Part shown: positions 1 to 64,000 of the stretch, in pieces
Layout: each line of letters opens with the position of its first letter
Position numbering within the stretch: position 1 is the first letter of the stretch
Assembly: GCF_023055435.1 (NCBI RefSeq)
Contig: NW_025963791.1
Coordinates: 17,794,001 to 17,858,000, forward strand
Direction: 5' to 3'
Length of the DNA stretch: 64,000 nt
Source: Haliotis rufescens
Lineage: Eukaryota
Translations under genes and position numbers: made by a program
The notes under the pieces: generated by a model
The model's database searches: none
What the model saw: only the letters and a program-made list of their open reading frames with translations
Told to the model about the DNA's origin: nothing

Positions 1-66
1 AAGCATGTGTCTTATCTATATATACACGTATGTTTCATATTTCACCCAAAATATTTGTTGTTTCAG

Positions 67-2095
67 TTAACTGCCCTATCGATAAATACTACGACGCCGA
101 TGCGAGGCGGTGTGCGAGATGCGATGAATTGTGTCATCAAGCAACAGTCAGAGGTACAGAGAACAAGTGTCGCTGCCTTTGTCCAGGTGAGTCTGTTTTC
201 GAATCACTGCTACATATACACCAACGTTGTCAAAATGTTTTGGCGCTATTTACAAATAACACGGTATCATGGAGTCGTCCACCATTTCGTGTCCAACGTA
301 TAGTAATCAATTTGTTGTTTTCACAAGATATTTATTTTCATGTCATTTACATATATATGAAATATATATTTAATATGTATCAACAAATTTCGTTAGATTC
401 TGATTTGAGACTCCTTTATTCTGCTCAGAGACAAAATACATTCGATTTGTGTTAAGTACCAGAAAACCAGAATTCAACGTTTTTTGTTTTTGTTTTATAT
501 TAAACTAATATAACATACTTGAATATGAGTGTATTAGCTGTTATGTACACATTTGTCCTCAGTTGACAATGCTGTCACAACCACAACGACCGGTACTACT
601 CAAAACGTAACGCGACATGTTGTAGCAGTCAGTCCAAAGAACAACGTTACAAATGCAGGTAAACGTTATAACATCCACATATTGTGTCCAAGATAAATAT
701 TACATGCATAAGAAAAGAATTGTAATTTGGCCAAAACTATACAGAAAATAAATTACTTTGTCGTTGGAGCGGCGCCTCTTTTTTCCACAAAACGTTGCGA
801 TTATACAAAGACATCTATTGGCCACATTAGTTAAAAAGTTACAAAATATTAAAGAAACAGTCTCAACATCGTTTTCTAGAAAAAGATAAAGCGTTTATCA
901 AGGAATATGAGTTTAATATTATCCATACTTTAAAAAGATCGATCGTAATATCTTTCCGATATTTGCACATGTGTATTTCAGCAATTCTCAATGTTGACTG
1001 GTCAGTTGAAGCGATATAACGTCACGTCGCTTCATTGATGGCAATAGCACGATGAGACGTTATCAATGGTTTATAATGACGTCACAAATTGATAACATTT
1101 TACAGTTTTCTTTAGTTTCTTTCTTTACAAACATCCGTCTATAAGTAACTGATAACCTACTCGATGCTCGGGATTATGTAGTGTCTCTGTCTGGTAAATG
1201 AGAGCTGACAATAGGAGCTAACACCATTTATTCCTCGGTGAAGATAATCCCCAGTCCCTTGTACACCTTCGTTATGTGGGTAAAACCTGATTCCTGTTCT
1301 ATTTTCTACAATGATGATTTTCAAATAAATCCAAACAATAGCCTGGTGCCTTTTGCGTACAAATCAGTACGTCTCTGCGCCTGTTTCTGGTTTTGGTAAT
1401 TTTCTGGAAATTCATTTTCATACCTTTCCTGAAGACTAATCACAGTTTTTTGATAGACGTTGATACTTCTGACCAAAATTTCCGACAAATAAAACATCCA
1501 TTTGTCAAAGACGTTTTCTAATAGTATTGTTTTATTTACATCTGATTAGCAGGTGCAGGCACCACAAGTATATGTATATTAGGTGCAATCATCATACTTC
1601 TTTGCACCACCGTGTTGGCTGTTACTGTTTTGTGGGAAATTGGAACCCGTAGATATTATGGAGATTGCTGTGGCTTCAAGGCATCCGAAGGTATCATGTT
1701 TTGTTTAATAAACAACCCTTTAATATACAATCTGAAATGTATACATGCGTGTAAATCACCGAGAGAGTGATGTTCTCATTGGGTATTGAAACCTGAAGAA
1801 AAGAGTAACTTATGTAAGAGTAAATTATGAAATATATAAGCATGCACATACAGGCCAAATGTTTCCTTTTGGTTATAGTTAATTATAAGTAGAATGTTAA
1901 TTTAAATTTTAGTATTGATAATTATAAAAAAAACATAATCGCGTTGTGTACACTGAGTTATAAAAAATAAATATGAACAAGAAATTAATGTGTTGAATTT
2001 CAGTGGTGGAGGTTGAAAGCTCCAATGGACGGGGGAAAGAAGAAACGCTCCGCCTCAACGACCGTGAAAATGAAGATTCGCAGATACCCAACTGA
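67..2095 (+). CDS. Receptor gene 1: TNFR-like (TACI/BCMA/Grindelwald-type CRD) single-pass membrane protein, 5' exon(s) outside window
   Basis: Exons 67-186 (NCPIDKYYDADARRCARCDELCHQATVRGTENKCRCLCP), 563-658 (Thr-rich stalk VDNAVTTTTTGTTQNVT...), 1553-1690 (TM SICILGAIIILLCTTVLAVTVLW), 2004-2095 (tail ...GKEETLRLNDRENEDSQIPN*). All introns GT-AG and phase 1, frame preserved. Confidence 0.8.
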
Positions 2096-3682
2096 CAGTA
2101 AAAGATACCATTCATCATTTAATTCCAATATCGAGAAGAGAGAAATAATGTAGTTATTGTACAAACTGCAAGAATCCAACAACCACACGTAGCTGGCATG
2201 CTAGATGTGAGATTACGTTTGCCTCATTACAGACTTCAAAAGTCATGACCTAAGCAGTACTGATGCATGTCGTGTCCTTATTCTGTTACGACGTACGAGG
2301 GAACTTTCACATGATCTTTGTGTTCTTTTGGAGTATATATTAATTTTACAGCTACAACCTTGTATGACGCATGCGTTCCTTACACACATAAAATAACCTG
2401 ATAATCCTATGTACTTGTACAAGTATAATTACATCTGAGAAATAGCTTTAACGCATCTTAATCTCTTTTATTTCGTCACCTAGCCTTAAATCAGTAAAAT
2501 ACATCAATAACTCGTTCCTGCCATTGAAATCACGATCGAGTCAATCCTCAACATGGTCTCAACAAACTCTCACCACAGACTATATTACCGTGTAACGGAT
2601 CATGTTTATTTGTACCCGAAATTACTACTTGTTATTTATCATATAATGAACATTTACTTTCCAATAGCAACCGCCCCTTGCAATCGGTATAGTCTTTTTT
2701 GTATCATTTAAATGGATGTATAATGTATCGCTCATTTGAACCAAAGGTTCAAGTGAGCTTATGCCATTGCGTTTTGTGTGTCGTTACTCTAAGTTTTACT
2801 TTTTTTTATGGAACACACGTTGTGATTGAATGGTGCAACCGGTGGAGAAGGGCTGGTATACCTTTTTTGCAAACAGCTGATGTCAACACTATTTTGCCTT
2901 TTACACACAGTGGAATCAGTTTCAGCAAATACTCGAACATAGAATCTCAGGCGTTGACGTTTTAACATGTTCATATTCTCTGGAATATTCCTCTTGATTC
3001 AGAGGAATATTCCTCCTGAATGTCATCGTGAAAATTTTCACGACTATTGTTTAGCATAGGCTAAGAAACATAGGTAAAACTAGATTATATGTTGTTTAAG
3101 AAATAACTTAATTTTTTTTACGATCACTACCTCTCGGACAAAACCTTTCAAAACATATGTCACCAACGATTGTTAGTTATATAGTTAAAAGTCTTTATAT
3201 TTGAAAATAAATCTAGATCATTGATACTGTAACAATAACATTTAGTTCATTGCGATAAATGCAATAACTGTTATTGAAATATTTACATCCATACAATTTA
3301 ATGTACACCTACAATTTTGAAATAATTAAATTTTCGTTGTGTTCATTGAAATTCCTGCATTCTGATTAGCTGAATTGGTCACGTGTTATTGCATTCATTC
3401 CCAATGAATGTAAAAAATTAAGCCACCCCCACCGAGGCGCACTACATTTATTACTGCGGAATGTCGGAGAATCCCAATATTACGTGTCAAGTTATGTGCA
3501 TAAATTAAACCAGATTCATGTCACGCCACAGTATGTATTCCTACACCTGGAATGTTTACCAATCTCGTTATTTTTGTCTGTTTTGATATATACAACTGTT
3601 TTTGGTTAAACTTTTGTAGATAAAACATGTTTTACGTTGTCGAATTATATTATAAGCATTGCTTGTGTATTTTTTTCTGTTT

Positions 3683-3781
3683 ATTGAGGTATGAATCGAA
3701 AAACGATGTGCAAAATTTTGTAAGAATCCGCTACGCGGATTCATACAGGTTGCACATCCGATTTTTCATTCATACCTCAAT
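3683..3781. repeat. ~100 bp imperfect palindrome (hairpin), probably the end of a non-autonomous DNA element
   Basis: attgaggtatgaa...gatgtgcaa...gaatccgc-ta-cgcggattc...ttgcacatc...ttcatacctcaat is self-complementary. Confidence 0.55.
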
Positions 3782-4489
3782 GAACCGAAAAAATATATAC
3801 AAACAATTCTTAAATACAAAAGCCTGAATATTGAATTTTTATTTTTATTACTGTTTAAATATCCTTGTTAACCATTTTATAATGACCTATATAATCTTTG
3901 TACAAGAGGCAATTTTCACTGTATTGTATTCATTTCTATACGTCAATAACAATAAATAACCTTGTTTTATTCATCTATATGTTATTTTCTGATTAATAAC
4001 TTATTAGCATTCGAATGAATGAAAATAATATTGATATATAGCATGACGCTATATTATCGCGGTTTCGGAAAATCTCGTTATCCCTGTCGACTGTTTACTT
4101 ATGCAAATCTAAGCACGATATTTCATCGCTTGATCGAATACAGGACTCGTTGCGTTATGTCACGGCTACTCGTGAGTGTACATGTTAACTTTTTAATGAT
4201 AGTTTCTGAAATGCTTTTGAAGTGGAATATCCCCTACCTACATTCGATTTTTTTTTACAAAAGAACCCATTTGTTTGGACTATGTCCTTTGACCCAACCC
4301 AGGTCGTATGCATACTGATTATGCATAATTTAAAACAGGGAGTGATGTAAACCACATAATCCACACGTATCACACTTCAAAATAGCCATACAGCGATGAG
4401 CTGCCCGCCCTTGAGTCGCTGATGACAGGGACTTTCTTTACCGAACTCGATACCAGCTACACATGTACAAACACATACACTGATAGAAA

Positions 4490-5580
4490 AAAAAATTTAT
4501 GAAAAAGTGTCGCAAATGGTGGTACTGTATCATTACATTTAACTGATGGAAGTTCGATTTTTAGGGCAGAGACAAAAGCTGTATTATCAGCCTTGCAATA
4601 ACGTTCTTACGAGAGCAATTTCATCATTTTTTTCAGTTTATGATGCGTACAGACAATCAACAACCGTAAAACTGACCAATTTGTTTTAGTTTTCGAAATG
4701 TTGGAATATCCTTTGAATTTGTCCTTGGCTAACAATGACATCCTCTTTTGTTGGCTTCCCAGTGACGTTGGCTCAAGAGAAGCAAGGCTAGAATAACAAA
4801 GTTATTCATGCCCAACAACCCTTAATCGGGTGTCATGCCCAGACTGAGTTACGACGTCAGGATGAAGTTGTGATACGAAGATGTCGCATTGGACTCTGTC
4901 ATTTATAGTCAATCCTTCTTACTGAAGGGAGAGAGTCCCCCTCAATGTATTTCTTGTCATAATATTATAGTCCCCGGACTGTCAAGGATCATTTGTTGAA
5001 GACCCGTGAAGATTCCGGGGTAGAATTGGTCTTCAGCAACCCATGCTTGCCGTAAAAGGTGACTATGCTTGTCGTAAAAGGCGACTAACGGGGTCGGGTG
5101 GTCAGGCTCTCTGACTTGGTTGATGCATGTCATCGATCCCAATTGCGTGGATCGATACTCATGATATCAATCACTGGATTGTCTGGTCCAGACTCGATTA
5201 TTAACAGACCGCCGTCATATGGCTGGAATATTGCTGAGTGCGGCGTTAAACAACCAACCAAACAACCAATCATTTGTTGAAATGTGTGGATTCGTCAACG
5301 TTTTATATAATGTTCAAACTATTTCTGATCTTTTTTTTATACCGTTTCCAACCACTTATATTAGCATATTTGAAGCAAATTAAACTGTGATAAGATGTAG
5401 ATTTTTTAAATTGTCCCTTTTTACAGTTAACTGTGCTAAAAGATTGAAGTTTTAGTGATCTTTGTTGTCACTTTTTGTCTGTGTTCTCTTCCACAGAAAA
5501 AACTAAACTGCTTTCTCGCCGCGAATAGTTACAATACTGGTGATGCGGCTTAACGCAATACTCCCTCACTCACTCACTCA
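4490..5580 (+). mobile_element. Degenerate 3' end of an RNase H-bearing non-LTR retrotransposon (I/Nimb-like), interrupted by a SINE
   Basis: Broken-frame peptides TDGS, WLPSDVG, RQDEVVIRRCRIG, LLKGESPPQCISC. Ends in gcggcttaacgcaatactccctcactcactcactca. Confidence 0.55.
5001..5268 (+). mobile_element. SINE family A copy
   Basis: gacccgtgaagattccgggg...gtcgtaaaaggcgactaa...gctgagtgcggcgttaaacaacc flanked by 13-bp TSD atcatttgttgaa. Near-identical copies at 28740-29005 and 60947-61168. Confidence 0.85.
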
Positions 5581-6514
5581 AGGATGGCGACTTCACTTCT
5601 GATGGTTGGTGGCGCGTTAAACTTCGCGAACAACCTGATATCATCACTATTTCATAGTGATTCATAAACACATGCTTATGACACACTCTATGGACATTTG
5701 TACAAGGCGGAAGTGATCACGAGTCGGATTTTCGAGTGACGTCAACTTCCCTTATGTCAACTAATTTATGAATGGGACAAACCATACATGTTAGAAGATT
5801 TATTGTTATTACGACTGACGTACTTGTAGGTGAGTACAGGCCAAGGCATTAATTGATGTTCTTTTTTGGTTTAAAACCTATTTTATTCAATTATATGAAA
5901 TGGATCAGGTACAAATGATGATTACTTAAAATGTACATGGATGTACAACAACGATGTACATATTTTCTATAGTACAGACTAAGTAGTCTATGTCTTCAGA
6001 TACACGTACAGTAAACACATGTTGTTTTGACCATTAAGCGAACTAGTGATATCTGACGGTCGATTCCTTGATGTCATAAGATAATTCGTGTTATAACTTA
6101 TTAAATGATAATTTCAACTTTATATCAAAGAAGGATTCATTTATATAGGAAATGAGTGACACCCACGAGTACGGGAATATTCGGGGCGAGCCGTGATTCG
6201 GCGCCTTAATTAGACTATTTGGCCACTCGTGCTACATATATACCATATATACTATTCAATAAAAGTTTGAGAACGCCTGACATGTCATGACAGATTAACT
6301 GTAGTAATATGAAATAATATGGTGTTCTTTAGCTTCTTTTGAGTAGTATAATAATGTCTGATGTCAATCCCCACCTCTATGGTGTTGTGTACCACACTTT
6401 TTCAAACTGAAAGACGGACAATTAAATATTCATGGGAGAGTTGTGCTAGGCAGAATATTGTTTCTGTTACTGTTTCAAGTGACAAGACATATGATTTATT
6501 CCTCTAAATTGGGG

Positions 6515-6746
6515 GGCACGGGTGCAGAGTTGCGTCCCTTGGCCACGCCAGAAACCTATGATTGTGGGTTTGAATCCCGGTTCGCCCCGACTATGTTTGT
6601 CAGCACCATACCCGTGCTCGTGGGTTTCACCGAAGTGGTAAACGTCTGAGACCTGCATCACTTCGGGCTTTCCTCCCACATTAAGCTGACACGCCGTGAT
6701 ATAACTGGAATACTGTTAAAAGTGGCGTTAAACCCAACTCACTCAC
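6515..6746 (+). mobile_element. SINE family C copy, just upstream of gene 2 coding exon
   Basis: tRNA-like head (gggtttgaatcccgg), tail ggcgttaaacccaactcactcact, TSD tcctctaaattgggg on both sides. Reverse partial copy at ~61423-61580. Confidence 0.8.
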
Positions 6747-6837
6747 TCCTCTAAATTGGGGAGCCAAAAAATTAGATAGGGCGTTCTATATCTAAAGTCT
6801 CACTTTTGTCACCAGTGTGTACAAGAAGGGGATTGAA

Positions 6838-8090
6838 ATGTCGGAGTGCCCAAAAGACTTTTACTTGGAACCATTGTCTGGGACTTGCAAACCTTGTGAT
6901 GAATTATGCCACCAAGCAACTGTCAGGGGGACAGTCAGACTCTGTCGAAGATTTTGTCCAGGTATTATAAAATATATTAAATAAATTAATCTAGTGACAA
7001 CGACACTCCAAACCTTGTGTTAAAGACTTTTAGACAAATAGTCGGATGCATACATCGTGATTACAGTCGTGTCACTTAAACGATTTCGTCGTGTTTTTTA
7101 GGTGAACATTTGACTTGCTTTTGCGTGTGTTTGTGACGGGTGCTACCCATGGGACAGGATACGACTCTCGGGAGCCTGGTATCATCACTACACGTACTTC
7201 TGATATAGTTGGAATCGTGGAATGGACTCTGATGTTAGCAGATATTCTTTATGATCATGGAAGGGCTTTTGTTGCGTTTAACTCTAAACATGGTATCTTC
7301 TGTGTTGTAGTGGTTGTTAATGCGCCTGTCACGGAGGCACCGATCGCGACTGATCCAGTTACGACAGTTTTCACACCCAGTTACGAGCAATCAACCAACA
7401 GCTTGAGTAGTGGTAAGTTATACTTTTCCAAACACTAAAATATACCTTTTGATCCTACGCTGAAGTGAACAAATAATTATTTTTTTTAAATCTTGGGAAG
7501 AAAGTAAAATTAACGCTTATTTTAAACTGTTAATGTGGATTGACTGTCTTTTGAAAATGATATCCGTCAAGTTATCAAGAATATTTCCAAATTGCGTTGG
7601 ATAGCATTGTTCTCGTCATTATTTCATGCTCATGATAGAGTCGGTATCGGACAACCGACTCTGTTTGGGGCATTCATTTCTTATGAATATGGAAAAGGGG
7701 TTTGTCGCTTTTATTTAATTATTAAAGTATGTGTTAAAAAGTGACAATTCTAAAGTTGATACAGAATCATGTCTGCTATGTGTTACGCATTCCATTGTTA
7801 GTTATACTTGTATCTGATCCATCTTATACTCATTCGTTTTCATCTTTCACCTGTCAGTGACGCACCACTGTCTCCGGCGTTCCATTATTCCTGTGTTCTT
7901 CTTTGCAGATGGTTCACTTGAAGCGCAATATGCCGTCATTATTCTAGCGACTTTAATCATCCTGATTTCCCTGGTACCGTTAGTGGTTCTCCTAAAAAGA
8001 GAAATTATAAACTTCCTGAACAGACGAAATATGGAGACGAAGCGCGAAACCTCGCCGGGAACCCGGTTTAATACCAATCTACAAATCTAG
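6838..8090 (+). CDS. Receptor gene 2: leaderless single-CRD TNFR-like membrane protein
   Basis: Exons 6838-6961 (MSECPKDFYLEPLSGTCKPCDELCHQATVRGTVRLCRRFCP), 7311-7412 (stalk VVVNAPVTEAPIATDPVTTVFTPS...), 7909-8090 (DGSLEAQYAVIILATLIILISLVPLVVLLKRE...TNLQI*). In-frame stop at 6793 upstream of the ATG. Confidence 0.85.
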
Positions 8091-8418
8091 AAATCATTCA
8101 ACAGAAATCCGATGATAAATAGGAGTACATTAACAAAAACAACAACCTCCAAATCATGAAAATATTATTGATACATGTATTTCAACATTAGAAATCAGAA
8201 TGCAGTCTTAATACATATATTTATATTTTATGCATGCCTCGCGTGAAGTCAGTCAGAAGAATGTCCATGCATATATCACGTCATACATTAAAATGCATCA
8301 TAAGTAAATGTTTACTTCACAAGTACATGTAGATCCTTTCTGTGTTTGTGGCGGGTGCCACCAGTGGGACAGGATACGCTCACCTTTTCTCGAATGGTTG
8401 GTGTCATCACTGTCTGAT

Positions 8419-8588
8419 AGTGAGTGAGTTAGTGAGTATGGTTTTACGCTGCTTTTAGCAATATTCCAGCAATATCACGGTGGGGGAAACCAGAAATGAT
8501 CTTCTCACATTTTACCCATGTCGGGAATGGAACATGGGCCTACGGCGTGAAGAGCGAACGCTTCAAATACTAGGCTACTCGACCGACC
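8419..8588 (-). mobile_element. tRNA-derived SINE family B copy
   Basis: Reverse complement of the element at 63400-63560; flanked by TSD ctgtctgat. Confidence 0.8.
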
Positions 8589-9889
8589 CTGTCTGATTCA
8601 CAAGCACATGCTTGGGCACTGCTGTTAGAAGAGACTTAAAATGATTATGAGAAAAAGAGAAAAATAATGCCTGTTTTAGTCAGGTTTGGTCACTTAAACT
8701 GTAACTTTAATGTAACTGCAGAACACACCAATCAAAGAGAATCACCATTCGAAATTTAATATTTCATCAGACTTTTCGAAAAAGAAAAACACCCACCAAT
8801 AAAACGTATAAAATAGTATTTATCACTGTTATTTTTGTATTTGCTGAATAAATCCACTGTTTGCATATTTTCAATGTCATGTCTCTTTCACCCCCCCCCC
8901 CCCCCCGCCCCCCCCCCCCCCCCACCCCCATGGAATGAGCCTGTTACGGTTTCACGCTCCTTAGCTGTTGTATGTAACTTTTACATGTTACATGTTTTAA
9001 TATGATTATTTATTTTGACCTACAATAATTACAAATTCTAGATATATCCAGCGAAAACAAAATTCGCATTGCAATAAAAGCAACAATAAACGCATTGGAC
9101 TGCGGTTTTCAGGCAACAAACACACTACTATTTTATGCAAGTTGTCAGAATACATCGTGCTCCCGACACGGTAAGACATGCTTGTCAATTCCTCGAACAC
9201 CTGGCGTCATCACTGATTTTCAGTGATCCATTCATATAATTTTCACCACTATTTTGCCTTGTACTCCCAATGGAATCTGTTTCGTCGGGTAATCAAGATG
9301 GGTTATTCCCTGACGTCAACGTTTTACATTTGCGCAGTTTTATTATCCATGTATGATGATAGTGAGTGAGTGAGTATGGTTTTACGCCGCTTTTAGCAAT
9401 ATTCCAGCAATATCACGGCGGGGGACACCAGAAATGGGCTTCACACATTTGTATGATGATAACTGGTGAATGGGTTAAGAAACGTTTACAAGCAAACAGA
9501 GACTCTAACTGAATATCCCGCCTGATCACATCATACAGTGTTTACTTTCTGGTGATGTACTCAATGACATCAATGTGCACAGACCCGGACATAGAAACAA
9601 AGACAAGGCGATAAATGTATCGGTGACATGGTACTCGACGCATGACGGCGGGCTTTTTCAAATAAAGAGGTCATGCAAATGGGGAATCATGAAAGGTACT
9701 GAACATTTTCTCCTCTGTATCACAATGTAAATCTTCTTGGAACGTTATTCAGTCTTTTAAATGTACTTGATATGTATATGTGTCATACTTGTTGCCTCAT
9801 GTGATATATAATACTGGGTGGTGTTTCCGGTAACGACCATATTGTGTATACAGGCCATACCATCTGTTCATTCAGTCCAGTATATGACA

Positions 9890-10598
9890 TTATGTTATTT
9901 GTTAATGAAGAAGCTGGATGAATGTGGTAGAATTACTTGGGCAACTCATGTTAAATATTTACTTGACATTTATGGATTTGGTTATGTGTGGCACGAGGAG
10001 AATATTGGTGATGTTAATTATTTCTTGCAGCTGTTTAGACAGCGTTTGTTGGATTGTAACAAACAGAGTATCCAGATGAAAATTTATGAGTCTTGTAAAT
10101 TAAGGTATTATTCACACGTTAAGATATTATTGGATATGGAATATTATGTAACAGCCTTCAGAATTAGTGACCATAGACGTATGCTGTGCCTGTTGAGATT
10201 AAGTGAATTGCCTATACGGAGTAATCTGGGCAGAGGAGACGATATTGTTTATTCACAACGCTTTTGTCGGCTATATAGCAATGGTCGTATTGAGGACAAA
10301 GTATATTTTGTGTTTGTCTGCCCGTTTTAAGTATCATTACGACAGAAGTATATTCCTGTAAGATTTTATAACAATCCATGTACTAATACCTTTAGCAATC
10401 TCTTAATTAAATAGCCAAAATGACTGTTTACTCAGAAATGTAGCTAAGTATGTGAAGGAAGTTCTATCATGACGTACAAAGACCTAATATTATACCCTAA
10501 GTATTGTTTTCAATGTAAATTGCCTCAATTGTCTGTTACTATTTATAACTGAAATATACATGGGCCTATTGCCTCCCTTACATGAATAAACATATACA
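9890..10598 (+). mobile_element. 3' fragment of a CR1/L2-group-like LINE
   Basis: ORF 9818-10330 has LINE ORF2 C-terminal pattern (KLRYY...RRMLCLLRLSELPIRSNLGR...RFCRL...IEDKVYFVFVCP). tatgacatt recurs on both flanks (possible TSD). Confidence 0.65.
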
Positions 10599-10968
10599 CT
10601 GTTCAGTATGACATTTTGTGTTTCGACATACGATTTGAATCTATGACCCAACATAACCGTATGTGTATATGTGGCAACCTAACAGTAGTGCATCGTTACC
10701 AGTGTCACAAGCATGGTAAATAACCGTGATGAAATGTCGGCACGAAAAGCTGCAAGAATCCTGATGCGACGATAAGCAATATACACTTGTCATTTCAATG
10801 TTACAAAAAGCAAACACACTGAGCACAAACGATCCACGTGATCTTGAAGACACGAGATGTTCGTGACGTTCTCTTCCCCACCTTCTCTCGTTTTAAGCGT
10901 CAGTGATAGTGACCAGTTGTATTATGTGTTACTAGTATGTGTATTTAGAAAAAATGTTTTTGCTGCAG

Positions 10969-13927
10969 ACTGCCAAAGAGATTATTATTACAATGCTGAC
11001 ACCAGAGACTGTCAAAGCTGTGCCCATCTGTGCCACCAGGCTGAGGTACGAGGGACGTTGCAGAAGTGTGGAGACTTATGTCCGGGTAAATGAAAATATA
11101 AGTGTGAAAATATTGTCCTAAACTCTAATATTCGGTCGTTCGTGAGTTAGTGAGTTAGTGAACACTATTTCAGTTATGCCGCGGCGTGTCAGCTCTATGT
11201 TGGCGGAAGCCACATTGTTTAAATCTACTAACACGGGTATGGTGCTGACAAACCTAGGAACATAATCACAGCGGATCAGGATTGACATCCCCAAGAGACG
11301 GAAGTATGGTACAACGATTTGTGGCGCTTATAAATATAGTTTGTATCTTCCAATTTTCTTTAGGTGATGAGGCGACATGTTTTAAAACAATCATAAAGTG
11401 ATATTGATGACATATTCCAGTTCCGGTTACAAACCAGTTCCCACACCGAACTACGGAGAACATGAAGACAACTGTCACGATAAGGATTCCAGATGGTGTA
11501 ACTGTGCACGATGGTAACTATGATGTTTAACGTCTGTAGACAACCAATTAAATCGTATGTTGAAATATGAAAGACAAAATCACATACACATCGGTGTGAT
11601 GACGATAACGGCAAGTTTTGGGGAAGTGGTGTTTGTGTCTTCAGGACGTACTGGCCATACGAAATGGACAATTTGGATAAATATTCTGATTCAGACACAT
11701 TGTGCAAACGATTCTGCATATTTACCTATTAAAGACGCTAAGGCGAACATGACACTGGAGCTGTACAGTAGAAACGTTTGCGAATCGTGCGATGCGTGGA
11801 GGCTATTAACTGAGTCTGTATGGCAAATATCATATATCAAGAATTACAATTTCATCTCATTCATCGCATCGAAGCACGGAACGGATAGGTAGTCACTGTA
11901 TGTGACATATAAAACGGATTGTGATACCACAATTATCTCACCTATGTCAAAACTTTGTTTACCAGGTTCCCCTCATGTTGTTGTCGTGGTCTGTCTGATG
12001 TCAGTTGTCCTGACCTTCCTGGTGGTACTGATGGTAGCTGTTGCCATTGCCTGGGGAAGGAGAAAGAAAAAGCAACAGAGACAAAGAATAACAGTTAACT
12101 ACCGACACAGGGATACAACCGAAGATGGTATACTTTTGATAATTCTCATGTTGAAACAACTATCGTAATGCCATGTCTTATCTTAAATCTCATGTATTTG
12201 GAATTAATTAACAAATTCGGCGTGATTAAATTTCCACACCTAACAATTATCAGATGAATGGTTCTGCTAAATATCCGAAAGGAAGAATTGAAAAGTCTAA
12301 GTGTCCACTTGAACATGTACCTGCAAATAAAAGAGACAAACCCCTCTCAAAAATCATAATAAATCTCTGATAAAAGCAGATTCCAACTTTATCATAAACA
12401 TGTGTTTATGAATAACTATATATAGTGATCATACTAAGCGTTCACGAAAAGGTCACCACCGGTGGCACCCGTCACAAACACATGCAACGGCAAGTCAATT
12501 ACCTGAAAAATCGTGTGAACATATGGCACAATTCAAAACAGGGAACTGCATCGAATCGAGTCGTATGACGCTCTTTGAAATCTTTGTTGTGAAAGGCAGA
12601 AACCCTATAGCTATAGCTGCAGAAATATTGCTCGACATAAAGGGAAAGTTGGAATCATTCCTCTAGTCATACAGTCTTGTGGATGGTCAAATTTTGATAT
12701 TTTGCTTAATGTATACAAGCTCTCCCAAATTAGTTGGAAGTACAAATTATACTCGACAGGTTTGAGATAATTAACATTGTCCAGAAGGAACGTTCGTACC
12801 CCAAATGTAAAGTGATGCTACAGTGATGCAATTCGATTTGGTATGGTGCAGCTCAGTGACATCACATTTGTTAAAAAAACATGATGCTGACATATATAGT
12901 AGACGTACAATGTTTTTGTGAACTTCGTGTGGCAAACGTAATACAATGATGCTGACCAGAGTTACCTCCCCTGAACCAGCATTTGACTGTGATTATTCAT
13001 ATAAAGTGAGTGAGTGAGTTAACAATTAACGTCACAACGTCATGTCGTGACGAGACCAATTTACATATTAAGAAGATATACATTTATAGTTTATAAAACC
13101 TGTAAAACAACTACAGATCCATAAAATTAAATATATAAGAGTCACACAAGACGCGGTGTATAATACACTTTTCTTTATTTCAGACACAGAAGAAGCCTTT
13201 AGAGAAGAGCCAACCTCCAATATCAGCATGTTGTCATGATAATTTATCATCTTCTAACAAGGTGGTGTCTCTTTAACATGGGCATGTATAGTACAATCAT
13301 GATGATTTAATATCATTCAGCAAGTGTTTTAATTACCAAACCTTATCATTCATCATTTTCTGTCAGTGTATGTCCATAAACATCTTTATTCTGAGATATA
13401 CGTCCATCATATAGCAATGTAAATATCGCCATCATTATTCAACTGTTTGAATCAATGTTTTTCAATGTTCTTTTTTAACATTTATAATAAAATGGTAATC
13501 ATGCAAAGTACTTTATGAATGTCATTTAGACTTTTGTGTACAATACTGCAATAAACATTCAACAGCATTTATCATCTATTTATTTTGCTGTGTTCATCTT
13601 CAACATTTATATTAATGTCATATCTTTCAACACATTGCTGGCAATCTTCAAAATGTTACATGTGTACTTCATCATGAAAAAAAACTGCAATTATCAACAA
13701 ATGATCATCATGATAGAAAAAGTTTTTAGATGTGTGTGGAATAATAAATACAAATAAAAGCTTATCAGTTGCAAACATGTGTATGTCATTTATTAACTGT
13801 GCAAACTGTTTTGTGATAGTATTTATGTAAATTTATGAAAATTATATTGTAGTTTCTTGATTTAGGTGAACTTTCGGACAAGTGTGCCTCTGTCAAAACA
13901 CATTGCATGGGCAATGAAAACGTGTGA
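10969..13927 (+). CDS. Receptor gene 3: CRD-stalk-TM-tail, first exon uncertain or disrupted
   Basis: Exons 10969-11085 (DCQRDYYYNADTRDCQSCAHLCHQAEVRGTLQKCGDLCP), 11421-11513 (stalk VPVTNQFPHRTTENMKTTVT...), 11966-12127 (TM VVVVVCLMSVVLTFLVVLMVAVAIAW then RRKKK), probable last exon 13866-13927 (GELSDKCASVKTHCMGNENV*). Start unresolved: ATG 10857 read-through, a mini exon ATGAAAG|gt at 9689-9695, or a decayed exon 1. Confidence 0.7.
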
Positions 13928-14514
13928 CGGAAACGGCAAAAAACTACTTTGAACACTTGACAATTATATGGACCATTACAAGGGTCTTCACGATCGTTGT
14001 CATCCAGATTGCATATATAGGCAAGAAGAACACTTTCACCAGACTAAAACTGCTTTGAGACTTCTAACGGTAAGCCTAGATCATGAATGGGATTTCTCAA
14101 AATAACCACGGCAATCGGTTCCTACAGCATATGCCGCCTAAGGTTACAGTTGTCTGGTCGTAGGGAACATATGTTTGAAATACAATTACAAAATACATGC
14201 TACAGAACTCACAGTATAACGTTACTGTGTTGCCGAAATTCTATTATTGATTGTCCTATTCATTCCTCGATAGATGACGAATTGACGCAATGGGAAACGT
14301 TTGCCACACGAGAGGGTATCCCTATCCACCTGACACGTAGTTTATTCACGGCAATCCGTGGCACGATTCAGCAGACTTTAATTTAGTAAGCTAGTGGTTT
14401 CATGTGCATTGAAACAAAATACTCTCCTGAATTTGTTTCAGTTATCACTTTCATTTGAGATATAACAAGCTTCTGAAAGAATCAATACCGTTAGCCAATG
14501 CGACGCTTTGTTAT

Positions 14515-14870
14515 GATAATAATAAGTCCATTTATACTGCGCCAGATTCCATTCACCAACGCAATGCTCATGGCGCTACATAGTTGTAGCAAATAATGCT
14601 AATGAAAGGGGAGTAGAGTTGATAGTATTGTCTGAAAAGGTATGTTTCAGATGAGCCTTAAAGGATGAATGCGATGGCGACAGCTTATGATCAGATGGAA
14701 GTTTGTTCCATCGCGAGGAATCGCAGAACTGGAAAGATCTCTGACCAAAGGTTTTGGGACGGGTTTCCGGGACTTGTAACATGTGTTTTTTCTGAGAATG
14801 GAGAGACCTGGAAGGCTGGTATTTAGGCAGTAGTTTGATTAGGTATAATGGGGCTGTTTCCATTTCCATG
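14515..14870 (-). mobile_element. L2/CR1-like LINE 3' end
   Basis: APLYLIKLLPKYQPSRSLHS...LQVPETRPKTFGQRSF...WNKLP...SFKAHLK is the typical L2 ORF2 C-terminus. Related 3' end at ~54270-54490 (+). Confidence 0.7.
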
Positions 14871-14945
14871 TTTATGATACCACTTTACGTCTGTCACGTG
14901 GGTACTACTACAAACTAAGCATCTTCTCAGTTCGATTCACACGCA

Positions 14946-16589
14946 ATGTACGTCAAATACGTCGAATTGGAACTTTGGCCGTCCTTGCTCACCTGGGTAT
15001 CGGAAAGCAGACCAAGCTGCAAACCCGAAGAGTACTTCGACATTGCAACACATGCTTGTCAGCCGTGTTCATGTCAATGCGTTAGTGAAACCGATTTGTC
15101 ATGCCCTGTGTGGATCAACGAAGGCACATGGAGCTCACACAATGAATTTCATCACTCACAAGATTGGAATCATTATTGCTGTTCAGACCAGTCATATTTG
15201 ATATATATAGAATACCATAATACATTTTCGTGCTAATGGGCTGATTGTTGATGTTTAGGGGCGGTTGTGTTTTTATAAACGTTGTAATTATGACATGTTT
15301 GCTATTTTTTTCTGAAATTGAAAGTGTTTTGTGATACATATTGTACTGCAGCCTGCCAGACAGACTTCTACTACGACGTGGCGTGGGAGATTGAGTTGTG
15401 CGAGTCTGTACCAACAGGCTGAGGGCAACAAATACTGTCTTTGTTTGTGGTTTAACGCCGCACTCAGGAATATTCCAGTTATATGACGGTGGTCTGTAAA
15501 CAATCAGTGATTGACATCATGAGCATCACATCACGCAATTGGGATACGATGATATGCCATCAACCAACTCACCGAATCTGACCCCCATCAGTTTTATCAC
15601 CTCTTACGACAATAATAAGTTGAGGTTTATATTCTCACATGGAATTCAAAAGTGGAGTTTCATTTTGTGTAACAAGATGCTTTTACAATTAAATAAACTA
15701 ACCAATCATTCATTCATATTGTTTGCAGTTGGAACGTCAGAGAGGACTGAACCAAGACGTAGTACACCAGTCCTTACCACGTCAAATCAAGCATTGACCT
15801 CACAGAGAATGAGAAAAGGTAAAGCTTCCCAATTCCATTGCATATTATGAGCCATTCGTTTGCATTCATTGCCCTCCAGTAGATACTGATTCAGACTGGA
15901 ATTCAAATAAGAACAGATCACATAATTAATTAGCTTCCATGCTTGGTAATGTAAAAATTGTAAAAGAAATTGAATAATATGATATATTTCATAAATAACC
16001 GTTTTATATAAATGAGCTGGCAACATCAACAATGTATCCATACATATCGTGATATTGAAATGAAAATGAAGATTTTTAAATGATTGAAATGCATCATCTA
16101 AAGCCATCTTCTGATATACACTCATACAGGTCTATATAAACATTGTATGGTCGTTTTGTGTGTGCAGATAGACATAAGTCAAGCATAGCAGTGGTCATAG
16201 CTGGGGTAGACGTCTTGGTTATCTCAGTGTGTGGCATTATTGCGTTTGTAAAGAAGCAATTGAAGCAACAGTGGCACCGTGTTATATATACAATTGCTGC
16301 TTCTGTAGATACAGGTGGGCAATCCAGAAATTTAAGGGCATTGGTTATTACCTATAGCCAAGAAAATTGTTTATATTTGATGTTTTCGTGTGTCGCATCA
16401 GTCATTTTACAAAAGTTAGAAATAAGTACTCAAATTAAGACACGGTTAAGATACTGTGTTTGTGTTTGTCTCATTAAATTCATTACATAATCTACATTTC
16501 ATATTTACATTTTGATGCAAAATCACACATTGCCGGTTTATGATCATTATTATGATTTTTATTATTATCATTATTATTAGTAGTAGTGT

Positions 16590-16646
<57 letters not shown>

Positions 16647-16818
16647 GATGAGTCAATGAGTGTATATAAACTATATATCCACTTGTCAACACATTAAACA
16701 TGAATGAAGGCTAATTGTTTCTAGAGGGCCATATAAATTTTATTTTTAAATCTCTGCAGTGCAAACGTTAGTTCAACCGGACGTTGAAAATGTGTTAATA
16801 TGTGAAAGTAGAGCGTAA
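14946..16818 (+). pseudogene. Receptor gene 4: two-CRD paralog, probably pseudogenised
   Basis: Exon 1 MYVKYVELELWPSLLTWVSESRPSCKPEEYFDIATHACQPCSCQCVSETDLSCP (shortened CRD, no canonical G|GT donor). CRD2 at 15352 (CQTDFYYDVA..frameshift..SCASLYQQAEG) is cut by a SINE-A fragment at ~15440. Stalk 15729-15818, TM 16168-16314 and last exon 16760-16818 remain in frame. Confidence 0.7.
16578..16645. repeat. (TAG)n microsatellite in last intron of gene 4
   Basis: About 20 tandem tag units preceded by (att)n-like units. Confidence 0.9.
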
Positions 16819-18000
16819 ATCGAATATTGCATTACGAACCAAGTCAGTTTGTGTGTTACATGTAGGTATTGGGTCTCTTAAACATGGGAATTCCTGTTAA
16901 GAATGCTAGCAACCGGTGCTTGTCTGAAAAGCGAATAAATAGTATCGTCACCCCAATAGCGTGGAGCGATGCTCATGATCAAACAACGGATCTGCTGGTC
17001 TAGATTCGACTACTTACAAACCGGCGTTGACAAACGCGACACCCAATTATGATTGTGTTTATGATAGTTGGCGATCAAGCAATGGATGACTAGAGAATCC
17101 TTGTCAGTTCCATCACACATTTATTCATCATGTGAGTCACATCTGTCGACAGTTAAGTTATACTGATGCCAGTTTTTCAAATATTTAGATAAAATAAAAT
17201 GCATTTCGATGCATTTTACAAAATTGGGAAGAACGTCTAATAACCAGTGTATTGTGACCTTACCTTTGTAGAGTTGTATAGTTTAATACGCATGTCTGTG
17301 TTTACATTTGTGATTATGTTTGTGTGTGTACGTTTTATGTAATTGGGAAAACAGAAGACAATTTGCGTATATGTCATGGTATAATTTCCGCAATCTAAAT
17401 TGCGAAAACACACAGTACAAAGACAAACCTGTTCATTTCCTGGAAAGAATAGAACATGAGTGAAACCAACCATTCCTAGATTAATCGATATGAATCTATA
17501 TGACCTGAAATGTTTAGTTTATACTAAAGCAAATGAGAATAACCCATACAGTACTACGAAGAGTTCATTTTGAATCACACACTGAGTTTATTCACAGAAC
17601 TAGCGATGCAGTTTACGCACATATATCGCCATGCGCCACACAGAAATATGAACTGACTAATTTACAGATAGTGCATGCCGGGATAAGTTCCCTTGACTTA
17701 CTTACAGGTAACAACAGTGAACTAACAGTATATGTATATGTGACAGTCAGGAACGTGAATCATGATGTTGATTGTGTGACGAATCGGGTATATACTGTTG
17801 CATCACACCTGACCGACGGCGAATCTGTTTTGAATGTAGGTGTGAAATACAACACAAATTGTAACACACGAAACTGTATTTGTATACAAGACCATAAGAT
17901 TCACAGAACATGTGTATTGCACATATTGTTTTGCACAGATATATTCTATATTTTATGAAACTACACGTGTTGTTTGAGTTCATCTAATATCATCTTCCGT

Positions 18001-20616
18001 AACTATTCTGGGTTAGAGTATGTCCCCAGCGTCCTATGCTAGTCGAAAGAGGCGACTAAATGACTTGGGTGGTCAGACTTGGTTGAATATTCGTCATCAT
18101 AAACAGTCGGTGTGAGACGTTGCTCATAGTATCAATTATTGGTTTGTCACCTGACCTACTTTCACGCATCAGCGAATTCGAATCATCTCTACGTAGTGTG
18201 TTGTTGTGTGTCGTGTTGCAATATACAAGGGGTCTTTCGCAATGAGCAGACTGAATCATCGTTATATCGACCGTACAAGTATATGTAAAGGTTATATTGA
18301 CGATTCAGAGTATTGACTTGATGCTATTATGTCTTTTGTGTGTGTCAGAAGAGCGTCCAGAAGGAATATACAACATGCCCTTTACAAAACACTGAAGCAG
18401 GACAAGGGAATGGATTTTAATAACGTAATTAGCATACACATATGAAAACTGAGGTAAATAATTAGGCCAAAAGACGGCAAATCCCAACAACCCATTCCTT
18501 GTCCTAAGAAGCGACTTAATGGATCAGGTGGTCAGGATCGATATGACATTGTTTGATTGCGTGTCACTGTACCCAGTGGCGTAGTTAGATGGATTACTCA
18601 CCAGATTGTCTGGTTCAGATTCGATTATTTACTGGTTGCCATCAAAAACAATAAACATTTGATGTGATGTGTCTAGCTGTGGATTACGTCAAACATGAGA
18701 ATTTCTTTTGTAACATCGGACAGGTATAAGGAAAAGCGGAAAAAATCAAATGCAAATGTAGAACGTCAAGGCTAAAGAAAACAATAACTATTAGCAGTCT
18801 CGATTATCTGCCGAAACACATTCCAGTTGACGTAAAAGGCAAAATAATGATGAAAATTACTAGTATTCAGCAGACACTTATTAATTCCTATTCCTTATGA
18901 AGTGTTTCACATGTAGCTTCGATTTCTTACAAATAGTAAAATAGTATCATATATTACGGCAATCATTATCATCTATTTAGATAGTTTAACAAATCAAGAG
19001 CTATACATTTGCCCTAAACAATATATGTGTAATATCAAATTGTCTAAACATAACTTAGCTGACATACTCAAATGGATCGTAAACGATAAAACTCAATGGA
19101 ATAAGATATCGCTATCAATTGAACCGTAAATTGAATGTAACCAGACGCTCATGCATGGTCCAATCTGTAATTAACAACATACAATTCATACAACTATTCT
19201 GGGTTAGAGTATGTCCCCAGCGTCCTATGCTAGTCGAAAGAGGCGACTAAGTGAATTGGGTGGTCAGACTTGGTTGAATACACGTCATCATAAACCGACG
19301 GTGTGAGACGTTGCTCATAGTATCAATTATTGGTTTGTCTTGTCCAGACGCGATTATAGACATCACGTTGAGGCACCTTAAGCCACTGTATACGTATATA
19401 CGTCAGCAGTACTGAAAAAAACAACTAAAAACCAAGAAAGGTGTGTTTATTGAATGTGTGATGAATTGACCATAAATGATAAAATACTTAGCCTAACTAT
19501 ACGGAGTAGCATAAACAACCGTCGTACATTCTGCCAAGTCATAATTTCCATGTTTTAAACGTTTACAAACGAGGGGAATGTCACCTGACCTACTTTCACG
19601 CATCAGCGAATCATCTCTACGTAGTTTGTTGTTGTGTGTCGTGTTGCAATATACAAGGGGTCTTACGCAATGAGCAGACTGAATCATCGTTATATCGACC
19701 GTACAAGTATATGTAAACTGACGATTCAGAGTATTGACTTGATGCTATTAGGTCTTTTGTGTATGTCAGAAGAGCGTCCAGAAGGAATATACAACATGCC
19801 CTTTACAAAACACTGAAGCAGGACAAGGGAATGGATTTTAATAACGTAATTAGCATACACATATGAAAACTGAGGTAAAATAATTAGGCCAAAAGACGGC
19901 AAATCCCAACAACCCATTCCTTGTCCTAAGAAGCGACTTAATGGATCAGGTGGTCAGGATCGATATGACATTGTTTGATTGCGTGTCACTGTACCCAGTG
20001 GCGAAGTTAGATGGATTACTCACCAGATTGTCTGGTTCAGATTCGATTATTTACTGGTTGCCATCAAAAACAATAAACATTTGATGTGATGTGTCTAGCT
20101 GTGGATTACGTCAAACATGAGAATTTCTTTTGTAACATCGGACAGGTATAAGGAAAAGCGGAAAAAATCAAATGCAAATGTAGAACGTCAAGGCTAAAGA
20201 AAACAATAACTATTAGCAGTCTCGATTATCTGCCGAAACACATTCCAGTTGACGTAAAAGGCAAAATAATGATGAAAATTACTAGTATTCAGCAGACACT
20301 TATTAATTCCTATTCCTTATGAAGTGTTTCACATGTAGCTTCGATTTCTTACAAATAGTAAAATAGTATCATATATTACGGTAATCATTATCATCTATTT
20401 AGATAGTTTAACAAATCAAGAGCTATACATTAGCCCTAAACAATATATGTGTAATATCAAATTGTCTAAACATAAATTAGCTGACATACTCAAATGGATC
20501 GTAAACGATAAAACTCAATGGAATAAGATATCGCTATCAATTGAACCGTAAATTGAATGTAACCAGACGCACATGCATGGTCCAATCTGTAATTAACAAC
20601 ATACAATTCATACAAC
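18001..20616. repeat. Recent tandem segmental duplication (~1.2 kb + ~1.4 kb)
   Basis: 18001-19191 and 19192-20616 both start aactattctgggttagagtatgtcccc and are near-identical. Copy 1 lacks ~250 bp present in copy 2, with tgtc microhomology at the deletion. Confidence 0.9.
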
Positions 20617-20887
20617 ACAGTTCTGATATCCATGGACTTTGTAGTGTCGAAATAATGACATACATTTTTCACAATTTATTAAATGATCACATATTGGATT
20701 TAAGTACTCTAGATTATTTTTTATCAAAGTACCTCCGATCATACCCGCATTCCGATTGATTTGTCGTATTTCCCACATACATTGACCGACAGGGGTACGA
20801 GTATTCGTGCAGGGTTCGGAAAGGGGCGGGACGATATTGGATCACCTCATAACATGCGCATGCGTCTAAACAGTTATGAACGATGGT

Positions 20888-20919
20888 GGGGAATACCCGG
20901 CTGTGGTAGGGGAATACCC
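20888..20919 (+). promoter_or_regulatory. Tandem kappaB-like sites upstream of gene 5
   Basis: GGGGAATACCC at 20888-20898 and 20909-20919. GC box ggggcggg at ~20823 and gataaaa at ~20929, ~180 bp before ATG 21098. Confidence 0.5.
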
Positions 20920-21097
20920 GCGCAGGTAGATAAAACTTTCATGTCAGAATGAAGTGTAGTCACTCTTTTGCTGTCGTCCAAGGAGGCAACAATATCGGTC
21001 CCGACATCCTGCACACTGTTCCTCACACAGCTAGCGGGATCACTATTAGTTGTCTTGAGGCTTACAGGACCGAGTTTGAAAACGGATAAAATCCAAC

Positions 21098-23113
21098 ATG
21101 GCTGATCACCTTTCCTTCCTAGGATGTGGAGTACTGCTTATTTGGTATATTGCCGAATCGAGCTGTAAGCCGACTTGTGGAAAGGAGTTGTACCTCGATG
21201 AGGCTACAGGCAACTGTGACCATTGTAGTGATATCTGTCAACACGCTGTAATCCAGAAAACAGTTGACAAGTGCCACAACAAGTGTCCAGGTCAGTGTGC
21301 CATTTCACCGTATCTACATGTAAAGACCTTTAGGAACAGAACCTTTATGTGTCTTTCTAGTATCTTCTGCAAGTACTGGTGTTGACCGTAAGACCATTTT
21401 TCAAAATGATAAAGTGTTAATGTTGAATGACTCTTCATGTATATCGCTAACACGTTGGCGGACTCGTGAGACCAATATCGAAGAATAACATACATTTATG
21501 TTTGGCGTATTAAATTTGTCGCTTAGTTTACAGATATAATATTGACACATATGAAACCGATTACTACATTACGGTGTATTATGATTTATCAACCTAAATG
21601 TTCGAATATAATTATAGAAATCACACATTTGTATATATTGAATGTGAGGGCTTTACACCAGCTTACAGATGCTATGAACACAGTGATGGTAACGTGACAT
21701 ATATTGGTTTCAACGTTCCCCTGTTCTCTAAGGTTACCTCGAGGCTGTCAACGAAAGGCCGTGCCTATCCACGCAGTACTATGACGTAGTAGTTGGGCGA
21801 TGCGAGGAGTGTGACGCGTTATGCAGACACGCCCAGCAGACAGGCCAACAGGAACAGTGCAACCGACATTGTCCAGGTAAATGATTCACGAGTCTTCTTT
21901 TAATAGATGAAAGTAAAGAGTTATGTTGCCGATAATAGTATTCCTTATGAGAATTCAGGGATAAAGAATCTGTTTGTGTATATATTTAATCTACAGCTCA
22001 AATCTGAATTTTGTCATCGTGGAGGCGTTTGTTTTTTTCATGTCAAGGTGATGTCAGTCGTAAATATTATATTATTCCATTGGAAGAATTTGCTGTCTTC
22101 GTAATATAACAATATATATGAATATATATCATCAAACGTGTCTTATTCGCTGTGGTCGTACATTTTATTACAGAATGGACAACTGCAAATGTTTATGGCA
22201 TTAGTGCAACTACCTTCACGTCATATTATGCAAACGGATCAACAGAGCCTGAAGGACATACGTCAGTAGGCAGTCGTCGTAAGAATCTTTTTTATAACGT
22301 TATCTTCGAATTTGTTAACCGTTCTGTAATTGTTTGACTATATGACTATATCAGTAGTTATAATACTTACTGTGGATGTTATTTACAGGAATTACTTTTC
22401 ATTAGCAGCAAATAAAGAGGTAGTTTGGTTTTCCTTGCCCTGAAGATCTGATTATTTTCCATCGCAGATAATATTCCGCTGATTGTCCTCGGAAGCTTAG
22501 CTGTGGTAGTTGCTGTTGTAATGATGGCCATTGTGATACACAAGATAAGACCTGAACTGTCCAGACGAATTACCCACAGACTGACCAAGGCAAAATGCAC
22601 CAAGAGTGGGACACAAGAGCACGGGCAGGCACAGGAGGAAATGCAGAGATTAAGTGAGGGAAATTTATGTAATTTGTTTATCAGGAACATAACCAATCCA
22701 GCAATCTTTTTTTTTCTCTGGAACTAGGAGGTTATCTGTTTATCAGACAATATATATGTCCGATGGTAATGAGAATATATTTTGTCTACAATGAAGCATT
22801 TGTACACCAAATAGCATTTATAAAGTGAATAGACCTCTTGCTTATGAATATCAACTATAAAATATTGTAGTAATGTTCAATATACTTTTACGCTAACAGA
22901 CGAAATAGTCTATCTAATTGTGACTTTTGTATGACCGTATTAATATGTCGTTCATATCTGTTTATGCAAACACATTTATCAAAAGAAACAACTCTTTACT
23001 TAACCACAATTATATAATTTTACATTATGATGATATTCATCTCTGCATTCCTTACTGCAGGTGTTCCTGAAAACGAAAGACCCTCGCCTCCTGCACCTGA
23101 CCTAAACACATAG
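21098..23113 (+). CDS. Receptor gene 5: signal peptide + two CRDs + stalk + TM + tail
   Basis: Exons 21098-21290 (MADHLSFLGCGVLLIWYIAESSCKPTCGKELYLDEATGNCDHCSDICQHAVIQKTVDKCHNKCP), 21733-21876 (GYLEAVNERPCLSTQYYDVVVGRCEECDALCRHAQQTGQQEQCNRHCP), 22174-22278 (stalk), 22468-22653 (TM IPLIVLGSLAVVVAVVMMAIVI ...QAQEEMQRL), 23061-23113 (SVPENERPSPPAPDLNT*). Confidence 0.88.
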
Positions 23114-24067
23114 CTGTCTGCATTGTCAACGCTCATTCAGCTGCTGATCAGCTGTTGTAGCAGTCTGACATTGATATGACTGACTGATTTGGTGACAGTG
23201 TTATACGCAGTGATAAGAGCGCACAATATTCGGTGCTGAAAATACACAGGGCAAGATTCAACACTTCCTCGTCATGGCGCAGAATCATGCCTAACATCCG
23301 AGAAAGGATTAGAAGGAGAGAATATCTCTGGATAAAGGCCTCGTTGTTGTTCAAGACCGCCCCAAATCCAATAACCTCTGTTACTTTGTATGGTCAATGT
23401 CCCCAAAATGGAAATGCAACTCAGGCTTGAAAAAAGTGACCCACGATGTTTATATGGCGGTATTACCAAACGAAAGTAACCCAAGCAATATATAATTTCT
23501 GACAGGTCTTTAACGCGAGGACAAGTCAAACGGTGTAAACGTGCTCTACATGTACATGCTATTGTATAACTAATCTACCTTTGACACGATTGCCAGTCAA
23601 ACGGTATACAGATGCACTGCATACATACGATTGATAGGGCGAAACCGCATTATCAGTGGTTCAAGGGAGGTCACTCTATCTCACTCCATCGGACGGGCAA
23701 AGTGGGCCCACATTCGAAACTAAGGAACTCAGTAGACTTTAAATTAAATATATCTACCAAATTGATTACTTAAAAACTCAATCTAAGAGTCACTTATTCA
23801 CTCAAAATGCATGAAATAGTATCAATAAAGTAAAACAATAGCAAACGACACGAACACTTGCCCCGCGAAACTAGGACGTAGGCTCATTAATATTCATGAG
23901 GGTATTCCTTTTGTGGAACAGTTCCCACGCTATCTATGACGCCATTGGTTGAGATTTTGACCTTTGACGTCATAGATAGGGGTCATATGCTAATCGCTTT
24001 ACTACGTCTGCCGATTTTTTACTACGGAGAGTTCTCTGGGAATATCATCACGCCCTAATTATGGGAC

Positions 24068-24562
24068 ATGGAAGAAATTCGAGAATGTTGCGTTAATTTA
24101 ACGTGTGTCAAGAGTCTTCGTGTTTGTAATTCTGAGTTCTGGCTAAAGAGGAGTTACCCTATCTTCAAGAGTAAGGAGAGATTCTGTAATTTTTGTGGAT
24201 TCACATCTCAAGAAAACTGTGCCCCAATTGAAGATTATCAGGAAGATGAGGTAAATGAACACTTATATTCACATGGATTTAAACCACTCTTTCCTGAGCA
24301 TGATTTGGATGTTCTGTGCTATTACAAGTACCAACTAAGGCAAAAGAAGACCTTCAACAAAAGGAGATATAAAAGAAATACTTTGAATGCTGTTTTTTAT
24401 ATGAACAGACTAAATTTGAAATTCTACATCCATCAGACATTTAGATACCCACCTAAGAACACAATTGAATTCACTATCCGGACACTTTTAACCAAATATC
24501 TGAGTGGATTTCGGGAAAAGTATCATGAACTTGGCGCTTGTTTTTGTGTGTGTTATTCATAA
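24068..24562 (+). CDS. Unknown 164-aa ORF inside the Merlin element
   Basis: Uninterrupted ORF with gacATGg start, Cys clusters (CCVNLTC, FCNFC) and a basic NLS-like stretch (RQKKTFNKRRYKR). No family recognised. Confidence 0.45.
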   Translation: MEEIRECCVNLTCVKSLRVCNSEFWLKRSYPIFKSKERFCNFCGFTSQENCAPIEDYQEDEVNEHLYSHGFKPLFPEHDLDVLCYYKYQLRQKKTFNKRRYKRNTLNAVFYMNRLNLKFYIHQTFRYPPKNTIEFTIRTLLTKYLSGFREKYHELGACFCVCYS

Positions 24563-24564
24563 TC

Positions 24565-25017
24565 ATGTTTGTGTCAGGTCATTTGAATGAACTAAGTCAC
24601 GTTGCTCAGGGTTTGCCTGCCAAGGAAGGGAGAATAAAACAGTTGTTGTTTTGGTGGTCCAAAAGAAAGCAATCTTACATTACTCATATTGCCATATTTA
24701 CCCACACCAATATTGTGGAAAATCTTGCTTCAAATTGGAACTATATATCGACACAACAGTCTTTACAACATGTAACTTTTCATGATGACTCAGTTGAACG
24801 TATCTTTGGGAACAGCTACATGATGTACCAATTTGCAATTATTTCCCATGAAGGATTCAAGATTCTATTTGTCAGAAGATTGGATGGACTTACATTTGTT
24901 GGAAGATTGTTCTGGTGGGTAGAATCACTTTTGTGTACTGGCATTTTCTCCAAGCCATACAGTTGTTGGATAGCCATGGAAGCATTCAAGCATTTCACTG
25001 GACATTCTATTTATTGA
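24565..25017 (+). CDS. Unknown ~150-aa ORF inside the Merlin element
   Basis: atcATG two bases after the previous stop; MFVSGHLNELSHVAQG...FTGHSIY*; stop lies 6 nt before the transposase ATG. Confidence 0.4.
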   Translation: MFVSGHLNELSHVAQGLPAKEGRIKQLLFWWSKRKQSYITHIAIFTHTNIVENLASNWNYISTQQSLQHVTFHDDSVERIFGNSYMMYQFAIISHEGFKILFVRRLDGLTFVGRLFWWVESLLCTGIFSKPYSCWIAMEAFKHFTGHSIY

Positions 25018-25023
25018 AACATC

Positions 25024-25917
25024 ATGGAATGTGATTTAATTCAGATTGGTGCGATATGTAATAACTTTGAAAAGACCTGTGATTTTATGAAAGAAAACAA
25101 TCTGATAGCTTCAACAATGAACTGTGATAAATGTAATATGTCTATGTCATGGCAGAAAGATAAAAAGAACAAATCAGATGGCCATGTGTGGCGTTGTACT
25201 AAATGTAGAAAATGTAAATCTGTTAGATTTGGAAGTTTCTGGGAAGGCCAGAAAGCTTCACTTGGCACACTGTTAATGATTTTGTACCTTTTTTGCCATG
25301 ACGTTCCCGGTCACATCACTGTAAAAATGTTGAGCGTGTGTGAGAACACTGTGTACAACTGGTACAATTTATACCGTGATTTAATGTCCCGTTCTCTTCT
25401 GGACGATCCTGTTGTCCTTGGGGGTGTTGGTCATGTGGTAGAAATGGATGAAAGTAAATGGGGGAGGAAGAGAAAATACAACATGGGTTCCAGTCAGGGC
25501 ATTAGAAACTTTTGGATCTTTGGCCTTATAGATAGGCAAAGTAAGAAGGTTCTGCTTTTTAATGTTCATGACAGAACAACAGACACCCTATTGCCAATAA
25601 TCATTGCCCATGTTGAAGTCGGTACACAAATAATTACTGATGAATTCAAATCCTATATTTGTCTACAAAAGGCAGGGTATGCCCATGACACTGTAAAACA
25701 CAAGGATGGTTATGTGAACCCCAAAACTGGGGCCCATACCAACTCCATTGAAGGATTTTGGGGCAATGCAAAGGCAAAGTTTAAGTCAATGCATGGTGTC
25801 CCAAGAGAACAGTTAGCTGCTCATCTTGATGAGATTATGTTTCGATGGAACAACAAGAATGAATGTATGTTTACCCTCATGCTTGGCCTTATGAACAAAT
25901 ACTACAAATTTGTATGA
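25024..25917 (+). CDS. Intact Merlin / ISXO2-like DDE transposase (297 aa)
   Basis: N-terminal zinc ribbon CDKC...WRCTKC, HTH-like region, catalytic motifs VVEMDES, IITDEFKSY, HDTVKH, HTNSIEGFW, HLDEIMFR. No stops or frameshifts. Confidence 0.92.
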   Translation: MECDLIQIGAICNNFEKTCDFMKENNLIASTMNCDKCNMSMSWQKDKKNKSDGHVWRCTKCRKCKSVRFGSFWEGQKASLGTLLMILYLFCHDVPGHITVKMLSVCENTVYNWYNLYRDLMSRSLLDDPVVLGGVGHVVEMDESKWGRKRKYNMGSSQGIRNFWIFGLIDRQSKKVLLFNVHDRTTDTLLPIIIAHVEVGTQIITDEFKSYICLQKAGYAHDTVKHKDGYVNPKTGAHTNSIEGFWGNAKAKFKSMHGVPREQLAAHLDEIMFRWNNKNECMFTLMLGLMNKYYKFV

Positions 25918-26882
25918 ATATTTGAATGAACCAATTTGATCAATTCTGATCTCTTGATGAGAATGTAATCTACTGATTATCTCATTTATCAATTTGCCCA
26001 TTGTGCTTGGAAATATAGAAATGTTTCCATCAAGTTCATATGAACATAGCATCAGTTATTGTGACACTGTTACCCTTTACAATGTTTGTGATGTTCTTGA
26101 CAATTCAAACATACATGTATCATGAAGGACACATGTATGTCAATAGTTTGACAGATAGTGCTACAAAGATTTCTATTCATCATCTGTGCAGATGATTCAA
26201 GTTGCCTAAATTGTGTTTCCAGTATTCAGTGTGAAATATGATATTGTTTCCATCAATATCAAACTCAATCATTGTGATAATCATGACAGAGTGCAGAATC
26301 ATTGTATGTTGTTTTGTTTTTAAACTGTTATTCTTAAACGTTCCTGAGATTGACATGTTATATGCTGGTGTTGCCACTGATATGTCAGATAGTTCCTGTT
26401 TAAATAGTTCTGGTGAAACTAACCGTGATAGAAATGACGTGTGGGTGAGTGTTTCATAAATAAATTTTCATTACCATGATTAGAATTTTGTTCCCATTAA
26501 AATACCCACACTGGGTATTTTGTTTGTGACATTATAGAATTTGTTACTGTTTCTATCTAATTAAAATATTTGTGGAAGGTAAATATCAATGTGTATTGAG
26601 GACGCTGACATGTGAGTTCATATTTGAAAAGATAAAATGAAACAGAGTTCCCATCAAAAGCTGCTATTGTGATGACAAATACTAAATGATCTGAATGTCA
26701 TTGTTATATTGCTACTGATGTCACATGTTTGGATGAAATGATATGTTGAGTCCTTTTGTTTTGTTATGAATTACCGGGTAATAAAATGTCAGTTTATAAT
26801 CTTCAGAATGTGTTTGTGTTTACTTACTGTGATGGTCTTTCATTTAGAAAGGTAAGACTAGTAGATTTACTCAGATCTTAGA

Positions 26883-27700
26883 ATGTGGGCCCACTCAGAA
26901 AAATCTCTATAGAGATAAAAAAAAAGTGGGCCCACATTTCGGTTTTCACTCTATTGCCTTGTTTTGAAGGTGAGCTCATTTGTCTTTCTGTTTTATAACT
27001 ACGGTCAAAATAAAAAAAAATAATGGTAAGAATTGTATTGATTTACACATTTTTTAAAATGTGGGCCCACTCAGAAAAATCTCTATAGAGATATAAAAAA
27101 AAGTGGGCCCACATTTCTGTTTTCACTCTATCGCTTTGTTTTGAAGGTGAGCTCATTTGTCTTTCTGTTTTATAACTACGGTCAAAATATAAAAAAATAA
27201 TGGTAAGAATGGTATTGATTTACACATTTTTTAAAATGTGGGCTCACTCAGAAAAATCTCTATATAGATATAAAAAAAGTGGGCCCACATTTCGGTTTTC
27301 ATTCATGACGCATACAGTTTCGTTGGTGATATCATTTGTCATTCTTTTTCATAACAACAGTTCCATTACTACAGTCAATAGATTAGTTTTAATATGGTGA
27401 GATTTGTGGATCTACTGATTTTTTAAAATGTGGGCCCACCCATCAGAATCTCTATAGAGATAAAAAAAAAAGTGGGCCCACATTTCTGTTTTCACTCTAT
27501 CGCCTTGTTTTGAAGGTGAGCTCATTTGTCTTTCTGTTTTATTACTACGGTCAAAATAAAAAAAATTAATGGTAAGAATTGTATTGATTTACACATTTTT
27601 TAAAATGTGGGCCCACTCAGAAAAATCTCTATATAGATATAAAAAAAAGTGGGCCCACATTTCGGTTTTCATTCATGACGCATACAGTTTCGTTGGTGAT
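26883..27700. repeat. Subterminal tandem repeats of the Merlin element (~175-bp units with palindromic gtgggcccac pairs)
   Basis: Repeated aatgtgggcccactcagaaaaatctctatagagataaaaaaaagtgggcccacatttc units, five copies of the paired motif. Confidence 0.85.
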
Positions 27701-28739
27701 ATCTACAATTATCCTCAATTAATAAGATGACTAGGATTATGAAATGGCCTACCTTTCATGTCTCAGATATTTGTTCCACACCACAAGATGCTGAGTGTTT
27801 CAGTAAGAAAGTCCCTCCGAAATGTGGGCCCACATCTGTTACCCTCTTATAACCAGCTAGTAAGTGATCCACAATTCAGTAATGTTGACATAAACTTGTA
27901 ACAATCGTGAGTCATACTACTGTTGTTCGTATTGATGGGAATGATTCACTAAATAGAATACCCTGTGCAGTTTTAATGATGAACTAAGTGACAGGCGGAA
28001 CAGATTATCGCTTTCACAGCGCCATGTTTTTTCTCGGATACGTAACTAAACAGCATAGCTCCAATGTATATTTAGAGTTAGCTCCCTTTGACACTCGAAC
28101 CACTGATAATGCGGTTTCGCCATTGATAGTGTATCAGGGGATCCATTAATTTGGAATGTGACATGTTATAGTTTAAGAACGATGCATATGCTTGGTTGTC
28201 ATAATGGACGTTGGTGTGCATCAACACCAAGTTGGATTTTTGGTAAAAGTAAGAAGTAATTATTCCAGTTGCTCTAATGATCACATGTCCCTATACCAAT
28301 TGTAATTATAAATTCAAAAAAATATGTTGTAAGGTTTTTGCAGTATTTGTAAATAAAAATGGATCTGGAACTCTTTTCACAGTGTTCTTGTTGTTAGCAT
28401 AATCCTTTTTTCCCCCGCAGGAATTGGTAATAACCGTATTTATGAAGATGCTCCCCTGACCATAACACAATATATGTCATTGTCATAGATATGTCTTCAG
28501 TTTATCCGTTGGCGTTTTTTATGTCTTAAACTTTCAGGACCAAACGTAATATGCATTCAACTGTAATGATGACCACAAGGAACACCAACCGGTATCAAAA
28601 TTGTTATTTATTAGGCTGTGTAAGAAAAATCCGTTTTTTTTCTGTTTGTATTTCTACAGATCGAATTTTTTATAGTTATGTGAATGTTTATTTTGTGGGC
28701 TGATGGCCAGTCAACAAAGAAATACAGATGTGCACATTG

Positions 28740-29005
28740 GTTGGTTGGTTTGTTGTTTAACTCCGCACTCAGCAATATTCCAGCTATATGACGGCGGTCT
28801 GTAAATAATCGAGTCTAGACCAGACAATCCAGTGATTAATATCATGAGCATCGATCCACGTAGTTGGGATCGATGACATGTATCAACCAAGTCAGAGAGT
28901 CTGACCACCCGATCCCGTTAGTCGCCTCTTACGACAAGCATAGTCACCTTTTACGGCAAGTATGGGTTACTGAAGACCTATTCTATCCCGGAATCTTCAC
29001 GGGTC
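28740..29005 (-). mobile_element. SINE family A copy
   Basis: Reverse complement of 5001-5268; 12-bp TSD atgtgcacattg. Confidence 0.85.
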
Positions 29006-29813
29006 ATGTGCACATTGCATGACATTTACTTACAGGTTGAATTGATCAATGATGGCAACAGAAAAGCATTAATAGTGAACTAGAGACACCGCCCCCCCCC
29101 CCCCCCCCCTCCACACAAACACACACACACACACCAACCCACACCAACCCACACCAACCCACACCACTCCTTTCTGGTTCCCCTTTCCCTGATGTTAATG
29201 ACCTACGTTAATTCTAGAACGAAATCAAACACATTGTGACTGTGAATATTGTGAAATCTCCGTGAGTATATGAAAGATACACTTTCATAAATTAATTATT
29301 GCTTGCTTTAGAATCTGGTCGCTTGTCATAAATCTAACCATACCTGGAAACTTATAACCTACTTAGGATTAACCTTTCCTGTACGATTCCTACTTTATCA
29401 TGAACACATTTGAATGAGCTGGAGAACAATGTGTTGTCTCGGGGACACGAATCAAATTTGCTAGGACTGCTAGTTAGCCCGAGCATTGTCCCTCTTCAAT
29501 TGGATTTCCAAACATCCTTGTAGAATATTTAAACTAAAGGCCCTCATGATCACTGATGTTTGTGTTTTTTTCACGGTAACAGGTCATACAAAAATGTGGA
29601 ACAAATCTAAACTCACGGACTGCCATTTGGTATAAAGAACACGGATGTAGCTTATTGATATACCATATGAAACCATGTTTACAACCTTATGTTTGTTATA
29701 AGGATATCATGGGGTATTGAAAAACGTAAGATTACACGCAGGTTCTTATACAGTTCTAAATAATGGCAGTTCAAATACAGTGAGAGTTCATGTCACGAAC
29801 TTTCCAAACATGC

Positions 29814-30142
29814 GTCCGCCCGGAGAGCGGAAGGTCAGGGGTTCGATCCCGGGCCGCGTCATACAAAAAGACGTTAAAAGATTGTACTTGTTGTTACCCT
29901 GTCTGGCGCTCGGCATTAAGGGGCTAAAACAAGGACTGGTCGGCTCGGAGTCAGTATACTGTGTCTGAGTGGGGTATTCATGTTAAACTGCGGCATGGTA
30001 TCTCAGTGAGCTAGCACTATAAATCGGCATCAGTCTGGACTAGTACAAGCAGCCACACACACACATACACGTGCATGCACGTCGCTATATAAGTGCAATA
30101 ATCTTGGACGCGACGTTAAACCCAATTTCACCTCACCTCACC
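29814..30142 (+). mobile_element. tRNA-derived SINE family D copy (5'-truncated)
   Basis: B-box ggttcgatccc, tail gacgttaaacccaatttcacctcacctcacc, 11-bp TSD tccaaacatgc. Confidence 0.8.
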
Positions 30143-31098
30143 TCCAAACATGCAACCCTGACATTCTCGTCTCAATTGTAGAGTGGGTATGAGAGAGAGA
30201 TAACAGCAGTCGCCTTGTATGTAATAACCGCTATATTGTGTAGAGATCTCGTGACATTCTATTACACCAGAATGTACTCCCGACGACTAATCTCAGTAAC
30301 CAGACAATATCAAATTGTAAAATTATGGGGCTGATTGTAGAGTTTATTTTTCCCAATATCTCAATCGCCGGTTGTACAGCTTTAAAATGTCACTTCCTGT
30401 AGTTTGGGGAAAAGGTCACGTCCTGTTGTTGGGACTACACAATCGGTATTCCTTGTCATAACGTTATGAATACATGTTTGAGAGTTGTAAACTGATTAAT
30501 ACATGATATATTTTATGTTATACACCACATTAAAACTGACATCGATCCAGTCTGTATTTTTTAAAGCTAGTATTGTTACTTGTGATGCAACGTAAAGTAG
30601 CACGGTGAACAAGTTCAGATTACTCCGCCTGCCTCCCGAAGAAGGAATCTCACAAAAGAGGACAGTGGTAAACAACTGTTATTCATAGATAATCGTTGGT
30701 CACGTGAATAAGTCGTTAATTTGGTTGGAGACTCTCTTAACTGTATTCCCGATTTATCTTCCAAAGTCGATACCTAAACATAGAATCAACACACAAAGCA
30801 CTTTTATTACCTCAGTAATGATTTTTTTGTCGTGACTTACATATTTTGCTGACGTGTAACATGTTCAGATAGTCAAAATAAATATCGATGGCCACTATGT
30901 AGATCGGTACCAATTGGTAGATGTTAATATAGGGGACTATTTGTTTATCCACAGGGCGCGTGCGGACTTGTTTTCGTGTTCCGCGTCAGTTAATAATAGC
31001 AATGATCACACAGTAAGTGTGGCTTCCTTCACACATATTTAAAATTAGGTATGAACATGCTTCCTGGAAGCATATCTGCGTGTTTACTGAACAGATTA

Positions 31099-32273
31099 CA
31101 CTCTTAAAAAACACGCACAGGAAGATTTTTAGTAAATGTATTGTATCTTATAAAGTCGATATATTTAATTTAATAGTTACATGTTGTTACTCATAACCAT
31201 CATAACTCATGACTTCTGCGCCATTCTGCTTGTAACGCGTTGGCCAGTTGTGGGAGTGTCTGCGGCGTGTTCTGACGTTGACGTACACGTCGATGGAGTT
31301 CATCACAGAGGTGTTCGATTGGATTGAGATCTGGAGTTGATGTTGGCATTATGAGGTAATCTACCGTGACACGAGTTGTGTGCGGTTGAGCGTTGTCCTT
31401 TTGAAACAGCTCCCCTGGCGGTCAATGATTGGAAGAAGGTGAGGTTGAAGAATTAGATTCATGTAGCGATTTGCTGTCAACTTCCCCTGAATCACAACCA
31501 AGTCAGATCTCGTGGTGTAGGATATTGCACCCAACACCATGACACCGCCGCCAGTGTCTTTAATTCCAAGGATGTAAGGTATGGCACCAACGCAAGCGTC
31601 GCTGTCGATGGATCTGGTGCAAAACAGGGTCGGGATTCCAGCCTCGCGAAGATGGTTCCTGACAGTCTGGTCCGATATCCTCCTCAAACCAGGGATGCGT
31701 CCTGCAGTCTCCATAGCTGTGGCATGGTGGAACAGTCGAATGTAGCGATCCTGTGCAGGGGTGGTAACTCTTTGTCGACCGGTTCTCGGACTGTCTGCAG
31801 TGGAATTGAACTGTGTGTGTCGGTCACAAAGGCGGCAAATGGTGCTGTGGTGAACGTTGAAGTGGCGTGCAACAGAAGACTGCGATTCCCCTCTTTGGAT
31901 ACGTCCTATGGCGATGTTCCGATCGGCAGCGCTGAGTCTCGGTATTTTTAATTTGAAAAATGTTGACATATCAATGACACATTTTTGTCTTATGCTTGCC
32001 TTTTTATAGCCACTACCACGAGTTACGAATGCCATAACTTTCACCGGCATTTTGCCTTACTGTTTTCCTCCATGACATTTTTTAACAAGTGTGAAAACAA
32101 TACCGTTTAAGACATTGCAAATCGACAATGGCTGTGGTTTGACGCACCGTTTGTCGAATATCAGGCCACCAACATTTTCCGATAACATATATCCAATTTA
32201 TATACCGGATTTCTTTGTGTAGTTAGGTTCAGTGAACTACATACTACCTGTGCGTTTCATTTTTTGAAGTTTG
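31099..32273 (-). mobile_element. Defective Tc1/mariner element
   Basis: Tc1 transposase N-terminus PRLSAADRNIAIG...VARHFNVHHSTI...PRTGR...ISDQTVRNHLREAG and VMVLGAIS...ILQPHLLP with deletions and frameshifts. Degenerate TIRs (cactcttaaaaaa..acgcacagg / cctgtgcgtttcattttttgaagtttg) flanked by TA. Confidence 0.8.
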
Positions 32274-33497
32274 TATGTGTAGCCGTTATGTGTGGTTCTA
32301 TCCATAACAGATTATGCCTGGACATATTTTATCTTTGTAGTAGAATTTAAATGTTATTATCATTACATATACATGTACCGAAACAGGGTTGTTCACCCGG
32401 TTGGAGTGGCTCTTACTTTTAGTTACTCATTGTTGGTAATATCCGTTTTGTTTATGAAACAAGAGGCTAGGTGAATGGAAAACGTATACTAAATACTCTA
32501 ACCCGTTCGAGGATTTATTAAATTTAATTTGAAAAAACAACAACACACAGGAACCACAATACACGTCGACATGTAAAGATCTGAAGCGTTAAGTTGAGAC
32601 AGTTATTTTCACGCACTGTTGGCACTGTTGTGATGGAAATCGAAATAGATGCATTATGTTGCACATGTAGGCCCCAAAAGGAGTGTAATACGTACCCTCA
32701 CCCCCACCCCCACCCCACAACAGAAAAAAACTACTACTACATGTAGTTGTGACACAGGAAATTAAATCTACCCGACAGTTCGACAACACTGGCCGTGTAG
32801 ACTAACAAGACTTTGAGTGATTTTGTGGCGAGTTGCGGGCATTATTGCATAATTCGTTTGCAGACACCGCGTATGTATATGGAAACTGCCATTGTACCTG
32901 CTGTAATTGATGGGGTGGTTCACGTGATAACATACGGCACTATCAGTGGTGATGGACGGCGCCTTTGAACTCGCCTCCGACGATGATAACATAACAGCCA
33001 TAATGTGTTTTTACCAAACTGGATATGACAATTCAATATTTTTAATATGGAGCTAAATGTACATATGCGTTGAGAGACATGTTATTATTAAACTGGTGGT
33101 AAAAGGAGACATAACGACTTTATTGCGTAGCTACTGACTGATTCATTTAAGCATGTTTTATTGTCAAGAAACACTGAATTATATACACTACAAGAGATAG
33201 TACACTGTAGAAACATGCACAGCCAGGTACTTATTTAAACAGACTTAGTATTATGTTAAAATACCTATAGGTGCAACAATAATATGACATGTTTCTTCTG
33301 AAGAATTGGAAAATTATATATTTCTTTAAGTCTATATTATATCATAATGTTCATGAATTAATATTAACATGCTTAATTCATCAAGTGGGTCTATTTTACC
33401 AAATATAATTGTTGTGAAATCAAATTTTCACCAAAATTCGTAATGAGAATATTTTTGCATGATGCAGATCGTATTGTTGTACCAAGAGAAGGAAGTG

Positions 33498-34996
33498 ATG
33501 GGAATTTGCTCAAAAGATTTTTACTGGGAAGCAGTCTCTGGCACCTGTCAGCCTTGTGATGAACTCTGCCACCAAGCCGATGTCAGGGGGACAGGCGCAC
33601 GCTGTAGAAAACTGTGTCCAGGTACCATGGAATTCATATAATTAAAACTGATGAAAAATCTAATACGAGATGTGCAAGAAATATGACACAATATAAAGTA
33701 TTAGGAGACTCGTCCAAACATTTCAGTTTGATACATTGACAACTGAAATAGATGTATTCACCTGTATTTAACATCCTTTCAGATCTTGCTGTGAATATAC
33801 TGTTTCATGTTATAAGTGGTAAACTATCGCTTTTAAAAGTATGATCTAAAATTATAAAAGCTCGGGACTTGTATGAAATTGATATATTGCATGTCTATAA
33901 CATTACTGTGTTTCAGTGTCGCTGCCGGAGCCTGTGACAGCTTTATTGAATGCTCCAACTGCAACAACGTCTGCAACTCTACTATCAGACGATACCTCAA
34001 GTAGTGAACGATGTGAGGTTCCAAGTATCTAGTGCATAATAGGGCATTATATACAAATTTTTATACCAAAAGTAGTTGGTGTATTGTCTCGATCAAACGC
34101 ACAGAATACTAGCAGTACATGTGGTATGATATGTAAAGAATGTAGTATTTCTTTAATACCTTATGAACAATCTGCAAAAGATGCACGTCACGTTATGAAT
34201 ATCCAAACCATGTTAAACTATTACCTCATACCATTTATTGTTGTCATAAAATATCTAACCCCGTGGGGATTCCGGGTTAGAATTGATCCCCAGAAACCTA
34301 TGCTGGGCTGGCTAATTGACTTAGTTCATCGCATGCCATTGACCCCGTTGCTCATAACATCAATCACTGCATTGTCTGGTCCAGACTCCATTATTTATAA
34401 CCCGCCGCCATATAGCTGGAATAATGATTGCTGCAGAGTTGAGCAACAAACAATTAAGTGTCTCGATTTAGTTTGTGCACATGCAATTTGTTTGAGTAAT
34501 TGAAGGCAACAAAGTTGAACAAAACGAAAATCTGTCATGATGAAGTCATTTGGACTCACCATACTATAATTGTAATAACCGAGCCATGCTTTTGAAATTC
34601 TGGGGCAACTTAAACAATCAATGGAGATCTATTTGACAGATTTGTGCTCGGAACTGCCTGTTAAATAAAATGAGCGCCTTCTTACCAATGGTTATTTGCA
34701 CCAGTTTATGTTTTTTGACAAAAGAAAGCTTGATTTGAACCTTACTAAGGATTACGTTAGATTGATCTTATGTGTTATAATAAATATTTAGCTGAATAAA
34801 CAAATAAGGGTTTTTTTCAGATGGGTATGGGGCGGCAGAATATGCTGTCGTTATACTGGCTGTGAGCATCCTCCTGATTTCTCTGGTGTCCTCGGCAGTT
34901 TTGTTCAGAAGAGAAATATATTTGATCTTTTACAGGCTAAAAGTAAAGTACTGTCAACGTTGTAAACCCAGTTCAAATCTGAGAAGACAAGTATAA
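33498..34996 (+). CDS. Receptor gene 6: leaderless single-CRD TNFR-like membrane protein
   Basis: Exons 33498-33621 (MGICSKDFYWEAVSGTCQPCDELCHQADVRGTGARCRKLCP), 33917-34012 (stalk VSLPEPVTALLNAPTATTSAT...), 34821-34996 (YGYGAAEYAVVILAVSILLISLVSSAVLFRRE...SNLRRQV*). TM exon clearly homologous to gene 2. Confidence 0.85.
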
Positions 34997-35981
34997 TAGT
35001 TTGCGTCTGTTCGATTTTATCCTATTTTTCTTCATTACTGCCATTCTTATTTTAAGCCCATTTATCAAAATCAGAGAATGTTTCCTCGTTTTCAAGTCCG
35101 TATTCTATCTCCTAAGATGACCCAAATCTGAAACTATAGTAGAGACACATTTTTTCGATTGTTCAAACAGACACACCAGCACGAATGTTAATTAGAACAT
35201 GAAATGTATAACAAATGTAAATATGAATGTATTCTATCATATTGTATCTTCAGGCTTCATTTCCCAATCAATTGAAAATAATTATTACTATTTTCAAGCA
35301 GTTCTGAAAATGTATTTTCGATTAGTGTAATATAGCTAAATTAAAGAAAATTAGTTATCAGATTTTTCAGATTTGATCATTTCATATAAAATAAATTGGA
35401 TGTCAATTTGCGTTGCGTTTTATTACTTACTGTAAAGGAGGGTCAATGAACATGATGGCGAGTTAATCAAATTTAAACCCATGTTCATAAATGCTTGGAG
35501 TGTTTATTCCACTTAACTTGTTGATATTAAATTTACGATAAAATCTATAAAATGACGATGTGATTTTGCAACGTGTGTATTGAGGTTTCACGCGAAAAAA
35601 GTAGACCCAGTCGGAAGAAGCAATAAATGGAATGAATCGATATCGACTGCAGGGTACATTCAGTCTGCAGTCTTGCTCTATGTAAATTGCAAACAAGCGC
35701 AAAGGCGCACAAACAAAGACCTGTCATATTTGTGAAGAGTATTGTTTATTTTTAAAGCTGCGAACAGAAAGTTACATGGGTGTATAATAATATTTATGTG
35801 AACAGTTCATCATATCCCAGAATGTATACAATGTGACAATTTAATATTTAAATGAAGATACATGTTGCTCGTAAATATAAAGTTATCTAATAGTATTAAG
35901 TCCAAATGCCCAAGTTGATTTTACAAAGTTTTGATAGATATATTAATTGACCTCTCCAAAAAATCTCGGAAGCGAGATTTT

Positions 35982-36099
35982 GGGAATTCCCATTTACGTC
36001 ACAGTCCGGTCATGTGACCTAATATTTGTGGTGGCGTGATCCATATAGGTCATCTGCCACAAAGGTCATCCGCCATAGTGAGATCCAGGGTATAAAATA
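35982..36099 (+). promoter_or_regulatory. kappaB + CRE-like composite and TATA box upstream of gene 7
   Basis: Palindromic GGGAATTCCC at 35982-35991 followed by TTACGTCA; tataaaa at 36091. Confidence 0.55.
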
Positions 36100-36237
36100 G
36101 GGAATGTTTCTATCAACGATTTAGAATGGTCTGCCCCACCACCAAATCCTGGAGGGTCACTACAGACCCCCTAAATCAGTACTGGGGTGACGTAACACTG
36201 GAAAGAAGACTTGATTTGGATAGAGTTTATCACTCTC

Positions 36238-38346
36238 ATGTCCGACTCAGTCGAAACAGATGTTTGGAGGGTGTTGGTTAAACCTCATACGAACATAGTA
36301 CGATTCCTTTTGGCATCTGTGTTACTATGTCTAGTAGCAGGGAAGCCGATATGTGAAGGGGGGACATACTATGACATCGTTACCGACAATTGTGACCCTT
36401 GTAGTCATATATGTGACTATTCCGAGGCACAGAAGACAACAACAGAATGCGAAACTAAGTGTCCAGGTAAGATTAACGCTAGCTCTGCTTCACATGACCC
36501 TTGTTTATTCGCATCGCGTTGTGATGTAATAGCCAGTACGTTACATGGTTGCAGTCGTAAAACGCGTACAGTACACTAACTGTAACTTGATTTTATTGTC
36601 CCTTTTCATAAATACTTATCACACGTTTGACATTAAGAAAAGGAGAATGCAGAGCCTGTGCCATTTTATTTGCAAACGTATATATGCATTTCATTTGTTG
36701 TGTGTCCAGGTGGGTTTAGAATTTGCTTCATTGAGACCAGGGAGAGTGATTTTAAAAATCTATTTTCCTTCTAGAATATGGTAAGAGAGGATCTCTCCAT
36801 CAACCAGGGAGCGTGATAATGAAAATCTATTTTCCGTCTAGAATATGGTAAGAGAGTATATCTCCATCAACCAGGGAGCATGATTATGAAAATCTATTTT
36901 CCTTCTAGAATATGGTAAGAGAGGATCTCTCCATCAACCAGGGAGCGTGATTATGAAAATCTATTTTCCTTCTAGAATATGGTAAGAGAGGATCTCTCCA
37001 TCAACAGAAATGCCCCTATCTACAATATTATGACGACGTTGTGTCCCGATGTGACTCCTGTGAGAGCATCTGCCTCCATGCTGGACCACAGGATCCGGGC
37101 CATCAAGAAACATGTCGACGTCTCTGCCCTGGTCAGTTTTTTCTCCTTTCCAGATACTCGATCATTTAAAGGTGTATTAATATCATTTCCTTTAATCTTT
37201 GGTGGATATCCCTATAGTTACAGAGATAATACATGATATTGTTAAAATGTGTAAGGAATGTTGTTGTTTTGTTACAGAATGGCCTGGTTATAGCATTACA
37301 ACTGTGTCTCCACAAGATTCCACCATGAAAAATCCTCAGAATAAATCACTCGCCAAAGACAATCTGCCTTATACATGTCCGTGTATTGTTCAATTTTGTA
37401 TTTCTTTAATCATTTTCCCCCACATAAATGTATACAATGGTTGTAACCTCATCAATGCAATATAAACATGAATATTTTTTAAAGGCAACACTAATTTCAG
37501 ATAACATAATTACTGCATTTGTGAAAAATTGCATTCAGTTACTTATGTTACAAAAATTAACGTATGATCCTGCTTGTTTTGTCATGACTGAAGCTATTGT
37601 ACACAAACATACATTTTCGATGTTTTTTCATACAGTGGGCAGCAACGTTATCATCATACTGGCGACGTGTGTCATAGCGGTTGCTGTTGTTGGCCTTCTG
37701 TGTGTGGGCGTGATAAGGAGGAAGAAGTCTTTCTGTCAGCGACAGCATCATCCAAAACCAACACCAGGTATTTGTCACCTTCTGTCACCAACACCAACTT
37801 TCACCAATACCCACACAAATATGAATCCCCAACGTCCCTTAATAAATGACATAACTACCAAGATCCCCTTCATTCAACCATCTGTAAGTTCATCCCTCAT
37901 CCACGACATACGTCCACCCTTACGATTACAACATGTCACCAACATCTCCGGCCCATTACCCACACGCTGCCACTGCCACTGCCACATCAGGTCGGACCAT
38001 ATGACAAATTGCGGGTGTTTCCACAGATAAATATTGCTCACGTTATATATACGGGAACCCTTATGTCATGTGATTCGCTAATACAAATCAGCTTTAGTTA
38101 ATTATTTTCAGTTGTTTTATTACATTTTAATAATAAAAAAACATAAAAAGATGGTTTTCTGTATATTCCAGGTATTGACGCGGATAACACAATCTGTATA
38201 AACTAAGACCCAAAACAGATTTATCAGATTTGATTTTCGTGAATGTATGCTTCATACTCAATTTTGTCTGCTCCTCAGAACTCTTGACTGGCGAAGGAAA
38301 CCCTCTCACTCAGCCCGAGGATGACAAACAGTTTCAAGGAAGATAG
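36238..38346 (+). CDS. Receptor gene 7: long leader/signal + two CRDs + stalk + TM + tail
   Basis: Exons 36238-36466 (MSDSVET...FLLASVLLCLVAGKPICEGGTYYDIVTDNCDPCSHICDYSEAQKTTTECETKCP), 36976-37131 (EYGKRGSLHQQKCPYLQYYDDVVSRCDSCESICLHAGPQDPGHQETCRRLCP), 37278-~37376 (stalk EWPGYSITTVSPQDST; donor uncertain), 37636-37767 (TM VIIILATCVIAVAVVGLLCVGVI RRKK), 38279-38346 (ELLTGEGNPLTQPEDDKQFQGR*). Confidence 0.8.
36737..37004 (+). repeat. 4 x 67-bp tandem repeat spanning the intron1/exon2 boundary of gene 7
   Basis: Unit ccagggagcgtgattatgaaaatctattttccttctagaatatggtaagagaggatctctccatcaa starts at 36737, 36804, 36871 and 36938. Confidence 0.92.
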
Positions 38347-38950
38347 TTCATGCTACATAGATCTTATCAAAACAATGTTATGTCAACATGTATTTTAATG
38401 TAATAAATATATCTTAATATTAACGAAATTTCTTGTGAATATATTACTCAGCTTAGTTTTATTGGACAAGAAAGCAAGTTCTTCCTCTTCATGGGGAATG
38501 TGGTCTGTTCGCCACCAAGGTGTTGGTCATTACCATCCACACTCAAATCGGGATGTAAATTACCTCCCTTGAGTTATCGGGCTAGTGTAAGGTCCTTGAC
38601 AGACTAGCATTTTTGAAAGAAAGAAACAACTCCTATTAATTTGCAGAGGGTTTTCAGTGCGGTTCAGAACATGTGTTTATGAATCGTCATTACTGATCTC
38701 TCCGATACTCATCAAACTGGTATTTGCATTTGGAATATTAGACAATAGCAAAGTTAAACCTTCATCCCCATACTGTGATAAACCTATCCATGCAATACCA
38801 TTGTCAACAAACAAGGAATAATGCTGTTCTTAAAGTTTAGTGTACATATATTGACATAATACAAATTGACAAAAAGTATTTGACCCTACACACAATGTAA
38901 AACCTTAATCTTAAAATTGACATTTGATCAGGACAAGATTTGACACTTTT

Positions 38951-41900
38951 NNNNNNNNNNNNNNNNNNNNNNNNNNNNNNNNNNNNNNNNNNNNNNNNNN
39001 NNNNNNNNNNNNNNNNNNNNNNNNNNNNNNNNNNNNNNNNNNNNNNNNNNNNNNNNNNNNNNNNNNNNNNNNNNNNNNNNNNNNNNNNNNNNNNNNNNNN
39101 NNNNNNNNNNNNNNNNNNNNNNNNNNNATATGATTCATGGTCGCGTGGGAGTGACTATGTGACACCTTGACCTTGTCTAGCTTTATCAGTCAAAACTGGG
39201 TGAAGGTAAATGCACACCTAGCACACTGAGGTACAATGATATGACAAGCTACGAATTATGTTAACAAACCAATTGAAACCTTTAAAAGAAAAAAACCTAT
39301 TCATAACTGAAAGGAAAAAAAATCCATACCCTAAAAAGAAACATGACAGATATGTGGTAGCTTAGAATAAAGTCCTTTACCTATATATCATTGTTTTGTT
39401 ACGACGAAATCAGGTCATCTTTCATGACAATGCACACCTCCGCCATTACAGGTTTCCACCCGCTTGTGAAAACGGGATTCATCTCTTTTGCAAAACATAT
39501 CTTGTTGGTTTTTTTATATGAGGCCGATGATCAAAGAGTCCTTCAAATACGGTAGTCATAATACCAAAATGCAGAAATGTGTAGGATTGTCTTTGACTAC
39601 ATAATAACCAAACATTTCAGGACGATCTGAAACAAATAAATCACCTTTATTTATCAGTAAAACTAACACTAGTACTGACTTGAATCGTCGACCGGTATTA
39701 CAACAAAAGTCATTCGTTGTGGATTGTGGACAGGTTGTAGCTGCTTTCGCCATATTAAGCTTGAAGATGTACATTTAAAGTACAATCAACACTCATGTTA
39801 GTGGATCAGCTTTCATCCCTACCTGTGTTTCTGACAATTTAGTCCTTTACAAGAAAGTGACCTGAAGTGACCTTATCAGTGACAGCTGACATATTTTCAT
39901 GGGGTTATTGGCAAGCAAATATCATTTAATGGTCGTCGTTCCATTTCGGATCATGTTATGCAATACGATTTTGATTATTCGTTTGAAATTTTGTTTCTCG
40001 CAATTTCTGATCATAAGAAACAAATCAGCAAGGAGAGGGGACAACTGTACCCCTGGGGATATCTATGAGTACTTCTTGCCTAAATGTCCTATTCACAAAT
40101 TGATAATGATAATCTATGAGGCCATCATTTCAAATATTGCTTTCTCAGTACATTTACATGACATTTGCTTTCATTTTTGTGAATTTGCACCGGACATTGG
40201 AATATAGAGCTATAACTATATGTATAGTCACTACGTTTAGTTCTAAAATTTAGCCTCCTGGATCAAGCAAGTTTGAGAACCCACATGGTACAATAATTGA
40301 TTCCGCTTGTCCCAATATTTTCTGTGAATGTAAAGAAAGTCCTTCCTTGTTGCGTTAAGGAGAATCGTTAATCTTTGATACAGGGATTTGGTGGTACATT
40401 TGCTGGACCCAACAAAACATCTGTGTTTGTACGCATTTTCCTGTACAAAGGAATGGACACGTCTTCAGATCTTAGAGTCAAGCTAAAAGAAGATAGTACT
40501 GATGCAGATTTCTTCCTGACTTACACTGGTTTAATATTTTGCTTTACAAGATATGCCATTTATACCAAGTTCGTTGATCGAACAATTAATGACTTATAGT
40601 GATCCTTCCACATGATGGCGAGGTTACTTAAGGCCTTGTTACTGGGAAGATGTAGGGCAGCCAGATTTGGGATTACAACAGCCAGGGACAGAATGGGTTT
40701 ATTCCAGTTCTGTTTCCTCTTTTTAATTTGTGCATTCTACCAATGACAACATCATGCATCAACTTAACCCACTCAGACAGATATTCAACAGGTAAATCTG
40801 TTCTATAGTCCCATTGGCTTCGACAGCATCCATAATGATTTTAAAGTTGTGATCCGAAATATAGTGTAGAAGGCTGTTCACGATATTTTCTGGCCTTATT
40901 TGAATAACCAACACTAATAGAGACGTCACCTGAGATTATAGCCAACATGGTGTCAGCATTTATTCTTGACATATGCCTATGACATAAAAACATATATGGC
41001 ATACCCAAACGAGATGAGCATGCAACTTAGATGAGACGGAAACGGAACGTTTGCACTTGTGCAAGTGAACTGTGTGTTTATACATCCGGAACAACATTGA
41101 CGGATGCCACCGGTGGGGCATGATGAGCTTACCTTGAGCATCTGGTATCATAACTTTTCGAATGTGATTCATAAACACATGCTCATGAAAAAGTCGGAAT
41201 CTCACAATGGATCCTGCTTTGGGCAGAAATTTCTTATGATCATCGACTTGTTTATGGCCTCATTTATTATTATGTTGATTATGTGTATGTTTGGGACAAC
41301 GTTTTATAGCTAATAGGGGAGGGATACAGTGTTAACAGTGTTACCAAACTGTATTTACCAGATGGTTCCAGATTGATGGCATCGAATTAGACGTTCACTG
41401 TCTATGATACAGTATGTACATTAAATGCACATGGCCAATTTCTTGACGAATGAGGACGAGCTATTTTATTTCGGCGTGCCTATATCTTGCGACCAATAGT
41501 TTATGGGAAATCGTACCATCCATTACCATGAATGTAAAGCAGAAGAATGTTCAATCAAATCAATATACACATAAAAAGTCAACGCTAGAGAATAATCAGT
41601 CTCAATTAACTGTTCGAACAGATTTAAATGGCCTTAAAAGGCAAAATAGTCGGTACAACTTCATGAATGGATCACTGAAAATCGTGACACCATGAGTTCT
41701 AGAAAAGGGTAAGTATGTCCTCCACCGGTAGCACTCGATACCCACATACTCTGGATAAAATGTACAAGTGTTTTCTTGTTGCCCAACGTCGCACAGAAGT
41801 ACTCCTTGCATACGACGGCGGCCTGTAAACAATCGAGTCCCGTCTAGACAATCCAGTGATGGTTCAGAAAATACAGTGACATGTTAGCGCCTTTACTGAT

Positions 41901-44900
41901 TTTGTTGAAGCTAAAAACGATGTGTTAATTTTGAATTAAATCTGCGGCGAACAAGTGCAGAGATTCTGCTGCTTACAAGCAAAGAGGAACTCTTGTTCAA
42001 CACGTTTTGGAGGTCGAAGGGCATTTACGCAGATAACTGTTACAAGAACAACCATTCTGTTCATAACTACTGCCACACATATCCTGTTCAACACGAGCNN
42101 NNNNNNNNNNNNNNNNNNNNNNNNNNNNNNNNNNNNNNNNNNNNNNNNNNNNNNNNNNNNNNNNNNNNNNNNNNNNNNNNNNNNNNNNNNNNNNNNNNNN
42201 NNNNNNNNNNNNNNNNNNNNNNNNNNNNNNNNNNNNNGAGTCGATTATTTACCTGCTGCCATGATATAGACGGACTGTTGATGGCGTCAAACAACAAACG
42301 GACATCAGACAAAATTACAATAATCAGTATTAATGGTTCATTGGATAATATAATGCTTTTAAAAAACCCTATACACACCAGTAAAACCTGAACAACACTT
42401 CAGAACTATCATCATGGTATCATTGCTATTTGATTGTGATTAAAAAACAAAGGCACATGATATTCTCGGAATCGTCCAATCGACTCTGCTTTTAGCGGAG
42501 ATTTCTTATGAATATAGAAATGGTTTCGTAGCTATAAATGTTCATATTTACGTGCCCCTGAACACCACGATCTCATCATTTCATTTGTTTTTCTGTGAGT
42601 ATATATTTTATGCCCGATGGAATCTGTATTGGTGGATAATCAAGTCTGGCGTTGACGTTTTCAAAGTTTGAGTAAAACACGGTACGTAATCAATGCATTT
42701 CGACCATCACTACACGACTAAAACATATCCATCGATTATATGACGTATTGATGAATGCAGGGTCATGACACGGAATCATTTGGTTTGTGCGTGGCCAGTC
42801 AGTCGGAAACGAGGGCAGTCGGGATTTTACAGGAGAAATGGCGACCTGTCCGAGGGACTTCTATATGGATGGAAAATCTGGAAAGTGTCAGTCTTGTGCT
42901 GAGCTGTGCCATCAAGCCGAAGTTAGGGGAACTGTCGAACTTTGCACCAACCTTTGTCCAGGTGCTGTCAATCCACTCATTAAATCCCCAAATAGAAATG
43001 TAACAAAATAACAAACATTCACTTTGTTTATATATATGATGTTTGCAGCTGGAAAGCATGAAACCTAAGCATAGCATGTACATACATGTATAGGTACTTA
43101 AGATATACAAACTCACCGTGTTCATGGAAGCGTCTTATAGGAGTTCTTATAGGAATCTCAAAAGTTGATAACCCTTATCATGGTCAATGTGAACCAAACA
43201 AATGATGCTATAAGCTTTCCTCTTGCTCTTCCTTTTCATAGTCGCTCTTATTAAGTAAATTAATTCCAAAGACATAATTTATTGTATTTGGTATGCAACA
43301 TGTATGGAAATTGTTTCAGTAAAAGGCCATTGTAAATGCCACTTCCTGTGAAATATATGTTCATGGCAGTCTGTTTATGATAGTGTCTTCAGATAACTCT
43401 GTTCCGGAGGCTTACATTGACACGGCTACAACCACCAGTGCAACTGAGGCAGCAGTTATTGCACCGATCGATGGTGAGTGTTATAATGTGACAGAATATT
43501 TCTTCAGTACAGGGTTACTAATTCCAATGAGGAATCATCATGCTTTGAGTATATCTTCACTGATATACATGCATGTACATTCAACGAACCTTTTGAATCA
43601 TTCTTTTTTGTCTCGCTGTTCTAGATGAGAACCTGATACCAGAGGGGGTGGTCATCACACTGGCAGTGGTCATCATCCTAGTGTCCCTGGCGGCCTTGGT
43701 CATCCTACTGTTCTGTGAAAGAATTGAAAAACACGCAAGCCATCGGAGAGGGCTGGATGAGGACGTGGAACCGTCGGTTACCCTGAATAGCGTCCCTGTG
43801 AATCTGCATTGAATTTCACAATATGTGCACAAGAAACCTCGAATCGGCTATTTTGGGCAGCATCTCATCAGCTGTTGCTTGATAAAGATAGCTGTAGGTG
43901 AATGAATATATCAATACTTGGTATTAGTTGAATGTTATTATGTTAGGGTTTTATTTCATCAATTTAATTGATCCTTGTCTATTCAGCAACTACAAAACCA
44001 AAGTTGGATCCATACGTATCCCTGAATTCTGTAGTATAGAATTGAATGGTGACTGTAGTCTACAAACCGATGTTAAATTTGATGGGAAGTGGTTTGTTAT
44101 TGAACTATTATAAGTGTCATTTTGTACCAATAATGCCTTTGTAACCATTATGTGCTTTGCCATAATACATTATGAATTTAGTTTTTAGTTTGAAATAATT
44201 AGACAGTAAGGAATATACATAAGTGAGTGAATAAAAGTGCACGCCTGAACAAGTTTAAAATATATTTATTATGGACATAAACATTGAAACGGAAACAGCA
44301 CAGATTTGAACATTTTTTTGTCACATGCACCAGCTAATTACATATTAAAACATTTCTCACATTATTAGGGAATCAAAGTTTCAAGGGAATACACATTTTC
44401 TAAGATGTGTTTAAGATTTTAGGAAACGTCGTAAATCCACGTATAATTAAGGCTAATGGAATGGAATTAAAATTAAAAAATGCATTCATTATATCGTACA
44501 GTTATTTGTTGATTTCATTCAACTATATATAGCTGCTTAAAATCGAAAAAGAATGGTTATTTTCTGTTCAATATGGCCAGTGTTGATAAACTCAGGAAGG
44601 CGTAATTGNNNNNNNNNNNNNNNNNNNNNNNNNNNNNNNNNNNNNNNNNNNNNNNNNNNNNNNNNNNNNNNNNNNNNNNNNNNNNNNNNNNNNNNNNNNN
44701 NNNNNNNNNNNNNNNNNNNNNNNNNNNNNNNNNNNNNNNNNTTATACCTAAATTTATATATATATATATACATGTGTGTGTGTGTATAGATATATATATA
44801 AAANNNNNNNNNNNNNNNNNNNNNNNNNNNNNNNNNNNNNNNNNNNNNNNNNNNNNNNNNNNNNNNNNNNNNNNNNNNNNNNNNNNNNNNNNNNNNNNNN

Positions 44901-44936
44901 NNNNNNNNNNNNNNNNNNNNNNNNNNNNNNNNNNNN
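38951..44936. other. Assembly gaps (N runs)
   Basis: N runs at 38951-39127, 42099-42237, 44609-44741 and 44804-44936. Confidence 0.98.
42838..43812 (+). CDS. Receptor gene 8: probably leaderless single-CRD TNFR-like membrane protein
   Basis: Exons 42838-42961 (MATCPRDFYMDGKSGKCQSCAELCHQAEVRGTVELCTNLCP), 43393-43473 (DNSVPEAYIDTATTTSATEAAVIAPID), 43625-43812 (DENLIPEGVVITLAVVIILVSLAALVILLFC...VPVNLH*). A phase-1-compatible acceptor at 42832 leaves an upstream coding exon possible. Confidence 0.83.
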
Positions 44937-45235
44937 TAAACAAAGCGTGGAAAACACATACATATATATGTATGTGTGTTCCACGCTTTGTTTAGGTATA
45001 AGTGATACAAATTTATAGAGGCTCATTCATGCGTTGTGTCGGTTATACATAGGTACAGCTTATAAAAAATGCAATCATTTGTTAACTAAAGTCTTCATGA
45101 CCTTATCTCAATTAAATCTCATCAATGACCGTTATTAAACTCGTTTATGCATTCATTTAATTTGGTAGTTTTTACCGCATTACACGTTCACCAGTTTGGA
45201 CCTGAAAAAACGGGTCATCTAAAAAAGAGCAACAT

Positions 45236-45255
45236 GGGAAAATCCATTGACGTCA
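45236..45255 (+). promoter_or_regulatory. kappaB + CRE composite upstream of gene 9
   Basis: GGGAAAATCC at 45236-45245, then a perfect CRE TGACGTCA at 45248-45255; same arrangement as upstream of gene 7. Confidence 0.55.
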
Positions 45256-45441
45256 CGAAAGGTTTCGTGATTCACAGTCCATTGTTAACAGCAGTTTAAA
45301 ACATGGCGTCTTGGGTGGATCGCTCCAGAATGTTCGTCCTCATTGCCAGACACAGGAAGCAGCCGGACACCCGTCTGAAACGGACCAGGAGTGAACGGAC
45401 ACTGGAAACACAGGGAGTTCCGAATATATCGTTTCAAAGTC

Positions 45442-45943
45442 ATGTCCGAGTCAACCGAAACCATTGTTCAGAGGGTATCGGTTAGACTTGATATGAATTG
45501 TCTATTTCGAATCCTTGTGACGAGTGTGTTATTATATCAAGTCAGCGGTAGGCCCGTGTGTAAAGAAGGGATGTATTATGACAGCGTCACCAACAACTGC
45601 GATCCCTGTAGTGACATATGTGAATATTCTGAGGCACAAAAAACCACAGTGGAATGCAGAACAAAGTGTCCAGGTAAAGTCAATATTGTAATATATGCAA
45701 TTCATCACATATTTCTGTAAAACAGGAAATGTGAAAAGAAATAAATATTTTCGTCCCTTTCGCTTCTATGTGTGCATCGACTGAAATATTTTCAAAATCC
45801 GGGTGTAGAATATAATTATCAATGCAAGCACAGCAATAAAAAGTGTAGGTTTCCGGCATCCAGATACCTTCAGCAACCTTCAAATTTCTTGGTAATTTCC
45901 AGATAATTTTTTCATGTGTTTCACACTTAAGTGAACAAAATGC

Positions 45944-45977
<34 letters not shown>

Positions 45978-48158
45978 ATGCCGGAAACCTACACTTTTTT
46001 TGCTGTGAAGACAATAACCAGCAAAGACTATCCGACCAAACAGACAGGAATATGTACAAGCTGGTATCCGGATATAAGCAGTTATTTCATTGCAATGTTA
46101 GATTTACATGTTAATGCACGAAAGTTACATGACACTTTGGGACGGGATTGGCCCAATATCAAAGCCAACCAAAATCAGTGGGTGATTACAAAACACCATG
46201 GTCTTATTGGTGCAATTTACATGTACCTTATTCATTTCAGTAACAGTGAAATAGTTTGTATATCGTCATATGCCAGAAACCATCCAAAAATATCGACCAA
46301 TGTGATGCTATGTTAATAATATCAGCCAGTGAAAAAGCAAGATTGGGTGTAAATTTATTCTCTGCGAACATGTTTGTGTAAAGTGTTGATACAGATTTGT
46401 TTCGATTGGGAGAAGATCAAGATCATGGGTAGTTTTTATGCTACACCCTGTTGAAAATAAAAGTGTTTTGTATTTGAAATGCATTAATTACCATAATCAT
46501 GCGATATCAAGAACTAAAGCGTCTTCATGAGTATACATCATAATGAGTGGATAGGACTATCTGTACTTAGATTGATACATAATGAATAAAAACGACAAAA
46601 CCCTTTCTATATTCATAAGAAACTTCTGCCAAAAACATCAATACGAGTCCGACAATATCATGAGCATGTGTTTATGAATCACTATCAAAAAGTGATACCA
46701 GTTGCTCGCGAAAAGGTGAGCGTACACAAGGTATATACATGGTATTAATTTTTTTGTTATATGACTTCTTACGGCATCTCGTCTATAGGAACAGGTAAAA
46801 GACATTTCAAACCACGTTAGACATGTACTCTAACAATATATATATACATGTAGGATATTTACATTTCTTTCTCTTCTATAGGTTATGGTAGCAGAGGAAG
46901 CCGAGGTCTGCAAAGAGAAAGTATGTGTCCGCCTCAACAATATTATGATGAAAATGTAAACCGATGTGACTCCTGCGATTCTGTCTGTGTCAATGCAGAA
47001 GGAGAAGTCTGTCGACGTTTATGTCCGGGTAAGTATAATTTAAAACTTGAAGATATTCATTTGTTATCTGCTTTATATCCTGGAAAAGTGTGCAGATGTG
47101 TAAATTTATATATTTATTATAACACTGGGCCTTTGTTTCTTAATAATTATGCACAGGTATTGATGACGGATAATTCATTTACAAACTGAAACGTATGTGT
47201 TTATATAAATGATAAAGTATGCTTGTGTTGTTTTTTTAACAGAATGGCCTGGTATTACCCAAACAACAACATATGGTCAAGATGAATCCACCAAGATGAA
47301 TCTCCATGCTTTATCACTGGCAAATGGTATTCTACCTTGTCGTGAAAAACGACTTAAATGTATATTCATAATATGCTGGATAGAAGAGCATATATGATTT
47401 GTCTATGTACTGGGTACAGAAGTACACCATAAATGTCAGAGACACATATGCCTGTCATCATTAACGCTTTAAGCAAAGACTCTGTGTCACAGATGTACAT
47501 GTGTAATAGATGTAACTATTGTGAATAACAACAATACGTATATCAGTTGGAATAACGGTACCTGTTCCTGTGTTGCAGTGGTCGTCACCTACACGCCCGC
47601 ACCTGTGATTGTACTGGCATGCATTGTAGTAGTAACTGCTGCAGCTGGCTTTTGTGTTTTGATAATTCATCTAACAAGGAGGAAGATGTGTTTCTGGCAG
47701 CCTCAGCAGGCTAAACCAGGTGGGGATGCACATCAATTTAATACACAGATTAACAACCTTGCACTATTACTGAACATTCATGAAATCAATGTACACTATG
47801 TAATTATTAATACACACTAATGCATCCGCAGGGAGGTGTAGTGTATATATCGCATGTCCAATCACCATACATTTAATAGTACAGGTCATAAAGCTTGTTA
47901 ACCCTTAACTATATTGAATGTCAGACTAACCTCATCCAGTAAACAAGCAAAACAAGACACACGGAAACACATTACTTAGAATCAAACACTAACTGATACA
48001 ATAGGCATTAAATTGATACTTAATCCTTTGTCTGCTCCTCAGATCATCTGACTGGCGAAGGGAACCCTCTCACCCAGCCCGAGGATGACCGTCATTGTGA
48101 AAACAACGCAACACAATGCCATGCTGCAGTTATTTCTCAACCAAGCAACGAAATGTAG
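45442..48158 (+). CDS. Receptor gene 9: leader/signal + two CRDs + stalk + TM + tail (closest paralog of gene 7)
   Basis: Exons 45442-45673 (MSESTET...MNCLFRILVTSVLLYQVSGRPVCKEGMYYDSVTNNCDPCSDICEYSEAQKTTVECRTKCP), 46882-47028 (GYGSRGSRGLQRESMCPPQQYYDENVNRCDSCDSVCVNAEGEVCRRLCP), 47243-~47326 (EWPGITQTTTYGQDEST...), 47579-47719 (TM VIVLACIVVVTAAAGFCVLII), 48043-48158 (DHLTGEGNPLTQPEDD...QPSNEM*). Confidence 0.85.
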
Positions 48159-50595
48159 AAATAGATTTAATAAATATATCATAACATATATCATATGCAA
48201 TTTTTCTTCTCAAGCGCAATACACGCATACGACAATTAAATCATACTGCGAAAAATTAAGGTTAAGTAATTTTATTTTCAAATACAGAAACATAAATATG
48301 ATTCTGTATAATATTTTAGCTTGAAAGTAGTTGTTAAGGAGATATTGAGTTACTTCCCTTATTAAGGTCACGTTGCCATGGCAGTGTGTCACATAGGGCG
48401 TGACTTATAATTTTAACCACTATTCTGGCTTTTGTGCATGGTGAAGTCTGATGATCGAGATTGGATGTTCTCTGGCGTTGACGCTTTATATTATCACAAA
48501 TCGATGCATTTTTTTGTGAATATCTAAGGTAGCCTTGTTGAATAATAAAGCGAAACTACGGACCGGAAATTGTCTGCAATTTTCAAACCTGACAACAAAC
48601 AACACATTTGACTTATTTCTACAATGTATCAACATTTTAAAAATAAGCATTGGTTATATTCATTTATGTGTTAAGGCAGCGGGGAACTTTATTTGAATTG
48701 CATTAATTTATGTCAAATTGAAAATCTCGTCATTATGTGACCATTACGTAGTGTGTGCAGAGTATGTTGACGGATTACATAGAGTCTGCACAGGTAGGCA
48801 GTATACATTTTTATTTGATCAAAATATTCGGAGGCTGTAATAGTTTTGCAGCAGATATCTGGACCGTATCAGGGTTAAAATGCATTTATCTCTCTCTATG
48901 CAAATAGTAATTGTTCATATTTTGAGGGTGTTGTTGTCTTGCCTTGACTGAGCTGAGTACACCTCACTGACCTTGACCCACATACGATATGCAACAATAT
49001 GCTGCAAATCTGGCTCGCTCACATGTCCAATCGGTATTATCGTATACTGTTCAAGCGGTGTACAATGCAGTGTGAGAATGTGCGCCTTGTAACGCGTGTA
49101 GTCTATGAAGGCAGGTTAGAATTTCTTAGTATAATTCCGTTATATCGCAGCTATATATCGGCTTCTTTCAAAGTGTCGGACAAACTCTTCAAAGTTGGAA
49201 TTTGAGCATCGATTCACATCGCCAGAGATTCACAATTAAAAAGGTCACACATGAGTGTTGGCCGTCACATATTCAGTTTCGGTGAAACCTCGTCATCTTG
49301 ATATCAGACCATCGGCCCACTTACTTCAGCTTTAGGTTTCATGACGTTACATCGTCTTAAGCATATATCGTGATAAAAGTGTTCGATTTCAGGAGGTATC
49401 ACCAGAGTGTCAATATTCTAGGGCGTTCAATACTTCGATACCTACGTCCAGAATCTTCATAATTATGCACAACATGATACTGAGTTCACATAAGGCGGGC
49501 CTACAATGGATCCTAAATGAATAAAAGTTGAATTAGGAATGCTTTAAAATACGAACGAAAACCTAATACGTAGAAAGCATAATAGAATAGTTTTAGGACA
49601 CAGCGGCCTGCATGTAAGAATACTGTATTCATATTTTAGAATTAACACAATTATTTCTCGTATACCACAATACCACATTGGACGTACCTCCATTTATAGA
49701 CTTTATGAAATTTATCGAATTTGGAAATGGTCTGTTTACTTGTTTTGCAATGATGCATTCGTCAGAGACTGCCAATACAATTGCATGTATCTCAAGCTTT
49801 ATATTCTTAGAAAAAAAGACTTGTCTCAAATGTCCCGTATTCGAGGATGCTGTTACTTTTTAAAAAACGACTGACGTGTTAGAACACATGAGGATTAACT
49901 ACAGTCTCCATATCTCGAAGGATTTACCGGATTTACTGTACATCTGTATTCTTTCCTGAATAGAAAGTCCATGACAAATAACACAACAAGGAGGGATCTG
50001 GTGGTCAAACTCGGTGATGTGGCTGAATGGCCCAGCGACATTTGATCCAGGCTCGATTATAAACAGGCCGTCATGATATAGCTTCAATATTGAATGTGTC
50101 GCAAAACAACACTAAATAATAATCACATGTGTGTATCCATGTGTGTGTGTGTGTGTGTGTGTACGTGTGCGTGTGCGTGTGCGTGTGCGTGTGCGTGTGT
50201 GTTTATATTGTGTTTGCAATAAGATTCATAAAACCTGTTTACTGTATTTTCCCCTTCACTTTATGCATAACTGATATCATTTTAAGTTAATTCCAAGTTA
50301 ATTTTTATCGTTCGGGGAAGGGTGACGGATAGACAAATTACAGAAATGTATGCCCATGTATGTGTACAGAGCATCAACTCTCTTTTAACATTAGAATATG
50401 CGTATTAAATGATGTCATGAATTGTTCTTTTGGAACTGACGGTGTGTATCTCTCACATATGTCCAAGTAAAAATATCGAAAATATCCTATCAACGTTTTG
50501 ATGACTAAGCTTTTCTTAAAAACCGCTTCAATCAACATCCCGTGTGTAGTGATAAACAAGGCATGCCCAGGAGAGGCAATATCATTCTTTACATA

Positions 50596-50686
50596 CAGTA
50601 AACTACGGTTATAACGAACACGCTTATAACGAACTGACGGATATAACGAACTTATTTTTTAGTCCCGACCATTTGCTGTATACATG

Positions 50687-50761
<75 letters not shown>

Positions 50762-50834
50762 CTTATAACGAACTACGGTTATAACGAACTAAAATTGGTG
50801 GTCCCTTTGAGTTCGTTATAACCTTAGTTTACTG
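50596..50834. mobile_element. Tc1/pogo-type MITE with internal (TA)n
   Basis: TIRs cagtaaactacggttataacgaa / ttcgttataaccttagtttactg flanked by TA; internal ttataacgaa repeats. Confidence 0.85.
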
Positions 50835-50950
50835 TAAGTATGCTTTGAAAAAGAAATCGGAGGAAAACAACATGTTTACATTACTTGAGTTTAAGGATAA
50901 AACAAACAAAAAACATTGGACTGCAGCAAGGTGTGACGATTGTATTTTGA

Positions 50951-50995
<45 letters not shown>

Positions 50996-53509
50996 GCTTC
51001 AATCTAATTAATTTAATTTAATTAAGTATATATATATATATATATAGACTTAATTAAATTACGAACATGTAGACATTGTTAATATGAATTATGCTTTGTC
51101 ACGGGGACATAAAATATATGTACTTTATAACCTATTGTGTCATGCTTCCTGGTCACCCTGACCTGAATTTGACTGTACTTTCAGTACCCTGACAACTAAA
51201 GAATGCCCTTCCTGTATGGGAGGGGCAACATTCTTGTATTTGTCGTCTTCCTGAAAAGTCAACTTCCTGAATTCGCAGCCCTTGAATTGAGTTCCAAAAT
51301 GTACCATGACTATTTCCATAGAAGTAAAATTATTTATTTTGTTATACATAACAAGATTTATCATATAATGGGTAGGTTTCTCGGCAGGATAAAGCCAACG
51401 GATAAAAACGATATCCGTTGGGGTCTTATGCGGATAGAGATGCAAATATCAAGGGTCAAGTAGGGACTACTTTCACTGTTTATAAACAAACATGGCGTCG
51501 CCCTTGTCATTCGGCGATCGAGTCAGAATAACCATCGGGAATCTGGATAAACTACAGAGATAATTGCTATCATTATCAAAAGAACAGTCTAATATACTGA
51601 AAATCAGTGTCTAACTGTGACGTAGCGAAGGCATTTCATAAGTTTTTGCAACTTTGGAGAAACAATTTTGCGAGGACACGAGGCCTAGCCAAGCGGGATC
51701 AGTAGCCATATCTGTGCTTGTAGACCTCTGCGGCTTGAAACCTTCTCCACAAATTAAAATAGTTGGATTTGGCCGAAATATGTTTGAATTGTTACCTTGT
51801 TTCGTTTTGTCGCTGTGTGTACATCTGACTACACTGCTTAACGTTATGACAGGACAGACCGACTGTCAATAACGTCTGACTGTGGCCGTGACGTCTCGTA
51901 GACTAGGTTTGGAGTAGCTTCCCTTTGACAAAGGGCAGTTACTCTAGCGGACAGACCGATGGATTGCCGCGAAAGGCAATTAAAAACAATTGTTGTTTTG
52001 CGTATATGTTGCTTCGCCACTGTATAAGAAACAGATTTTAGTTGGAACCATATTGGCTTCTGTCACTGTCCGACTGACACATCACTTACCCTGTGACGTA
52101 ATAAATCGCCAAGGCTCGCTAAATACAATGTTTATTCCTAATGCAGGATATTTACCATCCCCAAACACACTCGCGTGATAACCTCTATTAACCCATAATG
52201 GGCAAAAGTAATCATTTCTCAAAACATAAAATGTAAAACACTTTTGATTTATGATGTATCCAAGAATATTTCCAATGGCTGTTCTGAACAGATTTGCCAA
52301 GAGCTCTTCCATGTCATATTAATCAATAACCACTTCTTAGTTTCGGTATTACAAGTTAGGCAATGTTGTTAAAGATAAAATACTACTTAATGTTCATGGC
52401 AAAGGGCAGTTTTAAACATGAACAGCTCAAGTTCATGCATATATGTGTAAATGATTACATTTTTAATCAGCAATTCTACAGCTATAATTGTCGGTGTCGT
52501 TTGCAACTGGTCTTAACCGAAGGGTGATATTACGAGCTGAGCTGTACATGAACATATGCACGTCCGCATTAAACGCTCTGTCATGCCATGACTCATAAGG
52601 ACAGTATTTGGTTGGAGTTGTGTTTGTCTCGTGGATACTCTCACAACATGCACGTAATTGAGATAATATTTACTGCGTAAGGATGTAAGGGACTTCCTGG
52701 TTCATACAGTCGGAAGTCCATACGGCTGTTTTCTGTTTTCAAAGTAGACGGGGTGGTATAAGTTGATACACAAGTTGTAGTATTTATATATCACGAGTTT
52801 ATATTTGCAAAGGTAACTAATATCTTCTATATTTTAAGTCTTTCGATTTTAACAAGTGTTTTCTTAGTGATGAAATCTATACACACCGCATAGGGAATGC
52901 AAACTTTGATATGTCTGATGCATAGATTACAATAGGTAGTTGTTATACTAGTACCTTGTGATTTTCTGTTATTTATGTAATGGACTCCGTTCCAAATGTG
53001 ACGCATCTATGACACAAATTATGTCCGATGCAATTCCCCATTGGGGCAGGATACGCTTACACCTTCACGAACACTTTGCTTCCTGTTTCTCCTGTCCCTT
53101 TTTCATTAAAGGGGTTATATTCTTACTTTGACAACTCTGTTATAGGTAGCATAATGTAACACATTATTATACGTATTATTTTATCCTACAAATAACTTTT
53201 ATCTTTAAAATATACAAAATTTAATTTCACACAATTCTTTCATGTTCCGACGTGGCCGAGGTTGACTATCGTGCGACCTCAAATAAGACGATGCGTGTTT
53301 CGAGCCCAGCAGTCAACGACACATTTTGAAATGATTTACTTGATTGTCAAACCAAAATATAGTTCCGTCAAGTCGAAGTGTACATTAATACTAATATTGG
53401 CATGAATTGTTGACAACCAATAGTGGACCAACAAATATAATGGAAGTTTAGACAATATAGTGATGTCACAGCTGTGTTTTAAAGTTGATGGGGTGATAGT
53501 CGGCTGATG

Positions 53510-54120
53510 GAATGAATTAAGCCTGGCCTCTGTTGATGGTCGGCTTGAATCTTGCGATGTGGATGACTTTTGATAGTTTTCTGATCATGATAATATTGTT
53601 TTTGAGGTTGGTTTACTGGATCTGTTGGATTGAGTGTTGCTGAATGTGGTCTAAAATGGCCAACTTGTTTGTCGGTTGATATGTGGTGTTCTTCGTTGCG
53701 GATGAAGATGGGTCTGGATGTTTCTCCAAAGTTTCTTTACAGCAGCATTAGATCTTGTAGACAGTGTCTTTTGTGTGGGGTTAGGCTGTTGGTTGAACAT
53801 AAAGGTTTTCCTGCGGGCTGGGTGGTCTTCTCAAGGTTCAAGGTGGCGTTGCTGGCGTTGCTGGCGTAATGTTGGACTCTTATCGCCAATAGATGTTCCT
53901 ACAGTGCGGAGTTCAAGGTTCTGTTGACGAATGTAGCTGGGTTTCCATGATGGTATGTTGTGGATATATGTCTAAGGGTGTCCAAATCGTGTGGGAGAGA
54001 TTCAGATATTCAGAAGATGTTATTTGCTCTTCTGGTGAGGGTGGTAATCGTGGCAATCTTTGTCCGAGGGAGTGCGTTGGTCTGCATGGGTCGATGCCCT
54101 TACTTTAAGATGTTTAACGA
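53510..54120 (-). mobile_element. Decayed Penelope-like retroelement (RT C-terminus + GIY-YIG endonuclease)
   Basis: Minus-strand broken-frame peptides PRTKIATITTLTRRANNI...LDTLRHI...GNPATFVNRTL and DTVYKI*CCCKET/FGETSRPIFIRNEEH (GIY-YIG-like). Confidence 0.65.
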
Positions 54121-55844
54121 CGATTCTTGGTATATTGGTATTGATAATTTAACCTTCATCAGTGTTGCCATCCTTATCATGTTCATACTAGAAGGCAACG
54201 CAAGCTAATAATACATCTATCACACTGGTATCTATAAAAAAAAGTATTACAAAACACTACAAAGTGAACTTGAGCTCTCATCATCGATATCACTCCCATC
54301 ATTCAAGGCACATGTAAAGACCTACCTTTACAAGATGTACTTATTCAGTCTAAATTCAACACCCCCTGCCCCCAGCCACGACTTTTTATTTGCCGTAGCA
54401 TAACCTGCTTCAACGTATGTAACGCCATGAACAGTAACTCGATGAATTGAATCTAGCGCATAATAAATGGACTTATTATCATGATTATTATGATTCACAA
54501 TTGATCATCAACGTCTGACCTAATAATAATAGAAAATCGTCAAATTTAGTGCATAGTAATCACGATTACACATCTGCACAACCTAAGAAATAAACTATTT
54601 AGAAATTGATATCAATATCTGAATGACAATGAGACCTTTTCCATTTGAAGTCTTGCATATTTTGCACTTAAAACAACTCGTGTGTGGCAAGGCTTCAGAA
54701 CTGTAAGAAAACTGCTTTGAGATATGTTCGTTTCTTTTAGTATATGAACATGAGCGATTGTAAATGAATCTTTGACGCATCTTATTTTCATAACGATAAA
54801 GAGTTACTCTTGTAGTTCGACATATCCGACTGTTTCGATTACTTTAGCCATACCTATGCATTTTTTACACCTGGCATGACTAACATCACAATTTCCTTTC
54901 ATGGTGTTTTACCAAATCCGGACGTCATGATTTCAGGCAGTGCGTTGCCACGTGTAGTATATGTAAATTGTGTGGGCGTTACCTTATAAACGAAGTGTTA
55001 AAATATTCTAGGAACAGACATGTTACCATATTGAGTCATGCTCAATGTAAGTTTATAATAAGTTCTTAACGTGTATAGTACAGATGAAAGTGTATCAAAC
55101 ACGATGTTCGTCTTTTAACATATGCTTCATTTGCATGTTTTAGATGGCATGGTTAATAAGAGCATTTATTAGATAAATTAGAGACATACCACTCCAACAA
55201 TTCCGTGCAGGCATGTTAAAGGTAAATCATCATCATGACACCATCTTCGCTACACACTGTTTCTGCCGTGGACATTGGCGTGGGCGAGTCATTCTTTGGG
55301 TGTGCCCAGGCAGGAGCGTTGGAAGGAAACGTGACTTCTCCTTAGCAACGCACATTATGCACCGAGCGGCATCTGTAATTGGTGTTTATAATACATTTCT
55401 TAGTTGCTTTTATAAAAAAATTGACTGGCCGATAGGTAAAGAGTACATATTAGCGCCAATTTAACAATGCTAAAATAATTGTAATTGAGTGAGTGAATAT
55501 GTCTTTTACACGATCTTCAGCAATATACTAGATTCCCGTTCCACAAAACAACCTAAGCTATGGTTAACCTTAGAGTGAAGTTACGCCCGTTTCGCTCTGT
55601 AACCTTATCTCCATCCTAATTTCGACTTGCCAACCTTAGTTAGGCTATATGACATCGTCCGCTGAAATCATTACTCGACATATTATCAAATACACGACAG
55701 TTTAGGATGCCCATTTCTCGTATAATTTGTGTGTGCCAATGTTTCAAAATCGTCAAATGTAATTTCTAAACATGAACGGTTACGAAACTATCCCTATCTT
55801 CCGCCACATTGAACCTACCTACGTGTTGCTTGATATCAATGTTT

Positions 55845-56358
55845 ATCACGGTTGTCTTCACACCATATCACGGTGAGCTTTACTCTACATCACGGCGGTC
55901 TTCACACTATATCACGGCGGTCTTCACACAATATCACGGCGGTCTTCACACCATGTCACGGTAAGCTTTACTCTACATCATGGCGGTCTTCACACTATAT
56001 CACGGCGGTCTTCACACAATATCACGGCGGTCTTCACACCATATCACGGTGGGCTTAACTCTACATCACGGCGGTCTTCACACTATATCACGGCGGTCTT
56101 CACACCATATCACGGTGAGCTTCACTCTACATCATGGTGGGCTTCACACAATATCACGGTGGGCTTCACACAATATCACGGTGGACTTCAAACAATATCA
56201 CAGTGAGCTTCACTCTACATCATGGTGGGCTTCACACAAATTCACGGTGGGCTTGAAACAATATCATGGCGCTCTTCGCACCACATCAGAGCGGTCTTCA
56301 CGCCATATTACGGCGGTCTTCACACAAATTCACGGTGGGCTTCAGACCATATCATGGC
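55845..56358. repeat. 22-bp minisatellite with variant units
   Basis: About 23 units of atcacggcggtcttcacacaat, with a recurring variant atcacggtgagctttactctac. Confidence 0.9.
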
Positions 56359-59300
56359 CTTTGATTCATGCAGCAGGTTCCACCACTGCCCTAACTGTTA
56401 TGTCTCAAATAGTCACTGCATCTGCATCAAATCAAAACACATGTGTACTTAATGATAAGTAAATGTATAAATATTAAATTATAATTATGACTTTGGGCAT
56501 GGGGTATTATTTGATACCAGCAAAGTTAAGAATTCAAATTCATAAAGCCGATTCACGTTTTCAGCTTGCATTATCTAACTGTCTGAAACCAAGGTAGTTC
56601 GTTCTGGGAGCTGATTGAGGGAAATAGGATGTGACACTATGATTTATTATACTAAATGTCTAGACAGACTTTTTTATTCAAATGTGCAGGGAATGACAGT
56701 TATCAAGAATGTGTTGTACATGTATGTTCGATGTAAATAACTCGCTATGTCTTTTCATTTTAAAGAGATATAGAAAAAAAGAAACATGCATCAGTAAATA
56801 ACTTTCACGTGAAATAACGGTAAATTATCTGATGTGAAATTATATCGTTATGACCCAAATACTGACACTAGTTCTGTGTTCAAATTGTTACAGTACCTAT
56901 TCACAGTTAGATTAAAAAGGGTGTAAGGCTGGGCCAGTCGTTTACGGCATCGTTCTTTCAGTTTTCATTTATATAATTTCCAACACTATATTGCCCTTCA
57001 CGCCCAATGGAATCTGGATTCGGCAGATACTCGAATGTGCTTATTGACGTATTATGCTTACTGGCGTTGACGTATTGTAACGTCATGTCTCAAACTCCGT
57101 GTGTGAGCTGTTACAATGTTTGATATTTAGTTGATACAAATATAGGCTTATCTTGTTCAGAAACAATTTCTTTGTTGACTGTTATGTTACTATCCTTCAG
57201 CGATCACTTTGATACAAATCCTTCTAAAAGTAGCAGTGAAAATATGCTGCATCATGACGAGTGGAAAAATCAACGAGACCAGGAAGTAAAATATTTTCGT
57301 CTTCCCAACCGTAATTCTCCCAACGTTCTTCTCAACACATGGGCGTTGTCTGACATTGTGTGATGTCACACGTCTACGCACATACAGGACGTTAAGTAGG
57401 CCACACTTGCTCGGAACAGGTTTCAATTAAGGTAGTTCCTGGCGCTCAACAAGCCACTGAACAAAGGGGCACCTATCGATAAGACTCGGGTAGCCACAGA
57501 TGAGAGTTTCCAAATTCATAACCCTTGAATCTACGAGAATATGTCGGCGATGCAATAGCCTAGTGATTAAAGTGTTAGCTCGTCACGCCCAGGTATCGGG
57601 TTCGGGTCCCTACATGGTTACATCCCCGGGGATTCCGGGAGAGATACCAACCGCAGTTGTCATATTGACAATAGATGATTGATACACATAACTTATAAAA
57701 GGACAAAACCTTTCCATAATCATGAGAAATCTCTGCTAAGAGCAGAATCCATTGTACGATTTCAACTGTATCAGAAGCATGTGCTTATGAATAAGTACCA
57801 AACAGTCAGGGTACCAGGTGTTCGCGAAAGTTGGGCGTATCCTGACCCAAAGGTGACACCTGTCCCAAACACATGCAACGACAAGTCAGTTGTTCAACTG
57901 ACAAAACACGTGAACATTATATAAATACTTCACCACCACTTTAAACGTTTTATATTTATAAGACAGCTTTGAGGGGTGATTCAAATAACTGTCAGGCCTC
58001 GATTTGGGGAATTAGCTGTTGGGAGCTAGCCTTGAAACAAGAGTGAAGAGAGCTTTGAGGTCCTTAGGGTTTATTCAAGCAAGTGTGTCATATCATTCAA
58101 GTTACATCAATTAATATATAATAGTGACCTACAATGATAATTATGATACAAATATGCTAACACAGTGTCCATCTTATAAAGGCATAATGATAAAGGCAAT
58201 GTATTTAATATTGGAGTATGTACGGTAACATTATACAATAGATGCAATATTTACTAGAGTAATAATGGTAATGCCAAATAACATTTCTTAACAGTTAAAT
58301 TGAGTAGTCCTAACATTTTAATAGAGCATGTACTGCGCAAAACCTGCGCCAGCTGGTAAAAAACCATTTATCAAGAGAACAAGGGCCGGTGCGGACGTAC
58401 GCGCCGACTTTATCTATGATTACTTAATTTACTCTTCGCGTGAATGAGCTTGCCAAGGAGCAGCCGTCATGGTCGACCAGTGGCGATAAGAACGAGAAAT
58501 ACTGGTCTATCGACTTTCGAATTTTATAATTTCCTAGTTTAAGTTTAATTTGTGAAAAATATAAAAAGTATAATGAAATATATGCACTGTAATAGTTATG
58601 GGCAAGAGCAACACACAAGGTACACGTAATCATTTATAATTGTTGGAATATGGAACGTCTTTGTTGGATTGTCAGTTGTATTTATTAATTTACATATTGA
58701 CAATTTACAGAATGGCTCTGATTAAATTCAACATGCCACACTCATGTTAACTGAATGCAAATAAATCTTGAATTGCTTTGATGTAATCGACGTTATACAC
58801 CGTTCCTATATGCTTCATTTGCTCTTTCGCATTATGCATTACATGTGACAGAATGGTATTCCAATTCAGTAGATCCACTTCCCTCGGTTAGTCATGGCAT
58901 CGATGATGTCTATTGAAGCGTAGGCGTATTGACATCCTCCCACGAGATTAACGGACAACTTATTACATGTATAATGTTTGTTTCTACAGAAAAGGCTAAA
59001 AAGTCGTGCGAATGACAATTCTATAATTAGACTATTCTTATAACTCGTTACTTTGTATTTTGATAATAATTAATATAAATGGATATTTATAATGCGCTAT
59101 ATAACATGCTCAAATCGTTATTACCATTATTACCCAGGTCAACGGATCAATGTGCCATTGGTTTTATTCTCATCTCCCTGGGGAGTATGTTATATTGATG
59201 TGTATGTAACCTTCGTCCGGGCAAACATTTATACACGTCATGGAGACATGTGTTTGATAAATTTCGACAAATTGCCTATTTCCCCAAGATTTCACTTCAC

Positions 59301-60946
59301 AATCTTTATGGGTACAATGTGTGAAGCCCATTTCTGGTGTCCCCCGCCGTGATATTGCTGGAATATTGCTAAAAGCGGCGTAAAACCAAACTCACTCACT
59401 CACTCACTCACAATCTTTAGCACGACCTTACCTTAAACAGAATGATTACTTTCAACCATTATCAAACTAAATATATGACCCTCGATACAATTTTCAAAGT
59501 GAGCTGATACGCTATATTCTGTGTGTACATATTTGTGGCCTAACATTGATGGAGTGGATACTGAACGTGGCGACTTGTCCAATTTCAAGGGAAAGCTTTA
59601 AATGTTTCTGTTCATATGCCGACTCAACGTTAATCTGACAGACTTTACACCCAGCTAGGTATAGACTAGTGACGTCAGGTTACTCCGCGTTGTCCGGGAG
59701 ACATATATGTGTCATATGTATATTTATTATGTATCCTGACAGAATATAATCCTTAATCAATTTCATTAATTATCCCCAGTGAATTAACCCAGTTACATCA
59801 CGTGTGACAAGATGACTTGTCCGAATACTCGAATAAAACAATCACAAACGTACTTTGTTAGGTATCGAACTTCCATCATACGTTTTCAGTGTTCTGTGTA
59901 GTAATGTTAAGTTTATAAACTGTGTCTCCCAAGAATGTTCGAGAAAGAGGTGAGGTGATATATGGTTATTTAATTTGTGTCGTATACTTTAGTGAGTGAG
60001 TATTACGCTGCTTTCAGAAATATTCCAGCAATATCACGGCGGAGAACAGAAATGGGCTCGTGTATTTTAAAACGTTCGACTTAAAAAAAACCAAACAGTA
60101 TTAAGGATTGTACAACCGTGACACCCGTTACAGGTCGTTTCTTTATTGTTCATTGCGTCAGCCCAAACCTCTAGGCGACGCTCGAACTGTTGCTGGTAAC
60201 CGTCACAACAGTTTATACACAAGGCTAAAAATGTGCCGTTCGCATACAAGTTCTCACTCAATCGAACTCTTATCTTCCCAGATCAGATAATACATGTTAG
60301 TTATTCAAAAAATCTTAATTCAAGCTCTTGAAAGTCACTGGCCTATAGCACAGATTTGTAACATCGTATATTTTAACCAGTGTTAACAAATTTGTTTCTG
60401 TTCAACAATGCGTGGTATATGAATATGGGCATGTTTTGTATTCATTAACTTATCTGATACACTTTACCAAACAGTGTAGTTTAATAATACAATACTAATA
60501 CTATGTGTCTCATTAATGTAATACACATGTATATATTTCAAGGTTAGTTACATTATATGTGCAGTCGCGCACAAAAAAAGTCCTCTGATCATGTAAATAT
60601 GTATTATTCACGATATGATAATAAAACGTTATGTCTAGACGATTAGCCACAATTACAACGGCTTAGTGGGCGTTGATAGACTGTCACAACGGTAGCAGGA
60701 TCAATATATACCTGGCCACGGTACAACAGCCGCGTTTCCACGTCGCTGGTATCGCAATAATTGTGAGCAGTCAAGTACATGACTTGATTAGTCAGATCAA
60801 ACATTAAAACCCTGTGCTTATTCAAGAGTAATCCCTCGGGTCCAAACAAACAGGGAGCGAGAAAGCCACAGCGCCTTGTTTCTGGTCCCTTCAACAGTAT
60901 CATATGCCACATTTGAATCACCACTGCACAGGAACGTCTATTTAAT

Positions 60947-61168
60947 TGGTTGGTTGGTTTGGATGCAAGCTATATGACGGCAGCCTGTAAATAATCGAGT
61001 CTGGATAAAACAATCCAGTGATTAATATTGGGATCGATGACATGCACCAACCATGTCAGCGAGCCTGACCACCCGATCCCGTTAGTCGCCTCTTACGACA
61101 AGCATAGTCGCCTTTTACGGCAAGCATGGGTTGCTGAAGACCTATTCTACCCCTGATCTTCACGGGTC
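60947..61168 (-). mobile_element. SINE family A copy (internally deleted)
   Basis: Matches 5001-5268 in reverse; TSD gtcta(t/c)ttaat. Confidence 0.8.
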
Positions 61169-63399
61169 GTCTACTTAATACTTGACTTGCATGACAACTG
61201 TTTAGAACTGTTGTATAACTGTTAGGATAATTTATTCAAGACATAGCTAGCCGGGAGAATGTGTTTCCTGAGTGTCCGTCAATCTAGAGTAGATCGTTCA
61301 CTATTTGGCGACGAATGTCTGTGCCACTAACGAAAGTTACTTTTACGAAGGTACTGGTTTATTTCTTCTAATTACTTATTTATAGATATTTTCTTCGGAA
61401 AAAACTTTATTTGCCTGATACAGAGTGAGTGAGTTGGGTTTAACGCCCCTTTTAACAGTATTCCAGTTATATCACGGCGTGTCAGCTTTATGTGGGAGGA
61501 AAGCCCGAAGTAATGCAGGTCTCAGACGTTTACCACTTAGGTGAAACCCACGAGCACGGGTATGGTGATGACACATAGGTCTCCAGCGTGCCCAAGGGAC
61601 GCCTGATACAGAAGAGGGATTTGTTATATATACCGCTGGGGACATCCATAGTATATATAAACACGGTGATATTGCGGCCTGCTAGTGGTTCGTTCATCCA
61701 GAAACTTGTCTATCCAGACAGTAAAGCGCTAGTTTTACTTGATGAACGTTCAGAATGGCCAGTGAATTCCTGGCTCAGATCTAGAATCAACTGCAGCATC
61801 AATAGCGTGACGTCATCTTAATAGTGTAATTGCAGTTATATTCACGGGGCATTCAACGTGTTAGTGGCATCCGGTATAATATATGTCGTCGCTGTTTCTG
61901 TGTTTAGTTTGGGGCTAAATCGTCATTTTACTCGACAACACTTTCGAACAAATACAATGCGACAAGATAAATGTAGTTATCTGAATGTTGTACACTTAAG
62001 ATTTACAATGACTGCAAATGATAGATTCTGTAAATGATGCAAAATATATGTCTAGCACTTCGCTTTAAAGTATCATTTCGAGAACAATGTAGCCAGAGCA
62101 TAAGGCATCACAGTTTAGTGAGGATCATAATGTTACGAGCCCGTAATCGACAGAAATATATTGAAGGGTTCACGGCTGAATTGGAACTCAGCCAAGTGGG
62201 AATTCCGGTTCTTTTATAAGGCGATGGGGTGACTATAGATACGTGTGGCGAGAGGAGTTTTAGCCAATTGTAATCTCTGCATGTAACAGTGTACTTATTT
62301 CAATTATATATTCATGTGAACTGTTATGCGTGCTGGCATGTGGGCAATTATGTACAGCAATGGGCGTTAGGGTAGAATGATGACAATGAAAGTGACGATG
62401 GTGACATTTATGTCTTTTGTGTGTGATGCAGCTAACAAATGCAGGGTCGGAATGTAATGCTCGACAATCACATAAACAGAACTGACACAACCTTTCCATT
62501 TTCATCAGAAATCTCTACCAAAAGGAGAGTCGATTGTACGATTCCGACTGTATCATGTTTATGAATCACTATTAAATAGTGATGACACTGGGTGTTCGCG
62601 AAATAGTGAGCGTACCCTGCCAACCGGCGGCAGCCGTCATAAACACATGCAAAGTCAAGTCAATTATTAACCTGAAAAACACGGGAACATAACATGTGCT
62701 ACATCAGACAACAGCCCCGGGATGATACTGATATAACACAGCATATTATTGCAGAAACATATTATGTTATATTTGTAACACAATAACGTGAAATAATCAA
62801 TCAATCCACACGTTTTAACAAATAAGCAAATAATACAGGTGTGCTTCTAATACAACCTGTTTCGCAAGTTATATTTTTCTTGAGCAAATTAAAGTCTAGA
62901 TATATTTGTTCTATACCAATCTAGATTGTTAGAGCTCTTCAACAGTTTTGGTTGTAACAATGTAAATGACCATGACCTTGCTTCGACACTATAACGAAAA
63001 TCTATATTCTTACTGTTGACACGTGCTTGCGATTGTATGCATCAAAAAGTTGTTTTGTCGTCCTATATTCCGTTGACTTTATCTGCTTATGGTTTTGTCT
63101 GTGACCTGCATCAATTAAGATGACATGCCGTGATATAACTGGAAGACTGTTAAAAGCGGCTTAAAATCCAGCTCACTCACTCACTCTAACTGTATAGAAT
63201 TCAGTAATGAATCAGAACTTCAACATGCTATTTTTCAGATGATTGAATGATATTGCATTTGACGGTCACGTCAAACTGACAGATCTGGGGATCTAGAATA
63301 TCTTGACCAATGTGTTTTGTATAATTTAGGGTTTAGTAAACTTGAAAAACAGCTACCCTTCTGCTCTGTTACATCAGGAACGTAGTCTCTTTGTATACA

Positions 63400-63560
63400 G
63401 GGGCGGTCGGGTAGCCTAGTGGTTAAAGCGTTCGCTCGTCACGCCGAAGACCCGGATTCCATTCCCGACATGAGTACAATGTGTGAAACCCATTTCTGGT
63501 GTCCCCCGCCGTGATATTGCTGGAATATTGCTAAAAGCGGCGTAAAACCATACTCACTCA
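63400..63560 (+). mobile_element. Full-length tRNA-derived SINE family B
   Basis: A-box tagcctagtggtt, B-box-like ggattccattccc, tail gcggcgtaaaaccatactcactca, 13-bp TSD ctctttgtataca. Truncated copies at ~9361-9450, ~59308-59410 and ~59990-60060. Confidence 0.88.
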
Positions 63561-64000
63561 CTCTTTGTATACATATAGATGCTGTTCTGTCTCTTGACAA
63601 GGTTGACACCATACAGTAGTATTAACATCAATCCAATAGCTATCCAGTTCGTGAACTGTGAATCCTCAAGATTCCGGAAACCCGGTCATCGGTATTCATT
63701 TGGTTGTTTATTCATTTTGGTCATTTGGACATATCATATATACGACGAGGGACAGAGCATTATCCAAACCACGAAATAAGAAATCACCTCACATTCTTTT
63801 GGCCAATGAGCTCTGACTATGGTAGTTTGGGGTTTCACCTTAAATGTTATTTTCAGATCTGACGTAATCGTTGTCTTCCTTCCATTTTTTAATAACAGAA
63901 ATGTCACACACATTTGTAATATCTAGTTATACACATTGCTTTAATCAAGCACGGATGACATGATCAATAAAAGATCAAGATACATGTTATGAAATTATCC

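What the first reader, a model, noticed from the sequence alone, without database searches (positions are those of the whole stretch)
67..48158. Tandem array of ~9 diversified TACI/BCMA/Grindelwald-like, death-domain-less TNF-receptor-type genes in an invertebrate
Seen: 13 copies of one 6-Cys exon module ending CP|G-gt, 11 intact and 2 degenerate (67, 6838, 10969, ~15018, 15352, ~21176, 21733, 33498, ~36350, 36976, 42838, ~45558, 46882). Each gene continues with S/T-rich stalk, TM and short tail exons, all on + strand. Established: the spacing C-x4-Y-[WF]-D-x5-C-x2-C-x3-C-xn-C-x3-C is that of the compact CRDs of TACI (TNFRSF13B) and BCMA (TNFRSF17), and is related to Fn14 and Drosophila Grindelwald. 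Those receptors are single-copy genes in vertebrates and flies. Inference: this is a lineage-specific expanded, fast-diverging receptor family (immune, allorecognition or TNF-ligand decoy repertoire). Automated annotation is likely to miss it because most exons are under 65 codons.
Basis: partly seen in the sequence, partly recalled or inferred. Interest (0 to 1): 0.92.

Follow-up and report, generated by a model that had tools for sequence, protein, structure and literature searches.

The report
Abalone array of BCMA/TACI-like receptors
This stretch of the red abalone genome holds nine tandem genes (part of a roughly 30-gene, 350-kb cluster) for tiny membrane receptors whose cysteine-rich domain is a real relative of the vertebrate B-cell receptors TACI and BCMA. 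This shows that this receptor type is ancient and has multiplied greatly in a mollusc.

Summary
Eleven intact and two degenerate 6-Cys exons lie on the + strand, all ending CP|G-gt; 100 shuffles gave none. They form nine genes (eight look intact, gene 4 looks dead), each with stalk, TM and short-tail exons, and every intron is in phase 1. RNA contigs from four studies show the GT..AG junctions of genes 6 and 7.

The window is Haliotis rufescens. RefSeq already annotates these genes as "uncharacterized protein", so annotation did not miss them.

Homology to TACI/BCMA is supported:
- A profile of the window's own CRDs retrieves vertebrate TACI at E 5e-5 among 1.8 billion proteins.
- HHalign against TACI gives 95% probability.
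- The top 12 PDB sequence hits are all TACI or BCMA.
- AlphaFold models superpose on BCMA and Grindelwald over the whole domain.
- The single-CRD genes lack a signal peptide, as BCMA, TACI and BAFF-R do.

The array is larger than reported: 37 CRD exons in the genome, 35 of them within 350 kb. It is also old. Synonymous sites are saturated and CRD omega is 0.08-0.35, so it is not fast-diverging. The family occurs in molluscs, an annelid and a nemertean. The genome also carries at least 82 TNF-ligand exon matches.

Ligand binding remains an inference. A preprint already reports "grnd homologs" in spiralians, so this is a new, very large member set of a known kind. No N gap touches a coding exon.

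The parts
67..2095 (+). Gene 1 (RefSeq LOC124152024; its 3' part lies in the window). Exons: 67-186 (CRD, type A-like), 563-658 (S/T stalk), 1550-1690 (TM), 2004-2095 (tail and stop). The first exons lie upstream of the window.
   Evidence: P0001/P0028 map at 100% to these exons. The upstream exons are at C13:17778503, 17780179-17780301 and 17788914-17789066.
6838..8090 (+). Gene 2, type A. It has a single CRD, starts M-S-E-C and has no signal peptide. Exons: 6838-6961, 7311-7412, 7909-8090. The protein is 135 aa.
   Evidence: P0022 maps at 100%. The AF2 model gives CRD pLDDT about 95. The top Foldseek hits are BCMA and Grindelwald.
10969..12171 (+). Gene 3, type A. Exons: 10969-11085 (CRD), 11421-11513 (stalk), 11966-12171 (TM and tail). 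The start codon is uncertain: the M-K-A-C start of its closest relative in the database (P0035, source unnamed) is not in frame here.
   Evidence: Phase 1-1 exon search plus similarity to P0035 (81% in the CRD).
14940..16487 (+). Gene 4, a probable pseudogene of type B. Degenerate CRD1 at 15018 (cysteine spacing changed, no phase-1 GT donor). Degenerate CRD2 at 15352 (CxxC lost, stop after 22 codons). TM-like open frame at 16140-16487.
   Evidence: The only Pfam hit is BCMA-Tall_bind, E 1.5e-4, below the cut-off. No RNA test was done.
21098..23116 (+). Gene 5, type B (signal peptide plus two CRDs). Exons: 21098-21290 (signal peptide and CRD1), 21733-21876 (CRD2), 22174-22278 (stalk), 22468-22653 (TM), 23061-23116 (tail).
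   Evidence: The closest H. asinina protein, P0004, maps at 71-79%. Exon boundaries come from the phase 1-1 search.
30600..34996 (+). Gene 6, type A. A non-coding 5' exon ends at 30666. Other exons: 33467-33621 (ATG at 33498, M-G-I-C, CRD), 33917-34012 (stalk), 34821-34996 (TM, tail and stop).
   Evidence: RNA contig joints 33621|33917 and 34012|34821 are GT..AG in 2-3 runs. A loose end at 33467 matches 30638-30666.
36238..38346 (+). Gene 7 (LOC124152020), type B. Exons: 36238-36466 (signal peptide and CRD1), 36976-37131 (CRD2), 37278-37376 (stalk, skipped in isoform X2), 37636-37767 (TM), 38279-38346 (tail). Poly(A) signal at 38402.
   Evidence: P0002 maps at 100%. RNA joints 37131|37278, 37376|37636 and 37767|38279 are seen in up to 4 runs. 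AATAAA found.
42838..43812 (+). Gene 8, type A. It starts M-A-T-C. Exons: 42838-42961, 43384-43473, 43625-43812. The protein is 133 aa.
   Evidence: P0021 maps at 100%.
45442..48158 (+). Gene 9 (LOC124152019), type B. Exons: 45442-45673 (signal peptide and CRD1), 46882-47028 (CRD2), 47243-47326 (stalk), 47579-47719 (TM), 48043-48158 (tail and stop). The protein is 239 aa.
   Evidence: P0005 maps at 100%. The AF2 model gives CRD pLDDT 83-93. VIA-align: Grindelwald Z 4.9, BCMA Z 4.2.

Best explanation
The window holds nine tandem paralogues (eight apparently intact, one decayed). They belong to a roughly 350-kb, roughly 30-gene cluster in Haliotis rufescens that encodes very small single-pass membrane proteins of the TNF-receptor superfamily. 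Their ectodomain is one or two compact CRDs of the TACI/BCMA/Fn14/Grindelwald class.

There are two architectures:
- Type A (genes 2, 3, 6, 8 and the in-window CRD of gene 1): one CRD starting 1-3 residues after the initiator Met, with no signal peptide. This is a type III topology, as in BCMA, TACI and BAFF-R. An S/T-rich stalk, a TM and a tail of about 30 aa follow.
- Type B (genes 4, 5, 7, 9): a signal peptide fused to CRD1, then a CRD2 exon, stalk, TM and a tail of 45-60 aa.

Shown here: the sequence, the exon structure, the splicing, the homology and the fold.

Inferred mechanism: the beta-hairpin carrying the conserved aromatic-aromatic-Asp motif docks on trimeric TNF-family ligands, of which this genome has at least 82 THD exon matches. 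The highly variable residues just after the Asp would set which ligand each paralogue binds. The short tails have no death domain. They would signal through adaptors (TRAF-type or other), or the proteins would act as non-signalling modulators. The duplications are old and the CRDs are under purifying selection. The array is therefore a maintained repertoire, not a rapidly evolving one.
For: - Sequence pattern: 11 versus 0 in shuffles.
- GT..AG joints in RNA contigs.
- A profile of the 11 window CRDs against 1.84e9 proteins gave 114 hits. These include bichir TNFRSF13B (2e-4) and two TACI proteins recognised by their sequence (5e-5 and 4.7e-4).
- Pfam on those hits: BCMA-Tall_bind in 17, TACI-CRD2 in 11, TNFR_c6 in 7, BaffR in 3, Fn14 in 2.
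- A profile of 35 genome CRDs against PDB: the top 12 are all TACI (0.0026) or BCMA.
- HHalign against a TACI alignment: 95.2%, E 2.6e-8.
- AF2 gives CRD pLDDT 83-95, with a beta-hairpin followed by helices.
- VIA-align: Grindelwald Z 4.9 (44 of 51 residues), BCMA Z 4.2 (rmsd 2.0 A over 38 of 39). Foldseek's top 11 hits for type A are BCMA or Grindelwald.
- Type A proteins start M-x-x-C, and gene 6 has a non-coding upstream exon. BCMA, TACI and BAFF-R are type III receptors without a signal peptide (PMC5360319).
- Y7 and D9 are conserved in 31 of 35 CRDs, and the tip residues are the most variable.
- 82 PF00229 matches in the genome.
Against: - No window CRD reaches Pfam's gathering score; the best is 22.2 bits against a cut-off of 27.
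- Fold Z-scores are low in absolute terms, as expected for 39-residue domains.
- The Leu of the vertebrate DxL motif is usually Val or another residue.
- No canonical TRAF motif was found in the tails examined for genes 1, 2, 7, 8 and 9; the tails of genes 3, 4 and 6 were not scanned; A-Q-E-E occurs in the gene 5 tail and in that of its H. asinina relative.
- No ligand binding has been shown.
- The cognate ligands are unknown.
Confidence: 0.72

Rival explanations
1. The proteins are true TACI/BCMA-class CRD proteins, but they act mainly as non-signalling decoys or ligand buffers, membrane-bound or shed. They would tune the large TNF ligand set and would not transduce a signal.
For: Tails are only about 30-60 aa. 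In the tails examined (genes 1, 2, 7, 8, 9) no canonical TRAF2 or TRAF6 motif was found. Type A tails are poorly conserved between paralogues (40% identity between genes 2 and 8). Stalk-skipping isoforms exist (P0002 versus the RNA).
Against: Genes 7 and 9 keep a shared tail motif (L-T-G-E-G-N-P-L-T-Q-P-E-D-D), although synonymous sites in their CRD and TM exons are near saturation (dS 1.0-1.7; 0.47 in the 22-codon tail exon). This argues for a constrained cytoplasmic function. BCMA and BAFF-R also signal from short tails (my own knowledge).
Confidence: 0.15
2. The CRD scaffold has been co-opted to bind something other than TNF-family ligands, for example microbial surfaces, self/non-self markers or extracellular matrix. 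The array would then be a recognition repertoire unrelated to cytokine signalling.
For: The hairpin-tip residues differ strongly between paralogues. The copy number is large. No ligand has been shown. The single complex prediction gave no answer, which is not evidence either way.
Against: The aromatic-aromatic-Asp motif that TACI and BCMA carry at the ligand-binding hairpin is conserved in 31 of 35 CRDs. The genome has a matching large expansion of TNF ligands. CRDs are under purifying selection, not diversifying selection.
Confidence: 0.09
3. The resemblance to TNFR CRDs is convergent. The module would be an unrelated small disulfide-rich fold, or the copies would be repeats of one large EGF-like or furin-like multi-exon gene.
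For: Short Cys-rich domains give inflated similarity scores. Pfam hits are all below the cut-off. LDL-receptor class A repeats appear among the weak Foldseek rows.
Against: Each CRD or CRD pair is followed by its own TM exon and stop codon, and RNA and RefSeq models end there. HHalign to TACI gives 95%. PDB sequence hits are exclusively TACI or BCMA down to E 0.15. LDL-A rows have rmsd above 10 A and TM-scores of 0.25 or less, against 1.7-2.9 A over nearly the whole domain for most BCMA and Grindelwald chains.
Confidence: 0.03

Closest known systems
BCMA (TNFRSF17)
   Same: Both have a single compact 6-Cys CRD at the extreme N terminus and no signal peptide (type III), then a short stalk, one TM and a short tail without a death domain. 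Both carry an aromatic-aromatic-Asp hairpin. The cysteine pattern C-x12-C-x2-C-x3-C-...-C-x3-C is shared. The best structural superposition is rmsd 1.7-2.0 A over 35-38 of 35-39 residues.
   Different: The loop between Cys4 and Cys5 is 11 residues here; in the printed alignments it is 7 in TACI CRD1, 6 in TACI CRD2 and 8 in BCMA. The Leu of DxL is usually replaced. The proteins are shorter (133-135 aa). There are about 30 tandem paralogues instead of one gene. Sequence similarity is below Pfam's gathering score. The ligand is unknown.
TACI (TNFRSF13B)
   Same: Both have two tandem CRDs of the same class, one per exon here. TACI is the best sequence relative: profile E 5e-5 to 5e-4 library-wide, HHalign 95%. 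The long isoform of gene 1 has two CRDs and no signal peptide, like TACI.
   Different: Type B genes have a cleavable-looking signal peptide. The tails are much shorter than TACI's. No CAML- or TRAF-binding region is recognisable.
Drosophila Grindelwald (and the 'grnd homologs' of bioRxiv 10.1101/2024.07.27.603686)
   Same: Grindelwald gives the highest structural Z (4.9, 44 of 51 residues). The C-terminal half has the spacing Cys-x3-Cys-x11-Cys-x3-Cys, exactly the C2-module consensus given for Grnd (PMC8024323). Both are invertebrate receptors without a death domain and with one small CRD. The preprint reports grnd-like paralogue expansion in Capitella (12 copies) and members in molluscs. A Capitella protein is among my hits.
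   Different: Grnd has 8 cysteines, with a two-disulfide X2 hairpin and no D-x-L type motif. The abalone CRD has 6 cysteines, with a one-disulfide hairpin carrying the TACI/BCMA-type aromatic-aromatic-Asp motif. Grnd is not detected by sequence with the abalone profile. Grnd has a long tail with Traf2- and Veli-binding regions.
Fn14 (TNFRSF12A)
   Same: Both have a single small CRD and a short TRAF-type tail architecture. There are weak Pfam stn_TNFRSF12A hits for 2 family members and weak Foldseek rows.
   Different: Fn14 has a signal peptide and different cysteine spacing. Similarity is weaker than to TACI or BCMA.

Membership tests
TNFR superfamily, TACI/BCMA/BAFF-R small-CRD class | Six-Cys CRD: an N-terminal hairpin closed by one disulfide (C-x12-C), then C-x2-C-x3-C...C-x3-C | tested here: met
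   The spacing is present in 11 window CRDs and 24 more in the genome. Only the Cys4-Cys5 loop is longer (11 residues). Disulfide connectivity was not checked.
TNFR superfamily, TACI/BCMA/BAFF-R small-CRD class | Score above Pfam's gathering threshold for PF09305 (TACI-CRD2), PF09257 (BCMA-Tall_bind) or PF00020 (TNFR_c6) | tested here: not met
   The best hit is 22.2 bits against a cut-off of 27, and that is on degenerate gene 4. Of the 11 CRDs, 5 hit PF09305 (best E 0.007) and 3 hit PF09257 (best E 0.004), all below cut-off.
TNFR superfamily, TACI/BCMA/BAFF-R small-CRD class | Statistically supported homology by profile methods | tested here: met
   The window-only profile retrieves TACI at E 5e-5 to 5e-4 in 1.84e9 proteins. 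HHalign gives 95.2%, E 2.6e-8. The top 12 PDB hits are all TACI or BCMA.
TNFR superfamily, TACI/BCMA/BAFF-R small-CRD class | Fold: a beta-hairpin followed by a helix-loop-helix, superposable on solved CRDs | tested here: met
   AF2 pLDDT is 83-95. BCMA: Z 4.2, rmsd 2.0 A over 38 of 39 residues. TACI: Z 2.7. Absolute Z is low because the domain is tiny.
TNFR superfamily, TACI/BCMA/BAFF-R small-CRD class | D-x-L ligand-binding motif at the hairpin tip | tested here: inconclusive
   Asp is present in 31 of 35 CRDs and the preceding aromatic pair is conserved. The Leu position is mostly Val, Asp, Ala or Gly.
TNFR superfamily, TACI/BCMA/BAFF-R small-CRD class | Type III topology (no signal peptide, N terminus outside) | tested here: met
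   This is met by sequence for type A genes and the long isoform of gene 1: they start M-x-x-C and gene 6 has a non-coding upstream exon. Type B genes have a signal-peptide-like N terminus instead. Topology itself has not been shown experimentally.
TNFR superfamily, TACI/BCMA/BAFF-R small-CRD class | Binds a trimeric TNF-family ligand (BAFF/APRIL in vertebrates) | not testable with these tools
   One complex prediction (conserved THD x3 plus the gene 2 CRD) returned 'no answer'. At least 82 candidate THD exon matches exist.
TNFR superfamily, TACI/BCMA/BAFF-R small-CRD class | TRAF-binding motif in the cytoplasmic tail | tested here: inconclusive
   Regex motifs are absent from the tails examined for genes 1, 2, 7, 8 and 9 (genes 3, 4 and 6 were not scanned). 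A-Q-E-E is present in the gene 5 tail and in that of its H. asinina relative. Motifs occur in 38 of 101 family tails, which may be chance.
Grindelwald family | Eight-Cys CRD: an X2 hairpin with two disulfides plus a C2 module | tested here: not met
   Only six cysteines are present, and the hairpin has one disulfide-forming pair. The C-terminal spacing x3/x11/x3 does equal Grnd's C2 consensus.

The most novel reading that the evidence does not exclude
Under this reading, TACI/BCMA-type type III receptors are not a vertebrate invention for B cells. They would be an ancient bilaterian receptor class, and abalone would keep its largest known radiation: about 30 genes and 37 CRD exons. That radiation would be matched with a co-expanded set of at least 80 TNF-ligand exons to form a many-to-many cytokine/receptor code. 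Every exon is phase 1-1, and transcripts run across neighbouring genes (RNA contigs are continuous from gene 6 into gene 7, and a RefSeq isoform splices over a nested paralogue). Inter-genic splicing could therefore add combinatorial multi-CRD receptors.
Probability: 0.25. Interest if true: 0.78.

Novelty: new member of a known kind. Interest (0 to 1): 0.55.

Why it matters
BCMA, TACI and BAFF-R are usually discussed as vertebrate regulators of B cells. Here a profile built only from abalone exons finds TACI. The abalone proteins also share the missing signal peptide, the hairpin motif and the fold. This makes a pre-vertebrate origin of the class directly testable.

Domain-based surveys of invertebrate TNFRs probably undercount these genes, because none reaches a Pfam threshold. 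A 350-kb cluster of about 30 such genes, beside at least 82 TNF-ligand exon matches, would make abalone an unusually rich system for studying how TNF ligand-receptor specificity diversifies. It also provides candidate immune genes for a farmed and endangered group.

The finding is not a new kind of system. The genes are already in RefSeq as uncharacterized proteins, and a preprint has described Grindelwald-like receptors in molluscs and annelids.

Tried and rejected
- Complex prediction with the most conserved abalone THD exon (x3) and the gene 2 CRD returned 'no answer' (score 0.01; the alignments were not used; the partner folded poorly). This is no evidence either way.
- pdb_via_wide on the type A model was swamped by coiled-coil matches to the long TM helix and says nothing about the CRD.
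- Foldseek E-values never reached significance for either model. I used only the rank order and the domain coverage.
- Self-BLASTN found no recent DNA-level duplication between the genes. A recent segmental duplication origin is therefore rejected.
- NG86 dS was undefined or above 1.5 for most paralogue pairs, so positive selection cannot be tested from the paralogues.
- TRAF-motif regexes gave nothing convincing.
- A words search of the scan's notes for TACI/BCMA found nothing.
- The idea of one large multi-CRD gene is rejected, because each unit has its own TM exon, stop codon and RNA or RefSeq support.
- I did not send any joined (spliced) typed model to a search tool. Exons were searched by reference, and the full-length proteins used were database proteins returned by the tools.
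- N gaps were left untouched.

Full report
**Observation.** The window has 37.6% G+C and four N runs. A pattern for the six-cysteine module finds 11 stop-free copies on the + strand, none on the - strand, and none in 100 shuffles. Two further degenerate copies sit at 15018 and 15352. In all 11 intact copies the Gly codon of C-P-G is GGT. The exon therefore ends on the G and the intron opens with GT, in phase 1 (for the copy at 42847-42963). Self-BLASTN shows no DNA-level similarity between the units apart from one 239-bp match at 74% between genes 7 and 9. These are old copies, not a recent segmental duplication.

**Organism and annotation.** A profile of the 11 CRDs (A1) was run against 1.84 billion representative proteins and gave 114 hits at E <= 1e-3. 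The best hits are RefSeq proteins of Haliotis rufescens: LOC124152024, LOC124152020 and LOC124152019, all named 'uncharacterized protein'. Close relatives occur in H. cracherodii, H. asinina and H. rubra. Five of these proteins map onto window exons at 100% identity. Their contig length, 45,695,856, equals that of the window's contig C13. The window is therefore red abalone, and automated annotation did not miss these genes.

**Gene models.** The exact mapping of the RefSeq proteins, a phase-aware exon search and RNA give nine genes; coordinates are in the parts list. All coding introns are in phase 1 and all internal exons are multiples of three.

Type A (genes 2, 3, 6, 8 and the CRD of gene 1 that lies in the window):
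- They have one CRD.
- The open frame begins M-x-x-C. For gene 6, RNA shows that the upstream exon (ending at 30666) has no in-frame ATG, so it is 5'UTR.
- Related Haliotis proteins likewise begin 1-12 residues before the first cysteine.
- These proteins of 133-135 aa therefore have no signal peptide.
- BCMA, TACI and BAFF-R are described as type III receptors with no signal sequence (PMC5360319).

Type B (genes 4, 5, 7, 9):
- They have a hydrophobic N-terminal segment fused to CRD1, then a separate CRD2 exon, stalk, TM and tail exons.
- Gene 4 has lost the cysteine pattern, the donor site and the frame, and is probably a pseudogene.

**RNA.** Contigs of four runs (four studies, two species labels) were laid on 33100-38900.
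- They carry GT..AG joints exactly at the modelled boundaries. Gene 6: 33621|33917 and 34012|34821. Gene 7: 37131|37278, 37376|37636 and 37767|38279.
- A contig ends at 38401, next to an AATAAA at 38402.
- The runs are contigs. They show presence and junctions, not expression level or strand.
The RNA contradicts that condition for the two genes tested.

**N gaps.** All four gaps lie outside coding exons and outside introns bounded by coding exons. They fall after gene 7, 601 nt before the gene 8 ATG, and between genes 8 and 9. No reading frame is carried across a gap. The gaps may hide a 5'UTR exon, true distances or a further copy. I did not fill them.

**What the module is.**
- Pfam gives only sub-threshold hits: BCMA-Tall_bind at E 1.5e-4 and 22.2 bits against a cut-off of 27, and TACI-CRD2 or BCMA-Tall_bind for most of the 11 CRDs (5 and 3 members).
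- The reverse direction is stronger. The window-only profile retrieves the reedfish/bichir 'tumor necrosis factor receptor superfamily member 13B' at E 2e-4. It also retrieves two proteins whose two CRDs read as TACI, at 5e-5 and 4.7e-4, library-wide.
- Among the 114 hits, Pfam recognises BCMA-Tall_bind in 17, TACI-CRD2 in 11 (best 4e-30), TNFR_c6 in 7, BaffR in 3 and Fn14 in 2.
- A profile of 35 CRDs from the whole genome (A4) against all PDB sequences lists TACI (E 0.0026) and then eleven BCMA entries before anything else.
- HHalign of A4 against a vertebrate TACI alignment gives 95.2% probability and E 2.6e-8 over 27 columns.
- AlphaFold2 models of gene 9 (P0005) and gene 2 (P0022) give CRD pLDDT of 83-95, with a beta-hairpin followed by short helices.
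- Foldseek's highest-probability rows are BCMA, Grindelwald, Fn14 and TACI.
- VIA-align for the gene 9 model gives Grindelwald Z 4.9 (rmsd 2.9 A, 44 of 51 residues), BCMA Z 4.2 (2.0 A, 38 of 39) and TACI Z 2.7. For the gene 2 model it gives Grindelwald Z 3.0 and BCMA Z 2.5. These Z values are low in absolute terms, but the alignments cover almost the whole of these tiny domains.
- The N-terminal half looks like TACI/BCMA: a one-disulfide hairpin with aromatic-aromatic-Asp. The C-terminal half has the spacing Cys-x3-Cys-x11-Cys-x3-Cys, identical to the C2 consensus reported for Grindelwald (PMC8024323).
- I conclude that this is a genuine member of the small-CRD branch of the TNFR superfamily. 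By sequence it is closest to TACI/BCMA.

**Extent and age.**
- In the abalone genome the profile finds 37 CRD exons. Of these, 35 lie in C13:17,777,418-18,126,666, with a + strand block that includes the window followed by a - strand block.
- I fetched the 26 outside copies. Twenty-four are intact and two are degenerate. Allowing for two-CRD genes, this is about 30 genes.
- A tree of the 35 CRDs groups type A (support 96/88) and the CRD2s of type B (90/81) apart from the CRD1s. The two-CRD architecture therefore predates the gene duplications.
- Paralogue dS is saturated (above 1.5 or undefined). CRD omega is 0.08-0.35, and stalk, TM and signal regions diverge more. 'Fast-diverging' is not supported.
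- Named hits outside Haliotis come from gastropods (Gigantopelta, Babylonia, Nucella), bivalves (Mercenaria, Potamilus, Mactra), the annelid Capitella and the nemertean Lineus.

**Function (inferred).**
- Column statistics over 35 CRDs show invariant cysteines (Cys1 is present in all 34 rows that reach it) and conserved Tyr7, Asp9, Thr32, Pro and Gly. The highest variability is in the three residues after the Asp. This is the position of the x-L of the D-x-L motif, which the Grindelwald paper describes as the main ligand contact of TACI, BCMA and BAFF-R.
- The genome has at least 82 matches to the TNF domain (PF00229), in several tandem clusters.
- The likeliest mechanism is binding of TNF-family trimers through the hairpin, with paralogue-specific tips.
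- Tails are 30-60 aa with no death domain. No convincing TRAF motif was found in the tails examined. Genes 7 and 9 keep a shared acidic Pro-rich motif. Signalling, decoy and modulator roles all remain open.
- One complex prediction gave no answer.

**Literature.** A bioRxiv preprint (10.1101/2024.07.27.603686) mined 148 invertebrate proteomes and reports 115 'grnd homologs'. These include members in oyster and scallop and a maximum of 12 paralogues, in Capitella. It mentions Haliotis only for a TNF ligand. Earlier surveys count molluscan TNFRs by TNFR domains (PMC4979521). I found no paper in the searched library that describes a TACI/BCMA-like array in abalone. The finding is therefore a very large new member set of a known kind, with a sharper link to TACI/BCMA than has been published. 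It is not a new kind of system.

**Limits.**
- Joined spliced models were not sent to any search tool.
- Full-length proteins used for folding were database proteins identical to the window's exons.
- Expression level, tissue, strand, topology, disulfide connectivity and ligand are untested.

Noticed in passing
window 34821-36784: RNA contigs of three runs are continuous from the last exon of gene 6, across the whole intergenic space, into exon 1 and intron 1 of gene 7. Four AATAAA/ATTAAA signals lie in between (35340-35622). This could be read-through transcription, a very long 3'UTR, or an upstream start of gene 7.
   Followed up: partly
window 36736-37005: A tandem repeat of about 67 bp lies just before the CRD2 exon of gene 7. 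One run lacks 201 bp (36754->36956, not GT..AG), which looks like a copy-number variant. Another run joins the CRD1 donor to an alternative acceptor at 36775 inside the repeat.
   Followed up: partly
G000:C13:17778503-17794186 (upstream of the window): The long RefSeq isoforms of LOC124152024 start 15.5 kb upstream of the window. They use a CRD exon at 17780179-17780301, then splice to window position 67. This skips a complete type B paralogue whose CRD exons are at 17782584 and 17783366. An alternative first exon lies at 17788914-17789066.
   Followed up: partly
genome-wide: C605 (~10.0-10.24 and 13.8-13.97 Mb), C168 (3.5-4.96 and 6.7-6.96 Mb), C556 (36.25-36.58 Mb), C568, C580: There are at least 82 exon matches to the TNF ligand domain (PF00229), arranged in several tandem clusters. 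One of them (C580:623360-623767) is 60-80% identical to proteins of other gastropods and bivalves. The others look like lineage-specific expansions.
   Followed up: partly
window 34264-34457: A short stretch inside the gene 6 intron has an enormous summed contig depth (3,000-82,000) and many loose ends in all four RNA runs. It is a very high-copy, transcribed repeat, possibly SINE-like.
   Followed up: no
window 18145-19194 and 19579-20616: Two direct repeats of 1,051 bp, 97.7% identical and 385 bp apart, lie between genes 4 and 5. They may be LTRs or a recent local duplication.
   Followed up: no
window 25018-25914: A 299-codon open frame rich in Cys/His lies inside the stretch that another note calls a Merlin transposon (23691-27843). 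Tandem repeats follow at 26843-27703.
   Followed up: no
window 55844-56358: A tandem repeat array with copies offset by about 88 bp and 75-87% identity, outside the gene family.
   Followed up: no

What the first reader, a model, noticed from the sequence alone, without database searches (positions are those of the whole stretch)
6838..48158. Two receptor architectures, interleaved: leaderless single-CRD (type III-like) versus signal-peptide double-CRD
Seen: genes 2, 6 and 8 all begin M-x-x-C (MSEC, MGIC, MATC) in purine -3 context. They have one CRD with LCHQA[TDE]VRGT, a fused TM+tail exon and tails ending near NL (TNLQI, SNLRRQV, VNLH). Genes 5, 7 and 9 have a hydrophobic leader, a CRD1 with IC-x5-QKT, a second CRD, a stalk starting EW and a separate last exon. 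From 21 kb on the order alternates B-A-B-A-B (5,6,7,8,9), and 7/9 are closest paralogs. Established: BCMA, TACI and BAFF-R are leaderless type III proteins, whereas Fn14 and Grindelwald have signal peptides. Inference: an A+B two-gene cassette was duplicated, possibly a paired-receptor or co-receptor system, and both topologies coexist in one invertebrate locus.
Basis: partly seen in the sequence, partly recalled or inferred. Interest (0 to 1): 0.75.

Follow-up and report, generated by a model that had tools for sequence, protein, structure and literature searches.

The report
Leaderless and leader-bearing small abalone TNF receptors
A red abalone gene cluster encodes tiny receptors resembling fly Grindelwald and human BCMA/TACI, and one young subgroup has lost its export leader, so it probably enters the membrane the way BCMA does.

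Summary
The window (red abalone by RefSeq names) carries nine + strand genes with 12 small six-cysteine domains. Genes 2, 6 and 8 start M-x-x-C, with one domain and a fused membrane-plus-tail exon. Genes 5, 7 and 9 have a hydrophobic leader, two domains, an EW stalk and a separate last exon.

Spliced RNA contigs from 3 of 4 runs run colinear from 6721 through an in-frame TAA (6793) to the only ATG (6838). The fourth contig stops matching at 6814 and is unresolved. RefSeq models of genes 2 and 8 start at the same ATGs. Gene 6 rests on homology alone.

The domain is closest to Grindelwald by predicted fold (Z 5.1) and to TACI/BCMA by profile (E 0.002-0.01). Pfam thresholds are not reached.

The window is part of a roughly 350-kb array (36 of 38 matches in the genome). 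The four leaderless genes form one clade nested among leader-bearing relatives, so the loss looks derived and single.

Cassette duplication is compatible with the data but unproven. The paired-receptor idea is untested. Mollusc Grindelwald homologues are already in a preprint. The scan's notes showed no earlier finding of this family on other DNA.

The parts
6721..6837 (+). Gene 2, 5' untranslated part of exon 1 (minimum extent). It holds an in-frame TAA at 6793 and no ATG.
   Evidence: Contigs X1 record 7, X3 record 14 and X7 record 26 are colinear from 6721. ATG and stop scan. The contigs start at the edge of a highly repeated SINE, so the true transcript start is unknown.
6838..6961 (+). 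Gene 2 exon 1, coding: MSE plus the A-type CRD. Phase-1 donor CCAG|gt.
   Evidence: Identical to RefSeq XP_048248318.1 (P0003).
7311..7412 (+). Gene 2 exon 2, stalk.
   Evidence: Spliced contig pieces at 7309-7411. tblastn of P0003. Splice sites read.
7909..8090 (+). Gene 2 exon 3: transmembrane segment plus a 32-aa tail ending TNLQI*.
33498..33621 (+). Gene 6 exon 1: MGI plus the A-type CRD. Further in-frame ATGs at 33459 and 33462.
   Evidence: No RNA or protein model seen.
33917..34012 (+). Gene 6 exon 2, stalk. The 3' end is approximate (an alternative donor lies after 34003).
   Evidence: By homology to the gene 2 stalk.
34821..34996 (+). Gene 6 exon 3: transmembrane segment plus tail ending SNLRRQV*.
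42838..42961 (+). Gene 8 exon 1: MAT plus the A-type CRD.
   Evidence: Identical to RefSeq XP_046380655.2 (P0002).
43384..43473 (+). Gene 8 exon 2, stalk.
43625..43812 (+). Gene 8 exon 3: transmembrane segment plus tail ending VNLH*.
21098..21290 (+). Gene 5 exon 1: leader MADHLSFLGCGVLLIWYIAESS plus CRD1.
   Evidence: 74% identical to the H. asinina protein P0026.
21733..21876 (+). Gene 5 exon 2: CRD2.
22174..22278 (+). Gene 5 exon 3: EW stalk.
22468..22653 (+). Gene 5 exon 4: transmembrane segment plus juxtamembrane tail with an AQEE motif.
23061..23113 (+). Gene 5 exon 5: separate last coding exon (VPENERPSPPAPDLNT*).
36238..36466 (+). Gene 7 exon 1: long leader (MSDSVETDVWRVLVKPHTNIVRFLLASVLLCLVAGKPI) plus CRD1.
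36975..37131 (+). Gene 7 exon 2: CRD2. The 5' end is approximate.
37278..37376 (+). Gene 7 exon 3: EW stalk. The 3' end is uncertain (candidate donors after 37376, 37382 and 37397).
37636..37767 (+). Gene 7 exon 4: transmembrane segment plus juxtamembrane.
38279..38346 (+). Gene 7 exon 5: last exon with the conserved LTGEGNPLTQPEDD.
45442..45673 (+). Gene 9 exon 1: leader plus CRD1.
46882..47028 (+). Gene 9 exon 2: CRD2. The 5' end is approximate.
47243..47326 (+). Gene 9 exon 3: EW stalk. The 3' end is uncertain (candidate donors after 47326 to 47359).
47579..47719 (+). Gene 9 exon 4: transmembrane segment plus juxtamembrane.
48043..48158 (+). Gene 9 exon 5: last exon with LTGEGNPLTQPEDD. The stop ends at 48158.
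66..186 (+). Gene 1 A-type CRD exon, with a splice acceptor 5 nt before the first Cys. Context: the same CRD type with upstream exons.
   Evidence: RefSeq isoforms P0001 and P0004.
10969..11085 (+). Gene 3 A-type CRD exon, with a splice acceptor 2 nt before the first Cys and no nearby ATG. Ends approximate.
15018..15110 (+). Gene 4 divergent, BCMA-like CRD.
42099..42237 (.). Assembly gap 601 nt upstream of gene 8's ATG. It could hide an upstream exon. Not filled.

Best explanation
The window is part of a roughly 350-kb tandem array of small TNF-receptor-like genes in red abalone. Each ectodomain is one or two 39-residue six-cysteine modules. The module is a beta-hairpin followed by a helix-loop-helix, as in Drosophila Grindelwald and vertebrate BCMA/TACI.

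Genes 5, 7 and 9 are conventional type I receptors. Their parts run signal peptide, CRD1, CRD2, stalk, transmembrane segment and a tail split over two exons.

Genes 2, 6 and 8, together with LOC124152025 just upstream of the window, form one young clade. In this clade the CRD exon has become the first coding exon, and translation starts 0-3 codons before the first cysteine. They have no signal peptide, an ectodomain of about 80 residues, an acidic N-terminal flank and a basic C-terminal flank around the single transmembrane segment. I infer that this segment acts as a reverse signal-anchor and puts the N-terminal CRD outside the cell. That is type III topology, as in BCMA, TACI and BAFF-R.

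This state is derived from leader-bearing ancestors and arose once.

I infer that the receptors bind members of the abalone's very large TNF-ligand family. The leaderless ones have short (29-36 aa) tails without recognisable TRAF motifs. They are therefore more likely ligand sinks or modulators than strong signallers.

Shown: gene structures, gene 2's transcript and start codon, fold similarity, clade structure, purifying selection.
Inferred: topology, ligand, signalling role.
For: Structure and start of gene 2.
- Spliced contigs in 4 of 4 runs show exon joins at about 6961>7311 and 7412>7909. The middle piece is listed in X5 and X7. In X1 and X3 I infer it from 103 unlisted record letters.
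- In 3 of 4 runs the contig is colinear from 6721.
- The only ATG in 6721-6840 is 6838, and an in-frame TAA sits at 6793.

Protein models.
- RefSeq proteins of genes 2 and 8 start MSEC and MATC.
- Of the 10 best library hits to the A-type profile, all Haliotis, 6 start within 12 residues of the first Cys with no hydrophobic stretch. Three carry a leader, and one has two CRDs with no leader.

Hydrophobicity and charge.
- The best 9-residue hydrophobicity in the first 35 aa is 0.19-0.54 for the leaderless proteins and 2.5-3.3 for the leader-bearing ones.
- The 15-residue flanks of the transmembrane segment carry -2 to -4 on the N side and 0 to +5 on the C side.

Fold and family.
- AlphaFold model of the gene 2 CRD from a 34-row alignment: pLDDT 85.3, a hairpin plus three short helices.
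- VIA-align: Grindelwald Z 5.0-5.1 (41 of 42 residues, rmsd 2.6-2.7), BCMA Z 3.0-3.4, TACI Z 2.7. All 11 rows listed are these three proteins.
- A 34-CRD profile against PDB sequences gives TACI E 0.0019-0.0026 and BCMA E 0.011-0.11. The top 12 of 15 hits are these two.
- The spacing C-x3-C-x11-C-x3-C equals the Grindelwald C2 module as given in PMC8024323.

Array. 38 CRD matches in the genome, 36 of them on C13 between 17.777 and 18.127 Mb.

Single derived origin.
- 8 CRDs carry the LCHQAxVRGT-type motif. Four have an ATG 0-3 codons before the first Cys. The other four have a phase-1 acceptor instead.
- The four with the ATG form a clade (93/95) inside the A-type clade (94/91).

Selection. 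dN/dS is 0.12-0.35 among the leaderless CRDs.

Ligands. 82 matches to the TNF domain PF00229 over its cut-off in the genome.

Tails. No TRAF2 or TRAF6 consensus in any of the 4 leaderless tails. AQEE is present in gene 5 and its H. asinina relative.
Against: - No topology predictor or experiment was available. Type III is inferred from the missing leader, the charge rule and the need for the disulphide-rich domain to be luminal.
- Genes 6 and 8 had no RNA test. Reads were laid on gene 2.
- Gene 8 has possible phase-1 AGs at 42802, 42832 and 42835, though with weak pyrimidine tracts (8-11 of 20), and a gap lies 601 nt upstream.
- Run X5's contig matches only from 6814 and leaves 22 letters unplaced. 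This is either sequence divergence (that contig differs at 6 letters plus a gap in the last exon) or use of the AG at 6814-6815 to join an upstream exon. That junction would be phase 2, unlike the phase-1 introns of the family.
- Contigs start at 6721 because a repeat begins there, so the transcript start is unknown.
- In H. rubra a relative has an in-frame upstream coding exon (MTVDKPTG...). It is hydrophilic and not a leader.
- Family assignment is below curated thresholds. Pfam BCMA-Tall_bind gives E 5.9e-4 (20.3 bits, cut-off 27) for gene 4 only. TACI-CRD2 gives E 0.07-0.1. Genes 2 and 6 get no Pfam hit and gene 8 only a chance one. Foldseek E-values are all 0.3 or higher. The A-only profile hits TACI at E 1.
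- The tree rests on 39 columns. Only 3 of 31 inner branches are starred.
- The scan for tail motifs used regular expressions only.
Confidence: 0.68

Rival explanations
1. Hidden leader. Genes 2, 6 and 8 are ordinary type I receptors whose signal-peptide exon lies upstream, possibly in an assembly gap. Gene models and short-read contigs would then have missed it.
For: - The frame is open for 14-23 codons upstream of each ATG. Phase-1 AGs exist upstream in genes 6 and 8.
- Relatives with the same CRD type do have upstream exons: gene 1 isoforms and H. asinina P0010.
- Run X5's contig stops matching at 6814, beside an AG.
- A gap lies 601 nt upstream of gene 8.
Against: - For gene 2, contigs from 3 of 4 runs (two studies) read straight through the supposed acceptor and through an in-frame TAA. 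Gene 2 has no phase-1 AG between that stop and the ATG.
- RefSeq models in H. rufescens, H. cracherodii (four accessions, one protein) and H. rubra all lack a hydrophobic N-terminus.
- Among the 8 A-type CRDs, an ATG sits beside the first Cys exactly where the tight acceptor is missing.
- tblastn with five known N-terminal stretches (two of them hydrophobic leaders) found nothing in the window (best E 0.15).
Confidence: 0.14
2. Decaying remnants. The leaderless genes are 5'-truncated copies of two-CRD receptors. They are transcribed but make no functional surface protein.
For: - The tails are short, very divergent and lack known motifs.
- Gene 8 and LOC124152025 share the stalk and transmembrane segment but have unrelated tails.
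- Transcript depth for gene 2 is low, at 3-13.
- No protein model of gene 6 surfaced. Gene 3, an A-type gene without the leaderless start, also has none.
Against: - All three genes have intact frames, canonical splice sites and all six cysteines.
- dN/dS of the CRDs is 0.12-0.35.
- Gene 2 is correctly spliced in 4 of 4 runs.
- Close counterparts persist in H. cracherodii and H. rubra.
- The charge distribution is as expected for N-out insertion.
Confidence: 0.1
3. An A+B two-gene unit (6+7) was duplicated to give 8+9, and each A works with its neighbouring B as a pair.
For: - Genes 7 and 9 are sisters (96/48) and share DNA similarity in their first and last exons.
- dS is of similar size for 6-8 (1.9) and 7-9 (1.5).
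- In both pairs A's stop lies 1.2-1.6 kb from B's ATG, against 4.5-10.4 kb for B to A (coordinates).
- The tree ((2,6),(8,LOC124152025)) needed by the model is not rejected (p-AU 0.257).
Against: - There is no similarity outside the exons of genes 7 and 9, and none at all between genes 6 and 8 at E 1e-5.
- Gene 6's sister is gene 2 (98/93), not gene 8. The free tree places gene 8 outside (LOC124152025,(2,6)).
- A 6+8 clade costs 13.7 log-likelihood units (p-AU 0.079).
- The dS values rest on about 25 sites and are saturated.
- Upstream, an A-type CRD exon sits 2.3 kb before another B-type gene but has no transmembrane exon of its own.
- There is no evidence on co-expression or physical pairing.
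Confidence: 0.3

Closest known systems
Drosophila Grindelwald (PDB 6zsy, 6zt0)
   Same: - Single small CRD made of a beta-hairpin plus a helix-loop-helix.
- Identical C-x3-C-x11-C-x3-C spacing of the helical module (PMC8024323 passages).
- Best structural neighbour of the gene 2 model: Z 5.0-5.1, 41 of 42 residues, rmsd 2.6-2.7.
- Single-pass receptor of a TNF ligand.
- Grindelwald homologues in molluscs are reported in preprint 10.1101/2024.07.27.603686 (passages).
   Different: - Sequence match is marginal (phmmer E 0.14).
Genes 2, 6 and 8 do not.
- The abalone B-type has two CRDs.
- The abalone hairpin keeps the Y-x-D/E signature of BCMA and TACI.
Vertebrate BCMA (TNFRSF17), TACI (TNFRSF13B) and BAFF-R
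   Same: - Best sequence relatives among solved structures: TACI E 0.0019, BCMA E 0.011.
- A hairpin acidic residue at the position of the DxL motif: D or E in 30 of 34 abalone CRDs, N in 2, and one residue out of register in 2 (my count on the alignment).
- Very short ectodomain.
- These are type III proteins without a signal peptide (PMC6001812 passage), the topology predicted for genes 2, 6 and 8.
   Different: - Pfam gathering thresholds are not reached, and structural Z is only 2.7-3.4.
- The leaderless state arose inside the abalone family, so it is convergent and not inherited.
- The residue two places after the acidic one is L or V in only some copies.
- No BAFF or APRIL orthologue was shown.
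- The tails lack the TRAF motifs I scanned for.
Drosophila Wengen
   Same: From memory only (Kanda et al. 2002; nothing seen here), Wengen was described as a type III TNF receptor. If so, a leaderless and a leader-bearing TNF receptor already coexist in one invertebrate genome.
   Different: I could not confirm this in the library. According to PMC8024323, Wengen's CRD conforms better than Grindelwald's to known TNFRs. Wengen and Grindelwald are not tandem paralogues with a traceable switch.
Fn14 (TNFRSF12A)
   Same: Single small CRD with a C2 module, named with BCMA and TACI as resembling Grindelwald (PMC8024323).
   Different: It was not among the sequence or fold hits listed.

Membership tests
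Small-CRD TNF receptors (Grindelwald / BCMA / TACI type) | Six-cysteine CRD folding as a beta-hairpin plus a helix-loop-helix | tested here: met
   All six Cys are invariant in 34 of 34 aligned CRDs. AlphaFold model: pLDDT 85.3, strands 8-11 and 16-19, then helices. Grindelwald Z 5.1, BCMA Z 3.0-3.4, TACI Z 2.7. Z values are low in absolute terms, as expected for 42 residues.
Small-CRD TNF receptors (Grindelwald / BCMA / TACI type) | Sequence match to the curated family models (Pfam BCMA-Tall_bind, TACI-CRD2) at the gathering score | tested here: not met
   Gene 4 scores 20.3 bits against a cut-off of 27. Gene 9 CRD1 and gene 5 CRD2 score 13.1-13.5 against 22.9. The A-type exons get no relevant hit. 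Profile-to-PDB matches are supportive but marginal (E 0.002-0.1).
Small-CRD TNF receptors (Grindelwald / BCMA / TACI type) | Single transmembrane segment C-terminal to the CRD, with a short stalk | tested here: met
   One hydrophobic segment per gene, 40-70 residues after the CRD.
Small-CRD TNF receptors (Grindelwald / BCMA / TACI type) | Binds a TNF-homology-domain ligand through the hairpin tip | not testable with these tools
   Indirect only. The hairpin acidic residue is D or E in 30 of 34 CRDs, with 2 more out of register. The genome has 82 PF00229 matches.
Small-CRD TNF receptors (Grindelwald / BCMA / TACI type) | Cytoplasmic TRAF-binding motif | tested here: inconclusive
   Regular-expression scan. 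No motif in the 4 leaderless tails or in genes 7 and 9. AQEE in gene 5 and in H. asinina P0026.
Type III (leaderless, N-terminus-out) membrane proteins, as BCMA/TACI/BAFF-R | No cleavable N-terminal signal peptide on the mature mRNA's reading frame | tested here: met
   Gene 2: an in-frame TAA lies upstream of the only ATG within the transcribed exon in 3 of 4 runs. Hydrophobicity of the first 35 aa is 0.19-0.54. Gene 8 rests on the RefSeq model only. Gene 6 rests on sequence only. No SignalP run was available.
Type III (leaderless, N-terminus-out) membrane proteins, as BCMA/TACI/BAFF-R | Single transmembrane segment with the positive charge on the C-terminal side and a short N-terminal domain | tested here: met
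   N-flank -2 to -4, C-flank 0 to +5. The transmembrane segment starts at residue 82-85 in the proteins of gene 2, gene 8 and LOC124152025.
Type III (leaderless, N-terminus-out) membrane proteins, as BCMA/TACI/BAFF-R | Experimentally shown N-out orientation | not testable with these tools
   Needs tagging, glycosylation mapping or protease protection.

The most novel reading that the evidence does not exclude
Abalone shows, inside one gene cluster, the same type I to type III switch that separates vertebrate BCMA/TACI/BAFF-R from their signal-peptide relatives. A CRD exon that was internal became the first coding exon by gaining a start codon beside its first cysteine. The gene survived under purifying selection and duplicated at least three times. 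The resulting short-tailed, leaderless receptors sit 1.2-1.6 kb upstream of two-CRD receptors and work with them. They would act as ligand sinks or co-receptors that tune a TNF-ligand family of about 80 domain copies.
Probability: 0.22. Interest if true: 0.65.

Novelty: new variant of a known kind. Interest (0 to 1): 0.45.

Why it matters
Small one-domain TNF receptors are the least understood branch of the superfamily. It is unclear why BCMA, TACI and BAFF-R do without a signal peptide.

This locus offers close paralogues with and without a leader and a datable single transition. At least one leaderless member has a confirmed transcript. That makes the question directly testable: does a 40-residue disulphide-rich domain cross the membrane without a leader, and what changes functionally when it does?

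The locus also shows that mollusc TNF-receptor repertoires are under-counted. All these genes are annotated "uncharacterized", and none reaches a Pfam threshold. One published pipeline filters receptor candidates by type I topology (preprint passage). Meanwhile the ligand family is very large.

Tried and rejected
Searches that gave little.
- Pfam on 10 single exons gave only sub-threshold hits.
- The A-only profile against PDB hit only TACI at E 1.
- Word-index protein searches with P0003 and P0039 returned only the query and its own isoforms. They gave no model for gene 6 or for H. rufescens gene 3.
- tblastn of five N-terminal stretches from relatives against the window gave only noise (best E 0.15).
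- Foldseek E-values were all 0.3 or higher. I rely on ranks and VIA Z instead.
- Looking for a third A-to-B pair upstream failed. The A-type CRD exon at C13:17,780,182 has no transmembrane exon before the next B-type gene.
- Literature: no paper on abalone small-CRD receptors or on leaderless mollusc TNF receptors surfaced. Wengen's type III status could not be confirmed.
- Earlier-findings look-ups by words gave nothing relevant.

A reading I dropped. I first read a phase-1 acceptor upstream of gene 2's ATG. The script showed the AG at 6814-6815 is phase 2.

Rows dropped.
- Three of the 26 CRD loci outside the window (L018, L019, L025) did not fit my cysteine pattern. Like gene 4's CRD, they were left out of alignment A4 and the tree.
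- Of the 34 library hits I read 28 sequences and looked up names for 20.

Papers and how much I saw.
- 10.1101/2024.07.27.603686: passages.
- PMC8024323: passages.
- PMC6001812: passages.
- All others: search listings only.
- Kanda et al. 2002: recalled, nothing seen.
- Supplements were closed. The preprint's supplementary trees may list Haliotis homologues that I could not see.

Full report
WHAT IS THERE

The window is eukaryotic, 31-43% G+C. RefSeq names of exactly matching proteins place it in red abalone, Haliotis rufescens. It sits at C13:17,794,001-17,858,000 of the assembly.

A six-frame pattern search found 11 cysteine-rich-domain (CRD) exons, all on the + strand. Gene 4 adds a divergent twelfth. 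A hydrophobicity scan found one transmembrane exon per gene, giving nine genes.

All four assembly gaps lie between genes (with exon coordinates). No exon, intron or reading frame of genes 6-9 crosses a gap. Gap 42099-42237 lies 601 nt upstream of gene 8's ATG and could hide an exon. I did not fill any gap.

THE OBSERVATION

- Genes 2, 6 and 8 start MSEC, MGIC and MATC, each with G at -3.
- Each has one LCHQA[TDE]VRGT CRD.
- The transmembrane segment and tail share one exon, ending TNLQI, SNLRRQV and VNLH.
- Genes 5, 7 and 9 have a hydrophobic N-terminus fused to CRD1 (IC-x5-QKT) and a second CRD.
- Each also has a stalk exon starting EW and a separate last exon.
- Every intron junction that I could place exactly is phase 1.

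There are three qualifications.
- Gene 6 has two more in-frame ATGs 13 codons upstream, but they add no hydrophobic core.
- Gene 7 has no ATG where gene 9 has its second one. It must use the conserved upstream ATG, which is exactly where the DNA similarity between genes 7 and 9 begins.
- Genes 1 and 3 carry the same CRD type but have a good splice acceptor 2-5 nt before the first cysteine and no ATG there.

Exons were searched separately, and the whole-protein queries were database proteins.

IS GENE 2 REALLY LEADERLESS?

- Runs were found with gene 2's DNA. They held 0.17-0.37 of its sampled words, about the exonic share.
- Contigs of four runs from two studies were laid on 2600-8500.
- They are spliced, so they come from RNA. 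The pieces are 6721-6959, 7309-7411 and 7908-8448.
- Allowing for 1-2 ambiguous letters, these are the GT-AG junctions 6961|7311 and 7412|7909 of my model and of RefSeq XP_048248318.1.
- In X1 and X3 the middle piece is not listed. I infer it from exactly 103 unlisted record letters. In X5 all three pieces are listed.
- In X1, X3 and X7 the first piece is colinear with the genome from 6721.
- Within 6721-6840 the only ATG is 6838, and an in-frame TAA lies at 6793.

In those transcripts no in-frame upstream coding exon can exist.

Two caveats apply.
- The contigs begin at 6721 because a very abundant SINE ends there (bins 6540-6736 have a depth near 10^6). The transcript start is therefore unknown.
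- The X5 contig, from a differently labelled organism, matches only from 6814 and leaves 22 letters unplaced. It differs at 6 letters plus a gap in the last exon. This may be divergence, or use of the AG at 6814-6815. That junction would be phase 2, unlike the family's phase-1 introns. I could not lay reads a second time.

GENES 6 AND 8

There was no RNA test for either.
- Gene 8's RefSeq model (XP_046380655.2) begins MATC.
- No model of gene 6 appeared. Its three exons are intact with usable splice sites.
- Phase-1 AGs exist upstream of both ATGs but follow weak pyrimidine tracts (7-11 of 20).
- Local tblastn with five N-terminal stretches from relatives found nothing.

COMPARATIVE EVIDENCE

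An A-type CRD profile was run against 1.84 billion representative proteins.
- It gave 34 hits at E 0.001 or better and 11 at E 1e-10 or better.
- The ten best are all Haliotis: rufescens, cracherodii, rubra and asinina.
- Six of these ten begin within 12 residues of the first cysteine and have no hydrophobic stretch.
- One (gene 1 isoform X1) has two A-type CRDs and no leader.
- Three have leaders: gene 1 isoform X3, LOC124114032 and H. asinina P0010.
- H. rubra isoforms add an in-frame upstream exon (MTVDKPTG...). It is hydrophilic.

Hydrophobicity separates the two classes cleanly. The values are 0.19-0.54 for the leaderless proteins and 2.5-3.3 for the leader-bearing ones. The charges around the transmembrane segment follow the positive-inside rule for an N-terminus-out orientation.

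WHAT FAMILY?

- Single exons gave only sub-threshold Pfam hits: BCMA-Tall_bind E 5.9e-4 for gene 4, and TACI-CRD2 E 0.07-0.1 for gene 9 CRD1 and gene 5 CRD2.
- Gene 2's CRD alone hit Grindelwald at E 0.14.
- Profiles did better. With 12 CRDs the top 12 PDB hits were all BCMA or TACI (best E 0.0028). With 34 CRDs, TACI reached E 0.0019 and BCMA E 0.011.
- An AlphaFold model of gene 2's CRD (pLDDT 85.3) has a hairpin followed by helices.
- Foldseek ranked BCMA, Grindelwald and TACI first, but at E 0.3 or higher.
- VIA-align gave Grindelwald Z 5.0-5.1 over 41 of 42 residues, BCMA Z 3.0-3.4 and TACI Z 2.7.
- The spacing C-x3-C-x11-C-x3-C is that of Grindelwald's C2 module. The same paper groups Grindelwald, BCMA, TACI CRD2 and Fn14 by topology (PMC8024323, passages).

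I therefore file the genes as Grindelwald/BCMA/TACI-type small TNF receptors, with the curated sequence test not met.

A preprint reports 115 Grindelwald homologues across invertebrates, including bivalve molluscs. It filtered receptor candidates by type I topology (10.1101/2024.07.27.603686, passages).

THE WIDER LOCUS

The 12-CRD profile found 38 matches in the genome. Of these, 36 lie on C13 between 17.777 and 18.127 Mb. I fetched all 26 matches that lie outside the window.
- Most are exons that fuse a signal peptide to a CRD1. The leader-bearing type is therefore the common one.
- Only 8 CRDs carry the A-type motif: five in the window, plus L001, L002 and L005.
- Four of them have an ATG 0-3 codons before the first cysteine: genes 2, 6 and 8, and L001, which is LOC124152025.
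- The other four have a phase-1 acceptor there.

In a tree of 34 CRDs (39 columns, so weakly resolved) the A-type forms a clade (94/91). The four leaderless genes form a clade within it (93/95), and genes 2 and 6 are sisters (98/93, starred). The leaderless state is therefore most simply derived and single.

The A-type profile's best stretch falls on the second CRD in 7 of 11 leader-bearing hits for which I compared the stretch with the sequence. A-type CRDs are also 41-49% identical to B CRD2 against 31-33% to B CRD1. This hints that the A-type CRD descends from a membrane-proximal CRD whose upstream exon was lost. This is inference.

dN/dS among the leaderless CRDs is 0.12-0.35, which argues against pseudogenes.

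CASSETTE DUPLICATION

- A blastn comparison of 32.5-38.95 kb with 39.1-48.6 kb found only two matches, the first and last exons of genes 7 and 9. It found nothing between genes 6 and 8 and nothing non-coding.
- Gene 6 is closest to gene 2 (93 of 117 nt). Gene 8 is closest to LOC124152025 (85% over the CRD).
- Forcing genes 6 and 8 into one clade costs 13.7 log-likelihood units (p-AU 0.079). Forcing gene 8 with LOC124152025 costs 3.1 (p-AU 0.257).
- dS is 1.9 for 6-8 and 1.5 for 7-9, against 0.5 for 2-6 and 0.41 for 8-LOC124152025.

These values fit an old A+B duplication followed by younger single-gene copies. However, they rest on about 25 synonymous sites and are saturated.

The spacing also fits. 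A to B is 1.2-1.6 kb, while B to A is 4.5-10.4 kb, the latter inflated by transposons.

The model is compatible with the data but not demonstrated. Nothing bears on physical or functional pairing.

MECHANISM

I commit to the following, with the inferred steps marked.
- The B genes are type I receptors.
- The A genes 2, 6 and 8 are inserted by their single transmembrane segment as a reverse signal-anchor, with the CRD outside (inferred).
- Both classes bind members of the abalone TNF family, which has 82 PF00229 matches in the genome (binding is inferred).
- The leaderless tails are 29-36 residues, diverge strongly and lack TRAF consensus motifs. Gene 5 keeps AQEE, and genes 7 and 9 share LTGEGNPLTQPEDD.
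- The A genes therefore more likely modulate ligand availability or partner with other receptors than signal strongly alone (inferred).

NOVELTY AND SCORE

Known already:
- Small one-CRD TNF receptors.
- Type III topology in BCMA, TACI, BAFF-R and XEDAR (PMC6001812 passage).
- Mollusc Grindelwald homologues (the preprint).
- From memory only, Drosophila Wengen is also type III.

New here:
- A traceable, apparently single switch from leader-bearing to leaderless inside one tandem array.
- Transcript proof of the leaderless start for one member.
- The size of the abalone array.

I found no paper on this. I rate it a new variant of a known kind, with interest 0.45.

Noticed in passing
window 43372-43723 and G000:C13:17773846-17774202 (- strand): Gene 8 and LOC124152025 share a 352-bp tract at 92% identity. 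It covers the stalk exon, the intron and the transmembrane part, and it ends just after the transmembrane segment. Their CRD exons are only 85% alike and their tails are unrelated. This looks like gene conversion or a mosaic duplication.
   Followed up: partly
L028 (G000:C13:17778601-17788600) and window 66-186: RefSeq isoform X1 of gene 1 joins an A-type CRD exon at C13:17,780,182 to gene 1's CRD 14 kb downstream. This skips a complete two-CRD B-type gene (CRD1 at 17,782,569, CRD2 at 17,783,366, transmembrane segment at 17,784,686) that would lie inside the intron. It is either a nested gene or a read-through model.
   Followed up: partly
window 10857-11093: In H. rufescens, gene 3 has no ATG next to its CRD (it reads ...FAADC behind a strong acceptor). 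H. rubra models of its counterpart begin MKAC. An in-frame ATG at 10857 would add 38 residues with a short hydrophobic stretch (LYYVLLVCVF). No H. rufescens protein model was found.
   Followed up: partly
window 15018-15110: Gene 4's CRD (CKPEEYFDIATHACQPCSCQC...) gives the best single-exon Pfam hit of the locus, to BCMA-Tall_bind (E 5.9e-4, below the cut-off). It fits neither the A nor the B class.
   Followed up: no
window 38279-38346 and 48043-48158: The last exons of genes 7 and 9 keep LTGEGNPLTQPEDD. The DNA is 87% identical over 77 nt, more conserved than their CRDs. This is an unrecognised cytoplasmic motif that matches none of the TRAF patterns I scanned.
   Followed up: partly
window about 6443-6750, 4957-5280 and 8313-8500: SINE-like repeats with very high RNA contig depth (10^5 to 10^6). 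One ends about 90 nt upstream of gene 2's ATG, and gene 2's contigs start at its edge. Whether the transcript starts in the repeat is unknown.
   Followed up: no
whole genome G000: There are 82 six-frame matches to the TNF homology domain (PF00229) over the family cut-off. They cluster on contigs C605, C168, C556, C568 and C580, and none lies near this receptor array.
   Followed up: no
window 6814 (run X5, record 17): One RNA contig matches gene 2 only from 6814 and has 22 further letters that do not lie on the stretch. It is either a possible alternative 5' exon or allelic divergence.
   Followed up: no
window 31361-32050 (- strand) and 25024-25917 (+ strand): Transposase reading frames of 229 aa and 297 aa lie in the 10-kb spacer between genes 5 and 6.
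   Followed up: no
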